A DNA stretch of 64,000 nucleotides from an uncultured Acidobacteriota bacterium (GCA_963813155.1 CAWEYG010000001.1:128001-192000); one strand, 5' to 3'. Shown: positions 1-64,000, counted from the stretch's first letter. Made by a program: numbers and translations. Notes: generated from the sequence alone by a model not told the origin.

Positions 1-3000
1 TACGAGCGGGAGCTTCCGCACCTTACCCGGGGAGAGCTCGGCGGTTACCCGCGCGTCTACTCGATCGCCACAACGCTCGTCGCCCACACCGACAGCAGCC
101 CCGACATGGAGACGCTCAAGAATTTCCTCGACGCGTACCAGGCGGTCTCTCCGCTGTCGATCGGCGAGCTGTGGGCGATTGCCGTCGCGCTCCGCGTCGC
201 GCTGATCGAGAACCTCAGGCGCCTCGCCGGCCGCATGGAAGTCGCGCGGCGCGAGCGCGCAAAGGCCGACGCCCTCACCGAACGGGTGCTGTCGGCGCTC
301 GAAACGGCGACCGGCCTTCCGGAGCGGGAGGCGATCGCCGAAGCCGTGTTGAAGGCTCCCGAACGGCGAGAGTTGAGAATCAATCAAACGTTTGCCGTGC
401 GCCTCATTCAGCGCCTCCGAGACGTCGATCCGTCGCTCTCGACGGTACACCGGTGGATCGAAGAAGGCCTCGCGGCCCAGGGACTCACGGTCGAAAGCGC
501 GGTGCTGGCCGAGCACCAGAGGCAGACGACCGCGCAGGCGACGATCGCGAACATCATTTCGAGCATGCGGCTCTTCTCGCAGGCCGCATGGCCGGATTTC
601 GTGGAGTCTGTCAGCGCCGCCGAGCGGGTGCTCGAGGAGGACCCGGCGGGAGCCTATCCGCACCAGGATTTCGAGACCCGGGACCGCTACCGGCACGTCC
701 TCGAAGCGCTCGGGAACAGGGATGGCGCGCGCGAGCTGGCCGCCGCGCGCCGCGCCGTGGAGCTGGCGAGCGAGGGAGCCGCGCCCCGCGAACGCCACGT
801 CGGCCACTACCTCGTGGACGCCGGCCGTCCGATCCTCGAGCGCGAGCTGGGCGTGCGCCCCGGGCTCGCGGCTGCCACCCGCCGTCTCGTCCTTCGCTCC
901 CCTGCGGCGTTCTACATCGGGTCGATTCTCCTGATCACCGCGGCGATGGAGGCGATTGCAGGCGCCTACGTCCGGGCCCACGGAGCGGGCTGGACGATGC
1001 TCGCCGTGTCTCTCCTCCTGTCCCTGATCCCGGGAACGGAGCTCGCGCTCTCGATCGTGAATTTTTCCGTCAACTTCCTGATTCCTCCCCGCCGGCTTCC
1101 GAAGCTCAAATGGCGCGACGGCATCCCGGAGGACTTCCAGACGCTCGTCGCGGTCCCGTCTTTTCTCGGCGACGAGGAGGAAATCCGCGAGCTTCTGTCT
1201 TCACTCGAAATCCGCTCCTACGCCAACCCCGACCCGAACCTCCGCTTTGCTCTCCTGACCGACTTCGGGGACGCGGACACGGAGACACTGCCGGACGAAG
1301 ACCGGCGTCTTCAGCTGGCCGAGGACGGAATCCGGGATCTCAACTCCCGGGCCTCATCGCCCGGGCGATTCTGGCTTCTCCACCGAAAGCGGCTGTGGAA
1401 CGCGGCGGAGGGGAAGTGGATGGGGTGGGAGCGAAAACGCGGAAAACTGACGGAGCTCAACCGCCTCCTTCGCGGCCGCGGACCCACGAGTTTCGAGGTC
1501 GTGACCGCCGAACCGGCTGCCCTGGCGAAAATCCGGTTCGTTCTCACGCTCGACGCCGACACGCGGCTTCCCCGGGAGTCCGCGAGCGCGCTCGTGGGGA
1601 CCCTCGCGCACCCGCTGAACCTTCCGCGGTCGGATGCGAAGACCGGGCGCGTCGTCGCGGGCTGCTCGATCGTCCAACCGCGCGTCTCCATCACTCCGGA
1701 AAGCGCGAATCGCTCTCCGTTCGCCCAGATCTCCTCCGGCCACGCGGGGATCGACCCCTACACGACCGCCGTCTCCAACGTCTACCAGGACCTCTTCGGC
1801 GAGGGCAGCTTCACCGGAAAAGCAATTTACGACGTGGACGCGTTCGAGTCCGCGCTCGCCGGGCGAATCCCGGAAAACGCGATCCTCTCGCACGACCTGC
1901 TCGAGGGCTGTCTCGCCGGCTCGGCTCTCGCAACCGACATCGAGATCTTCGAAGACCATCCCTCGTCCTACGACGTCTACACGCGCCGGCAGCACCGCTG
2001 GATCCGCGGAGACTGGCAGATCGCCCGGTGGCTCGGCCGCAGTGTGCCGATGGAAAGAGGAATCGAGGCGAACCCGCTTTCGGCAATTTCCCGATGGAAG
2101 ATCCTCGACAACTTGAGGCGGAGCCTCCTCGCACCGGCCCTTTTCCTCTGGCTCGCCGCCGCCTGGCTCTTCCTCCCGGGCTCTCCCTTTTTCTGGACGA
2201 CTCTCGCGATGTCCGCGATCGCTTTCCCGATCATCTTTCATCTCGCCGAAGGCCTCACCATCCACGCCCGGGGCGTTCCCTGGACGAGCCAGTTCTGGAG
2301 CGTCTGGGGAGATCTGCTGGACAATTGCGCGCAGTTCGCGCTTCGCGTCGCCTTCCTTCCCCACCTTGCGGAGGTTTCGATCGACGCCGCCAGCCGGGCC
2401 CTTTTCCGGCAGCTGATCTCCCACCGGCGACTCCTGGAGTGGACGACGGCGGCCGCCGCCGAAAAGGACCGCGTCTCCTCGGTCGCCGGCTACGCAAGGC
2501 GAATGGGGAGAAGCTGGGTGGTGTCCGCAGCGCTCGCCGGGGCGATCGTGGCGATCGCCCCGCGCCACCTGCCGGCCGCCGCCGGGTTCCTCCTCCTCTG
2601 GCTGATCTCGCCGGCGCTCGCCGCGGGCGTGAGCCGGCCGATTCGCCGGGAGCGACGCGAGCTGTCCGCCGAGGACGTGCTCGAGCTTCGCGAAACCGCT
2701 CGCCTGACGTGGAGATTCTTCGAGAAGTTCGCGAACGCGGAAGAGCACGATCTCCCCCCCGATAACTATCAGGAGGACCCCGAGCCGCGTGTCGCGCACC
2801 GGACCTCTCCGACGAACATCGGGTTCTCTCTTTTGTCGGCCGTCGCGGCCTTCGATTTCGGGTACGTGGGGATACGCGACCTCGTCGAACGCCTCGAACG
2901 GACGCTCGGCGTCGTGGAATCGCTCCCGCGGCTTCGCGGGCATCTCTACAACTGGTACGACACGACGACCCTCGCACCCCTTCCGCCTCGCTACGTCTCG

Positions 3001-6000
3001 TCGGTCGACAGCGGAAACCTCGCGGCAAGTCTCATCGCGCTCAAGCAGAGCTGCCTCGAGCTGGCCGAGAGCTCGCCCCGACCTCCCTGGAGGGACGGGC
3101 TCGCCGATCTGATCCGTCTCGTTCAGAAGGAGGTCGATGCGATCCCCGCCTCGGGCGTTCGGACGGAGGCGATCCCGCTGCGCCAGCTCCGAAATCAGGT
3201 GCTCGCGCTCGGAGCGCTGCCCGCCTCGCCGAATGCGCTCGAAAGCGAAGTTCTCGCCGAAATCGAACAGAGCGGCTCGGCCCTCGAAGACGCCGTGCGG
3301 GCGCTCGCCCAGGAGCACGCGGAGATCCCGCTCGCCCAGCTGCTCGGCCTCCTCGGCGACGTGGCGCGGCAGGCCCGGTCTCTCGCGCGCGATTCCGAAG
3401 GCCCCGCCGACGCGCCGGCGATCGAACAGCGGCTCCGGGGGATCGCGAATCGCGCGCAAAAATTCGTGGACGAGACAGACTTCTCGTTTCTCTTCGACGG
3501 GGAAAGAAAGGTCTTTTCGATCGGCTGGAACGCGCAGATGGAGCGTCTGGACAAGTCGTACTACGACCTCCTGATCTCCGAGGCTCGGCTGACGAGCTTC
3601 TGCGCGATCGCCAAGGGCGACGTGCCGACGGAGCACTGGTTTCGCCTGCAGAGGCCGTTCGCCGTTTCTTTCAAGCGTCCGGTCCTTCTGTCCTGGTCGG
3701 GAAGCATGTTCGAGTACCTGATGCCCCTGATCCTCCTCCGGTCGTATCCCGACACGCTGCTGCACGAGACGTGCACAGCGGCGGTCGAGGCGCAGGTGCA
3801 GTACGTCCGGGGAAAGAAGATTCCCTGGGGCGCGTCGGAATCCGCCTACAACGCCCGGGACCTGCACCTCAACTACCAGTACGGCCCGTTCGGCGTGCCG
3901 GAGCTCGGCCTTCGCCGCGTTGCGCCGGACGAGCTCGTGATCTCTCCCTACTCGACATTCCTCGCGCTGCTCGCGGACCCTTCGGGAGCGCCGGAAAACC
4001 TTCGTCGGCTCGCGGCCGAGGGAGCGCGCGGAGACTTCGGCTTCTACGAGTCGATCGACTACACGCCGAGGCGCCTGCCCCCCGGCTCGACACGCTCCGT
4101 CGTCAAAGCGTTCATGGCCCACCACCAGGGGATGATCCTTCTCTCGATCCACAACGCCGTCCTCGCGGATCGCATGCGAAACCGGTTTCACTCGGACCCG
4201 GCAGTCCAGGCCACCGAGCTGCTGCTGCAGGAGCGGATCCCGCGCAACACGTCCGCGCTCGCCGGTTCGATCGTCGCCCAGGTGGCGGCTGGCCGGGTCG
4301 TCCGCGAGGAAATCGCGATCCCGACCCGGCGGTTCGATTCGCCCGATTCCTCGACGCCGCGCAGCCAGATTCTCTCGAACGGTTCCTACTCCGTGCTCGT
4401 GACGGTGGCCGGTTCCGGATTTTCCCAACGGGGCGGCCTGGCGGTTACCCGGTGGCGTGACGACCCCACGTCCGATTCCTGGGGCTCCTGGATCTACCTG
4501 CGCGACGTGAGAAGCGGCCAGCGATGGTCGGCAGGGCATCAGCCGACGCTCCGGCGCGCGAAGAGATACGAGGCGAAGTTCTCCGAGCACAAGGCTGAAT
4601 TCCTGCGCATCGACGAGGGCATCGAAACGCGCATGGAGGTGATCGTCTCCGCGCAGGCGGACGTGGAGATCCGGCGAGTCACGCTGACGAACACCTCGAC
4701 GAGGGCGCGCGACGAGCGGGACATCGAAGTGACGAGCTACGCCGAAATCGTCCTCGCGCCGCAGGCTGCCGACATCGCCCATCCCGCCTTTTCGAAGATG
4801 TTCCTCGAGACGGAGTGGACTGGCGGGAGGCTGCTCTGCAGCCGCCGGCCGCGCTCGCCGGAGGACAAGCCGGCGTTCGCCGCGCACGCGATGGCGGTGT
4901 CGGGCACGAGCCTCGGGGGCGTGCAGCACGAGACCGACCGCGCCCGCTTCCTCGGCCGCGGGCGGTCTCCCCGCGCCCCGGCCGTGCTCGTCGAGGATCG
5001 CCCGCTCTCCGACACGACGGGCGCAGTTCTCGACCCGATCTTCTCCCTGCGCCATCGCGTTCGCGTGCCGGCGGGCCACAGCGTCCAGATCGCGTTCGTG
5101 ACCTCGGCGGCCGACACGAGGGAAGATGCGCTCGCCCTCGTCGACCGATTCAAGGACCCCGCGCTGTTTGACCGCGAATCCTCTCTCGCGTGGATGCGGT
5201 CGCAGGTGCTGTTGAGGCACCTGAACATCACGAGCGACGAGGCCCAGCTGTTCCAGCGCCTCGCGACCCGCGCCTTCTACAACGACCCGAGCCTGCGGCC
5301 CGCCTCGGAGCTCCTGGCCCGCAACACGGGCTCGGCCCGAGCGCTCTGGGCCCACGGCATCTCCGGGGACCTTCCGATCGTGCTCGTCCGAATCGCCGAC
5401 ATGGAGGAGATCGATCTCGCGCGGCAGCTCCTGCGGGCGCACGAATACTGGAGCCTCAAGGGGATCACGGTCGATCTCGCGATCGTCAACGAGAGCGGGT
5501 CCGCGTATCTTCAGCCGCTCCAGGACCAGCTCAATGCGATCCTGGCGGCGTCTCCTTCGCGCCTCTTCGCGGGCAAGGCCGGGAGGAATCTTTCTTCGCA
5601 GCGCGGACCAGATTCCCGAGCAGGAGCGAATCGTGCTGGAGACGGCCGCCCGGGCGGTCCTCGTCGGGTCGAAGGGAACTCTCTCCGATCAGGTCCAGCG
5701 GATTCCTTCGAGCGAGATCCTGCCGGCCGCATTCGCGTCGACCGCACCGATCACGCCGCCGGCCGGCAACCCTCCCCTCGAGACCGGCAAGCTCTCGTTC
5801 TTCAATGGAATCGGCGGCTTCTCCGCGGACAGGCGCGAATACGTGATCGTTCTCCTCGAGAATCAGTACACCCCTTCGCCGTGGTCCAACGTGGTGTCGA
5901 ACCCGTCTTTCGGCTTTCTCGTCACCGAATCCGGCTCGGGCTGCACCTGGGCGGAAAACAGCCACGAAAACCGCCTCACGCCCTGGTCCAACGACCCCGT

Positions 6001-8206
6001 GACGGATCCGTCCGGCGAGGCAATCTACCTGCGCGACGAAGAGAGCGGCGAAGTGTGGACGCCGACGCCCCTTCCGATTCGGGACGCCGATCCGTATGTC
6101 TGCCGCCACGGCCAGGGCTATTCTCGATTCCTCCACCGGAGAAGCGACATCGAAAGCGACCTCACGATGTTCGTCCCGGTCGCCGACCCCGTGAAGGTCC
6201 TCCGTCTTCGCCTGACGAACCGGTCGGCGTCGCCCCGCAAGATTTCGGCGACGTTCTACGCCGAGTGGGTTCTCGGGTCGGAACGGTCCGCGAGCGCGAG
6301 ATTCGTCGTGACGGAGCCCGACGCGGACCTGCAGGCGATCTTCGCCCGAAACTCCTTCAACGCCGATTTCGCCTCGCGCACGGCATTCGCGCGAGCGAGC
6401 GGAGCGCTGATGTCCTGGACCGCCGATCGCCGCGAGTTTCTGGGGCGAAACGGCCACCTGTCGGACCCCGCCGGGCTCCGGCGCGCAAGCCTGTCCGGCC
6501 GGAGCGGAGCGGCGCTCGATCCGTGCGCGGCCCTCCAGACCGCCGTCGATCTCGCTCCGGGAGAGTCGCGCGACGTCGTTTTCCTGCTCGGGGAAACGGA
6601 CGGCCGCCCGGCCGCGGCCGGGCTGATCCGCCGCTACGGCGAGCCGGGCGGAGCGGAGACGGCGCTGCGCGAGAGCACCGCGGCGTGGGACAGGCTGCTC
6701 GGCGCGGTCCAGGTGCGGACCCCCGACCTCGCCCTCGACCTGATGGTCAATCGCTGGCTCCTCTATCAAACGCTGTCGAGCCGGGTCTGGGGACGGACCG
6801 GCTTCTACCAGTCGAGCGGCGGGTTCGGCTTCCGGGACCAGCTCCAGGACGTCACGGCGCTGCTGGCGTGTGCGCCGGAGCAGGCGCGCGAGCAGATCGA
6901 ACGGGCGGCGTCCCGCCAGTTCCCGGAGGGGGACGTGCAGCACTGGTGGCACCCGCCGTCCGGGCGCGGCATCCGCTCCCGATGTTCCGACGATCTTCTC
7001 TGGCTCCCGTTCGTCGCGGCGCATTTCGCCGAGGTCACCGGCGATTCGACGATCTGGGATGCGGACGCGCCGTTTCTGGACGCGGCGAAGCTCGGCTCGG
7101 ACGAGGTCGAGGCCTATCAGGAGCCGCGCGTGTCCGCCGAGCACGCGACGATCTTCGAGCACTGCGCGCGCGCGATCGACCGCAGCCTCGTCGTCGGAGA
7201 GCACGGCCTCCCGCTGATCGGCAGCGGGGACTGGAATGACGGCTACAACCATGTCGGGATCGGCGGCAAGGGCGAGAGCGTCTGGCTCGGATGGTTCCTC
7301 CTCGCCGTCCTCCAGAGCTTCCAGCCTCTCTGCGAGGCTCGGGGCGACAAAGGCCGAGCCGACCGGTATCGCAAGCACGCCGCCCGGCTCAAGTCCGCGA
7401 TCGAAGCCCACGGATGGGACGGCGACTGGTATCGCCGGGCCTATTTCGACGACGGCGCGACGCTCGGCTCCGCCGCCGACGCCGAGTGCCGCATCGATTC
7501 GTTGTCGCAGACGTGGGCCGTCCTCTCCGGAGCGGGAGACAAGACGCGCACGGCGCGCGCGATGGTGGCCGTCCACGAATACCTCGTGCGCCGGGAGGAC
7601 GGGCTCGTGCTGCTGCTGGCGCCGCCGTTCGACCGTTCGCCCCGCTATCCCGGATACATCCAGGGCTATCCCCCCGGAGTCCGGGAGAACGGGGGCCAGT
7701 ACACCCACGCCGCGGCCTGGGCGGTGATGGCGTTCGCCCAGCTCGGCGACGGCGACCTCGCCTCCGAGCTCTTCTCGTACCTGAACCCGATCTCTCCGAC
7801 GAGCACCCGGGCGGGCCTTCACAAATACAAGGTCGAGCCCTATGTGACCGCGGGCGACGTCTACTCCGTACCGCCGCTGACGGGCCGCGGGGGATGGACC
7901 TGGTACACCGGATCGTCCGGATGGCTGTACCGGGCCGGCGTCGAATCGATCCTCGGCTTCCGGATCGAGGGAAAGCACTTCACGATCGACCCCTGCATCC
8001 CGCGGAGATGGCCCGGCTTCGAGATGGAATACCGCGACGGCGACACGCTGTACAAGATCCGCGTCGAGAACCCGAAGGGCGTCTGCCGCGGCGTCGAGAG
8101 CGTCGAGGTGGACGGAGTCGCCGTTCCCGCGAAGCGGGTCTGCCGCGAGCACGACGCGAAGACCCACGAAGTCGTCGTGAGGCTGGGGTCCGGGTCCGCC
8201 TCTTGA
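1..8206 (+). CDS. ndvB: Cyclic beta-1,2-glucan synthase (Cgs/NdvB/ChvB type; GT84 plus C-terminal GH94 phosphorylase domain), 5'-partial, with one +1 frameshift near 5575
   Basis: The frame is open from base 1. Motifs include GWERKRGKL, LDADT, SHDLLEG, RWIRGDWQ, RTSPTNIG and SWSGSMFEYLMP. The GH94 part (WSNDPV, YQSSGGFGFRDQLQD, DWNDG, RENGGQYTH, GGWTWYTGS) lies in ORF 5534..8206; the frame switch is at GGCAAGGCCGGGAGG (~5572-5586). Confidence 0.9.
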
Positions 8207-8232
8207 TCTAACGTACGTTATAGCGTACGCTA
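8203..8232 (+). promoter_or_regulatory. yefM-yoeB promoter/operator: TTGATC-17 bp-TACGCT overlapped by two perfect 12-bp palindromes
   Basis: TAACGTACGTTA (8209-8220) and TAGCGTACGCTA (8221-8232) both have a GTAC core, like YefM operators. -35 at 8203-8208, -10 at 8226-8231. Confidence 0.75.
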
Positions 8233-8237
8233 TGGAA

Positions 8238-8480
8238 ATGACGACGATCAGCGCGACGAAGGCGAGGGCCGAGCTCTATCGGCTGCTCGACGAAGCCGCG
8301 GAAAGCCACGAACCAATAGAGATCACCGGCAAGCGCCACAACGGGGTCCTCGTCTCGGAGGAAGACTGGCGCGCGATCCAGGAGACGCTCTATCTCGTCT
8401 CGATTCCCGGGATGCGCGCGTCGATCCGCAGGGGCTTGAAAGCTCCGCTCTCGAAGACCTCCGAGAAGCCCGGTTGGTAG
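8238..8480 (+). CDS. yefM: Phd/YefM family antitoxin
   Basis: MTTISATKARAELYRLLD...EPIEITGKRHNGVLVSEEDWRAIQETLYL; directly upstream of a YoeB-type toxin. Alternative start at 8232. Confidence 0.9.
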   Translation: MTTISATKARAELYRLLDEAAESHEPIEITGKRHNGVLVSEEDWRAIQETLYLVSIPGMRASIRRGLKAPLSKTSEKPGW

Positions 8481-8746
8481 AGGGGCCCTGGCGGGTCGTC
8501 TTCACGAGTCAGGCTCAGAAGGACGCCCGAAAAATCGCCCAATCGGGACTTCGCTCGAAAGCCGAAGGACTGATCGAGATTCTCCGGAAGAATCCCCGAC
8601 AGACCCCTCCCCCGTTCGAGAAGCTCGTTGGAGACCTCGCCGGCGCCTGCTCGCGCCGAATCAACCTCCAGCACCGGCTCGTCTACCAAATCCTCGACAA
8701 ACAGAGGACCGTGAAGGTGATCCGCATGTGGACGCACTACGAGTAG
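8474..8746 (+). CDS. yoeB: Txe/YoeB family mRNA interferase toxin
   Basis: WRVVFTSQAQKD...FEKLVGDLAGACSRRINLQHRLVY...MWTHYE; overlaps the antitoxin stop. Confidence 0.9.
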   Translation: MVEGPWRVVFTSQAQKDARKIAQSGLRSKAEGLIEILRKNPRQTPPPFEKLVGDLAGACSRRINLQHRLVYQILDKQRTVKVIRMWTHYE

Positions 8747-8776
8747 GTCGGCGGACGCATGCTATCCTCCCGCCCG

Positions 8777-9920
8777 ATGCAGCCCACAGCGCGCGGTGGC
8801 AACCGCGCCGCCACATTCCCCTCGCCCTCTGGGAGAGGGATGAGCGCCGAAGGCGCGAAGGGTGAGGGTGCCCTGCGAATCGCGGTCGTTCCGGGCGACG
8901 GCATCGGCGTCGACGTCACGAAAGAGGCGCTGAAAGTCCTGAACGCCGCCGCGAAAGCCGGGAAGCTCGACGTCGCGACGACCGAGTTCCCGTGGAGCGC
9001 CGATCACTACCTGAAGACCGGCGAATCGCTGCCGAAAGGCGCGTTCGACGACCTGCGCGCGAACTACGACGCGATCTTCATGGGCGCCTTCGGAGACCCG
9101 CGGGTCCCCGACATGGCCCACGCGCGCGACATCCTGCTCGGCGCCCGGTTCGTTCTCGACCTGTACGTCAACGCGCGTCCGATCCGGTGCCTCGACGATC
9201 GCCTCAACCCGCTGAAGGGCTTTCGGGCCGCCGACATCGACTTCGTGATCTTCCGCGAGAACACGGAGGGCTCCTACGCGGGGACGGGCGGCAACTTCAA
9301 GAAGGGGACGCCCGACGAGGTCGCGCTCCAGGAGGACATCTCCACGCGCAAAGGCGTCGAGCGGATCGTCCGCCACGCCTTCGAGTTCGCGAAGACCCGC
9401 GGCAAGAAGAAAGTCTGCATGTCGGACAAGAGCAACGCGATGCGCTTCGTCGGAGACCTCTGGCAGCGGACGTTCTGGGAAATCGCGAAGGAGTACCCCA
9501 CGATCGAGGCGTCGCACCTCTACGTCGACGCGCTCGTCATGCAGATGGTCAAGGACCCGACGCAGTTCGAGGTCGTCGTCACGAACAACATGTTCGGAGA
9601 CATCACGACGGACCTCGGCGCCGCTCTCCAGGGCGGCCTCGGAATGGCGGCCTCCGGAAATCTCCATCCGGGGCAAGATCTCCATGTTCGAACCCGTCCA
9701 CGGCTCCGCGCCGAAATACGCGGGCACGGGAAAGGCGAACCCGTTCGGAGCGATCCTGACCGTGGCAATGATGCTCGAGCACCTCGGAGCCGCGGAGTCC
9801 GCGCGAGCGATCGAATCGGCCGTCCAGACGTGCGTCGAACAGAAACGGTGCACGGCGGACATCGGAGGCTCCCGAACGACTTCCCAGGCCGGCGACGCCG
9901 TCGTTTCGCTGCTCGGTTGA
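8777..9920 (+). CDS. Isocitrate/isopropylmalate/tartrate dehydrogenase family protein (LeuB-like), with a +1 frameshift at the G run 9670-9673
   Basis: IAVVPGDGIG, FRENTEG, DKSNA, NNMFGDI. The C-terminal SMFEPVHGSAP...ANP is in ORF 9684..9920. Start is 8777 or 8840. Confidence 0.85.
8819..8868. repeat. REP-like palindromic element (CCCTC.CCC/GGGAGAGGG...GGGTGAGGG family), copy 1
   Basis: Hairpin CCCTCGCCC-TCT-GGGAGAGGG, small hairpin GCGCC-GAA-GGCGC, then GGGTGAGGG. Same architecture as 11162-11222 in the opposite orientation. Confidence 0.65.
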
Positions 9921-9963
9921 ATGCCGCGCCCCTTCCTTAACGGTTCTTAAGCAAGTACCAATC

Positions 9964-9979
9964 CGGCACCTCCCTTGCA
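9964..9979 (+). promoter_or_regulatory. Putative sigma54 (-24/-12) promoter
   Basis: CGGCACCTCCCTTGCA matches GGCAC-N5-TTGCA, with GG-N10-GC spacing, upstream of the TIGR03118 gene. Confidence 0.6.
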
Positions 9980-10032
9980 CCGCCCCCGGGACTTTCAACC
10001 CCGGGTCCGCCCCGGAGAAAGGGAGCAGAAAG

Positions 10033-11157
10033 ATGAACCGGACATTAACGAGAACGCGCCATCGAGGAGCGGGGATCGCTTTCGCCGCGCTGCTGACGCT
10101 CGCGGCCGGGACGGCGTCCGCGCAGCGTTACATCCAGCACAACCTCGTCTCGGACGTGCCGTCGCTCGCGCCTCGCACGGATCCGAATCTCGTCAACGCG
10201 TGGGGAATCGCGCACAGCCCCACCGGCCCGATCTGGATCGCGAACAACGGCAGCGGGACTTCGACCGTCTACGACGAGAACGGACTCCCCGTTCCGAACA
10301 AGACCGCGCCGCTCGTCGTCGCGATTCCCGAAGGGACGGCCAACACGGAGGGCGGCGTCCCGACCGGAACGGTTTTCAACGGGACCGGGCAGTTCGTCGT
10401 TTCGGCGAATGGAAAGAGCGGCTCGGCCGTTTTCCTCTTCGCCGGCGAGGACGGGACGATCTCCGGCTGGAACCCGGGGGTGAACCCGACGCAGGCGATT
10501 CTCGGGGTCGACAACTCGACGAGCGGAGCGGTGCACAAGGGAATTGCCCTCGGAGCGATGGGCTCGAACAATCTCGTGTACGTGACGAACTTCAATTCCG
10601 GTAATGTCGATGCGTACGATTCGAGCTTCGCGTTCGCGTTCTCTTTCACGGATTCGTCCCTCACGGCCCTGGGTTACGCGCCATTCGGCATCGCGAACAT
10701 CAACGGAAACCTGTTCGTGAGCTTTGCCCAGCAGGACGCCGACAAACACGACGATGTGGCCGGCCCGGGTCACGGCTATGTCGACGAGTTCGACACGAGC
10801 GGAACACTGATCAAGCAGTTCGCCGCGCAGGGAACTCTCAATTCGCCGTGGGGAATGACGCTCGCGCCGGACAACTTCGGCCATTTCTCCGGGGCGTTGC
10901 TCGTCGGAAACTTCGGGGACGGCCGGATCAACTCTTTCGACCCGTCGACCGGGGCATTCCTCGGGCAGATGGCAAATCCGAACGGCTCGCCGCTCGCGAT
11001 CGACGGGCTCTGGGGCCTCGCGTTCGGGAACGGTACGCAAGGAGGAGGCGCGGCCAACCAGCTCTACTTCACGGCCGGGCCCGAGGGCGAAAGCCACGGC
11101 CTCTTCGGAAGAATTCAGGCGATTCCGGGACTCGCGCAGATGAACGGACGCAACTGA
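10033..11157 (+). CDS. TIGR03118 family secreted protein
   Basis: Signal peptide (ASA); LVNAWGI, PTGTVFN, EDGTISGW, APFGI, LNSPWG, VGNFGDG, IDGLWGL, LYFTAGP. Confidence 0.85.
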   Translation: MNRTLTRTRHRGAGIAFAALLTLAAGTASAQRYIQHNLVSDVPSLAPRTDPNLVNAWGIAHSPTGPIWIANNGSGTSTVYDENGLPVPNKTAPLVVAIPEGTANTEGGVPTGTVFNGTGQFVVSANGKSGSAVFLFAGEDGTISGWNPGVNPTQAILGVDNSTSGAVHKGIALGAMGSNNLVYVTNFNSGNVDAYDSSFAFAFSFTDSSLTALGYAPFGIANINGNLFVSFAQQDADKHDDVAGPGHGYVDEFDTSGTLIKQFAAQGTLNSPWGMTLAPDNFGHFSGALLVGNFGDGRINSFDPSTGAFLGQMANPNGSPLAIDGLWGLAFGNGTQGGGAANQLYFTAGPEGESHGLFGRIQAIPGLAQMNGRN

Positions 11158-11161
11158 AGAT

Positions 11162-11222
11162 CCTCACCCCGTCCTCACGGACACCCCTCTCCACAAGTTG
11201 TGGAGAGGGGCCGGGGGTGAGG
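11162..11222. repeat. REP-like palindromic element, copy 2, between convergent genes
   Basis: CCTCACCCC...GTCC-TCAC-GGAC...CCCCTCTCCAC-AAGTT-GTGGAGAGGGG...GGGGTGAGG; nested inverted repeats. Confidence 0.7.
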
Positions 11223-11226
11223 AAAA

Positions 11227-13278
11227 TCAGTTCACGTCTTCCGGGGCTTCCTGGTTCTCGTCTTCCGGCTGAAACGCCCGGGCCGGACTCGGCTTTTCTT
11301 CCGGCTCGAGCTCGACGACCCATTTCTCGTAGGTCTCCCCCGGCAGCTCGGAGACGAACCTCGACGATTCCAGGAGAACGTCCATCGAATAGCGGTCGCG
11401 CGCCAGCATCGGGTACGTGAGCGCGAGCTCGTTTTTCGCGCGAGTGCAGGCGACGTAGAACAGCCGCCGTTCCTCCTCGAGCCCCTCGGCGGTCGCGGCC
11501 GCGCGGAAATTCGGGAACCGGCCGTCGGACAGGCCGATCACGGCGACCCGGCTCCATTCGAGGCCCTTCGCCTGGTGGATCGAGGAGAGGACGACTTTCT
11601 CGTCCTCCGGCAGTCCCGCGACCGTGTCCTCGCCCGAGAGCTCGTTGTAGAGGGAAACCTCGTCGAGGAACTTCGGGAGCGAGTCGTACCCGCCCGCGAA
11701 CTGGGCGAGCTGCTCCAGGTCGTCCAGCCGCGCGTCGCCGTTTGGAAATTTCGCCCGCGCGAAATCGCGGTAGACCTGCTCGACGATCAGGCGAATCGAT
11801 TCTGCCGGCGAATTGCGAACCGACGGCGTGTCCAGCTTCGCGAAGAGGGAGCGGCATGGCTCGAGCGCCGCTTCCACGCCGCGCCCGTTGATGGATCGCC
11901 CGCCGCGCTGGAAGGCTTCGAGCGGATGCGCCGTGCCGCCGATCGCTTCCCAGATCTGCGTCGCGGTCCGCTCGCCGATCCGGGGAAACACCTTCAAGGC
12001 CCGTTTCCAGGAGATCTCGTCTTTCGGGTTCGCGAGGACGCGGAGGAACGCGAGGACGTCCTTGACGTGGCGCTGCTCGAAGAACCGCATGCCCGAGCGG
12101 ATCTCGTACGGGATTCCCCGCCGCGTGAGCTCCAGCTGGAGCTCCATCGCCTGGTAGTGGGAGCGGTACAGCACCGCGCAGTCGGAAAGGCGGTCTCCTT
12201 CGTCCCGCCATTCCAGCAGGCGCTGAGCAACGAACCGGGCCTGGTCGAACGCGTCGGGCAGCGGGACGACGGCCGGGAGCACGCCGCTGTCCCGGACGGC
12301 CGAGAGCTCTTTCGGAAACTGCCTTTCGTTCTTCGCGATGGACGCGTTCGCGAGGCGGAGGATCTCGGGGGTCGAGCGGTAGTTCGTCGTCAGGCGAAAC
12401 ACCCGGGCCTCGGGATGGCGCTCCGGAAAGCCGATGATGTTGTCGAACGAAGCTCCCCGAAACGCGTAGATCGATTGCGCGTCGTCTCCGACGACCGAGA
12501 TGTTCCCGTGGCCCCTCGCCATTCCGTCGACGATCTCCCCCTGGAGCCGGTTCGTGTCCTGGTATTCGTCCACGAGGACGTGGGCAAACCGCTTCGAGAG
12601 GGCCTCGCCCGAGGGGGTCGAGAGCAGCACCTTCCAGTGCAGGAGAAGATCGTCGTAGTCGCACGCCCTCGCCGCCTTTTTGCGCTCGAGGTACCGCTGA
12701 AAAACCGAAACGATCTCCTCCTGGAGCGGAAGGAAGTGGGGGGCGCGCTCGGCGAGGACCTCCGACAGCTTGCGCTCCGTGTTGATCGTGAAGGAGTACA
12801 GGTCGAGGAGCACGTCCCCTTTCGGAAAGCGCTTTTCGAGCGTCGGGATCTTCAGGTCGGAGGTCGCCGTCTCCAGCATCTCTCGGGCGTCCTCCGCGTC
12901 GAGGATCGAGAAATTCGGAGGGAGCCCGATCTGCTCGCCGTACTGGCGCAGCAGCCGGTTTCCGACCGAATGGAACGTGCCGCCCGCCATCTTGCGCGTG
13001 TCGATCGTCAGCAGCGCTTCGACGCGGCGCATCATTTCCCGCGCGGCCTTGTTCGTAAATGTCAGGAGGAGGATTTTCGCCGGGTCGACTCCCGATTCGA
13101 TGAGCCTCGACACCCGGTACACGAGAGTCCGGGTCTTTCCCGATCCCGCCCCCGCGATCACGAGGACCGGGCCGTTTCCCGCGAAGACGACCTCCTTCTG
13201 CTCCGCGTTGAGCTCCCGGTCGTAATCGATCCGGTAGTTCACGGAGGGGACCGGAGTCCGAAGGACGTACTTCTTCAT
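11227..13278 (-). CDS. UvrD/PcrA family ATP-dependent DNA helicase
   Basis: AGAGSGKT, TFTNKAA, VDEYQD, VGDDAQSIY, NYRS, SIHQAKGLEW, EERRLFYVACTRA. Start is 13278 or 13290. Confidence 0.92.
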   Translation of the reverse strand: MKKYVLRTPVPSVNYRIDYDRELNAEQKEVVFAGNGPVLVIAGAGSGKTRTLVYRVSRLIESGVDPAKILLLTFTNKAAREMMRRVEALLTIDTRKMAGGTFHSVGNRLLRQYGEQIGLPPNFSILDAEDAREMLETATSDLKIPTLEKRFPKGDVLLDLYSFTINTERKLSEVLAERAPHFLPLQEEIVSVFQRYLERKKAARACDYDDLLLHWKVLLSTPSGEALSKRFAHVLVDEYQDTNRLQGEIVDGMARGHGNISVVGDDAQSIYAFRGASFDNIIGFPERHPEARVFRLTTNYRSTPEILRLANASIAKNERQFPKELSAVRDSGVLPAVVPLPDAFDQARFVAQRLLEWRDEGDRLSDCAVLYRSHYQAMELQLELTRRGIPYEIRSGMRFFEQRHVKDVLAFLRVLANPKDEISWKRALKVFPRIGERTATQIWEAIGGTAHPLEAFQRGGRSINGRGVEAALEPCRSLFAKLDTPSVRNSPAESIRLIVEQVYRDFARAKFPNGDARLDDLEQLAQFAGGYDSLPKFLDEVSLYNELSGEDTVAGLPEDEKVVLSSIHQAKGLEWSRVAVIGLSDGRFPNFRAAATAEGLEEERRLFYVACTRAKNELALTYPMLARDRYSMDVLLESSRFVSELPGETYEKWVVELEPEEKPSPARAFQPEDENQEAPEDVN

Positions 13279-13371
13279 GCGACCGGCCATTATCGCAGAT
13301 GAGGTCGACGCCCCGATTCCGACAGGAACATCACCGGTCCGGCTATGCTCTATCCGTCGAAAGGAGATCTC

Positions 13372-14757
13372 GTGACGATCGGCCCCGACGCCTCACGCAA
13401 GCGCTGGATCCTCGCGGCGACGATCCTCGGCTCGACGATGGCGTTCCTGGACGGGACCGTCGTCAACGTCGCGCTCCCCGTCATTCAGCGAAAACTCCAC
13501 GCACCCCTGTCCCGCGTTCAGTGGGTCGTCGAGGCGTATCTGCTCTTCATTTCCGCGCTGCTGCTCCTGGGGGGCTCGCTCGGCGACCGGTTCGGGCGAA
13601 AGCGCGTCTTCGTCGCGGGCACCGCGATCTTCGCTTTTGCCTCCGCCGCCTGCGGCGCAGCGCCCTCGACCGGAGCGCTGATCGCTGCAAGGGCGATTCA
13701 GGGGATCGGCGGGGCGCTCCTCGTTCCAGGCAGCCTCGCGCTCATCACGGCAAACTTTCCCCCGGGAGAGCGCGGGCGCGCGATCGGGACCTGGTCGGGA
13801 GCGACGGCGCTCACGACCGCGCTCGGGCCGCTCGCGGGAGGATTTCTTGTCGACGCGGTCTCGTGGCGCGCGATTTTCTACCTGAACGTTCCCATCGCCG
13901 CCGGGGTGATCGGGATCACGCTCCTTCGCGTTCCCGAGAGCCGGGACCCGGATTGCAAGCCGCTCGACCTCGCGGGCGCGGCCCTCGCGGCCGGCTCGCT
14001 GGCGGGAATCACCTTCGGCCTGACCGAGGCGTCGCGCGGCCCGTTCGGCTCGCCGGCCGTGCTCGTTCCCCTTCTCGCCGGCCTTCTCCTGGGCGCCCTG
14101 TTCGTCGTCCATGAATCGAGGAGCCGCCATCCCATGCTCCCCCTTGCGCTTTTTCGGTCGCGAGCGTTCACCGCGACGAATGCCGTCACCCTCTTCCTCT
14201 ACGGATCGGTCGGCGCGATGTTCTTCTTCCTTCCCTTCGAGCTGATCCAGGCCCGTCGGTACACCCCCACTCAGGCCGGAGCAGCGCTGCTGCCGTTGAT
14301 CGCCGTGATCTCGACCCTGTCCCGCTGGACGGGAAAGCTCGGCGAGCGCGTCGGCCCCCGCCTGCCCCTGACTGCCGGACCGCTGCTCTCCGCCGCGGGC
14401 CTCCTTCTGTTTCTGATTCTCCCGCCGGGCTCCTACTGGACATCCGTGTTCCTGCCGATTCTCGTCGTCGGCTTCGGGATGGCGCTCGCCGTACCCCCGC
14501 TGACGACGACGGTCATGAGCTCCGAGAAGGAAAAATACGCGGGCATCGTGTCCGCCTTCAACAACACGGTCTCGAGGATCGGGAGCCTCTTCGCGATCGC
14601 GGGGCTCGCGATCGCGGTCGCCGCAACGAGCGGCGCGTTCGCCTCGCCCGTCTCGGCGGCATTCCGAATCGCGATGGGAGGCTCGGTCACGCTCGCGATC
14701 GCGGCGGCGGTCATCGCGGCACTGTTCCTGCGACCCACGGGCTCCATCAGCCGGTAA
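13372..14757 (+). CDS. MFS transporter, DHA2/EmrB-like
   Basis: LDGTVVNVALP, GSLGDRFGRKRVF, RAIQGIGGA, WRAIFYLNVP. GTG start follows AAGGAG. Confidence 0.9.
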   Translation: MTIGPDASRKRWILAATILGSTMAFLDGTVVNVALPVIQRKLHAPLSRVQWVVEAYLLFISALLLLGGSLGDRFGRKRVFVAGTAIFAFASAACGAAPSTGALIAARAIQGIGGALLVPGSLALITANFPPGERGRAIGTWSGATALTTALGPLAGGFLVDAVSWRAIFYLNVPIAAGVIGITLLRVPESRDPDCKPLDLAGAALAAGSLAGITFGLTEASRGPFGSPAVLVPLLAGLLLGALFVVHESRSRHPMLPLALFRSRAFTATNAVTLFLYGSVGAMFFFLPFELIQARRYTPTQAGAALLPLIAVISTLSRWTGKLGERVGPRLPLTAGPLLSAAGLLLFLILPPGSYWTSVFLPILVVGFGMALAVPPLTTTVMSSEKEKYAGIVSAFNNTVSRIGSLFAIAGLAIAVAATSGAFASPVSAAFRIAMGGSVTLAIAAAVIAALFLRPTGSISR

Positions 14758-14760
14758 CCG

Positions 14761-14884
14761 CGCCCGAGCGGGTCCTGTCACGGGACTCGATCCACTTTTC
14801 CGCTCGCTGCGATTTTTGGACTTTGCTACGTCTCCGCGCCGCGAGCGGCAAAAGGGATCTCCTCCCGGGCCACCCGCTCGGGCG
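14761..14884 (+). repeat. Structured non-coding element, copy A (long rod hairpin; candidate ncRNA or MITE-like element)
   Basis: 13-bp terminal inverted repeat CGCCCGAGCGGGT/ACCCGCTCGGGCG; homologous to the reverse complement of 55579-55716, with compensatory changes. Confidence 0.85.
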
Positions 14885-14918
14885 AACTCCACCGACTCAC
14901 GTTTGGTAGGATTGAGGC

Positions 14919-16166
14919 ATGATGGTCATTCGGAAACGCCACGAAACCGTCGGGGTGAAGGTTGGCCGCGTGCTGGTCGGCGGTGGCGCGCCAGTCGTCG
15001 TTCAGTCGATGACGAACACCGACACGGCCGACGCGCCCGGGACGGCGCGGCAGTGCGTGGAGCTCGCGCGCGCCGGCTCCGAGCTCGTTCGCGTCACCGT
15101 CAACGTCCCGGAAGCGGCGGCCGCCGTCCCCGAGATCCGGAAACGGATGCTCGACGCCGATTGCGACGCGCCCCTGATCGGGGACTTTCACTACAACGGC
15201 CACGTCCTCCTCGCGAAGTTTCCCGAAATGGCCCGGGCTCTCGACAAGTATCGGATCAATCCGGGCAACGTCGGCAAGGGTCAGAAACGCGACGAGCAGT
15301 TCGCGACGATCTGCCGCATCGCGGCCGAAAACGGGAAACCCGTCCGCATCGGCGTCAATGGCGGCTCCCTGAACCAGGAGCTCGTCATGGACAAGATGCA
15401 GGAGAACACCGACCGCGACCTCGGGCGGTCCTCCGAAGAGATCGTGAACGAATGCATGGTCCTTTCCGCGCTGCAGTCGACCGAGCTCGCAATCGCGAGC
15501 GGCCTGCGCGAAGACCAGATCATCATCTCCTGCAAGGTCTCGCGCCCTCTCGACCTGATCTCCGTGTATCGCGACCTCGCCTCGAGGACCCGGCAGCCTC
15601 TTCACCTCGGACTGACCGAAGCGGGAATGGGGATGAAGGGCATGATCTGGTCGGCCTCGGCAATGGGAGTTCTTCTCAACGAAGGGATTGGCGACACGAT
15701 CCGCGTCTCGCTCACGCCCCGCCCGGCGGGAGACCGCCGCGAGGAAGTGTATGCGGCCTGCGAGCTGCTGCAGGCGCTCGGCATCCGTTCGTTCGCGCCC
15801 AGCGTCACCGCGTGCCCGGGCTGCGGGCGCACGACGTCGACGACGTTCCAGGAGCTCGCGGAGCGGATCCAGGAATACATCCGCGAGAACATGCCGCGAT
15901 GGAAGACCGAGTTCGAGGGCGTCGAAAACATGACGCTCGCCGTGATGGGATGCGTCGTCAACGGCCCCGGCGAGTCGAAGGCCGCGTCGATCGGAATCAG
16001 TCTTCCCGGAACGGGCGAAGAGCCGCGCTGCCCCGTGTACATCGACGGCCAGCACTTCACGACTCTGCAGGGCACCTATGACGAGCTCGCGGAGGGATTC
16101 CGGAAGCTCGTCGACGACTACGTCGCGACGAAATATTCGCGCAAAGCCGTCACGGCGACGCGCTAG
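14919..16166 (+). CDS. ispG: (E)-4-hydroxy-3-methylbut-2-enyl-diphosphate synthase
   Basis: [58 protein letters not shown]. Confidence 0.96.
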
Positions 16167-17241
16167 AAGCCAGCCGGTAGTACTGGCGAATCACGTTAAG
16201 CGCCGGCTTCCCCTGCGGAGTGAAGTCGCGTTCGGCCGACGCGTCCGGCCTTCCCGTCGCCGCGAGGCGCGGGTTCCACTTCCAGACGAACGTCCCCGCG
16301 AACCACGGCCTTCCCCAGATCGTTTCGAAAAACGCCCGATAGGCCTCGGACTGGAGCCGGAAGTCGGACGCGCCGTCGGTCTCCCACTTCCAGGGCTCCT
16401 TGACGCCTCCGGCAACGCTTCGATACCCGATCTCGGTGAACGCGACCGGACGGGCCGTCTTTCGCGAGAGCGGCTCGAGCTCCGCGGAGATCCTGTCCCA
16501 CGAGGCTCTCAACTCGGCCGGCGTCGGTCGCGCGGACGACGACAGGGGGTAATAGGCCTGAATGCCGATGAAGTCGAGCGCATCCCAGAACGGCACGCGG
16601 GCCGCTTCCTCCCAGTTGGCGCAGTACGTGAGCGGGCCGTGATAGACCGCCCGGATCTTCGCGATCAGCTTTCGCCAGTCCGCCGCCCGCGAGCTCGTGC
16701 CGCACAGCTCCGTGCCAACCGCGAGCGCATCCATTTTTTCGTGCTCGGCGAGCTCGGCGTAGTGAAGGATGAATTTTTCATAGGAATCGAACCAGACTTC
16801 CCAGTCCGCTTCGCTGGCCATCTTCAGATCACCCACCCAGTCGCGATGGCCCACCCAGAGATGGGGCTTGAGCAGTGTCTTGATCCCGATCGCGCGCCCG
16901 AGGCGGGCCGTCTCCGCCAGCCCTTCGTCGCTCTCGCCCCAGTAAACGCGCGAGCCGGTTGCGAGGATGACTTCCGGAGACCGAGTCGACCGGCACCATC
17001 CGAACGGTGTCTGCGAGATCCAGTCGACGCCGACTTCTTTCAGTGGCGCCAATTCCCGCGCGCCGATCTTTCCCACGGCCTCCCAGCAGACGCCGCGCAT
17101 TTTCTGGATTTGCCGCGGTTCGTTCCCGCGCACGGCCGCAAGACTGAGTAAGAACGGGAGCGCGATCGCCGCCCCTGAGCAAACCGTCCTCATCATCCGG
17201 CGGCGAGAAACGGCAGCGCCAACCCGGGTCTGCAGGCTCAC
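16150..17241 (-). CDS. Glycoside hydrolase family 113-like secreted TIM-barrel protein
   Basis: [64 protein letters not shown]. Start may be 17196. Confidence 0.8.
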
Positions 17242-19943
17242 GGCCGAATCTCGGAGGTCCAGTTCGACACGACCGAAAGAGGAACGGTCGTGCCCGAAAT
17301 CTCCTGAACGGCTGCCAGGAATCGCCCGTCGGATGCGACGTCAAAGGCCTCCCAGCCCTCCGCCGGAAGCGAGAAGAGAAAGGCTGGCTTTCCGACTTGC
17401 AACGCGGGAGAGACCCGGATCGGCACGGCGTAGAGCTTCCCGTCGGGCGACGCGTAGAAGATCTCCTTCCCGTCGCGATTCCAACGCAGAAGCGTCGCGC
17501 CTCCCGTCGAGATCCGGACTTTTTGCCGGTCGGAGGCCAGGGGTTCGACGTAGGCCTCCGACTGCCCCGACTCGTCGGAGATGAACGCCACGAAACGGTC
17601 ATCGGGGGACAATCGCGCAATTTCCTGTTGGGATTTCGACGTCACGAGGGGCGCCGGCGCCGGATCGCCGACAAGGGAAAGAGTCCACACGCCAAACGTT
17701 CCCCCCGCCGGCCGCTGAGAAAACAGGAGACGCCGTCCATCGCGACTGACGGCCATCGCTTGCTGAAAGCTGCCGGGAGGAAGGAGCGGGGCCTCCGGAC
17801 CGCCGGCGAGTTCCCTCCGAACGAGCTGGGGCGTCTGCCCGTGCCGAACGACGGAATAGACGAGGCTCATTCCGTCCGGAAGCCAGACGGGATCGAATTC
17901 GGTATCGGGCTCCGAGGTCACGCGGGTCTCCACTCCTCGCGCCAGATCGATCGTCCAGATGTCGAAGGTCCCCAGGTCCGGGCGCGTCCGATCGAAGAGG
18001 ACGCTGCGGCCGTCCGGAGAAATCGCGACATTGATCGTGTCGCCGGCTCCCTCCGATCCGATCTTCCCGAGGACTCGGCCGGAACGATCGAACCAGGTCA
18101 GGCGCGAGATGTTCCCCTGCCCCGAGTACGCCAGCATACCGTTGCGCGAGGTCGCAAAGCCGGCCCACTTGTTCGAGTAGAAATAACGGACCGCGGGCGC
18201 AAGCGAGAGCAGCGGCCCGCTCAACCGTCCGGAAGCGGGATCGAAGCGCTGGGCGACGAGACCACCGTCCCGGGCGAAAACCAGGAAACCGGGATCCACA
18301 TATTCGACTCGTGAAGAGAACGGGGCGACGACGCGGGGCGCCTGGCCGCTCGCGGCGAAAATCAAGTTGCTCTCTCCGTCCTTTCGTCCCGCCAGATACA
18401 GGAACGTCTTGCCGTCCGGGAGAAACCATGGCCAGCGCGCTTTCGTTTCTCCGCGGGCCGAATCCGGCCGAACGAGAACCGCCGGCCGCCCCCCGTCGGC
18501 GGAAACGCGATAGATCAGACCGTCGAACGTCGAGTCGAAGAGAATCTCGCCGGCGCCCCACGTCCCGGTGACTCCTCCCCCCAGCCCCCCCGGCAGATCG
18601 CAGATCGGAACGGCAGATCCGCCCGCAAGGTCGATCCGCTTCAACTGGCCGCCCGTGAAAAATCCGATCGACCGGCTGTCGGGCGACCAGAAGATCGACG
18701 AGACCCCCTCGGATCCGGCGAGGGGATGCGCCTCGAGCTCCGAGAGTGTTCGAATCCAGACACGTCGGGAGGGCCGGCTGTTTTCGGCGATCTGGCGCGG
18801 AGATCTGGCCTCGTTGACGACAAAGGCGAGGCGGCATCCATCCGGAGCGAATGCCTGGCTAACCAAATCGAACGTGGACAGAAACTTTCCCCCGGCCGGG
18901 GGAGCGGTCGCGAAACGGATGGTTGGCGGGAAGCTGGAAGACCGTCGATGCTCGATCAGCGCAACCGCCATCGCACCCGCAGCGCCGATCGCCAAGGCCG
19001 CAGCGGTCCACGGCAGGAGACTGCCCCGGTTCTTCCGGCTCGAGGGCCGGTTCGAGGGCTCTGTCGATCCGCCCGTCATTTCCGAAAGGTGCTCGCGCAC
19101 CAGCGCGAGCTCCCGGGAGAGATCCCGGGTCGAGGCGTAACGCCCCTCGGGGGCCTTTGAAAGGCAGCGGTCGAGGATCCAGCCGAGCTGCGGCGGTACC
19201 ACCGGGTTGATCGAGCGAACCGGCGCCGGCTCGTCCCGAAGCACCGCCGCCATCGTCTCCCCGGCCGTCGCGCGCCGGAAGGGCGGCCGGCCCGCCAGCA
19301 TCTCGTAGAGGATCGTGCCGAACGCGAACTGGTCGGACCGGAAGTCCACGCTCCTTCCGCCCGCCTGTTCGGGCGACATGTAGGCGACGGTCCCCATGAC
19401 GATTCCGTCGGAGGTCTTCAGCCCGTCGGAAGTCGGAAGCTGCGACATACCGGCGCTCCCGGTCTCCGCCAGCTTCGCGAGGCCAAAGTCGGCGATCTTT
19501 GCGTCGCCTGTTTTCGTGAGCAGGACGTTTTCGGGCTTCAAGTCCCGGTGAACGATTCCGCTCTCGTGCGCTTCCGCGAGGCCCGACGCGATCTGGACGG
19601 AGAGGTCGAGCGCGCGGCGAAGCGGCAGAGGTCCGCGGTCCAGAAGATCTCGGAGGTTGCCCCCCGCCACGATCTCGGTGACGATGTAGAAACTCTCGCC
19701 CGCGCGGCCGACGTCGAAAACCGACACGACGTGAGCGTGAGACAGCGCGGACGCCGACCGCGCTTCCCTCTCGAACCTCGCCACTCTCTCGGCATCGCCG
19801 GCGAAACCCTCCGGCAGCACCTTGATCGCGACCTCGCGTCCCAGCCGCGTGTCCCTCGCGCGGTACACCTCTCCCATTCCTCCGGCGCCGAGCGACGAGA
19901 GGATTTCGTACGGACCGAGACGGGAGGCGGCCGCGAGGCTCAG
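17238..19943 (-). CDS. Ser/Thr protein kinase + TM + TolB/PD40-like beta-propeller; probable CTG start
   Basis: RLGPYEILSSLGAGGMGEVY, HRDLKPEN, DFGLA, YMSPEQ, then repeated SPDG blades. The frame extends 22 codons upstream of ATG 19877. Confidence 0.88.
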   Translation of the reverse strand: MSLAAASRLGPYEILSSLGAGGMGEVYRARDTRLGREVAIKVLPEGFAGDAERVARFEREARSASALSHAHVVSVFDVGRAGESFYIVTEIVAGGNLRDLLDRGPLPLRRALDLSVQIASGLAEAHESGIVHRDLKPENVLLTKTGDAKIADFGLAKLAETGSAGMSQLPTSDGLKTSDGIVMGTVAYMSPEQAGGRSVDFRSDQFAFGTILYEMLAGRPPFRRATAGETMAAVLRDEPAPVRSINPVVPPQLGWILDRCLSKAPEGRYASTRDLSRELALVREHLSEMTGGSTEPSNRPSSRKNRGSLLPWTAAALAIGAAGAMAVALIEHRRSSSFPPTIRFATAPPAGGKFLSTFDLVSQAFAPDGCRLAFVVNEARSPRQIAENSRPSRRVWIRTLSELEAHPLAGSEGVSSIFWSPDSRSIGFFTGGQLKRIDLAGGSAVPICDLPGGLGGGVTGTWGAGEILFDSTFDGLIYRVSADGGRPAVLVRPDSARGETKARWPWFLPDGKTFLYLAGRKDGESNLIFAASGQAPRVVAPFSSRVEYVDPGFLVFARDGGLVAQRFDPASGRLSGPLLSLAPAVRYFYSNKWAGFATSRNGMLAYSGQGNISRLTWFDRSGRVLGKIGSEGAGDTINVAISPDGRSVLFDRTRPDLGTFDIWTIDLARGVETRVTSEPDTEFDPVWLPDGMSLVYSVVRHGQTPQLVRRELAGGPEAPLLPPGSFQQAMAVSRDGRRLLFSQRPAGGTFGVWTLSLVGDPAPAPLVTSKSQQEIARLSPDDRFVAFISDESGQSEAYVEPLASDRQKVRISTGGATLLRWNRDGKEIFYASPDGKLYAVPIRVSPALQVGKPAFLFSLPAEGWEAFDVASDGRFLAAVQEISGTTVPLSVVSNWTSEIRP

Positions 19944-19986
19944 ATGTTCACCGTTTGCCGGTGATTCTACCCTCCCGGGGGATAAC

Positions 19987-22506
19987 TCATCTCAATCCCG
20001 TCACCAGATAGAGCTCCGAGGCGGAATGAAATCGGGCGTACGCGCAGAAACGACCGTCGGGCGTCAGCTGGACGCTGTCGCTGACCACGGCGCCGCCCTC
20101 CGCCGTGTCGACGAGCTGCATCCAGGGCCCCTTGCGGCCGCTGACGACGTCGAACCGAACGATCTTCGTTCCCTTCACGAGAAAGAGGAATCGTCCAGTC
20201 GAGTCCCACCCCATGGGATTCTCGTCTTCGTCGATCCCCGGAATCGACCGCGCGGCGCCGGTGCCGTCCACCGGGAACAGGTTGAGGACGTGCGGCGGCA
20301 TCCAGGCGGCGACGTGTCTGCCATCCGGAGGAATGCGGGACGCCAGGCCGCCGCCCTCGGGGCTCACGGCGATCGGGGCTCCACCGGAGATCGGCAGCAC
20401 ATAAAGCCGCAGACGTTCCCCCTTCTGCCTTCCCGAGACGACGAGCCGCTTGCCGTCGGGAAGGAAGAGGGCGTACTGGCACATGATGCCGCCCGTATCC
20501 AGGGATTTCGGCTCGCCGGGACCGGTCGGAAGCAGCAGGACGTGGTCGGGAGATATCACCGGGAGAGCGAGCGCCCACTTTCCGTCGGGGGAAAGGTCCT
20601 GGGCGATACCCTCGCCGAGGCGGATGGCCGGCGAGATGCCGTCGGTCGGGCGGATATACACGACGTCGTCCTCGTCGAGGAGCATGATCTTTCCGTCCGG
20701 GGAGAGGGCTTTCGGCATCGAGAAACCGTACCAGGAGAGGTCCCGGGGAGGACCACTGCCGGAAGACTGAAAGATCGCCGAGATGCGGGCGTCCCAGCGC
20801 GCGAGCAGGACGCGCCCGTCCGGCGCGATGTCTTTCACGACGAGGATTCCGGGAGCGCTCGCGACGAGACGCTGCCGGCCGGAGAGAGAGACCGCGTGGA
20901 GCGCCAGGACGCCCGATTTCGGGCCTTCCCGGGCCGTGAACCAGATTTCGTTCCGGACCGGATTCCAGGCCATGCCGATCAGATCGCTCCAGCCGCCGCT
21001 CAGGACCCGCTTGTGGCCAGCCAGGTCGACAACGCACGCGGATGCCGAGCCCGCGCGATCCTCTCGAAAGGCTATGCGATCCCCTCCGGGCAAGAAATGA
21101 ATTTCGTCGACCCGGGCTCCCGGACCGGCGTCATAGAGAACCCTTCCCACCGGAAATTCGATCTTGCCGCCCCGCGAGATCGCGAGCCTCTCGGTGCCGG
21201 GCTGATAGTCCGCGAAAGTCACCTTCTCCGCGATCAGCCGGGGGGCGCCGGCCGCGAGCGACGTCTCCGCCAACGTGTCGGCGTCGGGTCCGATCCCGAT
21301 CGCGACTTTTCCCGAAGGAGAGATCGAGAAGAGCATCGCGGGAGGAAGGGCGAGCGGTGTCGAATCCCTGTCGTTCGTACGCGTCAGGTAGACTTTCGAG
21401 TCTTTTCCGTCCCATGAGGCGCTGTAGAGAATGGTCTGTCCGTCGGGGGCGAATTTGGCGCGGACCACGTCTCCACGGCGAAAAGTGAGCTGCTGATAGA
21501 AGGGAGGCGGCGGCGCGGGGCGAAGAGCGAAGAAGAGCGCCGCAGCCGTCGCGAGGACGGCGACTCCCGCCGTTATCTTGAAGGGCAGGGTCCCGCGCGA
21601 TCGGGCCGGCATCGTTCCAGCCGACGCGGATATCGGTCCCGTTCCCAGGGAAGCCGCTCGAAAGCGGCCGAGATCGTGGGCAAGGTCGCGAGTCGCGGCG
21701 TATCGCTCTCCCGGCTCCTTGGAGAGACAGCGCTCGACGACCCAGACGACCGGCGCGGGCGTCTTCGGGGCGGCCTGCGACAGGGGTTCGGGCTCCTCCC
21801 GGAGGATTGCCGTCATCGTTTCCGCTGCGGTCGTGCGCCGGAAGGGCGAGCGGCCGGCGAGGAGCTCGTAGAGAATCGAACCGAACGCGAACTGGTCCGA
21901 GCGGAAATCCACGACGCGCCCGCTTGCCTGCTCCGGCGACATGTAGCCCACGGTCCCCATGACGACGCCGGCAGAGGTCTGGCGCCCGTCGGAGGTCGGA
22001 AGCTGCGAAATTCCGGGTCCGCTCGATTCGGTCAGCTTCGCGAGACCGAAGTCGGCGATCTTCGCCAATCCGGACCGAGTCAGCAGGATGTTCTCCGGCT
22101 TCAGGTCCCGGTGGACGATTCCCTTCTCGTGCGCAGCCGCGAGCCCCGACGCGATCTGCTCCGCAAGGTCGAGGGCCTTTCGAATGGGGAGAGCTCCGCC
22201 GTCGACGGTGCGCCGCAGGTCCGATCCGTCGACGAGCTCGCATGCGAAATAGTGCAGCCCGCTCTCCGTGCCGACGTCGAAAACCGTGACGATATGAGGA
22301 TCGGAGAGCGCGGAAGCGGCCCGGGCTTCTCCTTCAAAGCGTCGCAGACGTTCCGGGTCTCTCGCGAACTCTTCCGGCAGGACCTTGACGGCCACCTCGC
22401 GTCCGAGCCGGGTGTCCCGGGCTCTGTAGACTTCTCCCATTCCCCCGGCGCCGAGCGGGGCGAGGATCTCGTAGGGGCCGAGGCGAGTGCCGGCCGAGAG
22501 GGACAT
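19987..22506 (-). CDS. Ser/Thr protein kinase + TM + beta-propeller (tandem paralogue)
   Basis: MSLSAGTRLGPYEI, HRDLKPEN, DFGLA, QQLTFRRG, FAPDG/SPDG repeats. Confidence 0.9.
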   Translation of the reverse strand: MSLSAGTRLGPYEILAPLGAGGMGEVYRARDTRLGREVAVKVLPEEFARDPERLRRFEGEARAASALSDPHIVTVFDVGTESGLHYFACELVDGSDLRRTVDGGALPIRKALDLAEQIASGLAAAHEKGIVHRDLKPENILLTRSGLAKIADFGLAKLTESSGPGISQLPTSDGRQTSAGVVMGTVGYMSPEQASGRVVDFRSDQFAFGSILYELLAGRSPFRRTTAAETMTAILREEPEPLSQAAPKTPAPVVWVVERCLSKEPGERYAATRDLAHDLGRFRAASLGTGPISASAGTMPARSRGTLPFKITAGVAVLATAAALFFALRPAPPPPFYQQLTFRRGDVVRAKFAPDGQTILYSASWDGKDSKVYLTRTNDRDSTPLALPPAMLFSISPSGKVAIGIGPDADTLAETSLAAGAPRLIAEKVTFADYQPGTERLAISRGGKIEFPVGRVLYDAGPGARVDEIHFLPGGDRIAFREDRAGSASACVVDLAGHKRVLSGGWSDLIGMAWNPVRNEIWFTAREGPKSGVLALHAVSLSGRQRLVASAPGILVVKDIAPDGRVLLARWDARISAIFQSSGSGPPRDLSWYGFSMPKALSPDGKIMLLDEDDVVYIRPTDGISPAIRLGEGIAQDLSPDGKWALALPVISPDHVLLLPTGPGEPKSLDTGGIMCQYALFLPDGKRLVVSGRQKGERLRLYVLPISGGAPIAVSPEGGGLASRIPPDGRHVAAWMPPHVLNLFPVDGTGAARSIPGIDEDENPMGWDSTGRFLFLVKGTKIVRFDVVSGRKGPWMQLVDTAEGGAVVSDSVQLTPDGRFCAYARFHSASELYLVTGLR

Positions 22507-22533
22507 TCTCCCGAAATGATAGAGGAGACGCCG

Positions 22534-23505
22534 TCAGGACGCGAAGTAGAGATCGAGCGTGAAGCGAGCCTGGGGGTCGAGGAAACGCCGCCGCAGGGAG
22601 AATCCCTCCACTTCGACCATTTCGCAGAGCCTCTCCGGAGAGTATTTGTAGGAGCTTTCGGTCCAGATCGATTCTCCCGCCTCGAAGCGGATCTCGCACT
22701 CCGCGCCGGGAATCGCGATCCGCTGCGCCCGCCGGCTCACGAGGTGCATCTCGACCCGGGACTCCTCCGGGTTGAACACGGCCCGATGGTCAAACGACTC
22801 GAGGTCGAAATTGCCGCCGAGCTCGCGGTTGATGCGAACGAGCAGATTCTTGTTGAACGCCGCGGTGACGCCGAGCGGGTCGTCGTAGGCGAGGAGCAGG
22901 TCGGCGTCGGGCTTCACGAGATCCGCTCCGAGCAGCAGCGCGTCTCCCGGCCCGAGGGCCTTGCGAATGGAAGAGAGAAACGTCCGCGCGGCCGCGGTGT
23001 CGAAATTGCCGAGGTTCGAGCCGAGGAAGAGAACCAGCAGGCGCCCGCTCCCGGTTCGGGCCGCGGCGACCCGTCGCAGCCCTTCCTCGTACGTCGCCCG
23101 GTGGCCGACGACGGAGATCCCCTCGTACCGGCCGAGACGGTTCTCGGTCTGTTCGAGCGCGGTCTGCGAGATGTCGATGAGATGCGTCATCAGCGTCCGC
23201 CGTCCGCGAACGAACGCGGACGCCAGAATCGCGGTTTTTTCCCCGTCGCCGGGGCCGAGCTCCGTCAGCGTCAGCGGGTCCCCCATTTCCGACGAGATCT
23301 CTCCCGCGTGCCGCGACAGGAGCGAGAGCTCCGCGCGAGTGATCGGATACCACGGGAGCCGGCAGATCGCTTCGAAGAGCCGGCTGCCGAGCGCGTCGTA
23401 GAGGTACTTCGACTGGAGCTGCTTCGGCGAGAGGCCGAGATCCCGCGCCACGTCCTTTCCGAATGCGCTGCCCGCGATGGACGTCGATTCTCCCTGCGCG
23501 GTCAA
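22534..23505 (-). CDS. egtD: L-histidine N-alpha-methyltransferase
   Basis: PKQLQSKYLYDALGSRLFEAIC.LPWYPITRAE, FLGSNLGN, YDDPLGVTAAFNKN, ESIWTESSYKY. TTG start overlaps the egtB stop. Confidence 0.92.
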   Translation of the reverse strand: MTAQGESTSIAGSAFGKDVARDLGLSPKQLQSKYLYDALGSRLFEAICRLPWYPITRAELSLLSRHAGEISSEMGDPLTLTELGPGDGEKTAILASAFVRGRRTLMTHLIDISQTALEQTENRLGRYEGISVVGHRATYEEGLRRVAAARTGSGRLLVLFLGSNLGNFDTAAARTFLSSIRKALGPGDALLLGADLVKPDADLLLAYDDPLGVTAAFNKNLLVRINRELGGNFDLESFDHRAVFNPEESRVEMHLVSRRAQRIAIPGAECEIRFEAGESIWTESSYKYSPERLCEMVEVEGFSLRRRFLDPQARFTLDLYFAS

Positions 23506-24827
23506 CCGGCGTCCTGCGCGCACCGGAACGTCGCATACGGATACGGGTAGTGCTCCTGGAACCAGTTGCGGAACGTCCGGCGCAGGAATTCGGGCGAAGT
23601 CGCCGGAGAGCCCCCTTTCATGACGAAGTGGCGGCCGTCGAAGAAGTCCGCGGAATAGCCGGGATAGAGCGGGCTCGGCGAGAAGCCGGGGAAACCGGCG
23701 AAGACCGAGCTCGTCCATTCCCACCCGTTGCCGACGAGGTCGTCGACTCCCCAGAAGCTCGCCCCGGCCGGAAACGAGCCGACGGGCACGGGATCGCAGC
23801 GGAACAGGTCGAAGTTGCCTCGCGTCCCGTCGGGAGGTTCCTCGCCCCACGGAAAGGCGCGCTCGTTCTCGTCGGCCGTTCCATACGCGGCGCGATGGTA
23901 TTCCGCCTCGGTCGGCAGGCGCCTGCTCCGCCACTTTGCAAACGCGCGCGCCTCCGCGAGGCTCGCGTAGACGGGCCAGGACATCGGCAGCTCGACGTGT
24001 TCGAACATCGCTCGCAAGATCCACCGACGGCCGTCGCGGCTCCAGAAGAGCGGGTGCTCGATGCGGTTCCGCGATCTCCACTCCCAGTCTTCAGGATTCC
24101 AGAGCGACTCGCTTCGATATCCCCCCGCTTCCACGAACTCCAGGTATTCCCCGTTCGTAACGTCGTAGCGGTCGATCTCGAAAGCGGGAACGTCCATGGC
24201 GAGCCGCGGAAACTCGTTGTCCCAGCCGAACGGAATTTCGCCCCGAAGAGCTCCGAGCGTCGCGCGCCCCGCGGGGACGCGGACGGTCTCCGCGCGCGGC
24301 GCGATCCCGTACACCGGGCGCGGCGCCCGGTCCGGAGGAGTTTTCTTCGCCGGATCGAGCAGGTGAAAGATGTACAGGAGAGTTTCCTGGTGCATCGCCT
24401 CGTGCTCGAGACAGATCGCCGCCGCCTCCCGGGCGCGCTCTTCGTCCGGAACGTCGCCCGCGTCGATCGCCTCGAACGCGGCGCCGAGTCTCGACGCCGC
24501 TTCGCGAACGTACTGTTCGATCTCGTCTCGCGGCGGCCAGCGGGAGATCGCGACCTTCTCGGCCGCATCCCGATCCGAGGGGTCGATGCCTCGCTCGAAC
24601 AGGGTCTCGAAGTCCTCCCGGATGCCGGGCCACCCGAGAGCCCTCTTCAAGAGGGTGTTGATGGAGAACGCGGCGAGGTGGCCGCGGTAGAAAACAATCG
24701 GATGGCGCAGGGGAAGCGGACGCTCGAAGAAGGCCCCGTCGCGGAGGAAGCCGAAATACTGATCGGTGCGCGCCCGCACCGCAGAGAACCGGGACAGAAG
24801 AGTGCCTCGGGCAACCGTCGAGCTCAT
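23502..24827 (-). CDS. egtB: Ergothioneine sulfoxide synthase (DinB_2 + FGE-sulfatase domains)
   Basis: RHPIVFYRGH, EHEAMHQET (HX3HXE), FGWDNE, RLPTEAE, GNGWEWT, YSADFFDG; adjacent to egtD. Confidence 0.85.
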   Translation of the reverse strand: MSSTVARGTLLSRFSAVRARTDQYFGFLRDGAFFERPLPLRHPIVFYRGHLAAFSINTLLKRALGWPGIREDFETLFERGIDPSDRDAAEKVAISRWPPRDEIEQYVREAASRLGAAFEAIDAGDVPDEERAREAAAICLEHEAMHQETLLYIFHLLDPAKKTPPDRAPRPVYGIAPRAETVRVPAGRATLGALRGEIPFGWDNEFPRLAMDVPAFEIDRYDVTNGEYLEFVEAGGYRSESLWNPEDWEWRSRNRIEHPLFWSRDGRRWILRAMFEHVELPMSWPVYASLAEARAFAKWRSRRLPTEAEYHRAAYGTADENERAFPWGEEPPDGTRGNFDLFRCDPVPVGSFPAGASFWGVDDLVGNGWEWTSSVFAGFPGFSPSPLYPGYSADFFDGRHFVMKGGSPATSPEFLRRTFRNWFQEHYPYPYATFRCAQDAG

Positions 24828-24898
24828 GGCCTCCTCCTCCCGGGCATTCTATGTCCTGTCCTTTGTCTTTTGCGGTTCGATCGGGCAGACTCCGGCAG

Positions 24899-26074
24899 AT
24901 GACGCTTCGCCTCTCAACCGCCGGGGAATCCCACGGGCCCGCCCTGACCGCGATTCTTACCGGTTTGCCGGCGGGTCTCGCTCTCGACGCGAACTTCCTC
25001 GCCGCCGAAATGCGGCGGCGGCAAAAAGGCTACGGGCGCGGGGGACGCATGAAGATCGAATCCGACCGCGTCGAGATCACCGGAGGCGCGCGGGGAGGAA
25101 GAACGCTCGGCTCCCCGGTTTCGTTTCGCATCGAAAACCTGGACTTCGCGAACTGGAAGCCGGTCATGGACCCCTGGGCCGTCGACCCCGAGGCGGCGGC
25201 GTCCCGGCGCGTGACGAGGCCGCGCCCGGGCCACGCGGACCTCGCGGGAGGAGAGAAGTACGGGTTCGAGGACCTTCGCGACGTGCTGGAACGGGCTTCC
25301 GCGCGGGAGAGCGCGGCTCGGGTCGCGGCGGGCGCCGTCTGCAAGATGCTGCTGAGCGAGTGCGGCATCGAGGTCCGAAGCGGCGTGCTGTCGGTCGGAG
25401 CCGTTTTTTCGGCGTCCGAACGGTCGTTCGATTCCCTCTGGAAAGTCGACGACGACTCTCCCCTGCGGGCCCTCGACCCGGTCGCGGAAAAGGAGATGGT
25501 CCGAGCCGTCGACGAGGCGAAGGCGAAGGGGGAAACGCTCGGGGGATCGATCCTCGTCGGGGCGCGAAACGTCCCGGCGGGCCTCGGCTCTTACGTGAGC
25601 TGGGACCGCAAGCTCGACGGGCGGATCGCCCAGGCGATCCTTTCAGTTCCGGCCGTGAAGGCCGTCGAGTTCGGGGGCGCCATCGAGGCGTCCCAGCACT
25701 TCGGCTCGGAAGCCCACGACGAAATCGCTCCCGGCGGCCGCCGGAAAACGAACCGCGCGGGCGGCCTCGAGGGGGGCGTTACGAACGGCGAGGACGTCAC
25801 GCTCGTCGCGTTCATGAAGCCGATTTCGACGCTCGCCCGAGGCCTCGCGTCGATCGACCTCGAGACGGGAAAACCGGCGACCTCCGCCTACGAGCGCAGC
25901 GACGTGACCGCCGTGCCCGCATGCGGCGTCATCTGCGAGGCGATGCTGGCGTTCGTTCTCGCCGACGCACTGCTCGAAGTGACCGGGGGCGACCGGATCG
26001 AGGACGTGAAACGACGCCTCGAGGATCACCGAAAGCGCGTCGACGCGTTTGCCCGGAGGCCGGGCTCGTCTTAG
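24899..26074 (+). CDS. aroC: Chorismate synthase
   Basis: TAGESHG, RRQKGYGRGGRM, RPGHADLAG, ERASARESA, NRAGGLEGG, MKPISTL, ERSD. Confidence 0.96.
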   Translation: MTLRLSTAGESHGPALTAILTGLPAGLALDANFLAAEMRRRQKGYGRGGRMKIESDRVEITGGARGGRTLGSPVSFRIENLDFANWKPVMDPWAVDPEAAASRRVTRPRPGHADLAGGEKYGFEDLRDVLERASARESAARVAAGAVCKMLLSECGIEVRSGVLSVGAVFSASERSFDSLWKVDDDSPLRALDPVAEKEMVRAVDEAKAKGETLGGSILVGARNVPAGLGSYVSWDRKLDGRIAQAILSVPAVKAVEFGGAIEASQHFGSEAHDEIAPGGRRKTNRAGGLEGGVTNGEDVTLVAFMKPISTLARGLASIDLETGKPATSAYERSDVTAVPACGVICEAMLAFVLADALLEVTGGDRIEDVKRRLEDHRKRVDAFARRPGSS

Positions 26075-26080
26075 TCCGCC

Positions 26081-27772
26081 CTAGGGACAGACTTGCGCCG
26101 TGTCGACCTCCTCGGGAGTGGTCGTTCGCCGGTCGGTCCACAACGGCGAGGCGCAGCTGAGATACGCGGCGAGCCCTTCGTAATCGCCGTATTGGTCCGG
26201 GCTCGCTCCCGCCGTCGTTTCGTCGCTCATCGCAGACGTCACGCGCACCTCGGGAATGAAGGTCGCGCCCCCGTCGAACGACTTCGTGTAATAGATGTCC
26301 GTCTTCTTCCGGTTCGGGTCGTTGCGCGTGTCGCGCCACATGACGTGAATCGTCCCGTCGGTGTCGTCCACGTGCATCCACTGGTTGAAGTGATCGACGC
26401 GGGGAAGGCTCGAGTTGACCTTGACGGGGGACGACCAGGTCGTGCCGCCGTCGGTCGATCGGGAGAACCAGACATTGGCCGTGTTCGTGCTGGTCGCGAG
26501 GACGCAGCCGCTCGACTGCGAAGCCGAAAAGTCGTTCCAGACCGCATACACCCAACCGCGGCGCGGGCTCGTGCTGCGGTCGACGTCGATCGAAGGATAG
26601 ATGAGCGCCCGGCGGTTGCACTGCGCGGGAATGCCGTAGTCGTAGCTGTCGACGGTCGACGCGATGGTTCGGTAGGGGCTCCAGGTCGAGCCGCAGTTGG
26701 TGGACTTCGAGACGTTGATCGTTTTCTGCGCCGTGCTCGTCCAGGCCGTGTACACGGGGGCAGCCGCTCCGGGGGAAGCCGGCGGACCGACGGCCAGATC
26801 GCAGGCGAGCGTGGAGCCTTTCGTCTGAACGGCCGTCTTCGGCCGGAAGACGCCGGAGTTGGGAGCCGTCGTGCTGGAGACGTACTGGGCCTTGCCGTTG
26901 TCCCACCCGACGTAAATCTGGTCACGACAGGCACTGTCGGTCTGATAGTCGATCGTGGCGAGCTCCTTGTCGTTTCCCGCCGCGTCGTCGACGATGATCT
27001 GCGTCGGCCAGGTCGCTCCGTGGTCGGTCGACCTGTAGAGCTTTACGGCGGTCACGCTGGACGTGTAGTCGAGAGTCGCCGAATACACGTTCCCGTTCGA
27101 ATCGAAATTCACTCCGGGATCGGAATGGTTCGTGCGGGTCGGGATGAGCTCGACTTTCGACCAGGTCGACCCGTAATCCGACGAGTGGTACGTCATCTGC
27201 CCCCGGCCCGAAAGGTTGATGTTGGAGGCCCCGACGAGGTATTGGGGATGGTGCGGATCGATCGCGATGTAGGTCTCCGACTCCGGAATCGCATCGTTGC
27301 TCGCATCGACGTTGGGATGGACGGTGACCGTGGAGGAAATCGTCGCGAGCGAAGATTCGAAGGACGCCGCTTCCGCCGCACCCGTTCCGCCCGAACCGCA
27401 CGATTTTTTCCCCTCGCGGTCGAGCTCGTTCATGTAGCTGTAAGCCCAGCGCGGGTACTGGAGCGGCCCGCTCTTCGGGTAGTTCAGCTCGGAAGCCAGG
27501 CGGCGAAACTCCTGGCGCTGGCGAACGGTCAGATTCGTCGCATCGTCGAAATCGTTCTGCGGCAGGCCGTAAAGTCGCCCGTCGACCCTCTGGCCTCCGT
27601 GGTGTCTCGCCAGGATGTCGTCGAGGACAACGCGCTCCGCCGAAATCCGGCTCTCGACGGATTCGAGACAGGGGCCCGCTTCGGGAGAGGCGAGCGGCTG
27701 TGACCAGGTCACCGGAGCGAAACAAAACGCGAGCGCGACCACAAAAAGGAGACGGTACAGGAATCGCCTCAT
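26081..27772 (-). CDS. Secreted sialidase-like/BNR Asp-box beta-propeller protein
   Basis: Signal peptide MRRFLYRLLFVVALAF; five Asp-boxes (SSDYGSTW, STDHGATW, STNCGSTW, STDGGTTW, SFDGGATF); YGDYEGLA...WTDRR. Confidence 0.8.
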   Translation of the reverse strand: MRRFLYRLLFVVALAFCFAPVTWSQPLASPEAGPCLESVESRISAERVVLDDILARHHGGQRVDGRLYGLPQNDFDDATNLTVRQRQEFRRLASELNYPKSGPLQYPRWAYSYMNELDREGKKSCGSGGTGAAEAASFESSLATISSTVTVHPNVDASNDAIPESETYIAIDPHHPQYLVGASNINLSGRGQMTYHSSDYGSTWSKVELIPTRTNHSDPGVNFDSNGNVYSATLDYTSSVTAVKLYRSTDHGATWPTQIIVDDAAGNDKELATIDYQTDSACRDQIYVGWDNGKAQYVSSTTAPNSGVFRPKTAVQTKGSTLACDLAVGPPASPGAAAPVYTAWTSTAQKTINVSKSTNCGSTWSPYRTIASTVDSYDYGIPAQCNRRALIYPSIDVDRSTSPRRGWVYAVWNDFSASQSSGCVLATSTNTANVWFSRSTDGGTTWSSPVKVNSSLPRVDHFNQWMHVDDTDGTIHVMWRDTRNDPNRKKTDIYYTKSFDGGATFIPEVRVTSAMSDETTAGASPDQYGDYEGLAAYLSCASPLWTDRRTTTPEEVDTAQVCP

Positions 27773-27818
27773 GGAAATCCTCCTCCCAAACCCACCAGAA
27801 GACTGCGGCTTTTCATGG

Positions 27819-27847
27819 AGTGTAATGGGAGCGCGTTTTTTCGTCAA
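27819..27847 (-). promoter_or_regulatory. Sigma70-type promoter for the Asp-box protein gene
   Basis: Minus strand TTGACG-17 bp-TACACT, followed by GGAGGAGG before ATG 27772. Confidence 0.65.
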
Positions 27848-27910
27848 CCGATCGGGAAACGGACGAACACGGGTGGCCACGCGGCGAGCCGTTGATAGAC
27901 TCTCCGCCGC

Positions 27911-29041
27911 ATGTTTGATTTTTCGAAAGATAGACTCGACCGGGAATTCCCCGTTCGCAAGAACTTCGTCTACCTGAACCACGCGGCCCTCGCACCGCTG
28001 CCGGCCCGCGTCGCGAAGGCGATCGTCGACCACACCGCCGACGTGTCGAACTTCGGCGTTCGGAACTGGAAGAAGTGGTACCGGCAGTACGACGAGACGC
28101 GCGAGAAGGCGGCGCGGTTCATCGGCGCAAACCCGGACCAGATCGCGTTTCTGCCCTCGACGTCGCACGCTCTCAACCTCGTGGCAACCGGGATCTCCTG
28201 GCGAACGGGGGACACCGTGCTCGGGGACGACCTCGAATTCACCGCGAACGTCTATCCGTGGATGAACCTGACGGAAAAGGGGGTCGAATACCGGATCCTC
28301 CAGAGCCGGGACGGCGTCATCACCGCCCAGAGCTTCCTCGAGAGGATCGATCCGACGACGCGCGTCCTCGCCGTCTCCTGGGTCTCGTTCCACAGCGGCT
28401 TCGTGTATCCGCTCGAGGAGCTCGGGAAGATCTGCGAGGAGCGCAACATCCTGTTCGTCGTCGATGCGATCCAGGGGCTCGGCACGATGCCGATCGACGT
28501 GAAGGCCCTTCGAATCGACGTCCTCGCGGCCGACGCGCACAAGTTCCTGTACGGTCCGGAAGCGTGCGCGACCTTCTACTTTTCCGAGAAGGCGAAGCGC
28601 CGCATCGGAACGCCCTGGGCCGGCTGGTGGAACGTGCCGTGGCGCGAGTCGCAACTGGAGTATCGGACGACCTTCTTCGAAGGCGGTCGGCGGTTCGAGC
28701 CCGGATCGCTTCCCACGGCGCAGATCTTCGGCCTCGCGGCGTCTCTCGACCTCTTGACGGAAATCGGAATGGAGGCGGCGCAGGAGCGGATCGGCCTCCT
28801 CACCGGCCGCCTGCGCGCCGGATTGACGGACCTCGGATGGACGATCAGGACTCCCGACGGCTCGCGATCCGCGATTCTCTCCGCCGTCCCGCCGGGCGGG
28901 AACGCGCGCGACGCGGTCGCGAAGCTCGAAAAAGACGGAATCATCGCGGCTCCCCGCGAAGGCGCCGTGCGACTCTCACCGCACGTCGGAAACGACCTGG
29001 AAGAGATCGAAAGGGTTCTGGAGGCGATACGAAGGTGGTAG
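27911..29041 (+). CDS. Class V PLP aminotransferase / cysteine desulfurase-like enzyme
   Basis: YLNHAALAP, STSHALN, VDAIQGLG, ADAHKFLYGP (PLP lysine), RFEPGS, VRLSPH. Confidence 0.88.
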   Translation: MFDFSKDRLDREFPVRKNFVYLNHAALAPLPARVAKAIVDHTADVSNFGVRNWKKWYRQYDETREKAARFIGANPDQIAFLPSTSHALNLVATGISWRTGDTVLGDDLEFTANVYPWMNLTEKGVEYRILQSRDGVITAQSFLERIDPTTRVLAVSWVSFHSGFVYPLEELGKICEERNILFVVDAIQGLGTMPIDVKALRIDVLAADAHKFLYGPEACATFYFSEKAKRRIGTPWAGWWNVPWRESQLEYRTTFFEGGRRFEPGSLPTAQIFGLAASLDLLTEIGMEAAQERIGLLTGRLRAGLTDLGWTIRTPDGSRSAILSAVPPGGNARDAVAKLEKDGIIAAPREGAVRLSPHVGNDLEEIERVLEAIRRW

Positions 29042-29051
29042 AACGCCGCTG

Positions 29052-31526
29052 TTACCTCGGATTCGAGCGATCCACACCTCGGGCGCGAATCGGGGTGGGT
29101 CGCACCGGTGGCACCGGGTTCAGGCGGACGGGTGGTCGTCCCACCGACCGGCCGCCTTGCAAATCGATCCTGAAGACAGCGCCCCAGCCTGCGGTTCCAT
29201 CGTTGAACGTCGTTCCATAAAGTTTGCCGTCTGAGGCCTGAATCAAAGAGGCCTGAGGATAGCCACCATCATTCCCCCCGGTGAAGTTGTAGACAACACC
29301 CTCGGTGGGCGAGGTCGCGAGATTCCCGATTTTGAAAACCGTGCCGAAACCATCTACACCGCCGTAGTACGTGGTTCCGTACAGGTTGCCGTCAAAGGCC
29401 TGGATCAATGACGCGACAGGGAGGGCCCCGTCGTTTTCACCCGCAAAACTATAGATAACGCCTTCGACGGGGGTCGTTGAGAGATTGCTGATCTTGAAAA
29501 CGGTTCCCGAGTTGTTCGAGCCGCCGGACCAGGTCGTTCCGTACAGGTTTCCATCGGAGGCTTGGATCAGCGAGGCGAAGGAATTGGACCCGTCGCTTCC
29601 CCCCGTGAAGAAGTGGATCACGCTGAAAGTTGGCGAGGATGCGAGATGGCTAATCTGGAAAACGGTGCCGCAGCCTTGCTGGCAACCGACGTCGTTGAAG
29701 GTATTCCCACCGAAACCCGTGGTTCCGTACAAGTTACCGTCTGAGGCCTGGATCAGGGGACCCATCGGGTTGGATCCGTCGTCTCCGCCCGTGAAGGCGT
29801 AGATCACGCTGAAGGTCGGTGAGGTCGAGAGGTTGCTAATCCTGAAAACGACCCCGGCGTCTTTCGGACCGCCGAATGTCGTCGTTCCGTACAAGCTGCC
29901 GTCGGTTGCTTGGATCATGGAGGCAGAGGGAAGGGACCCGTCACTTTCCCACGCGAACCTGTGAATCACGGTCTCCGTGGGGGAGGTCGCCAGATCGCTG
30001 ACCTTGAAGACAGTCCCGAAATCGCTCCCGCCGGAAGGGGTCGTTCCGTACAGGTTGCCGTCCGAGGCCTGGATCAATGAGGCGAGCGGACCAGACCCGT
30101 CCCTTCCGCCCATGAAGCTGTAGATCACACTCTCAGTGGGCGAGGTTGAGAGATTACTGATCTTGAAGATCGTTCCACAACCGATTGGAGATTCCCCGGG
30201 ACAGTTATTCGACCCGCCAAGAGGGGTCGTTCCGTAGAGATTTCCATCGGAGGTTTGGATCAGGGGGCCGTACGGAGCTACCCCGTCGCCTCCGGCCATG
30301 AAGGCGCATATCACGCTCTCGGTGCCGGATGTCATCAGATCGCTGATCTTGAAGACGGTCCCGAAACTGCTCGAACCGCCGGCATACGTCGTTCCGTAGA
30401 GATTGCCGTCGGAAGCCTGGATCACCGAAGCGTGAGGATTGGACCCATCGCTTCCCCCCGTGAAGGAGTGGGTTACGTTGAAGGTGGGAGAGGTCGTGAG
30501 GTTGCTGATCTTGAAGACCGTCCCCTCATCGCTCGAGCCGCCGAGTCCGGTCGTTCCGTACAGGTTGCCATCGGAGGCCTGAATCAACGAGGCGAAGGGA
30601 ACGCGCCCGTCAGTTGGCGCCGTGAAGCTGTGGATTATGGTTACGATCGGCAAGGTCGCGAGGTCGCTGATCTTAAAAACCGTTCCCTTGTCGTAGAAGA
30701 AAGCACCGAAATCGAGGAAAGTGATCGAATACGTCGTTCCATACAGATTGCCGTCGGAGGCCTGGATCAGGGACGCCGCTTGGGGACTCTCTCGCCCGAA
30801 GCTGTTGTAGATGACGCTCGTCGCCGGCGAAGTCGTGGGATTGCTAATTTTGAACACCGCATCAATTGTCGTGCCATACAGGTTCCCGTCCGAGGCCTGG
30901 ATCAAGGCGGCGGAGGGATAGCCCCCATCGGTATTCCCAGTGAAGCTATAGATCACGCTCTCGGTGGGTACAGTCGAAAGGTCGCTGATCCTGAAAACCG
31001 TACCCGCGCCACTCGAGCCGCCGCCGTACGTGGTTCCGTAGAGATTGCCGTCGGAAGCCTGAATTAAGGAAGCCACCGGCTTGCTCCCGTCGCTTCCTCC
31101 CGCGAGGCTATGGATAACGCTTTCAGTAGGTGTGCCCGAAAGATCTCGGATCACGAACACCGTTCCCATTCCGCTTGAACCACCGTTGCGTGTAGTTCCG
31201 TACAAGTTGCCATCAGAGGCCTGGATCAATGAGGCCTGCGGATCGCCACCGTCGTTTCCGCCCAGGAAGCTGTAAATCACGCTCGGAGTCGGGGAAGTGT
31301 CGAGGCTGCTGATCTTGAAGACGGCGCCCCAACCTTTCGAACCGCCATCGGGCACCGTTCCGTAAAGATTTCCGTCCGAGGCCTGGATTAGTGAAGTTCG
31401 AACGTTTCCCCCCAACGGCGGAGGGAAACTATGGACTATCGCCTCTGAATAAGGCTGCGCAGAAACTGGGACGGCAACCCCGAATGCCACCGCAAACAGC
31501 GCGATAACGCCGTTCCTCCGCTTCAC
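29052..31526 (-). CDS. Secreted GloVer/TIGR03803-type tandem-repeat protein (14 repeats)
   Basis: 14 copies of (A/G)xLIQASDGNLYGTT...GTVFKI; signal peptide; Pro/Arg-rich tail. Start is 31526 (GTG) or 31571. Confidence 0.85.
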   Translation of the reverse strand: MKRRNGVIALFAVAFGVAVPVSAQPYSEAIVHSFPPPLGGNVRTSLIQASDGNLYGTVPDGGSKGWGAVFKISSLDTSPTPSVIYSFLGGNDGGDPQASLIQASDGNLYGTTRNGGSSGMGTVFVIRDLSGTPTESVIHSLAGGSDGSKPVASLIQASDGNLYGTTYGGGSSGAGTVFRISDLSTVPTESVIYSFTGNTDGGYPSAALIQASDGNLYGTTIDAVFKISNPTTSPATSVIYNSFGRESPQAASLIQASDGNLYGTTYSITFLDFGAFFYDKGTVFKISDLATLPIVTIIHSFTAPTDGRVPFASLIQASDGNLYGTTGLGGSSDEGTVFKISNLTTSPTFNVTHSFTGGSDGSNPHASVIQASDGNLYGTTYAGGSSSFGTVFKISDLMTSGTESVICAFMAGGDGVAPYGPLIQTSDGNLYGTTPLGGSNNCPGESPIGCGTIFKISNLSTSPTESVIYSFMGGRDGSGPLASLIQASDGNLYGTTPSGGSDFGTVFKVSDLATSPTETVIHRFAWESDGSLPSASMIQATDGSLYGTTTFGGPKDAGVVFRISNLSTSPTFSVIYAFTGGDDGSNPMGPLIQASDGNLYGTTGFGGNTFNDVGCQQGCGTVFQISHLASSPTFSVIHFFTGGSDGSNSFASLIQASDGNLYGTTWSGGSNNSGTVFKISNLSTTPVEGVIYSFAGENDGALPVASLIQAFDGNLYGTTYYGGVDGFGTVFKIGNLATSPTEGVVYNFTGGNDGGYPQASLIQASDGKLYGTTFNDGTAGWGAVFRIDLQGGRSVGRPPVRLNPVPPVRPTPIRARGVDRSNPR

Positions 31527-31590
31527 GCCAGACCTTCCACTACCCGGATCTACGGAGCTCGGCCCGGTCATGTCGTCGGATCGGGTCGGT

Positions 31591-32562
31591 CTAGCGGAAC
31601 TCCGCCGGAAGCTCCGGCGCGTTTCGCGGGGAGCCCCGAAGCGCCTGCCGCAGCGCGGGTGCCACTTCCGGGTCGGAAACGTTCAGCATCGCGAGGCGGG
31701 GGTCGATCGGGGTCGGCCCCGGAAACCGCCACACCTCGAATCGCAGCCGCGGGGCGTTCACCCAGGGGCTCGCTCCAACGGTGCCGATCCGCTCGCCGCG
31801 CCGCACGCTCTGGCCTCGGCGAACCTGTACCGACTCCAGGTATCCGAAAATCGTGGCGGCGCGCTCTCCGTTCCGGATCGCAACGACTCTCCCGAGATGC
31901 CCGTACGGAGAGCCGGGACGGATCGGGAAAGCGCCCGCCCACCGGACGACCCCGTCGGCCGTCGCGAGAACCGGAAGTCCCGCCGGGCAGGCCAGGTCGA
32001 GCCCGGGGAGGAACTCCCTCTCTCCCGTCAACCGCGATGTCGTCCAGCCAAAGGGGTTCGTCGGCACGAAGGCCGATTCCGGGACCGGCGAGATCGAGGG
32101 GCTCTGCGACGGCCACGTCGGATTCGCGCGCTCGACCTCCTCGAGTCTCTGCAGAGCGCCCCGAAGAAACTCCAGCTCCGCCTCGGTCGCGGCGAGCCGT
32201 CCCGGGTCGGCCCCGCCCGACTCCGGAAACGCCGAAGCCCGCCGAGCGAGGGCCGGCTGATCGTACAGAAAGGCGATTCGCCCGAGCAGGTCGCTGTCCG
32301 ATGCGAGGCGGGACGCCGTTTGCCGCAGGGCGGAAGTGGCGAGCTCGAGCGCCTCCTTCCTCCGTTGGTTGAGCGCGACCACTTCGGACTCCACCTCGCC
32401 GCGTCTCCATCTCACGAGCACCGTGGAGAACAGCAGCGGAAACCCCCCGAGAACGGCGGCGAGTAACAGGAGAAGTGCCGTGACGAGCTTCTGGCGTGCC
32501 GGCGAAAGCTCCAGGGAGACGACGGTTCTCCTTCCGGACGCGGGGTGATACTGAATCTTCAA
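31591..32562 (-). CDS. M23 family peptidase-like protein (TM + coiled coil + M23)
   Basis: [39 protein letters not shown]. The HxxxD and HxH histidines appear to be missing. Confidence 0.8.
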
Positions 32563-34443
32563 GGTTCGGAGAAGACCTGAATCGAGAGCTCGCGCGAATC
32601 CTTCGAATCGCCCGACGCGGACGGACGGAACGCGTCCGAGTTTTCAAACAAGAAGACCGCCGGACGGCCCGCGGGCGCGACGAGGGCCAGACGAAGGCCG
32701 CGGTCTCGCAGAAGCTCGGCCGAAAAAAGCATCGTCCCGCCGGACGAGATTCGAAATCGCTCTCCCGTCCGGGTGGGGCTGCGGAAGACGATGCGAACAC
32801 GCTGCCGCTCGCCGGCGAGAAGCCGCACGGCCGCTCGCCGTCCCGACCATCGAAACTCCCCTTCGGGCGACTTCTCCGGAGCGTACATTCCGATCCCGCC
32901 GGAGTAGCGAAACGCGTAGGCGGCGTCCGCCGTCGGCGCGAGGGAGACGCCCCACGCGAGCGCCGCGGCGGCCACGCCGGCCCAGGCGATCTCTGCTCCC
33001 CCGCGACGGCCGTCCGGAATCCCGAAACTGCGCCAGCAGAACGAAGGCGGCGCAGGAGACCTCCGCGGCGAGGAGATGCGACCCGAAAAACAGCGCGACC
33101 GCGAACGCGCCGAGCGCGGCGGCAGCGCCCGACGCCAGCCACGGCGTCTCCCGCCCGGCGCCGAAGGACTTCCTCACCTCCCGCGCCGCGGCCGCGAGAA
33201 ACGCGAGAAAGATGGCCAGACCGACGATGCCCGTCTCGGCGAGCATCTGCAGGTAGAAGTTTCCCGGGATTGTCGTAGCCGCCCATGGCGGCGCCGGCGC
33301 TCGGGCTCACGTTCGGAAGCTGCCACGAGAACGCGTTCCATCCCAGCCCGGCGATCGGATTCCAGCGCCAGGCCTCCGACGCGCCGCGCCACAGAATCGG
33401 CCGGGCCGACGCGCGGAATTCGAGGGGAACGTCCCGGTCGAAGATCGACACGAGCCGCTGAAAGAGGCCGCCGGCACGGCGATCCGCCGCGATGACGAGC
33501 CCGAACAGAGCGACGGCTGCAGCCGCGCCGGCCCACGCGGCGAAACGCCCGCGAGACTTCGCCGGCAGGCGCGACCGGCCCGCCGCGAGGACGATCGCGG
33601 AGCCGCCGACGGCGACGAGAAACCCGCTGCGGGATCCCGACGCCGCGAGCCCCGCGCCGAGCACGGCGGCGCCGATCCACCATCGAACGCGGCGGGAGCT
33701 CCACAGGCTCCCGGCCACGGCCGCCGGTATCGCCAGTCCCACGAGAACTCCGAGAGCGTTCGGATCGGAGCTCAGGCCCTGCAGCCGGCCCGCCAGCTGC
33801 CAGAAGTGAACGCGGGGCGACGGGATCCAGCCCCGGGTCTGCAAGAGGGCGACGAGACCGGACGCGACCGCCCCGGCAATCACGCCCCGAAGCGCGCGGC
33901 GCGCGTCCTCGATGTCGAGTCGGCGAAGAACTCCGTACAGGACGATCCCGGAGAACACCGCGGCGAACGACGCGAGGTCGCCGGCCAGCGCCTCCGCGTC
34001 GGTCATCCCGCGGGGATTGACGACCCGCAGGTCGAGCCCCCGGAACAGCGCCCACAGCGATCGGGCCGACGCCGCGGCCGCAGCGGCGGCGAGGATCCAG
34101 AGAGCGGCGAGGGGAGCGAGAGCGCGGGCGACGGGATCCGGCGGAATCGGGTCCCTGGCCCCGACGAGCTCCCGAAACAGAAACCCCGCTCCGAACGAGA
34201 GGACGACGAGCGCAGTCCAGGGACACTGCGGCGCGCTCTTCAGCAGTGCCGCGGTTCCTCCGGCGACCGCCGAGGCGAACGCCGCCGCCGCGACCCCGAT
34301 CCGGCGGCTCGCGAGCCCGAGCGTTCCAAACGCGAGAGCCACTGCAACGGCCCAGCGAGACTCCGGCGTCGCCGCGGGAAAACCTTCGAGGAGGACGCCG
34401 GCCGCGAACAGCGAAACGAGCGCCCAGCGCGCGGCGCGGAGGG

Positions 34444-34447
<4 letters not shown>
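32559..34447 (-). CDS. O-antigen ligase (Wzy_C) family membrane protein, with two +1 frameshifts (~33262, ~33000)
   Basis: Starts MTLRAARW at the carB stop; [23 protein letters not shown]...[15 protein letters not shown]|[11 protein letters not shown]. Continues in ORFs 32644..33246 and 32559..32975. Confidence 0.75.
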
Positions 34448-37645
<3,198 letters not shown>

Positions 37646-37732
37646 CTATTTGATCCGGCGGAGTATACCCGATTTGGCCCAATCCGCCGCTCCGGGAACG
37701 AGATAACCGGGGAACCGGGGCGCGACTAGCGG

Positions 37733-38950
37733 TTACTCGTACCGGAGGGCTTCCGCGATGCGGAGCCGCGAAGCGCGGCGGGCGGGGAAATAGGACGCCG
37801 CGAAGATGATCGCAAACGAGAAGACCGAGATCGCGGCCAGATCGCGCACCCTCAGGAGGAACGGCACGAACGAGACGAAGTAGATTTCGGCGATCTCGGG
37901 AGGAAACGAGACGAGCCGGAACTTCGTGATGACGAAACAGATCGTCGCCCCGGCCGCGAGCCCGAGGACGACTCCCGCTCCCCCGAGCAGAACTCCCAGC
38001 CGCAGGAAAATTCCGGACGGCAGACGGGGCGGCGCGCCCATCGCCGAGAGCACTCCGATGTCGCGCTGTTTCTCCTGGACATTCATCACGAGAGTCGCCA
38101 CGATGTTGAACGTGGACACCGCCACGATCAGGCCGATCACGAGAAAGAGCGTGATTTTCTGGACCGTCAGCGCGGAGAAGAGATTTCCGTTGAGGGATCT
38201 CCAGTCGGTCACCGTGAACTCGTCGCCGGCCAGCTCGCGGATCTTCACTGTCGATTCGGCCGTCCTGTCGAGAGAATCGAGCCGGACTTCGAGCACGTTG
38301 GCGCCGCTGGACAGGCCGGAGAGTAGGCTCGCGTCCTCCCTTCGGACGAAGACCCACTCGGCGTCGTACTCGTAGAAATTCGTGCGGAAGACCTGCGTCA
38401 CGCGAAAGGCCTTGCGCCGCAGCGAAAGCGCCGAGCCGCGGCGCGAGGCGTCCGGGACGGTCAGGACGACCGTCTCTCCCTTGCCCACGCGCAGCTTGTT
38501 CGCCAGCTCGTATCCGACCGAGCAGCCCGGGAGCTCTCCCGGCGAGGGAGCGGCGGGGCTCGAAACGGAAACCGCGGCGGCAGCCCCGGCCCGGTCGACG
38601 CCCTTGACGATCGCGTTCGAGCCCTCCGGAACGGCCTCGGAGCCCGCGGTCCCCTGGAGGTAGATGACGGCGGCAGTCGAAACGACATTCGGGGCCCGGC
38701 GTACCCGGTCCGCAAGCGCCTCCGGGTGCGCGATGCCTCCCGGGGTGAGCGGAAAGATCACGATTTCCGCGTTGGCGCCGATCAGCTTCGCCTGAATCTC
38801 GTCGCGGTAGCCCGTGAGCAGGCCCATGGCCACGACGAGCGCCGTCACTCCGAGCGCGACTCCGGCGATCGCAAGCCACGACACGCGCGACACGAGGCGG
38901 GAGGAGCGCCGGCGGAGGTATCGAAGGGCGATCTCGGAAGCGAGATTCAC
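37733..38950 (-). CDS. LolC/E (FtsX-like) ABC transporter permease
   Basis: ALRYLR, GVALGVTAL, VSTFNIVATLVMNVQEKQRDIGVL.AMGA, PARRASRL..AEALRYE. Confidence 0.88.
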   Translation of the reverse strand: MNLASEIALRYLRRRSSRLVSRVSWLAIAGVALGVTALVVAMGLLTGYRDEIQAKLIGANAEIVIFPLTPGGIAHPEALADRVRRAPNVVSTAAVIYLQGTAGSEAVPEGSNAIVKGVDRAGAAAAVSVSSPAAPSPGELPGCSVGYELANKLRVGKGETVVLTVPDASRRGSALSLRRKAFRVTQVFRTNFYEYDAEWVFVRREDASLLSGLSSGANVLEVRLDSLDRTAESTVKIRELAGDEFTVTDWRSLNGNLFSALTVQKITLFLVIGLIVAVSTFNIVATLVMNVQEKQRDIGVLSAMGAPPRLPSGIFLRLGVLLGGAGVVLGLAAGATICFVITKFRLVSFPPEIAEIYFVSFVPFLLRVRDLAAISVFSFAIIFAASYFPARRASRLRIAEALRYE

Positions 38951-40053
38951 CGCGCCGATTCCATCAGCGCCAGGAACTCGGGGAACAGCGAGCGGGAATC
39001 ATGCGGGCCGGGCGCTCCCTCGGGGTGGAACTGGACGGCCAGGATTCGGCGGCCCGGGTCTCGAAAGCCCTCGAGCGTCCCGTCGTTCAGGTTCACGTGG
39101 GAAACCCGCGCGCCTGCCGGGAGTCCCAGCGGATCGACGGCGAAACCGTGGTTCTGGGACGTGATCGCGACGGCCCCTCCGCCGGCGTCCTGAACGGGAT
39201 GATTTCCCCCTCGATGGCCGAATTTCAGTTTGAACGTGTCGGCCCCGAGGGCCCGCCCCAGGATCTGGTGGCCGAGACAGACGCCGAAGATCGGTTTGCG
39301 GCCGACGAGCGATGCGACGGTTTCGACGCATTCCGGCAGCGCGGCGGGATCGCCAGGCCCGTTCGACAGGAAGACTCCGTCCGGGGCGGCCGCGAGCACG
39401 TCCGAAGGCGTGGCGGACGCGGGGAACACCGTGACGTCGCAGCCGGCGGCGTTCAGGAGCCGCAGGAGGTTCCTCTTCATTCCGTAGTCGATCGCCGAGA
39501 CGCGAAACCGCGCCCCGCCTGCGGCGGCCCCCGGGTGCGCGGCGGCCGCGCTGAAGTAGACGACATCGGTCCCCGCCGTGCGGGCGAGAGCGCTTCCCTC
39601 CATCTGCGGCGATTCCTGCACCTTCTTTTTCAGCTCCGCGGGGTCGTCGATTTCGGTCGAGATCCCCGCGCGCATCACCCCGAGGGACCTCAGCCGGCGG
39701 ACGAGGCTGCGGGTGTCGAAACCGAAGAGTCCCGGAACGCCTCCCTCCGCGAGGTATTGGGCGAGCCCGAATTCTCCTCCGGCGCCGCTCCAGACCCGGG
39801 GAAAATCGCGCGCGAGAAAGCCCGAGGGTTGGATCCGCGGCGACTCGGCCTCCTCCACTCGCCCGCCGTAGTTCCCGACGTGAGAGGACGTCATCAGGAC
39901 GAGCTGCCCCTTGTAGGAGGGGTCCGTCAAAACCTCCTGGTACCCGGTCATCGAGGTGTTGAAGACGATTTCGCCAAAGAAGGTTCCGGGAGCGCCGATC
40001 GATTCGCCGCGGAAATGGGTTCCGTCCTCGAGGACGAGAAGTCCGCCGCTCAC
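38947..40053 (-). CDS. carA: Carbamoyl-phosphate synthase small subunit
   Basis: [53 protein letters not shown] start overlaps the aroF stop. Confidence 0.95.
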
Positions 40054-41063
40054 GCGCTCCTTCCCATGACGACCGAAAGGGCGCGGACCTGGTTCATCAG
40101 GTCGGCGAACTGCTCCGGAAGCAGCGCCTGAGGACCGTCCGAAAGGGCCGTCTCGGGCTTGTGGTGCACCTCGATGAGCAGACCGTCCGCGCCGACCGCG
40201 ACCGCCGCGCGAGAGAGCGGGATCACCTTGTGGCGCTTTCCCGTGCCGTGCGACGGATCCGCGACGATCGGAAGGTGGGAGATCCTCTGGACGGCCGGAA
40301 TCGAGGAGAGATCGAGCGTGTTGCGGGTGTGGTCGGCGAAGGTCCGAACTCCCCGCTCGCACAGGATCACGTCGTAATTGCCTTCCGCGAGAATGTACTC
40401 CGCCGACAGGAGGAATTCCTCGATCGTCGCGGACATCCCCCGTTTCAACAGGACGGGTTTTCGCAGCCGTCCCACTTTCTTCAGCAGCGAGAAATTCTGC
40501 ATGTTTCGCGCGCCGATCTGAAGGCAGTCGGCGTACTCGGCGACCTCCTCGGCCGTTTCGGTGTCGAGGACTTCGGTGACGATCGGAAGGCCCGTTTCCT
40601 CGCGGGCCTTCGCGAGAATCTTCAAGCCCTCGAGGCCGAGCCCCTGAAACGAGTAAGGAGAAGACCGGGGTTTGTAGGCGCCGCCGCGCAGCAGGCTGGC
40701 GCCCGCGGCCGCGACCCTCCGGGCGATCTCGATCGTCTGCTCTTCCGACTCGACCGCGCACGGTCCGGCCCCGACGACGATCTTCTCTCCTCCCACCTCG
40801 ACCCCACGGATCGAGACGACGGAATTTTCGCGTTTCGATTCTCTCGAAACGAGCTTGTAGGGAGCGCTGACGGGAATGATCTCGAGGACGCCCGGAAGAT
40901 TTTCGAGACCGGTCGGGTCGACGGTGCCGCGGTTGCCCGTGATCCCGATCGCCACGCGCTGCGCGCCGGGAATCGGCGTTGCCTTGAGGCCCATCTGCTC
41001 GACCTTTTCGATGACACGCCGGATCGTTTCGGCGTCGGCCTGCGAGTCCATCACGATGAGCAT
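40050..41063 (-). CDS. aroF: DAHP synthase, type I-beta
   Basis: [45 protein letters not shown]. Confidence 0.93.
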
Positions 41064-41098
41064 CGGTGCTAATATATCCGAACCAAAAGGGGGCGCGG

Positions 41099-41815
41099 AT
41101 GCGACGGAAATTCTGGCAAACGAAACTCTGGATCGCCCCGATCCTCGCCGCGTGGGCGTTGCCCGCGCTCGGTTATGTTCTCGTCCTCAAGGATGGAAGC
41201 AAGGTCCTCTCGATCGACCGGTACGAGGTCAAGCGCGGCTTTGCCGTCTTCCACCTTCCCAACGGGACGATCAACCAGATTCCGATGGCGAAGCTGGACG
41301 TCCCGGCGACGGACAAGTACAACAAAGAGAACGTGGGCAACGCGATCACGTGGGACTCGCCGGGCGAAATCGCCACGCCGCCTTCGACCCGCCCGGCCCG
41401 CGATTCCCTGACGAGCTACATCAAGAAGCACGACACGAAGCCCGACCTTCCGGAAGTCCAGCACAGCGCCCCGGCCGCCGCGGTTCCGCAGGCCGATTCC
41501 GGGGATCCGATGGTGATCCGGGAAGCCGCGCGGATCTTCAGCTCGGAAAACATTTCCCAGTACCGCGTGGCGCCCGGCCCCCGGGTGATCTTCGTCGCCG
41601 ACGACGAGAACACGGTTTTCCACGCCATGACTGCCGCTGCCAAGCTCACGATCGCGCTCACGGCGTCGGGGCGGGCGAAGAACCTCGAGATCGAAATCGT
41701 CGCCAGCAACGGCAATCCCGCGGGGCGTTTCAAGATGGACGCGGACGGCGTGAAAGCGCTCGCCGAGGGCGACGTGACTCCCTCGGAGTTCTTCGTCACG
41801 AACGTGATTTTCTGA
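41099..41815 (+). CDS. Hypothetical secreted protein
   Basis: Signal peptide followed by YVLVLKDGS; coding-like codon usage. Confidence 0.75.
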
Positions 41816-41839
41816 CACCGCGCCCCCTCGGCGCCGCGG

Positions 41840-41864
41840 TGTCATCCCCGCGAAAGCGGGGATC
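41840..41864. repeat. REP-type palindrome TGTCATCCCCGCGAAAGCGGGGATC between convergent genes
   Basis: Stem ATCCCCGC-GAAA-GCGGGGAT preceded by GTC; matches the widespread GTCAT(T/C)CCCGCG..GCGGG REP pattern. Confidence 0.6.
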
Positions 41865-41885
41865 GCCTGGGTGGATCGGTAGGCG

Positions 41886-42206
41886 TCAGTGCTCCCCTTG
41901 CGGTTCCGCAGCCAGGTAGAGCCGCGGGTCCTCCCCCGTCCACTGCCGGAACTGGTCCTCGTGGGAAGGAACCGACAGCGTGGATTCGTCTTCGTAGATT
42001 CGCTCCACCCGGTTCATCGGAAAGAACACCGTCGATGGACCAATCTCCCCCTCCTCCCGCCGCGCCACGCTTCGCGCCCAGGGCTCGAAGGATTCGAGCG
42101 TCACACCCCTTAGCGTCACGCCCGCGGGCGCGACCCACTGGAGAAGGCCCCACCAGCGCTCCCGCGGAGTGTGGAGATAGGCGACGACGAAAGTGTCAAC
42201 CCGCAT
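41886..42206 (-). CDS. Conserved hypothetical protein
   Basis: Coupled to mce; beta-rich sequence (PRERWWGLL, VFFPMNRVERI). Confidence 0.7.
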   Translation of the reverse strand: MRVDTFVVAYLHTPRERWWGLLQWVAPAGVTLRGVTLESFEPWARSVARREEGEIGPSTVFFPMNRVERIYEDESTLSVPSHEDQFRQWTGEDPRLYLAAEPQGEH

Positions 42207-42597
42207 GTTCGGTGAGCTCGATCAGGACGCCGCCCCCCGCTTCCGGGTGAAGGAAGGCGACTCTCTTGCCGCCGGCGCCCGGCACGGGCGACCGGTTCAA
42301 CAAACGGTAGCCCCGTTCGGCGAGGCGCGCGAGCGCGGAGTCGAGATCGTCGACCGCGAAGCACAGGTGGTGGATCCCCGGCCCGCGGCGAGCGAGGAAT
42401 TTCGAGATCGGAGAATCGTCCGCGGTTGGCTCGAGCAGCTCGATCCGGACGCCGTCCGCGGGAAGAAACGCGGTGCGGACTTTCTGCGACTCGACGACCT
42501 CGCGATGAGTCTCCTCGAGGCCGAGCTCCCGGAAGATCGCGAGGCTCGAATCGAGCGAGGCGACCGCGATTCCCACGTGGTCGAGTTTCGTGCTCAT
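42196..42597 (-). CDS. mce: Methylmalonyl-CoA epimerase
   Basis: LDHVGIAV, IELLEP, GPGIHHLCFAV, AFLHP...GGVLIEL. Confidence 0.92.
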   Translation of the reverse strand: MSTKLDHVGIAVASLDSSLAIFRELGLEETHREVVESQKVRTAFLPADGVRIELLEPTADDSPISKFLARRGPGIHHLCFAVDDLDSALARLAERGYRLLNRSPVPGAGGKRVAFLHPEAGGGVLIELTEHAG

Positions 42598-42601
42598 GTG
42601 C

Positions 42602-43549
42602 TCATCCCGATTTGAACCTCCGGAACAGCTTCTCGGCGGCCGCGTAGGGGTCGATCCGGCGCTCCGCGACCCGGTCGATCGCTTCCTCGAGGCCGTCGGG
42701 ACGGCTCCGGTCGGCTTCCACCTCTTCGAAGAACTTCGCTTCGAGCAGTCCCCGCAGCCGGGCCGCGGCCCGCTTCCGCCGCCGCTCGCGGTCCTCGCCC
42801 GTCGCTTTCAGATGCTTCCAGTGCTCGTCGAGGCCGTCGCGGACGAGATCGATCCCTTCTTTTTTCGTCGCCACGGCCTTGACGATCGGCGGCCGCCAGC
42901 CGGACACCGGCGTCGTGAAGTCGAGGCTCATCGAGAGCTCCGCGACCGTCCGGTCGGCGCCTTCGCGGTCCGACTTGTTGACGACGAACAGGTCCGCGAT
43001 CTCGAGGATTCCCGCCTTCAGCGCCTGCACGTCGTCCCCGAGGCCGGGCACGACGACGACGGCGATGGAATCGGCCGCCTTCACGATGTCGACTTCGTCC
43101 TGGCCGACGCCGACGGTCTCGATGAGGACGACGCCGAAACCCGCCGCGTCGAGCACGTCGACGGCGTCGATCGTCGCGCGCGACAGCCCGCCGAGCGCTC
43201 CGCGGGTCGCCATCGAGCGGATGAAGACGCCCGGGTCGGTGTACAGGTCCCCCATGCGGATTCGATCGCCCAGAATCGCGCCGCCGGAAAACGGCGACGA
43301 CGGATCGATCGCGACGATGCCGACCCGCTCTCCCGCGGCCCGGTACACCGCCGCGAGCTGGGAGACGAGCGTCGACTTTCCGGCTCCGGGCGGACCGGTG
43401 ATTCCGAGAATCCTCGCGCGGCCGGTCTGCGGATAGATTTCGCGAAGCAGCTCCGCCACGTCGGCTCCTCCGCGTTCGATTCGCGAGATCGCGCGGGCGA
43501 CCTCGCGGGGGCTGTCGAGAATCGCCGCGGGAGCCGGGCCAGGGGTCAA
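42602..43549 (-). CDS. meaB: Methylmalonyl-CoA mutase-associated GTPase
   Basis: GITGPPGAGKST, IDPSSPFSGGAILGDRIRM, IETVGVGQDE, VNKSD. Confidence 0.92.
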   Translation of the reverse strand: MTPGPAPAAILDSPREVARAISRIERGGADVAELLREIYPQTGRARILGITGPPGAGKSTLVSQLAAVYRAAGERVGIVAIDPSSPFSGGAILGDRIRMGDLYTDPGVFIRSMATRGALGGLSRATIDAVDVLDAAGFGVVLIETVGVGQDEVDIVKAADSIAVVVVPGLGDDVQALKAGILEIADLFVVNKSDREGADRTVAELSMSLDFTTPVSGWRPPIVKAVATKKEGIDLVRDGLDEHWKHLKATGEDRERRRKRAAARLRGLLEAKFFEEVEADRSRPDGLEEAIDRVAERRIDPYAAAEKLFRRFKSG

Positions 43550-44691
43550 AGCCCGCTCAGGATCTGGCGCGCGATGACGAGCTTCTGGATCTCGGTGGTT
43601 CCCTCGCCGATCGTGCAGAGCTTCACGTCCCGGAAGAACTTTTCCACGGGAAAGTCCTTGATGAATCCGTATCCGCCGTGGATCTGGAGCGCTTTGTCCG
43701 CGACGCGGACGCACATTTCGCCGGAGAAGTACTTCGCCATCGACGAGATCTTCGTCACCTTCTCCCCCGCGTCCCGCGCGGCCGCGGCCCGGCGGGTGAG
43801 GAGCGAGCCGGCGTCGATGTCGGTCGCCATCTCCGCGAGATAGAACTGAATGGCCTCGAACTCGGAGATCGCCTTTCCGAACTGGCGCCGCTCTCCGGAA
43901 TACCGCAGAGCGGCCTCGTAGGCGCCGCGCGCCATTCCCACGGCAAGGGACGCGATGCCGATGCGTCCCCCGTCGAGGATCGCGAGAGCCTGCTTGAAGC
44001 CCTCGTTCTCGCGGCCGATGAGGGCATCGCCGGGCAGCCGGCAGTCCTCGATCAGGAGAGTCGAGGTATCCGAGGCGCGCATCCCCAGCTTGTTTTCCTT
44101 CTTGCCGGGCCGGATTCCCGGGGTGCTCATCGGAATCGCGAACGCGGAGATGCCGTTCTTTCCTTTTTCGCGGTCCGTGACCGCCATCAGCACGACCATC
44201 TGGCCGGTGGAAGCGTGCGTGATGAAGGTTTTCTGTCCGTTGACGACCCAGCCGCTGCCGTCCCGGACGGCGATCGTTTGCATTCCTCCCGCGTCGGATC
44301 CGGAGCTCGGTTCCGTCAGGCCCCACGCGCCGATCCACTCGCCGGTGGCGAGCCGGGGAAGGTAGAGTTTTTTCTGCTGCTCCGAGCCGAACATCACGAG
44401 GTGATTCGTGCAGAGCGAATTGTGCGCGGCCACCGAGAGGGCCACCGAACCGTCCACGCGGGCGAGCTCCTCGATCAGGCCGATGTACTGCGACACGGTG
44501 AGAGCCGCGCCCCCGTGCTCCTCCGGAACGAAACAACCGAGGAAGCCGAGCGCCCCGAGCTTGTCCCACAGCGACCGGGGAAAAGCCTGCGCCTCGTCCC
44601 ACTCCATGACGTGGGGACGAAGCTCCTTCTCCGCGAAGTCCCGAGCCGTGTCGCGGATCGCCTGTTCGTCTTCCGTCAGCGAAAAGTTCAA
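43546..44691 (-). CDS. Acyl-CoA dehydrogenase
   Basis: GAWGLTEPSSGSDA, NGQKTFIT, KLGMRASDT, RRQFGKAI, QIHGGYG, IGEGTTEIQ. Confidence 0.93.
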   Translation of the reverse strand: MNFSLTEDEQAIRDTARDFAEKELRPHVMEWDEAQAFPRSLWDKLGALGFLGCFVPEEHGGAALTVSQYIGLIEELARVDGSVALSVAAHNSLCTNHLVMFGSEQQKKLYLPRLATGEWIGAWGLTEPSSGSDAGGMQTIAVRDGSGWVVNGQKTFITHASTGQMVVLMAVTDREKGKNGISAFAIPMSTPGIRPGKKENKLGMRASDTSTLLIEDCRLPGDALIGRENEGFKQALAILDGGRIGIASLAVGMARGAYEAALRYSGERRQFGKAISEFEAIQFYLAEMATDIDAGSLLTRRAAAARDAGEKVTKISSMAKYFSGEMCVRVADKALQIHGGYGFIKDFPVEKFFRDVKLCTIGEGTTEIQKLVIARQILSGL

Positions 44692-44715
44692 GCTCCGAGA
44701 TGATACATTTTTTCG

Positions 44716-45150
44716 ATGCCGATGATCATCGCGGCCGGCGGGCTCGCCGCAGCCGCCCTCCTGGCGCTCGCTCCCCGGGCGCTGATCCGGCGAGGCCAGG
44801 ATCGCCTCGCGCGCGAAATCCTCGAACGCAGCGGCTCGGAGCGGCCGCGGCTCCTCACGCGCGCGGAAAAGTTCGTGGGCGCCTACCGCCGCCTGCCGGG
44901 CGTCCTCGGGATGACCGGCGCGAGCCTGGTCTTCGAAAACCGGTTCGAGCCGCCGCTCGAGATTCCGCTCGGAGAAATCCGAAAGATCTCGACCGGAAAG
45001 CGCCTGTCCAGCGGGCGCCGCCTCTTCCACGACGAGGTCCTCGCTCTGACCGACGCCGCCGGAACGCTCTTCGAATTCCAGATGTCGCACGCGTCCTGTT
45101 TCCAGTGGCGCCAGCACCTCGGGGCGTGGTCCGCAAAACAGAAAGCCTAG
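44716..45150 (+). CDS. Hypothetical membrane-anchored protein
   Basis: N-terminal hydrophobic helix; fills the gap between neighbouring genes. Confidence 0.65.
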   Translation: MPMIIAAGGLAAAALLALAPRALIRRGQDRLAREILERSGSERPRLLTRAEKFVGAYRRLPGVLGMTGASLVFENRFEPPLEIPLGEIRKISTGKRLSSGRRLFHDEVLALTDAAGTLFEFQMSHASCFQWRQHLGAWSAKQKA

Positions 45151-45977
45151 GCGAACGCCGTCACGCGGTCTTTGAGCGAAGCCGGTAGAGCTTCGGCGAG
45201 CCGGGTCAGGATTTCCTCTTTCGAATATTTCGCGGAGAAGTGCGTGAGGACGATCGCTTCGTTCCGGAAGTCGGACGCCCGCGCCACGATGTCGGTCACG
45301 TGCAGGTGGCCGTACCCCCGCGCCTTTTCCTCCTCGCCGGGGCGCAGGAACGTGCACTCGATCAGCAAAACGCGCGACCGGAAGAGCTCGGGCGACTTCT
45401 CGAAGATGCCGGCGTCGCAGTCGCCCGTGTAGGAGAGCAGTGGCGTCTCGACCGTGTCGGAGAGCTCGCGGCCGAGCGCGCGCATTCGGGCGAGCTCCGG
45501 CGAGTCCATCCCCTCGAACTCCCGCTTCAATTTCCGCCGGCTCTCGAGAAACGTGTACCCGAGTGTCGGAACGCGGTGGCTCCCCTCGAACGCCCGGACG
45601 ACGAGATCCTTCCGCACCGCGATGCGATCGCCCGCGGACACGGGGCAGAGGGCGGCGTTGTACGTCTCGAACCCTTCGAGCCTCAGGTGGAGCGAAAGGA
45701 TCTTCGAGAGATCGGCGTGCGTCGCGGCGGGCACGTGGACGCTCCCCGAGGCGAGCCCCTGGAGGGTGCGCTGGGAAGCGTAGGTCGCGATGCCCGCGGC
45801 GTGGTCCAGATGGGCATGGCTGAGGAACACGTTCGGAATCGGAACGATCTCGTCGGGGCAACGCCCGACTTCGAGCGCCGAGCGGAGCTCCAGGAGGCGG
45901 TAGTAAGACTCCTGCCCGGCGACCGAGCGGCCCTGGACCCGGACGGAGCACACGTCGAGGGTGATCTCCCGTTCCAC
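45147..45977 (-). CDS. MBL-fold hydrolase, tRNase Z-like
   Basis: SHAHLDH, HRVPTLGY, YTGD, IECTF, GHLH, THFSAKY. Confidence 0.8.
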   Translation of the reverse strand: MEREITLDVCSVRVQGRSVAGQESYYRLLELRSALEVGRCPDEIVPIPNVFLSHAHLDHAAGIATYASQRTLQGLASGSVHVPAATHADLSKILSLHLRLEGFETYNAALCPVSAGDRIAVRKDLVVRAFEGSHRVPTLGYTFLESRRKLKREFEGMDSPELARMRALGRELSDTVETPLLSYTGDCDAGIFEKSPELFRSRVLLIECTFLRPGEEEKARGYGHLHVTDIVARASDFRNEAIVLTHFSAKYSKEEILTRLAEALPASLKDRVTAFA

Positions 45978-46044
45978 GTTTTCGAGCCTACCATCCCCAT
46001 TGCGCCCGCCTCGGCGCCCGGCGTATCATCCCATTGACAGATCG

Positions 46045-47652
46045 ATGGTTGTCTATAACGCCGGCTCCAAAGAGCTCACCGCCAAGATCGTGTACTACGG
46101 TCCGGGACTCGGCGGCAAAACGACGAACCTCCAGTTCCTTCACCGGCGCCTGGAGCCCTCCTCGGTCGGCAACCTGCTCACTCTCGCGGCGACCGCCGAC
46201 CGCACGATCTTCTTCGATCTGCTCCCCGTCGAGCTCGGAGAGCTGAAGGGCTACCGGATCCGTTTCCAGGTCGCGACCGTTCCGGGACAGTCGCCCTACA
46301 ACGAGACGAGGCGCGTCGTGTTGCGCGGAGTGGACGGAATCGTCTTCGTGGTCGATTCGCGCTGGTCGATGCTTCCGAAAAACCTCGAGAGCTTTCAGAA
46401 CCTGAAGGACAACCTCAAGGAAGAAGGAACTTCGATTGACACTCTCCCCGTCGTCGTGCAGTTCAACAAACGGGACCTCCCGGACGTCCTCGCTGTCGAC
46501 GCGCTCCAGGAAGGGCTCGGTCTCGGCCCGCTTCCGTACATCGAGGCCGTCGCTTCCGACGGGAAAGGCGTTGTCGAGACTTTCAAGCTCGTTTCCAAGC
46601 TGACATTCGTCGACATCCTTCGCCGTCTCCAGAAGAAAGGCGGGCCCCGCGAGGCGCGACCCTCCTCGACGGCCGCGGCGGAGGCTTCGAATCCCCTGCG
46701 TGCCGTTCCGTCCGCGATCGAGCTCGATACCGGCCAGGACGAGAGCGCGACCCGGGCGATCCCCGTGGCGTCCCACGCGACCCTCGACTCCCCTTTTTCT
46801 CCCGGCGACGACACGAATCCCGCTGTCCGGGTGGCAGCGGAAAGGCGCGAGGCGATCGTCCAGGAGACGTTCGCTCCTTTTCCGGAGGCCCCCGGCTCGC
46901 CGCGCGAAGACACGAACCCCGCCTTTTTTCCGAGCGGGCGAGAGCACCCTTCTTCGAGCCCGAGCACGACCGCCTCGTTCCCGGCGTTCGACCCGGAGCC
47001 GCGGACGGGCGAGATCGAGGTCCTCTCGCCCCCCGAAGGGGCGGAGCCCGCTGCGTTTGCCGAAGAGGCGTCTCCGTGGACCGAGGCCGCCGCGGAAGCG
47101 CCTCCGGCAGCTTCCCGTCTCGAAGCGCTGGAGTCCCGCCTTTCGGCGATTCAGAGGGCGAAGCCCTGGACAGCGGAGCTCGACGAGCTCCGCACGGCGC
47201 TGGCGAACCAGAAACTCGGGGCCGAACGCGGTTTCGGCGACATCCGTTCCGCGGTCGAGCGAATCCAGAGGGAAGCCGAAGAGTCCTCGAACCGGGAGAT
47301 GGAGCTCGTCGCCCAGATCAGCCGCGAGTCTCTCGGCGTCGCCGCAGCCCTGGAGAAGCTCGGCTTCCGGATCCAGGAGACGGAAGAGAAATTCAGCCAG
47401 CTCGCGATCGACCAGGAATCGCGGCTGAGCCGTCTCGAAAGGCTGATCGAGGAACAGGCGGAAAGGAATCTCCAGGATCACGAAGCTCAGCGCCGGACCG
47501 CGCTGGAGATCCGCGAGACCCTCGAGGCGTCCCGCGTCGATTCGGAGGAGCGCCTCGCCTCGTTCGAATCGCTGCGGGAGGCCCTTTCCACGACCCTCGG
47601 CGACCTGGCGGACAAACTCCGCCGGGCCGTGAAAGCGGCCGGGCAGACCTGA
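46045..47652 (+). CDS. MglA-like small GTPase with a Pro/acidic linker and C-terminal coiled coil
   Basis: KIVYYGPGLGGKTTNL, DRTIFFD, TVPGQ, LRGVDGIVFVVDS, QFNKRDLP. Confidence 0.85.
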   Translation: MVVYNAGSKELTAKIVYYGPGLGGKTTNLQFLHRRLEPSSVGNLLTLAATADRTIFFDLLPVELGELKGYRIRFQVATVPGQSPYNETRRVVLRGVDGIVFVVDSRWSMLPKNLESFQNLKDNLKEEGTSIDTLPVVVQFNKRDLPDVLAVDALQEGLGLGPLPYIEAVASDGKGVVETFKLVSKLTFVDILRRLQKKGGPREARPSSTAAAEASNPLRAVPSAIELDTGQDESATRAIPVASHATLDSPFSPGDDTNPAVRVAAERREAIVQETFAPFPEAPGSPREDTNPAFFPSGREHPSSSPSTTASFPAFDPEPRTGEIEVLSPPEGAEPAAFAEEASPWTEAAAEAPPAASRLEALESRLSAIQRAKPWTAELDELRTALANQKLGAERGFGDIRSAVERIQREAEESSNREMELVAQISRESLGVAAALEKLGFRIQETEEKFSQLAIDQESRLSRLERLIEEQAERNLQDHEAQRRTALEIRETLEASRVDSEERLASFESLREALSTTLGDLADKLRRAVKAAGQT

Positions 47653-47692
47653 TTCCGAATCGAAGCAGCCGCGGCCCCCGCGCGAGGATGAA

Positions 47693-48838
47693 ATGAGCGT
47701 GCTCGCCGTTCTTGTCGGGGCAGCCATCATCGTCCTCGTCCTCTGGGACGCGTTCGAATCGATCGTCCTGCCCCGCCGGGTCACGAGACGATTCCGGCTG
47801 ACCCGCTATTTCTACCGCTCGACGTGGAAGCCCTGGTCCTCGCTGGCGCGCCGGCTGCGGCCAGGCAAGCTGCGCGAGGGCATGCTGAGCGCCTACGGGC
47901 CGCTCTCGCTCCTGCTGCTGCTGGTCGTCTGGGCCGTCGGCCTCACGATCGGCTTCGCGCTGCTGCAGTGGGCCGGTCATTCCCTGGAGGATTCCGCGAA
48001 GCGGGCTTCCTTCGCGACTGACCTCTACATGAGCGGAACGACTTTTTTCACGCTCGGTCTCGGCGACGTGACGCCCCACGGCGCGCGCGCTCGCCTTCTG
48101 ACCGTCCTCGAGGCGGGAACCGGTTTCGGGTTCCTCGCCGTCGTGATCGGCTACCTGCCCGTCATTTACTCGGCATTTTCGCGCCGGGAAACCAACATCA
48201 CGCTTCTCGACGCGCGCGCGGGGTCTCCGCCGTCCGCCCGCGAGCTCCTCAAGCGTTTCGCCCACCCGGACGCCCATCCCTCGATGGCCAGGTTCCTCCG
48301 CGATTGGGAGCTCTGGACCGCGGAGCTGATGGAGAGCCACCTGTCGTATCCCGTTCTCTGTTACTACAGGTCCCAACACGACAATCAATCCTGGCTCGCC
48401 GCTCTGACGACGATTCTCGACGCCTGCTCCTTCGTGACGGCGCACGGGGAGGGCGAAGTGGCGTGGCAGGCGAAAATGACCTTCGCGATCGCGCGCCACG
48501 CCGTCGTTGACCTCTCGCAGGTGCTGATCGCGCCCCCGGGCCCGTGGGTCGAGGACCGCCTTCCGCGCGGAGAGCTCGAGCAGCTGCGCGAAGACCTCCG
48601 GCTGGCGGGAATTCCGTTGTGCACCGAGCCCGAGGGAGCGGAACGACTCCGCGCTTACCAGCGGCTCTACGAGCCGTACGTGCATGCCCTGGCCAACCGC
48701 CTGCTCATCTCGATCCCCGGGTGGTCGCCGGCGGTCGGCAAGGCCCCCAGCGACAACTGGCAGACGAGCGCCTGGGAGAAGCAGTCGAAGGATCGATCCG
48801 GCTCCGCGTCCACTCCGGCCGACGACGAGCACGCATGA
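47693..48838 (+). CDS. Potassium channel family (Ion_trans_2) protein
   Basis: LYMSGTTFFTLGLGD pore motif, FSRRE, ESHLSYP, SWLAAL. Confidence 0.8.
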   Translation: MSVLAVLVGAAIIVLVLWDAFESIVLPRRVTRRFRLTRYFYRSTWKPWSSLARRLRPGKLREGMLSAYGPLSLLLLLVVWAVGLTIGFALLQWAGHSLEDSAKRASFATDLYMSGTTFFTLGLGDVTPHGARARLLTVLEAGTGFGFLAVVIGYLPVIYSAFSRRETNITLLDARAGSPPSARELLKRFAHPDAHPSMARFLRDWELWTAELMESHLSYPVLCYYRSQHDNQSWLAALTTILDACSFVTAHGEGEVAWQAKMTFAIARHAVVDLSQVLIAPPGPWVEDRLPRGELEQLREDLRLAGIPLCTEPEGAERLRAYQRLYEPYVHALANRLLISIPGWSPAVGKAPSDNWQTSAWEKQSKDRSGSASTPADDEHA

Positions 48839-48980
48839 CCTCTCGCCCCGGGCGGGATCGATTTTGACAAGAAAACCGTAACTTTCCGGGGTGCTTCCGG
48901 CGTTTGCCAGTGGGATGCTGCGCACGAACGGGCCGAAAGTCAGGAATCTTCCTCCGCCCCCGGCCGTTTTCGAAGGTCGA

Positions 48981-49859
48981 ATGGCCGAGCTCGCCCGCCG
49001 CCTCCCGGACAACGTCGAAGGAGACTTCTATGTCGACAGCACGTGCATCGACTGCGACGCGTGCCGGCAGATCGCTCCCGCGATTTTCCGCGAAAAAGGC
49101 GGCCGGTCGATCGTCTGCCGCCAGCCGTCCAGCCCGGAGGAAGATCGCCGCGCGATGATGGCTCTCGTCGCGTGCCCGACGGGATCGATCGGGGCTCCCC
49201 GCGAGCGCGACCGCCGGGCCGGCGTGAGCGCCTTCCCCGAGCGCCTCGTCGAAAACGTTTCGTTCTGCGGCTTCACGGCCGAGTCGAGCTTCGGCGCCTG
49301 GAGCTACCTCGTGTCCCGCTCGCCCGCGGACGGGGGAAACGTGCTCGTGGACTCTCCCCGGTTCGCGGCGCCCCTCGTCGCCCGGATCGAGGAAATGGGC
49401 GGCGTCTCGGCGCTCTTTCTCACCCATCGGGACGATGTCGCCGACCACGAGAAATTCGCCCGGCGATTCGGCTGCAAGCGATACCTGCGCGCCTCCGACG
49501 ACGGCGCGCGTTTCGGGGTCGAAGAGGCGTGGAGCGGAGACGATCCGCTTCCGATCGGCGACGACTTCCTGGCGATTCCGACTCCCGGCCACACGCGGGG
49601 GCATGCCGTTCTCCTCTACCGGAACAAGTACCTCTTCACGGGCGATCACCTCGCGTGGTCGCCCTCCCGAAAGCGTCTCACGGCCTTTCGCGGGGCTTGC
49701 TGGTACTCGTGGGAAGAGCAGATCCGGTCGATGCGCCGGCTTCTCGATTTCTCCTTCGAGTGGGTGCTTCCCGGCCACGGCCGGATCCACCACGCCCCCG
49801 CGGGTGAGATGCGCGCTTCGCTCGAAAAATGCATCGAATGGATGGAGAAATCGGCTTGA
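48981..49859 (+). CDS. Ferredoxin-fused MBL-fold metallo-hydrolase
   Basis: CIDCDAC...CPTGSI; THRDDVADH, TPGHTRG, FTGDHL, LPGHG. Confidence 0.87.
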   Translation: MAELARRLPDNVEGDFYVDSTCIDCDACRQIAPAIFREKGGRSIVCRQPSSPEEDRRAMMALVACPTGSIGAPRERDRRAGVSAFPERLVENVSFCGFTAESSFGAWSYLVSRSPADGGNVLVDSPRFAAPLVARIEEMGGVSALFLTHRDDVADHEKFARRFGCKRYLRASDDGARFGVEEAWSGDDPLPIGDDFLAIPTPGHTRGHAVLLYRNKYLFTGDHLAWSPSRKRLTAFRGACWYSWEEQIRSMRRLLDFSFEWVLPGHGRIHHAPAGEMRASLEKCIEWMEKSA

Positions 49860-49879
49860 ACGAAGAAAGGAGATCTCGA

Positions 49880-50765
49880 ATGCACCGAATCGGAATGTTC
49901 GCTCGCGGCCGTCGCCTGCTCGGCGAGCGTTCAGGCGGCCGGGACGCTGAAAGTTCGCGTCGGACCGACGCGAACCTACGGACAGCTGGCCGCGCAGGTC
50001 CGGCAGTCGATGGGCGCAACGCCCGTCCCGTCGAAACGGAGCCGGAACGCGATCGAGTACGACCTCGGGTACAGCGCCCTCCTGCTCCCGGGAGCCGGCA
50101 ACCTGGCGGGGAGCAACGGCACCTACTTCCGCTCGGACGTGATGCTCGTCAACTACCTGAACGTCGACCAGGACGTTGCGCTCACCTGGCTCGCGCAGGG
50201 CGTGGACAACTCGAACGCCCAGGCCCAGATCTACACGCTGACGAAGCAGTCCGTGGTGGCCCTCGACGACTTCGTCGGCCAGACGCTTCAGAAACAGGGA
50301 CTCGGCGCCGTCGCGATCGTGGGCGTCGACAGCTCGGGAAATTACGACGTCAATGCCGACATCGACGCGACTTCGCGAATCTGGACCCCCCAGCCGGGCG
50401 GCGCGGGCACGACTTCGCTTCAGCTGGCGGCCGTCACGACCCCCGATCTCTTCGACAATCCTCCCGGCTACGCGTTCGGGTTGAAGCAAACGGCCGGATT
50501 CCACTCGAACGTGGGGATCGTCAACCTCGACAGTGTCGCCCACACGTTCACCGTCGGCGTGAACGGGCAGAACACCACCGCCTCGTTCAACGTCACCGTC
50601 CCCGCCTTTTCTCTCCAGCAGGTCCCTCTCCCGGACGGCGATTTCGGCGACCTGTGGCTGTCATTCGTGCCCGAGGGAGGGGGATTCGCCTGGAGCGCTT
50701 ACGGGGTGAGCGACGACAACACGACGGGCGACGGATGGGCCTCGCACGCGCATCAGCCCCAGTGA
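49880..50765 (+). CDS. Hypothetical secreted protein, with a +1 frameshift at ~49900 in the signal peptide
   Basis: AAGGAG then ATG 49880; the signal peptide LAAVACSASVQA is in the frame of ORF 50010..50765; LLPGAGNLAGSNGTYFRSD...DNTTGDG. Confidence 0.7.
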
Positions 50766-50789
50766 GGGACCTCTTTCGCGGGCGCGCGG

Positions 50790-52262
50790 CTACAGCAGCG
50801 GCGACATCAGCCGCGCGAGGCCCTGGCCGAGCAGCGCGAAGAAGCCCCGGCCCGAGAGCAGCTTCGGCGTGATTTCCCGGCTGAACTCGAGATCTTCGTA
50901 AAACTGGCGCTCGAGCCGGTCCGCGAAGCCCGGGTCGAAGACGAGCGCGCTGATCTCGAAATTCAGCCAGAAGCTCCGCACGTCGACGTTGGCGGACCCC
51001 ACGAGGCACCACCTCCCGTCGACGACCATCGTCTTGGAATGGAGCATCGAGCGCCGGTATTCGAAGATCCGCACGCCCGCCCGCACGAGGCTCGCGTAGT
51101 ACGAACGGGACGCCGGACCCATCAGCGCAATGTCGTTTTTCTCCGGCAGCAGGACCCGGACGTCGACCCCGCGCAGCGCCGCCGTCACGAGCGCGCGAAC
51201 CGTCGGGCCGTCGGGAATGAAGTACGGGCTCGCGATGAAGCACCGCGACACGGCCGACGTGATTCCCGCGAAATATCCGAGCCGGTTCGCGTTGGCTTCC
51301 TGGTCGGGGCCGCTCGGGAGCACGGCGACGAGGCAGCCGTCCTTCTCCCGGAATTCGGGCTCCGGGACGTCGAGCAGTTCTTCGCTCTCCGTCGCGAATG
51401 ACCAGTCTTCTGCGAACACCTCGCCGAGCTGACCCGCGGCCGGGCCCCTCAGCACGAGCAGCGTGTCGCGCCACGGTCTCTGCTTCACCCGGCCGAACGC
51501 GCCCGAATACTCGTTTCCGATGTTCATGCCGCCCGTCATCGCGAGCTCGCCGTCGACGACGAGGATCTTCCGATGGTTTCGAAGGTGCACGGCCCAGCGC
51601 TTGCGCAGAGGATTGACCGGGAGAAAGACCTCGACGTGCCCGCCGGCGGCCCGGATGGCCCCCAGCGCCGCGGCGTCGATTCCCCACGATCCGACGGCGT
51701 CGTAGAGCAGGCGCACGTCGACCCCCTCGCGGGCTCGTGCGCAGAGGAGCTCGAGGAACTCCTTTCCGGTCCCGTCGTTCTTCACCATGTAGAACTCGGC
51801 CCAGACCGAACGCCGGGCGCCGCGAAGCGCATCCGTGATCCGCCGGGTCGCCTCCGCGTTGTGCGAGATGAGCTCCGCGGAGTTGCCCCCGGCGGCCGGG
51901 ATGTCGGAAAGGCGGCTCGCGAGGCGAACGATCGAGCGCTCGACGGCGGACAGGCGCTCTTCCTCGCCTTCTCGAAGCCCGGAGCTCCCCTGTCCGGGCT
52001 TGTGCCGGCGCAGTTGCCGGGTCGCCGCGCGCTTGGCCCGCCGCGTTCTCGCGACATGGGGATTCGCAAGGAGCAGGTAGGCGATCGGCCCGGCGACGGG
52101 AAACGCGATGATCGCGAAGATCCATGCGAGCGTGCTCGCGAACCCGCGCCCTCGGACGATCGCGAGCACGAGGACCCCCAGAACGACGAGGTCGTAGACG
52201 AAGAGCGCGGGAACCGGGACGCGGGAAAGGAGCGATCCGAGGTGAACGAGCCGGGTCAGCAC
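50790..52262 (-). CDS. cls: Cardiolipin synthase
   Basis: PLDc_N (AWIFAIIAFPVAG) and two HKD motifs (RNHRKILVVD, LHSKTMVVD). Confidence 0.9.
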   Translation of the reverse strand: MLTRLVHLGSLLSRVPVPALFVYDLVVLGVLVLAIVRGRGFASTLAWIFAIIAFPVAGPIAYLLLANPHVARTRRAKRAATRQLRRHKPGQGSSGLREGEEERLSAVERSIVRLASRLSDIPAAGGNSAELISHNAEATRRITDALRGARRSVWAEFYMVKNDGTGKEFLELLCARAREGVDVRLLYDAVGSWGIDAAALGAIRAAGGHVEVFLPVNPLRKRWAVHLRNHRKILVVDGELAMTGGMNIGNEYSGAFGRVKQRPWRDTLLVLRGPAAGQLGEVFAEDWSFATESEELLDVPEPEFREKDGCLVAVLPSGPDQEANANRLGYFAGITSAVSRCFIASPYFIPDGPTVRALVTAALRGVDVRVLLPEKNDIALMGPASRSYYASLVRAGVRIFEYRRSMLHSKTMVVDGRWCLVGSANVDVRSFWLNFEISALVFDPGFADRLERQFYEDLEFSREITPKLLSGRGFFALLGQGLARLMSPLL

Positions 52263-52292
52263 GGAGCCAGCGCCTCGAATAACATTCCCGGC

Positions 52293-52427
52293 GTGCCGGA
52301 AGACCCTCGCGAGCAGCAGGCCCGAAACTCGCCCCGGGCGGTCATGGCGGCCTTTCTCCTGGCCGCGATCGTCTTCGGGGCGGCCGCGCTCTTCGCGTTC
52401 GTTCTCTTTTCCCGCGCCTGCGGGTGA
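52293..52427 (+). CDS. Small (44 aa) single-TM protein
   Basis: GTG lies 7 nt after TAACAT; sequence MPEDPREQQARNSPRAVMAAFLLAAIVFGAAALFAFVLFSRACG. Confidence 0.5.
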   Translation: MPEDPREQQARNSPRAVMAAFLLAAIVFGAAALFAFVLFSRACG

Positions 52428-52492
52428 CGTCGGCTCACGAGCCGGATGTTACACGCCGGAAGCTGGCATTCTCTATGCTATCGAACGACAGG

Positions 52493-53440
52493 ATGGGGAC
52501 AAGCCTTCTCGTTTTCCTCGCCGCGGCGGCGATCGGCGGCGCGGATCGTCCGGCCATCGCCCAGGAGGCCTGCCCCGGCCCGGACGACGGGCAGGTCGTC
52601 GTGGCGGGACTCGACGCGCAGGCCACTCTCCCGCCCGACACGTCCGCCCCTCCCAACGACGCGCCGGAGACCGAGACGCCGCCCAAGCCGCGGCCTTCTC
52701 TGCCGGTTCGCGTCTTTCTCCGCGCCAAGGAGGAAGCGGGACGATACGTCGCCGACGCGGCGGGTCTCGTCCTCGCGCCCGCGAAGTGGGATTCCGGCGA
52801 TTGGAAAACGGCGGCGGGCGCGACGCTCATTCTCGGCGGCCTTTTCGCGGCGGACGAATCCATCGACCGCGCGGCCCAGAGAAACCGGTCGACGTTCACG
52901 AACCATGTCTCGTCGGCGACGACGAGTCTGGGGGGAGGCGAAGGACCCGAGATCTCCGGGCTGCTGCTCGCGGTCGGAATCGTCTTCCACGACCCGAACA
53001 CGCGCGACATGGGGCGCGAAGCGCTCGAGGCCGGGCTCTTCACGAGCCTGCTCAACAACCTCGTTCTGAAAAGAGCGTTCGGCCGCGAGCGGCCATTTCG
53101 GTCCAACGGGGAGACGGATTTCGATGCCGGCACGCGCAACGACTCCTTCCCGTCCGGACACGCGACGGAAGCGTTTTCCGTCGCCTCCGTCGTCGCCATG
53201 CGAGCGCCCGGCTGGATCATCCCCGGCCTCGCGTACGCGGCCGCCACGATCGTGGCGTTCGACCGCGTGAACGACCACGTCCACTTCGCGAGCGACGTCT
53301 TCGCGGGGGCCGTCCTCGGCACGGTCACCGGCCGCTGGCTCGTCGCGCGGCACCGCCGGGAAGAGCAGAAAGGCGCCCCGAAAGCGTCGATCGACATCGT
53401 CCCCATCCGCAACGGCCTCTCCGCGAGGGTTCGCTTCTAG
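52493..53440 (+). CDS. PAP2 family phosphatase
   Basis: KRAFGRERP, SFPSGHA, DRVNDHVHFASDV; signal peptide. Confidence 0.85.
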   Translation: MGTSLLVFLAAAAIGGADRPAIAQEACPGPDDGQVVVAGLDAQATLPPDTSAPPNDAPETETPPKPRPSLPVRVFLRAKEEAGRYVADAAGLVLAPAKWDSGDWKTAAGATLILGGLFAADESIDRAAQRNRSTFTNHVSSATTSLGGGEGPEISGLLLAVGIVFHDPNTRDMGREALEAGLFTSLLNNLVLKRAFGRERPFRSNGETDFDAGTRNDSFPSGHATEAFSVASVVAMRAPGWIIPGLAYAAATIVAFDRVNDHVHFASDVFAGAVLGTVTGRWLVARHRREEQKGAPKASIDIVPIRNGLSARVRF

Positions 53441-53494
53441 ACCGCCTTTCCCCGCGAACGCTTCGATATAATCCCGCCCGGAACGGAGGCTGAC

Positions 53495-55573
53495 ATGAAA
53501 GTCTTCTCGGCGCCCGAGATCCGCAACGTCGCCGTGCTCGGGCACAACACGGTCGGAAAGACGACCCTCGTTTCCGCGATGCTTCACCGGGCGGGTGTCA
53601 CGACGCGCGCGGGCGACATTCATGCCGGAACGTGCGTGACCGATTTCGACGCCGAGGAGATCGACCGAAAGATCTCGATCAATCTCGGCGTCGCGCACGC
53701 GATCCACCGCGACGTCAAAGTGAACTTCCTGGACGCCCCGGGCTACGGAATCTTCGTGTCCGAAGCGAAGTGCGCGGTCGTCGCGGCCGACGCCGTGCTC
53801 CTCGTCATCGACGCCGTCTCGGGCGTGGAGGTCCAGACCGAGAAAGCGTGGAAATTCGCGGAACAGTTCGGCCGGCCGGTCATCTTCGTCGTCAACCGGA
53901 TGGACCGGGAGCGCGCCTCTCTGGAGCGCTGCATCGCGGACCTTCAGAAGAAATTCGGACGCGGGGTCGTCGCGCTCCAGATTCCCGTCGGAGCCGAGAA
54001 GAGCTTCCATGGCACGATCGACCTCGTCCGGATGGAGGCGCACATGCTCGAGGACGGGAAGCGCAAGGACGGCGCCATTCCGGAAGACCACCGCGAGCGC
54101 GCCGAGGCCGAACACAAGAATCTCGTCGAAATGGTCGCCGAAGGGGAAGACGACCTGATGGAAAAGTTCTTCGCGAACGGGACGCTCGAACCCGCCGAGC
54201 TCCTGCCCGGTCTCCGGCGCGAGATCAGCGAGCGAAAAGTCTTCCCGGTCCTGTGCGTGTCGTCCCAGCTCGAGATCGGCGTGCTGCGCGTGCTCGACGC
54301 CTGCGTCGCGCTGTTCCCCTCCCCCGAAGGCGCCCGAGTGACGGCGAAGGACAAGGACGGCAAAGAGCTGGAAATCGCCAATGAAGAGTCCGGTCCGCCG
54401 CTCGCGCAGGTGTTCAAAACGGTCTCCGACCCGTTCTCCGGCCGGCTCACGTATTTCCGGGTTCATTCCGGCGTATTGAAGTCCGACGGAAACTACTGGA
54501 ACTCGACGAAATCCGCGCCGGAACGGTTCACGGGCCTTTTCCTTCCCCAGGGAAAGGAGCACGTCAGCGTGCCGGAGCTCAAGGCCGGCGACATCGGGGC
54601 GGCGGCAAAGTTGAAGGAGACGACGACCGGCGACACCCTCTCCTCCAAGGAGAACCCGCTCGTGCTGCCGCCCCTGACGTTTCCCGAGCCGGCGATCGCG
54701 TTCGCGATCGAGGCGAAGTCGAAGGCCGACGAAGACAAGATTTCCGTTGCCCTTCACAAGCTGATCGAGGAAGACCCCTCGCTGCGATTCGAGCGCGACG
54801 AGCAGACGAAGGAATTCCATCTCTCCGGCGCGGGACAGCTCCACGTCGAGATCGCGGTCGCACGCCTGAAGAAGCGCTACAACGTGGAGGTCATCCTCCA
54901 TCCGCCGAAGGTCCCCTACCGCGAGACGATCACGAAGAAGGCGGAAGCGCACGGCCGCCACAAGAAGCAATCGGGCGGACACGGCCAGTTCGCGGATTGC
55001 CGCATCGAGGTCTCGCCGCTGCCGCGCGGCGCGGATTTCGAGTTCGAAAACGACATCTTCGGGGGTTCGATTCCCCGCAACTACATCCCCGCGGTCGAGA
55101 AGGGCATCCAGGAGGCCCGCCGCCACGGTTTCATCGCCGGCTATCCGATGGTGGACTTCAAGGTCCGCCTGTACGACGGCCAGTACCACGACGTCGACTC
55201 CTCGGAAATGGCGTTCAAGATCGCGGGCGGCCTCGCCTACAAGGAGGCGATGGCGAAGGCGGGCGCGACGCTGCTCGAGCCGATCATGCAGGTGGAGGTC
55301 TACGCTCCCGCGGAGTACATGGGCGACCTGATGGGCGACCTGTCCTCGCGACGCGGGCACGTGCAGGGCCTCGACACCGAGGGAGACCGGCAGACGATTC
55401 GCGCGCTCGTCCCGATGGCGGAGATGCTGACGTACGGGTCGACGCTGCGGTCGATCACGCAGGGACGCGGCGATTTCCACATGGACTATTCCCACTACGC
55501 CGAAGTCCCGCATTCGCTCCGCGAGAAGATCGCCGCGGAATCGGGCAAGAAGCCGGCCGAAGTCGAGGGCTAG
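53495..55573 (+). CDS. Elongation factor G paralogue (EF-G II type)
   Basis: IRNVAVLGH..GKTT, RKISI, DAPGY, KKQSGGHGQF, HDVDSSEMAF, LRSITQGRG; not in a str operon. Confidence 0.9.
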   Translation: MKVFSAPEIRNVAVLGHNTVGKTTLVSAMLHRAGVTTRAGDIHAGTCVTDFDAEEIDRKISINLGVAHAIHRDVKVNFLDAPGYGIFVSEAKCAVVAADAVLLVIDAVSGVEVQTEKAWKFAEQFGRPVIFVVNRMDRERASLERCIADLQKKFGRGVVALQIPVGAEKSFHGTIDLVRMEAHMLEDGKRKDGAIPEDHRERAEAEHKNLVEMVAEGEDDLMEKFFANGTLEPAELLPGLRREISERKVFPVLCVSSQLEIGVLRVLDACVALFPSPEGARVTAKDKDGKELEIANEESGPPLAQVFKTVSDPFSGRLTYFRVHSGVLKSDGNYWNSTKSAPERFTGLFLPQGKEHVSVPELKAGDIGAAAKLKETTTGDTLSSKENPLVLPPLTFPEPAIAFAIEAKSKADEDKISVALHKLIEEDPSLRFERDEQTKEFHLSGAGQLHVEIAVARLKKRYNVEVILHPPKVPYRETITKKAEAHGRHKKQSGGHGQFADCRIEVSPLPRGADFEFENDIFGGSIPRNYIPAVEKGIQEARRHGFIAGYPMVDFKVRLYDGQYHDVDSSEMAFKIAGGLAYKEAMAKAGATLLEPIMQVEVYAPAEYMGDLMGDLSSRRGHVQGLDTEGDRQTIRALVPMAEMLTYGSTLRSITQGRGDFHMDYSHYAEVPHSLREKIAAESGKKPAEVEG

Positions 55574-55578
55574 CAGGA

Positions 55579-55716
55579 GCCTTCGCTTCTCGCGCGGGTG
55601 GCCCGGGGCAAGACCCCTTTTGCCGCTCGCGACGCGGGTGTAGCAAAGTCCTCAGGCTCGCGGCGAGCGGAAAAGAGGGTCGAGCCCCGTGACAGGACCC
55701 GCACGAGAAGCGAGGC
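55579..55716 (-). repeat. Structured non-coding element, copy B
   Basis: Its reverse complement aligns with 14761-14884; the outer stem has a different sequence but still pairs. Confidence 0.85.
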
Positions 55717-55717
55717 G

Positions 55718-56827
55718 TCAGAGCTTGAGCTTGATCTCGGCCGCGGCGCCGAGGTCGCGCTTTCCCGTCGCGTAGACGGCCGAAACGCCGAGCGAGATGA
55801 AGTGACCCGAGAGCTGGAAGCCGCCCGTGTAGGCCCAGTGCGGGTCGACGGCTTCGAGGTCGCGGTAGGCCCCCACCCGAAGGAAGTAGATCTGCGCCCC
55901 CGCGGCGATGCGCCGGCTGGAGAGGCCGGGAACGAGCGTCTTCTGCTTGTTCAGGTCCGCGTCCGCGGAAATAACGACGCCGTCCCACGAGAGCGGGGCA
56001 AACGCCGCCCCGACCCGGATCGTCCGGGGAAGCACGGCGTCCGAGCCGTCGAACATCCCGAATTTCGGCTCGTTCAGGTTCATGCCGACGATGCCGAGCC
56101 GCAATTTCGGAATCGGCTGGTACAGGGCCCCGAGGTCGAAGGCGATCCGGTTCGTCTTGACTTCGTTCTGCCGAAGGGCGTTGCGCGAGAGAGTCGCCGG
56201 GTTTTCCGCCGCTTCTTGCAGCGAATCGGAGACGAAGTACGTCCGCCCTTGAATGTAGCGCACGACCCCCCCGACGGTCAGGCCGGAGAATGCCTTCGAA
56301 TACCCCATGCGCAGCTCACGGGTTTCCAGGCCCTTCAGCGTCACCCGGCTGTCGAGGGAAGGCACGATGGCCGCCCCGATGCCGATGAGGTCGATCGTCG
56401 GATAGACGCCCGTGTAGACGGTGCCGCCGATCCCGATGCCGAAGCCCTGGATCGCGTACGCGAGGCCGGCCGATCCCGACGCGATCGTGCCCGTGCCGGG
56501 CGTCTGGAAGCCCCTCAGGTCGTCTTCGAGCCGGGTCAGCTGGCTCGCCGAAAGGTGCGCCAGGTCCGCGTTCGCAAAATCGTCGCGAAGCGTGTTCGCA
56601 AACCGGTTCTCGTCGGTCGCGATCGCTCCTCCGAAAAGGACCGCGCACCCGAGGGTGCACTGGGCGATTCCCGCGGGATTGCCCCACAGGGCGGTCGCGT
56701 CGCTCCCGGCCGCGACGAACGTGCCCCCCATGCCGATCGACTTCGCTCCGGGAGAGGGAGTCTGCGCCCCGGCGGCCGCGGCGACGAGGAGAGGTCCGGC
56801 GAGGGAAAACCGTCGAAAGTATTTCAT
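55718..56827 (-). CDS. Outer-membrane beta-barrel, TraF_2/FadL/PorV-like
   Basis: Signal peptide; AKSIGMGGTFVA..DATALWGNPAG; alternating amphipathic strands. Confidence 0.65.
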   Translation of the reverse strand: MKYFRRFSLAGPLLVAAAAGAQTPSPGAKSIGMGGTFVAAGSDATALWGNPAGIAQCTLGCAVLFGGAIATDENRFANTLRDDFANADLAHLSASQLTRLEDDLRGFQTPGTGTIASGSAGLAYAIQGFGIGIGGTVYTGVYPTIDLIGIGAAIVPSLDSRVTLKGLETRELRMGYSKAFSGLTVGGVVRYIQGRTYFVSDSLQEAAENPATLSRNALRQNEVKTNRIAFDLGALYQPIPKLRLGIVGMNLNEPKFGMFDGSDAVLPRTIRVGAAFAPLSWDGVVISADADLNKQKTLVPGLSSRRIAAGAQIYFLRVGAYRDLEAVDPHWAYTGGFQLSGHFISLGVSAVYATGKRDLGAAAEIKLKL

Positions 56828-56918
56828 CTGGCTGGCATTATCGCAGGAATCCGACCGAGCCATCGCAGGAATTTCCCGGCTCCGTTCGCGTTAGAATGAT
56901 CTCGGAGGACAAATCGAA

Positions 56919-57632
56919 ATGAACCCCTACGAAACCACTCCCGACAGCCGATTCCAGGCGGGCGCCCTGGGCGACGTCAGCCGGGTTTCCGCTTTCCTGC
57001 GCCGCGTGTACGGCTGGATGTTCGCCGGGCTCGCGCTGACGGGGCTCGTCGCCGCCGGGATGGCGAGCAACCCCGCCCTCGTCGTCGCCTTTGCGCAGAA
57101 CCGGATGCTTTTCTTCGGCCTCGTGATCGCGGAGCTCGGCCTCGTGGTCTACCTGAGCGCCCGCGTGCTCAAGATGTCGCCCGCCGCCGCGATCGCCTCG
57201 TTCACGGCCTACGCCGCGTTGAACGGCGTCCTCTTTTCGACGATCTTTCTCGCGTTCACGATGACCTCGGTCGCGACGACGTTCTTCATCACGGCCGGCA
57301 TGTTCGGCTCGCTCGCGCTCTTCGGCACGGTGACGAAAAAGAACCTGGCCGGCATCGGGTCCTTCGTTTCGATGGGCCTGATCGGCGTGATGCTCGCGAT
57401 GCTCGTCGGAATGTTCGTTCACTCCGACGGCCTCCAGTTCGGGATCTCGATCATCGGCGTGATCGTCTTCACGGGCCTGACGGCCTGGGACGCGCAGCGC
57501 TTGAAGTCGATGGCAGTCGCGACCGCGGAAGGACACGTCGAGAACCTCGCGATCGTGGGCGCGTTGAGGCTCTACCTCGACTTCGTCAACCTGTTCTTGT
57601 TCCTGCTCCGCTTCATGGGGAGGCGGCGCTAG
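56919..57632 (+). CDS. Bax inhibitor-1/YccA family membrane protein
   Basis: FLRRVYGWM, GLTAWDAQRLK, GALRLYLDFVNLF. Confidence 0.9.
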   Translation: MNPYETTPDSRFQAGALGDVSRVSAFLRRVYGWMFAGLALTGLVAAGMASNPALVVAFAQNRMLFFGLVIAELGLVVYLSARVLKMSPAAAIASFTAYAALNGVLFSTIFLAFTMTSVATTFFITAGMFGSLALFGTVTKKNLAGIGSFVSMGLIGVMLAMLVGMFVHSDGLQFGISIIGVIVFTGLTAWDAQRLKSMAVATAEGHVENLAIVGALRLYLDFVNLFLFLLRFMGRRR

Positions 57633-59135
57633 ATCGACGCCGGGGAGGCCCCGCCGCGGCGACGAACCGCGGCGGCCCTCGCGATCGCGCTTCTCTATCT
57701 CGGCCTGGCCTCCTTCAACCTTCTGTGGCCTAGCCCCCGGGGCCCAGCCGACAACGGCGACTTCGCCCGAGTCTTTGGCTACTTTTCCTCCGGGCCGGAA
57801 GGGCTCGCCACCTGGCCCTCGAAGTTCTCCGATCCGGAAGGCCACGAGCGTCGTTTCTTCGCCTACTATCACCGCTTCTGGCGGAGGGACGGGCGCGTCC
57901 CGGGACTCGCCCACTGGTCCTCGAGCTTGCTCGTCCCGCTGCCGGGGCTCGCCCTCTCTGTCGGCCAGGCCCGTTTCGACCTGGCCCTCAACGCGTTCTG
58001 CATCCTCGTCCTGCTCGCGGCCTGTCTCTTCTGGGCGTTGCGCGCGCTTTCCGGAACGGCGGTCTTCTGGGCGCTGGCGGTGTCGGCGCTTGTCCTGTGC
58101 GACTGCCGAATCGCCATTTACTTGAATTCCTTCTACCAGGAATCGGGAGCGTACGCAGGGCTGGTCCTTCTCGTCTGCGCCCTGCCTGCCTTCTGGGAAC
58201 AGCCCAGCGCATTGCGGCTCCTCGCCGTGGGAGGAGCCGCCGCGGCCATCGGCCTGGCCAAGATCGCCTACACGCCGGCCATCCTGCCGGCCATGATTCC
58301 CGTCGCGGCCGCTATCGCGACGAGAAGAGGCGAAGAGCCGGCGGTCCGGCGAAGAATCCTGGCTGTCTTCGCCATTCTCCTGGTCCTGTTCACGGCCTTC
58401 GCGATTTTCCCGAAGGACCTCTTTGTCCGCCAGAACACGTACCAATTCATTTTCTCGGGGGTGGTACCGCACCTACGCGCGGAAGAGCGCGGGCCCTTCC
58501 TGATCGCGATCGGGTTGGACGCCCGCGATGCGTCGCTCTCCGGCGACGACGCCTACACGGCCGGGAACAGGATCAACGAACCGGATCTTCGTCGCCTCCT
58601 GACGAGGCGGACCCAGCTGCGTGCGGCGCTCGAGCTGCTCCGTCACCATCCCACGTCCTTCCTTCGCTTGCTCCGCGATGGATTCTCGAAGGCGGGAATC
58701 TATCCAGCGTACGACCGGCCGTCCTACGAGAACCGGCGAGAGCCAGAGCCGCGCCGATGGTCGGCCTGGTCATCGCTTCGGGCTTCTCGGTTCTCGGGGA
58801 TCCCGCCCTACGTCGCGTCGGGAGTTCTCTGGCTGGGGCTCCTCGCGGCCGCACGCCGCGGCAACTGGCCGGATGAAGCTCGTTTCTTCCTCCTGGCTTC
58901 AGGCGGCTTTCTGATCGCTTCGACCCTGGCGGTCTCGGTATCGATCCTCGGCAACGGCCCCGCCGATGTCTACAAACACAGCTATCTCGGAAACCTGTTG
59001 TTGGACGCGGCGATCGTCTGGATTATCGCGGGGCTGGCCGCAGCCGCTTCGCCCGCTCCGAAGAGCACCTCAACCAATTCCGCTCGCGGCATCCCGGTCC
59101 AGCATCCAGGTCACCTTCCGGGCGCGAACGCGTGA
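57633..59135 (+). CDS. WsfD-like (GT-C) membrane glycosyltransferase; start codon unclear
   Basis: The frame is open from 57633: TM helix, then ADNGDFARV, and later YLNSFYQE. The first canonical start (TTG 57927) is downstream of the ADNGDF motif. Confidence 0.6.
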   Translation: MDAGEAPPRRRTAAALAIALLYLGLASFNLLWPSPRGPADNGDFARVFGYFSSGPEGLATWPSKFSDPEGHERRFFAYYHRFWRRDGRVPGLAHWSSSLLVPLPGLALSVGQARFDLALNAFCILVLLAACLFWALRALSGTAVFWALAVSALVLCDCRIAIYLNSFYQESGAYAGLVLLVCALPAFWEQPSALRLLAVGGAAAAIGLAKIAYTPAILPAMIPVAAAIATRRGEEPAVRRRILAVFAILLVLFTAFAIFPKDLFVRQNTYQFIFSGVVPHLRAEERGPFLIAIGLDARDASLSGDDAYTAGNRINEPDLRRLLTRRTQLRAALELLRHHPTSFLRLLRDGFSKAGIYPAYDRPSYENRREPEPRRWSAWSSLRASRFSGIPPYVASGVLWLGLLAAARRGNWPDEARFFLLASGGFLIASTLAVSVSILGNGPADVYKHSYLGNLLLDAAIVWIIAGLAAAASPAPKSTSTNSARGIPVQHPGHLPGANA

Positions 59136-59792
59136 CGCCGGCAGGTCTCCTTCCCCGGCAAGAGCTTTCTTGACGGCATCCGCCTTTGCGGCCCCTTCCG
59201 CGAGGAACACGCACTGGCGGGCCGCGTCGAGCACGGGAAACGTCATCGTGAGGCGCCAGGCGTTCAGGCCAGGCACGAAGTTCGCCGCGACGGGCCGGCG
59301 CGTTTCCCGGAGCGCGAGGCTGCCCGGAAAGAGCGAAGCCGTGTGGCCGTCCGCGCCAAGCCCGAGAAAGACCCAGTCGAATTCCGGGATCGCCGCCCCG
59401 AAACGAAGCCCAAGCCGGTTTTCGTAGGCATCCGCGGCTTCCGCCGCCGGCCGGTACGTCTCCCAGGGATGCACGTTTTCGGGAAGGATCGGAACACGAG
59501 TGAGCAGGCATTCTTTCGCCATCCGGAAGTTGCTCTCGGAATCGTCCAGCGAAACGCACCGCTCGTCGGCCCAGAAGATGTCGACTTTCGTCCAGTCCAG
59601 TCCGCCTCCCGCGCCCGCAATTTCTTCGTAGGCCGCCTTCGGAGTGGAACCTCCCGAGAGAGCCGCCGAAAACCGGCCCCGGCCCGCGATTGCCTCTCCG
59701 GCAGCGCGAAGAAAATCGGCCGCAGCCGCCGCCGCGAGAAGGGCCGGCGTGTCGAAGACTCGGACCTCCCGGTCCGCTACAGCTTTCTCCAA
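59070..59792 (-). CDS. pgl: 6-phosphogluconolactonase
   Basis: ALSGGSTP, FWADERCV, SNFRM, LGLGADGHTASLFP, RLTMT. Confidence 0.93.
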   Translation of the reverse strand: MEKAVADREVRVFDTPALLAAAAAADFLRAAGEAIAGRGRFSAALSGGSTPKAAYEEIAGAGGGLDWTKVDIFWADERCVSLDDSESNFRMAKECLLTRVPILPENVHPWETYRPAAEAADAYENRLGLRFGAAIPEFDWVFLGLGADGHTASLFPGSLALRETRRPVAANFVPGLNAWRLTMTFPVLDAARQCVFLAEGAAKADAVKKALAGEGDLPASRVRARKVTWMLDRDAASGIG

Positions 59793-61360
59793 CGGCGGCC
59801 GTCCCTCTCGATGAACGTCTCGGCGCATTCCGGGCCCATCGTTCCGGCGGGATAGTTCGGAAATCCCGTCGCCCGAGTTTTCGCCCAGTTCTCGAGGATC
59901 GGCGTCACGACGCGCCACGCCTCCTCGACTTCGTCTCCGCGGGTGAACAGGGTCGCGTCGCCGTGCATCACGTCGAGAAGCAGCCGCTCGTAGCCGCCGT
60001 GCTGCGCCACCCCGAGCTGCGAGTAGGGAAAATCCATCACTTCCGGCGTCACGCGCATTCCGGCGCCGGGAATCTTCGCCAGAAACTTCAGCGAAATCCC
60101 TTCGTCCGGCTGGATCTTCAGGCGCAGCACGTTTTTCTCGAGCCGGTCCGCGGTCGGCTCTTTGAAGAACATGTACATGTGCGGGACCTCGCGAAATTCG
60201 ATCGCGATCTCCGTCGTCCGTTTCGCGAGCCGCTTGCCCGAGCGCAGGTAGAAGGGCACCCCCGCCCAGCGCCAATTGTCGATCAGGAACTTGACGGCCG
60301 CGAACGTCGGCGTGGAAGATCTCCGGGAGACTTTCTCCTCATGGCGGTAACCGGGGACCTCTTCGCCGTCGACGACGCCGGGGCCGTACTGTCCCCGGAC
60401 CGCCCAGGGCTCCATGTCGGCCGACGGAATCGCGCGAATCGCCTTCAGGACCTTCACCTTCTCTCCGCGGACGGATTCCGCGTCCATCCGAACGGGAGCT
60501 TCCATCGCGGTCATGCAAAGCAGCTGCAGGAGGTGGTTCTGGAACATGTCCCGGATGATGCCCGCCGTCTCGTAGTATCCGGCGCGGTGCCCGACGCCGA
60601 TCGATTCCGCGACGGCGATCTGGACGTTGTCGACGTACCGGCGGTTCCAGAGGGGCTCGAAGACGCCGTTCGCAAATCTCAGAACGAGGATGTTCTGGAC
60701 CGTCTCCTTGCCGAGGTAATGGTCGATGCGAAAGATCTGCTCCTCGCGAAAAACCTTCAGGATTTCCGCGTTGAGAGCGCGGGCCGACTCCAGATCGTGG
60801 CCGAACGGCTTCTCGACGACGACGCGGGAAAAGGACCCTCCGGTCTCGGCGGCGAGGCCGGCTTCGCCGAGTTGCCGCACGATCATCGGGTCCGCCTCCG
60901 GAGGCGTGGCGAGATAGAACACGTGGTTTTCCCTCTCGCCGCCGAAGCTCTTTCGCTGGCGGGACAGCACCTTCTTCAGGTTCCGGAACGTCTCCACATC
61001 GTCGAACTCTCCCGTGACGTAGAAAAGCTTCGAAGAGAGATCGGCAGGGAGCTCGCTCTCCGGAGCGAATTTCTCCACGGCCTCCCGCATCGACGATCGA
61101 AACTTTTCGTCGGTCATCGGGGTTCGCGAGACTCCGACGACGAAGAACTCCTCGGGGAGAGCCCGCTCGAGCGTGAGCTTCGAAAGCGCCGGCATCAGCA
61201 TGCGAGCCGTCAGATCTCCGGATGCGCCGAAAATGACCATCGCGCAGGGTTCCGGCGGATGAACGGGGACGAGGACTCCGGCTTTCGGGGCGGGGGAAGC
61301 GGCTTTTCCGGCGCCGGCAGCTCGCTTCGCGCGTTTCGCCCGCGGCTTCTTCGCGGTCAT
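59777..61360 (-). CDS. zwf: Glucose-6-phosphate 1-dehydrogenase
   Basis: FGASGDL, EKPFG, RIDHYLGKE, DMFQNHLLQ, NWRWAGVPF. Confidence 0.96.
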   Translation of the reverse strand: MTAKKPRAKRAKRAAGAGKAASPAPKAGVLVPVHPPEPCAMVIFGASGDLTARMLMPALSKLTLERALPEEFFVVGVSRTPMTDEKFRSSMREAVEKFAPESELPADLSSKLFYVTGEFDDVETFRNLKKVLSRQRKSFGGERENHVFYLATPPEADPMIVRQLGEAGLAAETGGSFSRVVVEKPFGHDLESARALNAEILKVFREEQIFRIDHYLGKETVQNILVLRFANGVFEPLWNRRYVDNVQIAVAESIGVGHRAGYYETAGIIRDMFQNHLLQLLCMTAMEAPVRMDAESVRGEKVKVLKAIRAIPSADMEPWAVRGQYGPGVVDGEEVPGYRHEEKVSRRSSTPTFAAVKFLIDNWRWAGVPFYLRSGKRLAKRTTEIAIEFREVPHMYMFFKEPTADRLEKNVLRLKIQPDEGISLKFLAKIPGAGMRVTPEVMDFPYSQLGVAQHGGYERLLLDVMHGDATLFTRGDEVEEAWRVVTPILENWAKTRATGFPNYPAGTMGPECAETFIERDGRRWRKL

Positions 61361-62253
61361 TTCGGCTTGACGTCGTGGCCGCCGAACTCGTTGCGCAGGG
61401 CGGCAATCGCGCGGGCGGAAAACGAGTCGTCCTGGCGGGACCGGAATCGGGCAAAGAGCGCATCGGCGAGAGCGGGCGCGGGGACCGCGCGATCGATCGC
61501 TTCCTGGAGCGTCCAGCGGCCTTCTCCGGAATCGGCGACCCATCCGCGGATCTTCTCGAGTCCGGGATCTTTTTTCAGCGCGTCCACCATCAGCTCCAGG
61601 AGCCACGACCGCACGACCGAAGCGTGCGTCCAGAGCTCCGCGATTTGGCCGAGATCGAGCCCGAAATCGGATGCATGGAGGATCTCGAATCCCTCGCCGA
61701 TCCCCTGCAGCATCGAATACTCGATCGCGTTGTGCACCATCTTCGTGTAGTGCCCGGCCCCCGAAGCGCCCACGCGCGCGTAGCCGTTTTCGGGCGCGAG
61801 CGAGAGAAACGCCGGCTCGACCGTCCGGCACGCCCCCTCGTCGCCGCCCACCATCAGGCAGTAGCCGTTCTCGAGGCCCCACACGCCGCCCGACGTGCCC
61901 GCGTCGATCAGGAAGATCCCCGAGCCCGCGAGCTCGCCCGCCCGGCGCACGGAATCCTTGTAGTGCGAATTGCCCCCGTCGACAACGATGTCGCCGCTTT
62001 TCAGCGCGGGCCGGAGCGCCGAGATCGTCTCGTCGACCGGCGCGCCCTCGGGAATCATGAGCCAGACGACCCTCGGAGATTCCAGCCGGGCGGCCAGTTC
62101 CGCCGCCGACGGCGCAAACTCCGCGCCGGCCCCTCGCGCGATCGATTCCGACTCCGGGCCCCTCGAAAACGCGACGACCGAATGGCCGCCGCGAACGAGG
62201 CGCCGCGTCATGTTCGCGCCCATCTTCCCGAGACCGATCATTCCGAGTTTCAT
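61357..62253 (-). CDS. gnd: 6-phosphogluconate dehydrogenase, decarboxylating (short type)
   Basis: IGLGKMG, DGGNS, DAGTSGG, KMVHNAIEY, DSGEGRW, ALRNEFGGH. Confidence 0.94.
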   Translation of the reverse strand: MKLGMIGLGKMGANMTRRLVRGGHSVVAFSRGPESESIARGAGAEFAPSAAELAARLESPRVVWLMIPEGAPVDETISALRPALKSGDIVVDGGNSHYKDSVRRAGELAGSGIFLIDAGTSGGVWGLENGYCLMVGGDEGACRTVEPAFLSLAPENGYARVGASGAGHYTKMVHNAIEYSMLQGIGEGFEILHASDFGLDLGQIAELWTHASVVRSWLLELMVDALKKDPGLEKIRGWVADSGEGRWTLQEAIDRAVPAPALADALFARFRSRQDDSFSARAIAALRNEFGGHDVKPK

Positions 62254-63935
62254 TTCGACTCCTCGCAAGCTTCGGAAACGCGGCGCGCGAGCTCGCGCAG
62301 CCCCTCCGCCGACGGGCCCGAACAGCGGACCTTCAGGAACCGGCGCTTCCGGGAAAGCAGCGCGCGGGCGTCGCCGATCGCCTGCGCCTCGAGAAACGCG
62401 GCGAATCCGTAGGCCGCCGCCGGTATCGCGACGTCGCCTTCGCCGGGCGCGACGAACTGGAGGAACAATCCCTCGTCCGGGCCCCCCTTGTGGAGCTGAC
62501 CGGTCGAGTGAAGAAAACGCGGGCCGAACCCCACGGTCGTCGCGCAGGAGGTCGAATCGCGCAGCTTCGCGCGAAGGCCCTCCACGATCGCCTCGTTCTC
62601 GCCGTCGCGTTCCGCGTAGATCTGAAGTGACAGGTAATCCTTTCCCGGTCGGGCCGACCGAAGGAAATCGCGCAGGCTCGGACCGGAGAGTTCAAACCAG
62701 CCTTCCAGCCGACCGGCCTCTCCCTCCGGGAGCCGGCCGCTCCGTTCGAACTCTTCCAGCACCGCGGCGGTGTTGTCCTTCGATTCCTGAACGTTGGGCT
62801 GATCGAACGCGTCGATTCCGAGAAGCGACCCGGCGACCGCGACGGCGAATTCCCAGACGAACATCCGGGCGGCAAGATCGTAGCGGTCGTTCGACGAAAA
62901 GGCGGCAACCGGGTGGCCGGCCGCGGCGAGCGCATCCAGCCTCGACTCCGCCGAGCCGTCCGAATCGCCGCGCAGGCGTTCGTAAACGAAGAACCGGTCG
63001 TTTCCGTAGACCTCCGGTCCGCCGAGCGGCTCCCCTTCCACCGGAACGACGCCGCGCCCTTCCTTCCCCGTCGATTCCGCGACAAGCTGCTCGAGCCAGG
63101 TCCCGAACGTCGCGAGCGCCGGGGAACAGACGATCGTGAGCTTGTCCCTGCCGATCCGGGCGAGCGCGCCGAGCGCGGCGCCGAGCTCGAGGCCGGGATT
63201 GTTCCGCTGCTCCCGGCACGCCGCCATTGCGCCGCGCGCGCGGGACAGCAGTTTCGAAATGTCCGCTCCGCAGAGCGCGGCCGGGACGAGACCGAAACAC
63301 GAGAGCGCGGAATAACGTCCCCCGATGTCGGGGAAGTTCCGAAAGACTTTCGAAAACCGCTCCTCGGACGCGAGAACGTCCAGCGGCGAACCGGGATCGG
63401 TGATCGCCACGAACCGCTTCGCCGCGGCGGCTGCCGATCCCGTGGCGGCCTCCGCTTCCGCGCGAAAGTACCGCTCGTGCGTCCGCGTCTCTAGCGTAGA
63501 ACCGGATTTCGAGGCGATGAGGAAGACCGTTCGGGCGGGATCGATCCGGGCGCGCACGGACCGGACCTGCTCGGGCGAAGTCGAATCGAGGACGATCAGC
63601 CGCGGGCGATCGGTCCGCTGAAACGTGCTTGCGAACACTTCCGGAGCGAGGGAAGAGCCGCCCATGCCGCACAGCACGGCATTCGGTACATCCGCCACCT
63701 GGCGGCACCACGAATCGATCTCCCCGATCCTCGCCTGCATCCCGTCGGCCACGTCGAGCCACCCGAGCGCGTTTTCGATGATCTTTCGGTGCTCCGCGGA
63801 CGATTTCCAGACGGTGGGGTCTCTCCGCCAGATTCGCGCCGCGGTCTGGCGCGCCCGAAGCTCCGCGAGCGAGTTTTCCCACGCCGCGCCTCCCGCCGCG
63901 AGCCGGAAAAATCGGTCCGGCGGGGGGCGTCTCAC
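62250..63935 (-). CDS. pgi: Glucose-6-phosphate isomerase (Tal-Pgi-associated type)
   Basis: LGWL, GMGGSSL, SKSGST.ET, IGGRYSAL, EQLVAESTGK, FDQPNVQESK, GPRFLHSTGQLHKGG. Confidence 0.88.
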   Translation of the reverse strand: MRRPPPDRFFRLAAGGAAWENSLAELRARQTAARIWRRDPTVWKSSAEHRKIIENALGWLDVADGMQARIGEIDSWCRQVADVPNAVLCGMGGSSLAPEVFASTFQRTDRPRLIVLDSTSPEQVRSVRARIDPARTVFLIASKSGSTLETRTHERYFRAEAEAATGSAAAAAKRFVAITDPGSPLDVLASEERFSKVFRNFPDIGGRYSALSCFGLVPAALCGADISKLLSRARGAMAACREQRNNPGLELGAALGALARIGRDKLTIVCSPALATFGTWLEQLVAESTGKEGRGVVPVEGEPLGGPEVYGNDRFFVYERLRGDSDGSAESRLDALAAAGHPVAAFSSNDRYDLAARMFVWEFAVAVAGSLLGIDAFDQPNVQESKDNTAAVLEEFERSGRLPEGEAGRLEGWFELSGPSLRDFLRSARPGKDYLSLQIYAERDGENEAIVEGLRAKLRDSTSCATTVGFGPRFLHSTGQLHKGGPDEGLFLQFVAPGEGDVAIPAAAYGFAAFLEAQAIGDARALLSRKRRFLKVRCSGPSAEGLRELARRVSEACEESK

Positions 63936-64000
63936 GCGCGCGCGGCCACGCCCGGGAGCTGCCGGCGCTTGCTTTCGAGGCCGGCGAGGAGCTCCGCGTA
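63932..64000 (-). CDS. 3' end of the upstream gene, probably transaldolase
   Basis: Reads YAELLAGLESKRRQLPGVAARA*; the stop overlaps the pgi GTG; identity inferred from operon context. Confidence 0.5.
   Translation of the reverse strand, partial: YAELLAGLESKRRQLPGVAARA

Follow-up and report, generated by a model that had tools for sequence, protein, structure and literature searches.

Two long hairpins directly past stop codons

The window analyzed here, a 64,000-nt stretch of DNA from an uncultured Acidobacteriota bacterium, carries two long hairpins, one on each strand. Both had been described in an initial annotation, and both proved real. Copy A starts 3 nt past the TAA stop codon (14755-14757) of an MFS transporter gene, exactly as claimed. 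Copy B lies between convergent genes, an EF-G paralog (plus strand, ending at 55573) and the gene of a TraF_2-like barrel (minus strand, stop at 55720-55718); in its MFE fold, pairing begins 2 nt past the TGA of the barrel gene, and the perfect outer stem begins 5 nt past it. The features of both copies are as follows.

14761-14884, plus strand: copy A, whole hairpin, including a copy-specific 7-bp outer stem (14761-14767 paired with 14878-14884)
14768-14779, plus strand: copy A 5′ foot, the 12-mer GCGGGTCCTGTC, comprising one half of the closing stem and the 6-nt side of an asymmetric internal loop, with TGTC at its end
14818-14829, plus strand: copy A apical-loop motif GGACTTTGCTAC; the opposite strand reads GTAGCAAAGTCC
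14869-14877, plus strand: copy A 3′ foot, the 9-mer GCCACCCGC, comprising the 3-nt side of the internal loop and the other half of the closing stem; its complement, GCGGGTGGC, includes GTGG
55584-55712, minus strand: copy B, whole hairpin, including a copy-specific 9-bp outer stem (55712-55704 paired with 55592-55584)
55691-55702, minus strand: copy B 5′ foot 12-mer, read from the sequence
55640-55651, minus strand: copy B apical-loop motif GGACTTTGCTAC, read from the sequence
55594-55602, minus strand: copy B 3′ foot 9-mer, read from the sequence

The nhmmer matches for copies A and B are C1:142765-142880 (110.6 bits) and C1:183591-183705 (110.8 bits), and copy A also scores 145.4 bits with CM R1. 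The two share 84% identity over 158 aligned columns, and each folds into one long hairpin (z scores of -9.0 and -9.2) whose stability was equaled in none of 200 shuffles. The compensatory differences noted earlier are indeed present: CGGGA/TCCCG in one copy corresponds to CGGGG/CCCCG in the other, GATCC/GGATC to GACCC/GGGTC, and the outer stems are unlike yet paired. Since no T run follows either copy, in agreement with the reported lack of a U-tract, we rejected an intrinsic terminator.

A repeat family in related genera

While the hairpin occurs twice in the window, as had been stated, this does not hold for the genome: across its 3.81 Mb, spread over 13 contigs, nhmmer scored 57 copies at 46 bits or more, 54 of them near full length. 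The unit is an imperfect palindrome of ∼115 nt with a GC-rich stem of ∼45 bp, conserved bulges and a loop of ∼13 nt. Two congeners harbor dozens of copies each, and a diverged relative is found in all four sister-genus genomes; the order's two other families gave no match to the hairpin family in any of 144 genomes. Within the genome, contig C3 (1.05 Mb) holds 2 copies versus 15.7 expected (Poisson p 2e-5), and copy orientation shows no link with the direction of replication (Fisher p 0.51).

No two copies are identical. With the best pair at 98.2% identity and a mean of 87%, nothing points to a burst in the very recent past. Identity between genomes equals that within them (0.869 versus 0.869 and 0.880), a pattern that also fits a host function under strong purifying selection. 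Rfam 15, of which Acido-1 and Acido-Lenti-1 are part, returned nothing in the window at gathering thresholds; in E-value mode up to E 1, it gave only three microRNA-precursor matches, the best scoring 27.3 bits where the threshold is 268. The initial statement that the family is not a recognized one therefore stands.

Pairing is maintained and a strand is favored

In the family alignment, 87.5% of cells are paired, compared with 44 to 52% in slid controls, and double changes occur at 17 pairs versus 9.8 ± 1.1 in shuffles, none of 500 of which reached 17. Orthologous copies include double transversions, and the ortholog of copy A in congener G001 differs at two compensated pairs. Compensatory changes thus keep the pairing, and the covariation is real; it does not, however, tell whether the folded molecule is RNA or DNA, be it single-stranded or cruciform.

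Across genera, the middle stems are wholly different yet paired, and the two ends and the loop are retained. The 5′ foot 12-mer is nearly invariant in the 52 aligned copies and retained in the sister genus, and the order TGTC, variable stem, GCCA is found in both window copies and nearly all of the 52. The loop 12-mer GGACTTTGCTAC had been called invariant; by eye, it is exact in 34/52 alignment rows, and the sister-genus loop retains GRGGA...GYTAC. Also by eye, the GGAC of a suggested GGAC/GTCC pseudoknot is altered in 12/52 rows, none with a compensating GTCC change. Beyond the common unit, copy-specific inverted flanks lengthen the palindrome by a mean of 2.92 nt versus 1.69 ± 0.13 nt when shuffled (0/2000), by at least 5 nt in 13 of 53 copies.

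G-U pairs had been taken to favor the orientation as written. This is borne out for the window copies, whose written strand is the more stable (-79.7 versus -75.5 and -95.6 versus -94.0 kcal/mol), but not for the family, in which the opposite strand is more stable in 42/53 copies. The same complement strand is more stable in 96/123 of the cross-phylum hairpins described below, and next to the foot, 78 A.C stand against 11 G.T oppositions. The wobble asymmetry favors the strand opposite to the written one, whereas within the family alone, wobble is nearly symmetric (135 G.T versus 146 A.C; 27 versus 48 at 32 core pairs).

Position and orientation of copies relative to genes

Of the 57 copies, 34 have a gene terminating toward the 5′ side of the element, and 37 have one terminating toward its 3′ side. 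Tandem spacers contain 15 sense and 18 antisense copies (p 0.73), and a stop codon lies within 30 nt of 19 sense and 13 antisense copies (p 0.38). There are 19 copies in convergent spacers compared with 5 in divergent ones (p 0.007). Orientation with respect to neighboring genes is thus random, the very outcome that the initial annotation had named as speaking against a 3′-UTR RNA. We therefore rejected that model.

Insertion sites turn over between congeners

For 30 distinct copies in G001, we inspected the orthologous site in the genome of the window (G000). A copy was present at 9 and a 32-nt remnant at 1, whereas 18 lacked the hairpin, with both flanks aligned at ∼82 to 94% identity; 2 were unclear. 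Of these 18 empty sites, 8 are spacers of 0 to 28 nt; the initial annotation had proposed to look for such sites in related genomes. That only 9/30 sites are shared supports mobility of the family, as judged by comparison of aligned sites. Orthologous copies are 79 to 97% identical, a divergence similar to that of their flanks. Copies at nonorthologous sites in the two species reach 98% identity, with flanking genes at ∼82 to 94%. Polarity, that is, gain versus loss, was set by an outgroup at a single site, resting on genome G002; at one empty site examined, again by way of G002, there was no palindrome beforehand.

At "clean" junctions, the inserted DNA brings 6 to 75 nt of extra flank, partly unique, such that the units are ragged-ended rather than precise. 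This raggedness, together with the lack of target-site duplications at six junctions (L039, L070, L073, L076, L061 and L021), led us to reject a MITE of a DDE transposon. About 25 copies stand alone, ∼18 occur within a second repeat, enclosed by its arms, and 6 to 8 lie beside that repeat. At five orthologous sites, G001 has the hairpin where G000 has the second repeat's own interior, and the same spacers hold different repeat families in sister species. In the sister genus, a cluster occupies the same MacB/ABC-permease spacer in 4/4 genomes.

Search for a mobilizing enzyme

No mobilizing enzyme was found among the enzyme families searched. Y1_Tnp (PF01797), a profile described as covering some RAYT subclasses poorly (PMC6006769), had no match in the three genomes of the genus (completeness 90.8, 78 and 99%) or in two further genomes with high copy numbers, of which one is a complete chromosome; a Y1/RAYT match is thus lacking in all five. 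A tblastn search of G000 with a sister-genus Y1 protein yielded nothing, an HUH...Y..NP regular expression had no match in the six-frame translation, and the sister-genus Y1 loci are without a hairpin copy. The genome encodes three or four tyrosine recombinase genes; none of the loci tested has a copy.

The same foot closes hairpins in distant phyla

Newly found here is that the same foot sequences occur on otherwise unrelated hairpins of distant bacterial phyla. Hairpins closed by this 12-mer and 9-mer fall under at least 12 phylum labels. One Latescibacteria genome and one Nitrospirales genome have multiple copies; small CPR genomes have one or two, directly past gene ends. Rfam 15 had no match for the 16 and 9 cross-phylum loci searched.

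Comparison with known systems

In integron attC sites, imperfect palindromes of 60 to 140 nt, one strand folds and is recognized by its shape; its closing box is conserved and its tip variable, and there are extrahelical bases and an unpaired central spacer. The palindrome, closing box and spacer recur in our hairpins, a likeness in possible mode of action only; attC core motifs (judged by eye), cassette arrays and an integron integrase context are missing. The BIMEs of enterobacteria are mosaic combinations of repeats, similar to the hairpin occurring alone, nested in the second repeat or adjoining it. BIMEs, which are mentioned in PMC6006769, have no sequence relation to the hairpin family, however.

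REPs are defined in PMC6006769 by a GTAG or GTGG tetranucleotide 0 to 2 nt 5′ of a GC-rich hairpin, and on the complement of our elements, the stem directly follows the GTGG of GCGGGTGGC. Our family also shares with the REP/REPIN-RAYT system, as portrayed by Bertels and Rainey 2011 (PMC3116915) and Quentin et al. 2018 (PMC6006769), its dispersed, intergenic and lineage-specific hairpins numbering in the tens, their tendency to lie at gene 3′ ends, their compensated stems and a signal that one particular strand folds. The fully paired basal stem of 7 to 20 nt given in PMC6006769 is matched only loosely, by 5 to 8 bp before the first internal loop. In contrast, we found no counterpart of the cognate single-copy RAYT (PF01797), described as usually repeat-flanked, in the five genomes searched. 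A REPIN consists of two inverted REPs, whereas here the ends are unlike (12-mer versus 9-mer), with a single GTGG; moreover, our element is one long hairpin with an outer closing stem around the tag and a conserved apical loop, which is free in theirs.

The CGTC-tagged REPs (Di Nocera, De Gregorio and Rocco 2013, PMC3733652), compared by description rather than by consensus sequence, have a tag that may read TGTC (or CCTC), an unpaired CCA-like tail at the opposite end and, as far as described there, no dedicated transposase. Similarly, TGTC ends our 5′ foot, GCCA opens the 3′ foot, and no transposase was found. According to the same description, however, their units have 8- to 9-bp stems starting with A/T pairs and 4- to 5-nt loops and are mostly head-to-head dimers, whereas ours is a single unit with a ∼45-bp GC-rich bulged stem and ∼13-nt loop, set in a further 6-bp stem.

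Discussion

We consider it likely, on balance, that the family represents ∼115-nt noncoding imperfect-palindrome repeats of the REP/BIME/REPIN kind which act at the DNA level and come and go at intergenic sites, for the most part where genes end, whichever way the element points. Of the three options offered initially, a non-autonomous hairpin mobilized in trans fits because of the many dispersed copies, quick site turnover and random orientation; a 3′-UTR RNA does not, given the 15 versus 18 copies in tandem spacers and the lack of an Rfam match, and a ribozyme or protein-binding RNA gained no specific support.

The fixed parts, that is, the foot (6-bp closing stem plus 6x3 asymmetric internal loop) and the apical loop, would be recognition sites for a trans-acting protein handling one strand folded as a hairpin, while the long stem between them would need only to pair. 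The folded strand would probably be the complement of the one written here, placing GTGG at the hairpin foot. Classical REPs have GTGG at this position. The mover would not be a recognizable Y1/RAYT, TnpB or IS110 enzyme. Where transcription of a neighboring gene runs through a copy, its RNA is expected to bear a very stable hairpin just past the stop codon. REP hairpins can stabilize or end transcripts, and by analogy, such effects could be an orientation-independent side effect here, not the cause of sequence conservation.

Several observations invite other readings. A DNA site kept by the host, bound by a chromosomal protein or serving as a barrier to forks or transcription, would persist by selection instead of selfish spread; E. 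coli REP/BIME elements have been reported to be bound by nucleoid protein, gyrase or polymerase. The near-identity of nonorthologous copies beside more diverged genes, the fixed MacB/ABC-permease cluster, the missing transposase and the unevenly filled contigs agree with such a role, but the majority of sites differ between congeners, unrelated repeat families take the same spacers, and orthologous copies diverge about like their flanks, making it unlikely. We regard as quite unlikely a strand-specific structured RNA (3′-UTR element, small RNA, ribozyme or protein-binding RNA) with loop and internal loop acting as RNA, perhaps as a tRNA-minihelix-like hairpin with GCCA directly after the variable stem and leader paired with trailer. 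Significant covariation, unpaired parts conserved in sequence across two genera, the foot across phyla, the strand-specific wobble and the position of the CPR copies would all suit an RNA; yet with random orientation, transcription would yield the wrong strand for about half of the copies if they did not have their own promoters, Rfam is silent even up to E 1, 21/30 orthologous sites are not fully conserved, and the proposed pseudoknot lacks compensation in 12/12 variant rows.

The wobble signal, fixed closing stem, asymmetric unpaired spacer, conserved bulges and variable stem might equally denote a folded single-strand site of a tyrosine recombinase, as might the cassette-like "module swap" within constant arms at the five orthologous sites and the recombinase genes in the genome. 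Given that attC core sequences are absent, that copies are dispersed rather than arrayed beside an integrase, that the recombinase loci tested have none and that these enzymes may be merely XerC/XerD and phage integrases, we hold an attC-like site to be very improbable. Finally, replication template switching in quasi-palindromes uses one arm as the template for the other and may lengthen the stem (PMC8794818), which could produce covariation and copy-specific outer stems unselected. The extended inverted flanks, the empty site without a pre-existing palindrome and the double transversions are in line with this, whereas fixed ends and loop beside changing stems, and the excess of A.C over G.T, stay unexplained, and we give it hardly any credence; it concerns how pairing is kept, not what the element is, and is compatible with REP-like DNA repeats.

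As a local repeat family, these elements are ordinary, REP-like hairpins being common; the foot across phyla is the exception, and of possible weight, since an identical 12-mer and 9-mer occur in at least 12 phylum labels with RAYT matches in 0/5 high-copy genomes. More tentatively, and with more doubt than confidence, the 21 fixed foot bases (GCGGGTCCTGTC ... GCCACCCGC) may mark a bacteria-wide, RAYT-independent superfamily of single-strand-folded hairpins from CPR to Acidobacteriota, Nitrospirota, Actinomycetota and Chloroflexota, with tens of copies in unrelated lineages and the window family as one branch; its handler would be a widespread enzyme or universal host machinery reading a "TGTC, stem, GCCA" minihelix. 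For RNA discovery, the family is a warning that strong covariation and conserved loops can coexist with random orientation to genes. Classical REPs are tied to the RAYT transposase. If true, the superfamily would represent a widespread way to make and spread hairpin repeats without RAYT, and the foot a precise bait for the enzyme.

The window copies belong to a dispersed hairpin family

The initial annotation had described a structured element occurring twice in the window. Both copies are present at the places it noted, with 84% identity over 158 aligned columns:

Copy A: window 14761-14884 (+); neighbors, an MFS transporter gene (stop codon 14755-14757) and ispG/gcpE (start 14919)
Copy B: window 55584-55712 (-); convergent neighbors, an EF-G paralog (+, end 55573) and a TraF_2-like barrel gene (-, stop codon 55720-55718)

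On the strand used in that annotation (the written strand), each folds into one long hairpin, at -79.7 kcal/mol (z -8.98) for copy A and -95.6 kcal/mol (z -9.17) for copy B, with none of 200 shuffles as stable in either case; the complement strands of these two copies are slightly less stable (-75.5 and -94.0 kcal/mol, respectively). "Twice" proved far too low a count, since a profile search of the source assembly (G000; 3.81 Mb, 23 contigs, 66% G+C; the window is C1:128001-192000) returned 57 copies scoring 46 bits or more, of which 54 are near full length. Copies A and B are thus real, well-structured members of a dispersed hairpin-repeat family.

With a family query, BLAST found many copies in both other genomes of the genus (G001 and G002, the latter's counts being from an unpublished genome) and none in four sister-genus genomes. 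A covariance model built on 52 copies matched in all three genus genomes, in two of the four sister-genus genomes and in none of 144 genomes of the order's two other families. With a sister-genus copy as the BLAST query, all four sister-genus genomes gave matches (18, 7, 5, and 7), and a relative of the hairpin is thus present throughout the family-level group. In one of these genomes (G004), the relative is a 236-nt tandem repeat (L114:937-1615; 2.9 copies, 96% identity) whose unit comprises hairpin plus spacer, and copy pairs are found at one MacB/ABC-permease spacer shared by the four genomes of the sister genus.

Two features of the source assembly were also noted. Contig C3 (1.05 Mb) holds 2 copies versus 15.7 expected (Poisson p 2e-5); the only place where GC skew was seen to turn, near 320 kb, is also on this contig. 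Parts of C2 are duplicated on small contigs (C13:2022-5212 resembles C2:275692-278852, and C7 around 14590-15510 resembles C2 around 877090-878000), the C13 and C2 stretches each being ~90% identical to the same G001 stretch; this duplication may reflect strain heterogeneity or a mis-binned relative.

Copies are oriented at random relative to genes

Using gene calls from a codon model, which place 84% of the genome in 3,331 ORFs, we related all 57 copies to their neighbors.

Position of hairpin copies relative to genes in the source genome
Gene 3′ end toward the element's 5′ side: 34/57
Gene 3′ end toward the element's 3′ side: 37/57
Tandem genes, sense versus antisense: 15 versus 18 (p 0.73)
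Stop codon within 30 nt, sense versus antisense: 19 versus 13 (p 0.38); on either side, 27/57
Convergent versus divergent spacers: 19 versus 5 (p 0.007)

Convergent spacers are favored in a genome where the two spacer types are equally common (488 convergent, 483 divergent), and seven copies overlap an ORF predicted by the codon model by >30 nt. Copy B, lying between convergent genes, is itself sense to one neighbor and antisense to the other. Nor was there a tie between orientation and GC skew or replication strand (Fisher p 0.51). Location directly after a stop codon, as initially reported, is indeed a common habit of the family but not a one-sided one, being seen in both orientations. Orientation to genes is random, the very outcome that the initial annotation had named beforehand as speaking against its 3′-UTR RNA model, which therefore falls.

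Pairing is maintained around a fixed foot and loop

In a 52-copy alignment, 87.5% of cells are paired, compared with 44 to 52% when partners are slid, and double-sided changes occur at 17 pairs versus 9.8 ± 1.1 in shuffles, none of 500 reaching 17. The G001 ortholog of copy A (87.9% identity) differs at two compensated pairs; other orthologous copy pairs are 79 to 97% identical. Copy-specific inverted flanks extend the palindrome by a mean of 2.92 nt versus 1.69 ± 0.13 nt in shuffles (0/2,000 reach it), a count in which a few core borders are misplaced by the regular expression. Template switching in quasi-palindromes, described in PMC8794818, could be the source of both the compensations and the flank extensions without RNA-level selection. 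We also considered that copy-specific outer stems derive from a palindrome already present at the insertion site, and found none at the one empty site examined.

The sister-genus relatives have middle stems of wholly different sequence, with pairing intact, while both ends (5′ and 3′) and the loop motif GRGGA...GYTAC are retained. The hairpin therefore comprises two modules constrained in sequence, a foot (the 5′ 12-mer and 3′ 9-mer that close the hairpin) and the apical loop, joined by a spacer that need only pair. Since orientation to transcription is random, we read foot and loop as recognition parts at the DNA level. Within the source genome, wobbles are near symmetric (135 G·T versus 146 A·C in 53 copies), with 27 G·T versus 48 A·C at the 32 core pairs; the complement is the more stable strand in 42/53 copies with RNA parameters and in 47/53 with DNA parameters.

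Sites turn over between congeners

We took 30 distinct copies from G001 together with their 1.5-kb flanks and looked for the corresponding sites in the source genome. Nine orthologous sites are occupied, one holds a 32-nt remnant, and two are ambiguous; the remaining 18 copies are absent from the source genome with both flanks aligned.

Content of the 18 empty sites in the source genome
Spacer of 0 to 28 nt: 8
Second palindromic repeat with its own interior: 5 (two read base by base)
Third, unrelated palindromic repeat: 3 by BLAST; 1 more by eye
72-nt spacer: 1

The inserted DNA is ragged, consisting of the hairpin plus 6 to 75 nt of other sequence or of a whole 210-nt composite, and no target duplication was seen at the insertion junctions compared. 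At locus L045, the insertion gives a gene a new stop codon where the G000 ortholog extends to abut its convergent neighbor, which argues for gain over loss at that site. For one G000 copy, the site in the unpublished G002 genome consists of two bases between two stop codons, with no palindrome.

Other repeats share these sites:

G000:C5:246636-246790: second palindromic repeat, ~145 nt, ~45-nt arms, 49- to 59-nt interior
G000:C1:54760-54895: third palindromic repeat, ~110 nt, ~20 copies
G000:C2:256028-256144 (L299:1529-1645): single-copy foot-variant hairpin, 117 nt, different interior

According to a flank comparison of the 57 copies, ~25 are solo, ~18 are nested in the ~45-nt arms of the second repeat, and 6 to 8 adjoin it. 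The second repeat has ~40 full-length copies of its own; the hairpin stands in place of its interior in ~18 copies, and at 5 sites with G001 orthologs. The third repeat, with arms CTCTCCC/GGGAGAG and GGGGTGAGGGG/CCCCTCACCC, fills three to four G000 spacers that hold the hairpin in G001. The foot variant has its first base pair swapped (CCGGGT.../...ACCCGG) and no Rfam match, and a similar hairpin adjoins a family copy in G001 (L032, ~1340-1500). Separately, GTGGGTCCTGT occurs four times within 740 nt (G000:C6:179231-179969), followed by C in three cases and T in one, and may represent a further cluster of foot-bearing repeats.

The foot recurs in other phyla

A scan for the 12-mer, 78 to 108 free bases, and the 9-mer, with each species represented by one genome, located the foot at at least 122 loci, against a non-negligible chance expectation in GC-rich DNA (roughly, tens of matches in 596 Gb); the cross-phylum claim is carried by hairpin statistics rather than by match count. 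The first base pairs with the last in the folds of 114/125 instances, and at least seven of the eight bases directly inside the foot are paired in 63/125, versus 4.7% after halves were exchanged among instances; a few instances are clear chance matches inside genes. Among the 80 matches listed, record titles label the carriers as Nitrospirota, Acidobacteriota (several classes), Actinomycetota, Chloroflexota, Latescibacterota, Krumholzibacteriia, four CPR groups, Elusimicrobiota, Omnitrophota, Rokubacteria, Verrucomicrobiota, and one delta-proteobacterial MAG, and one record is a cultured Solirubrobacter. A Latescibacteria chromosome carries the 12-mer 73 times and a Nitrospirales MAG 24 times (reversed controls, 0 and 1, respectively), in elements of 56 to 115 nt with differing interiors.

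The complement is more stable in 96 of 123 distinct cross-phylum instances, and the ten positions beside the foot show 78 A·C versus 11 G·T oppositions (p ~1e-13), or 40 versus 9 without one recurrent position (p ~9e-6). Because A·C on the written strand is a G·T wobble on the complement, the complement is most likely the strand that folds.

A near-identical 127-nt foot hairpin is found in MAGs labeled as two different phyla (Chloroflexota MAGs L148, L159, L168, L181, and L197; Candidatus Udaeobacter MAG L220), which points to horizontal transfer or mis-binning. A distant blastn search of a plasmid collection gave no match. In viral contigs, each length class gave a single exact foot match, one of which, inside a 685-aa open frame, is probably chance.

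A REP-like family without a RAYT match

Neither the hairpin family nor the cross-phylum foot-hairpin loci matched any Rfam family. The foot does share a 9-mer with one known RNA:

G000:C5:205576-205675 (L300:1501-1600), minus strand: SRP RNA gene (RF00169, 71 bits)

Here, GGGTCCTGTG lies near the 5′ end, with similar 5′ strands in SRP RNAs from four other phyla. Composition alone predicts ~48 occurrences of the 9-mer, and 31 were counted outside the family, so we did not take the match as evidence of kinship; it is probably chance. Literature searches returned only unrelated oligonucleotides for the foot and, for REPs in Acidobacteria or Nitrospira, no description of this hairpin family.

Membership among MITEs, attC sites, terminators, or Rfam families failed on the features tested, leaving REPs as the closest comparison. 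By the definition in PMC6006769, a REP has GTAG or GTGG 0 to 2 nt before a GC-rich hairpin, and the complement of our family indeed carries GTGG at the hairpin foot; however, the defining partner, a RAYT gene (REP-associated Y1 transposase, PF01797), was sought and not found in five high-copy genomes (three genus genomes, the Latescibacteria chromosome, and the Nitrospirales MAG). The CGTC-tagged REPs, as described in PMC3733652, sometimes have a TGTC tag, with a CCA-like tail at the other end and no transposase, all of which our family shares, but they differ from it in having short stems that start with A/T pairs, small loops, and a dimeric habit. Matching both descriptions in part, the family is filed here as REP-like, outside either REP superfamily.

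The transposase search gave no match to PF07282, and the tyrosine recombinase loci tested held no hairpin copy. A single IS110 gene was rejected as the mover, being absent from both congeners and present in four copies in an element-poor sister-genus genome. No recombinase lies beside sister-genus clusters or low-copy foot hairpins, whose neighboring genes serve housekeeping roles (transporters, ribonucleotide reductase, transketolase, and formamidase).

We consider an RNA gene unlikely; non-autonomous mobile DNA, read in the form of a single folded strand, is the best explanation of the family, whose foot, shared across phyla without a RAYT match, is the part worth following up.
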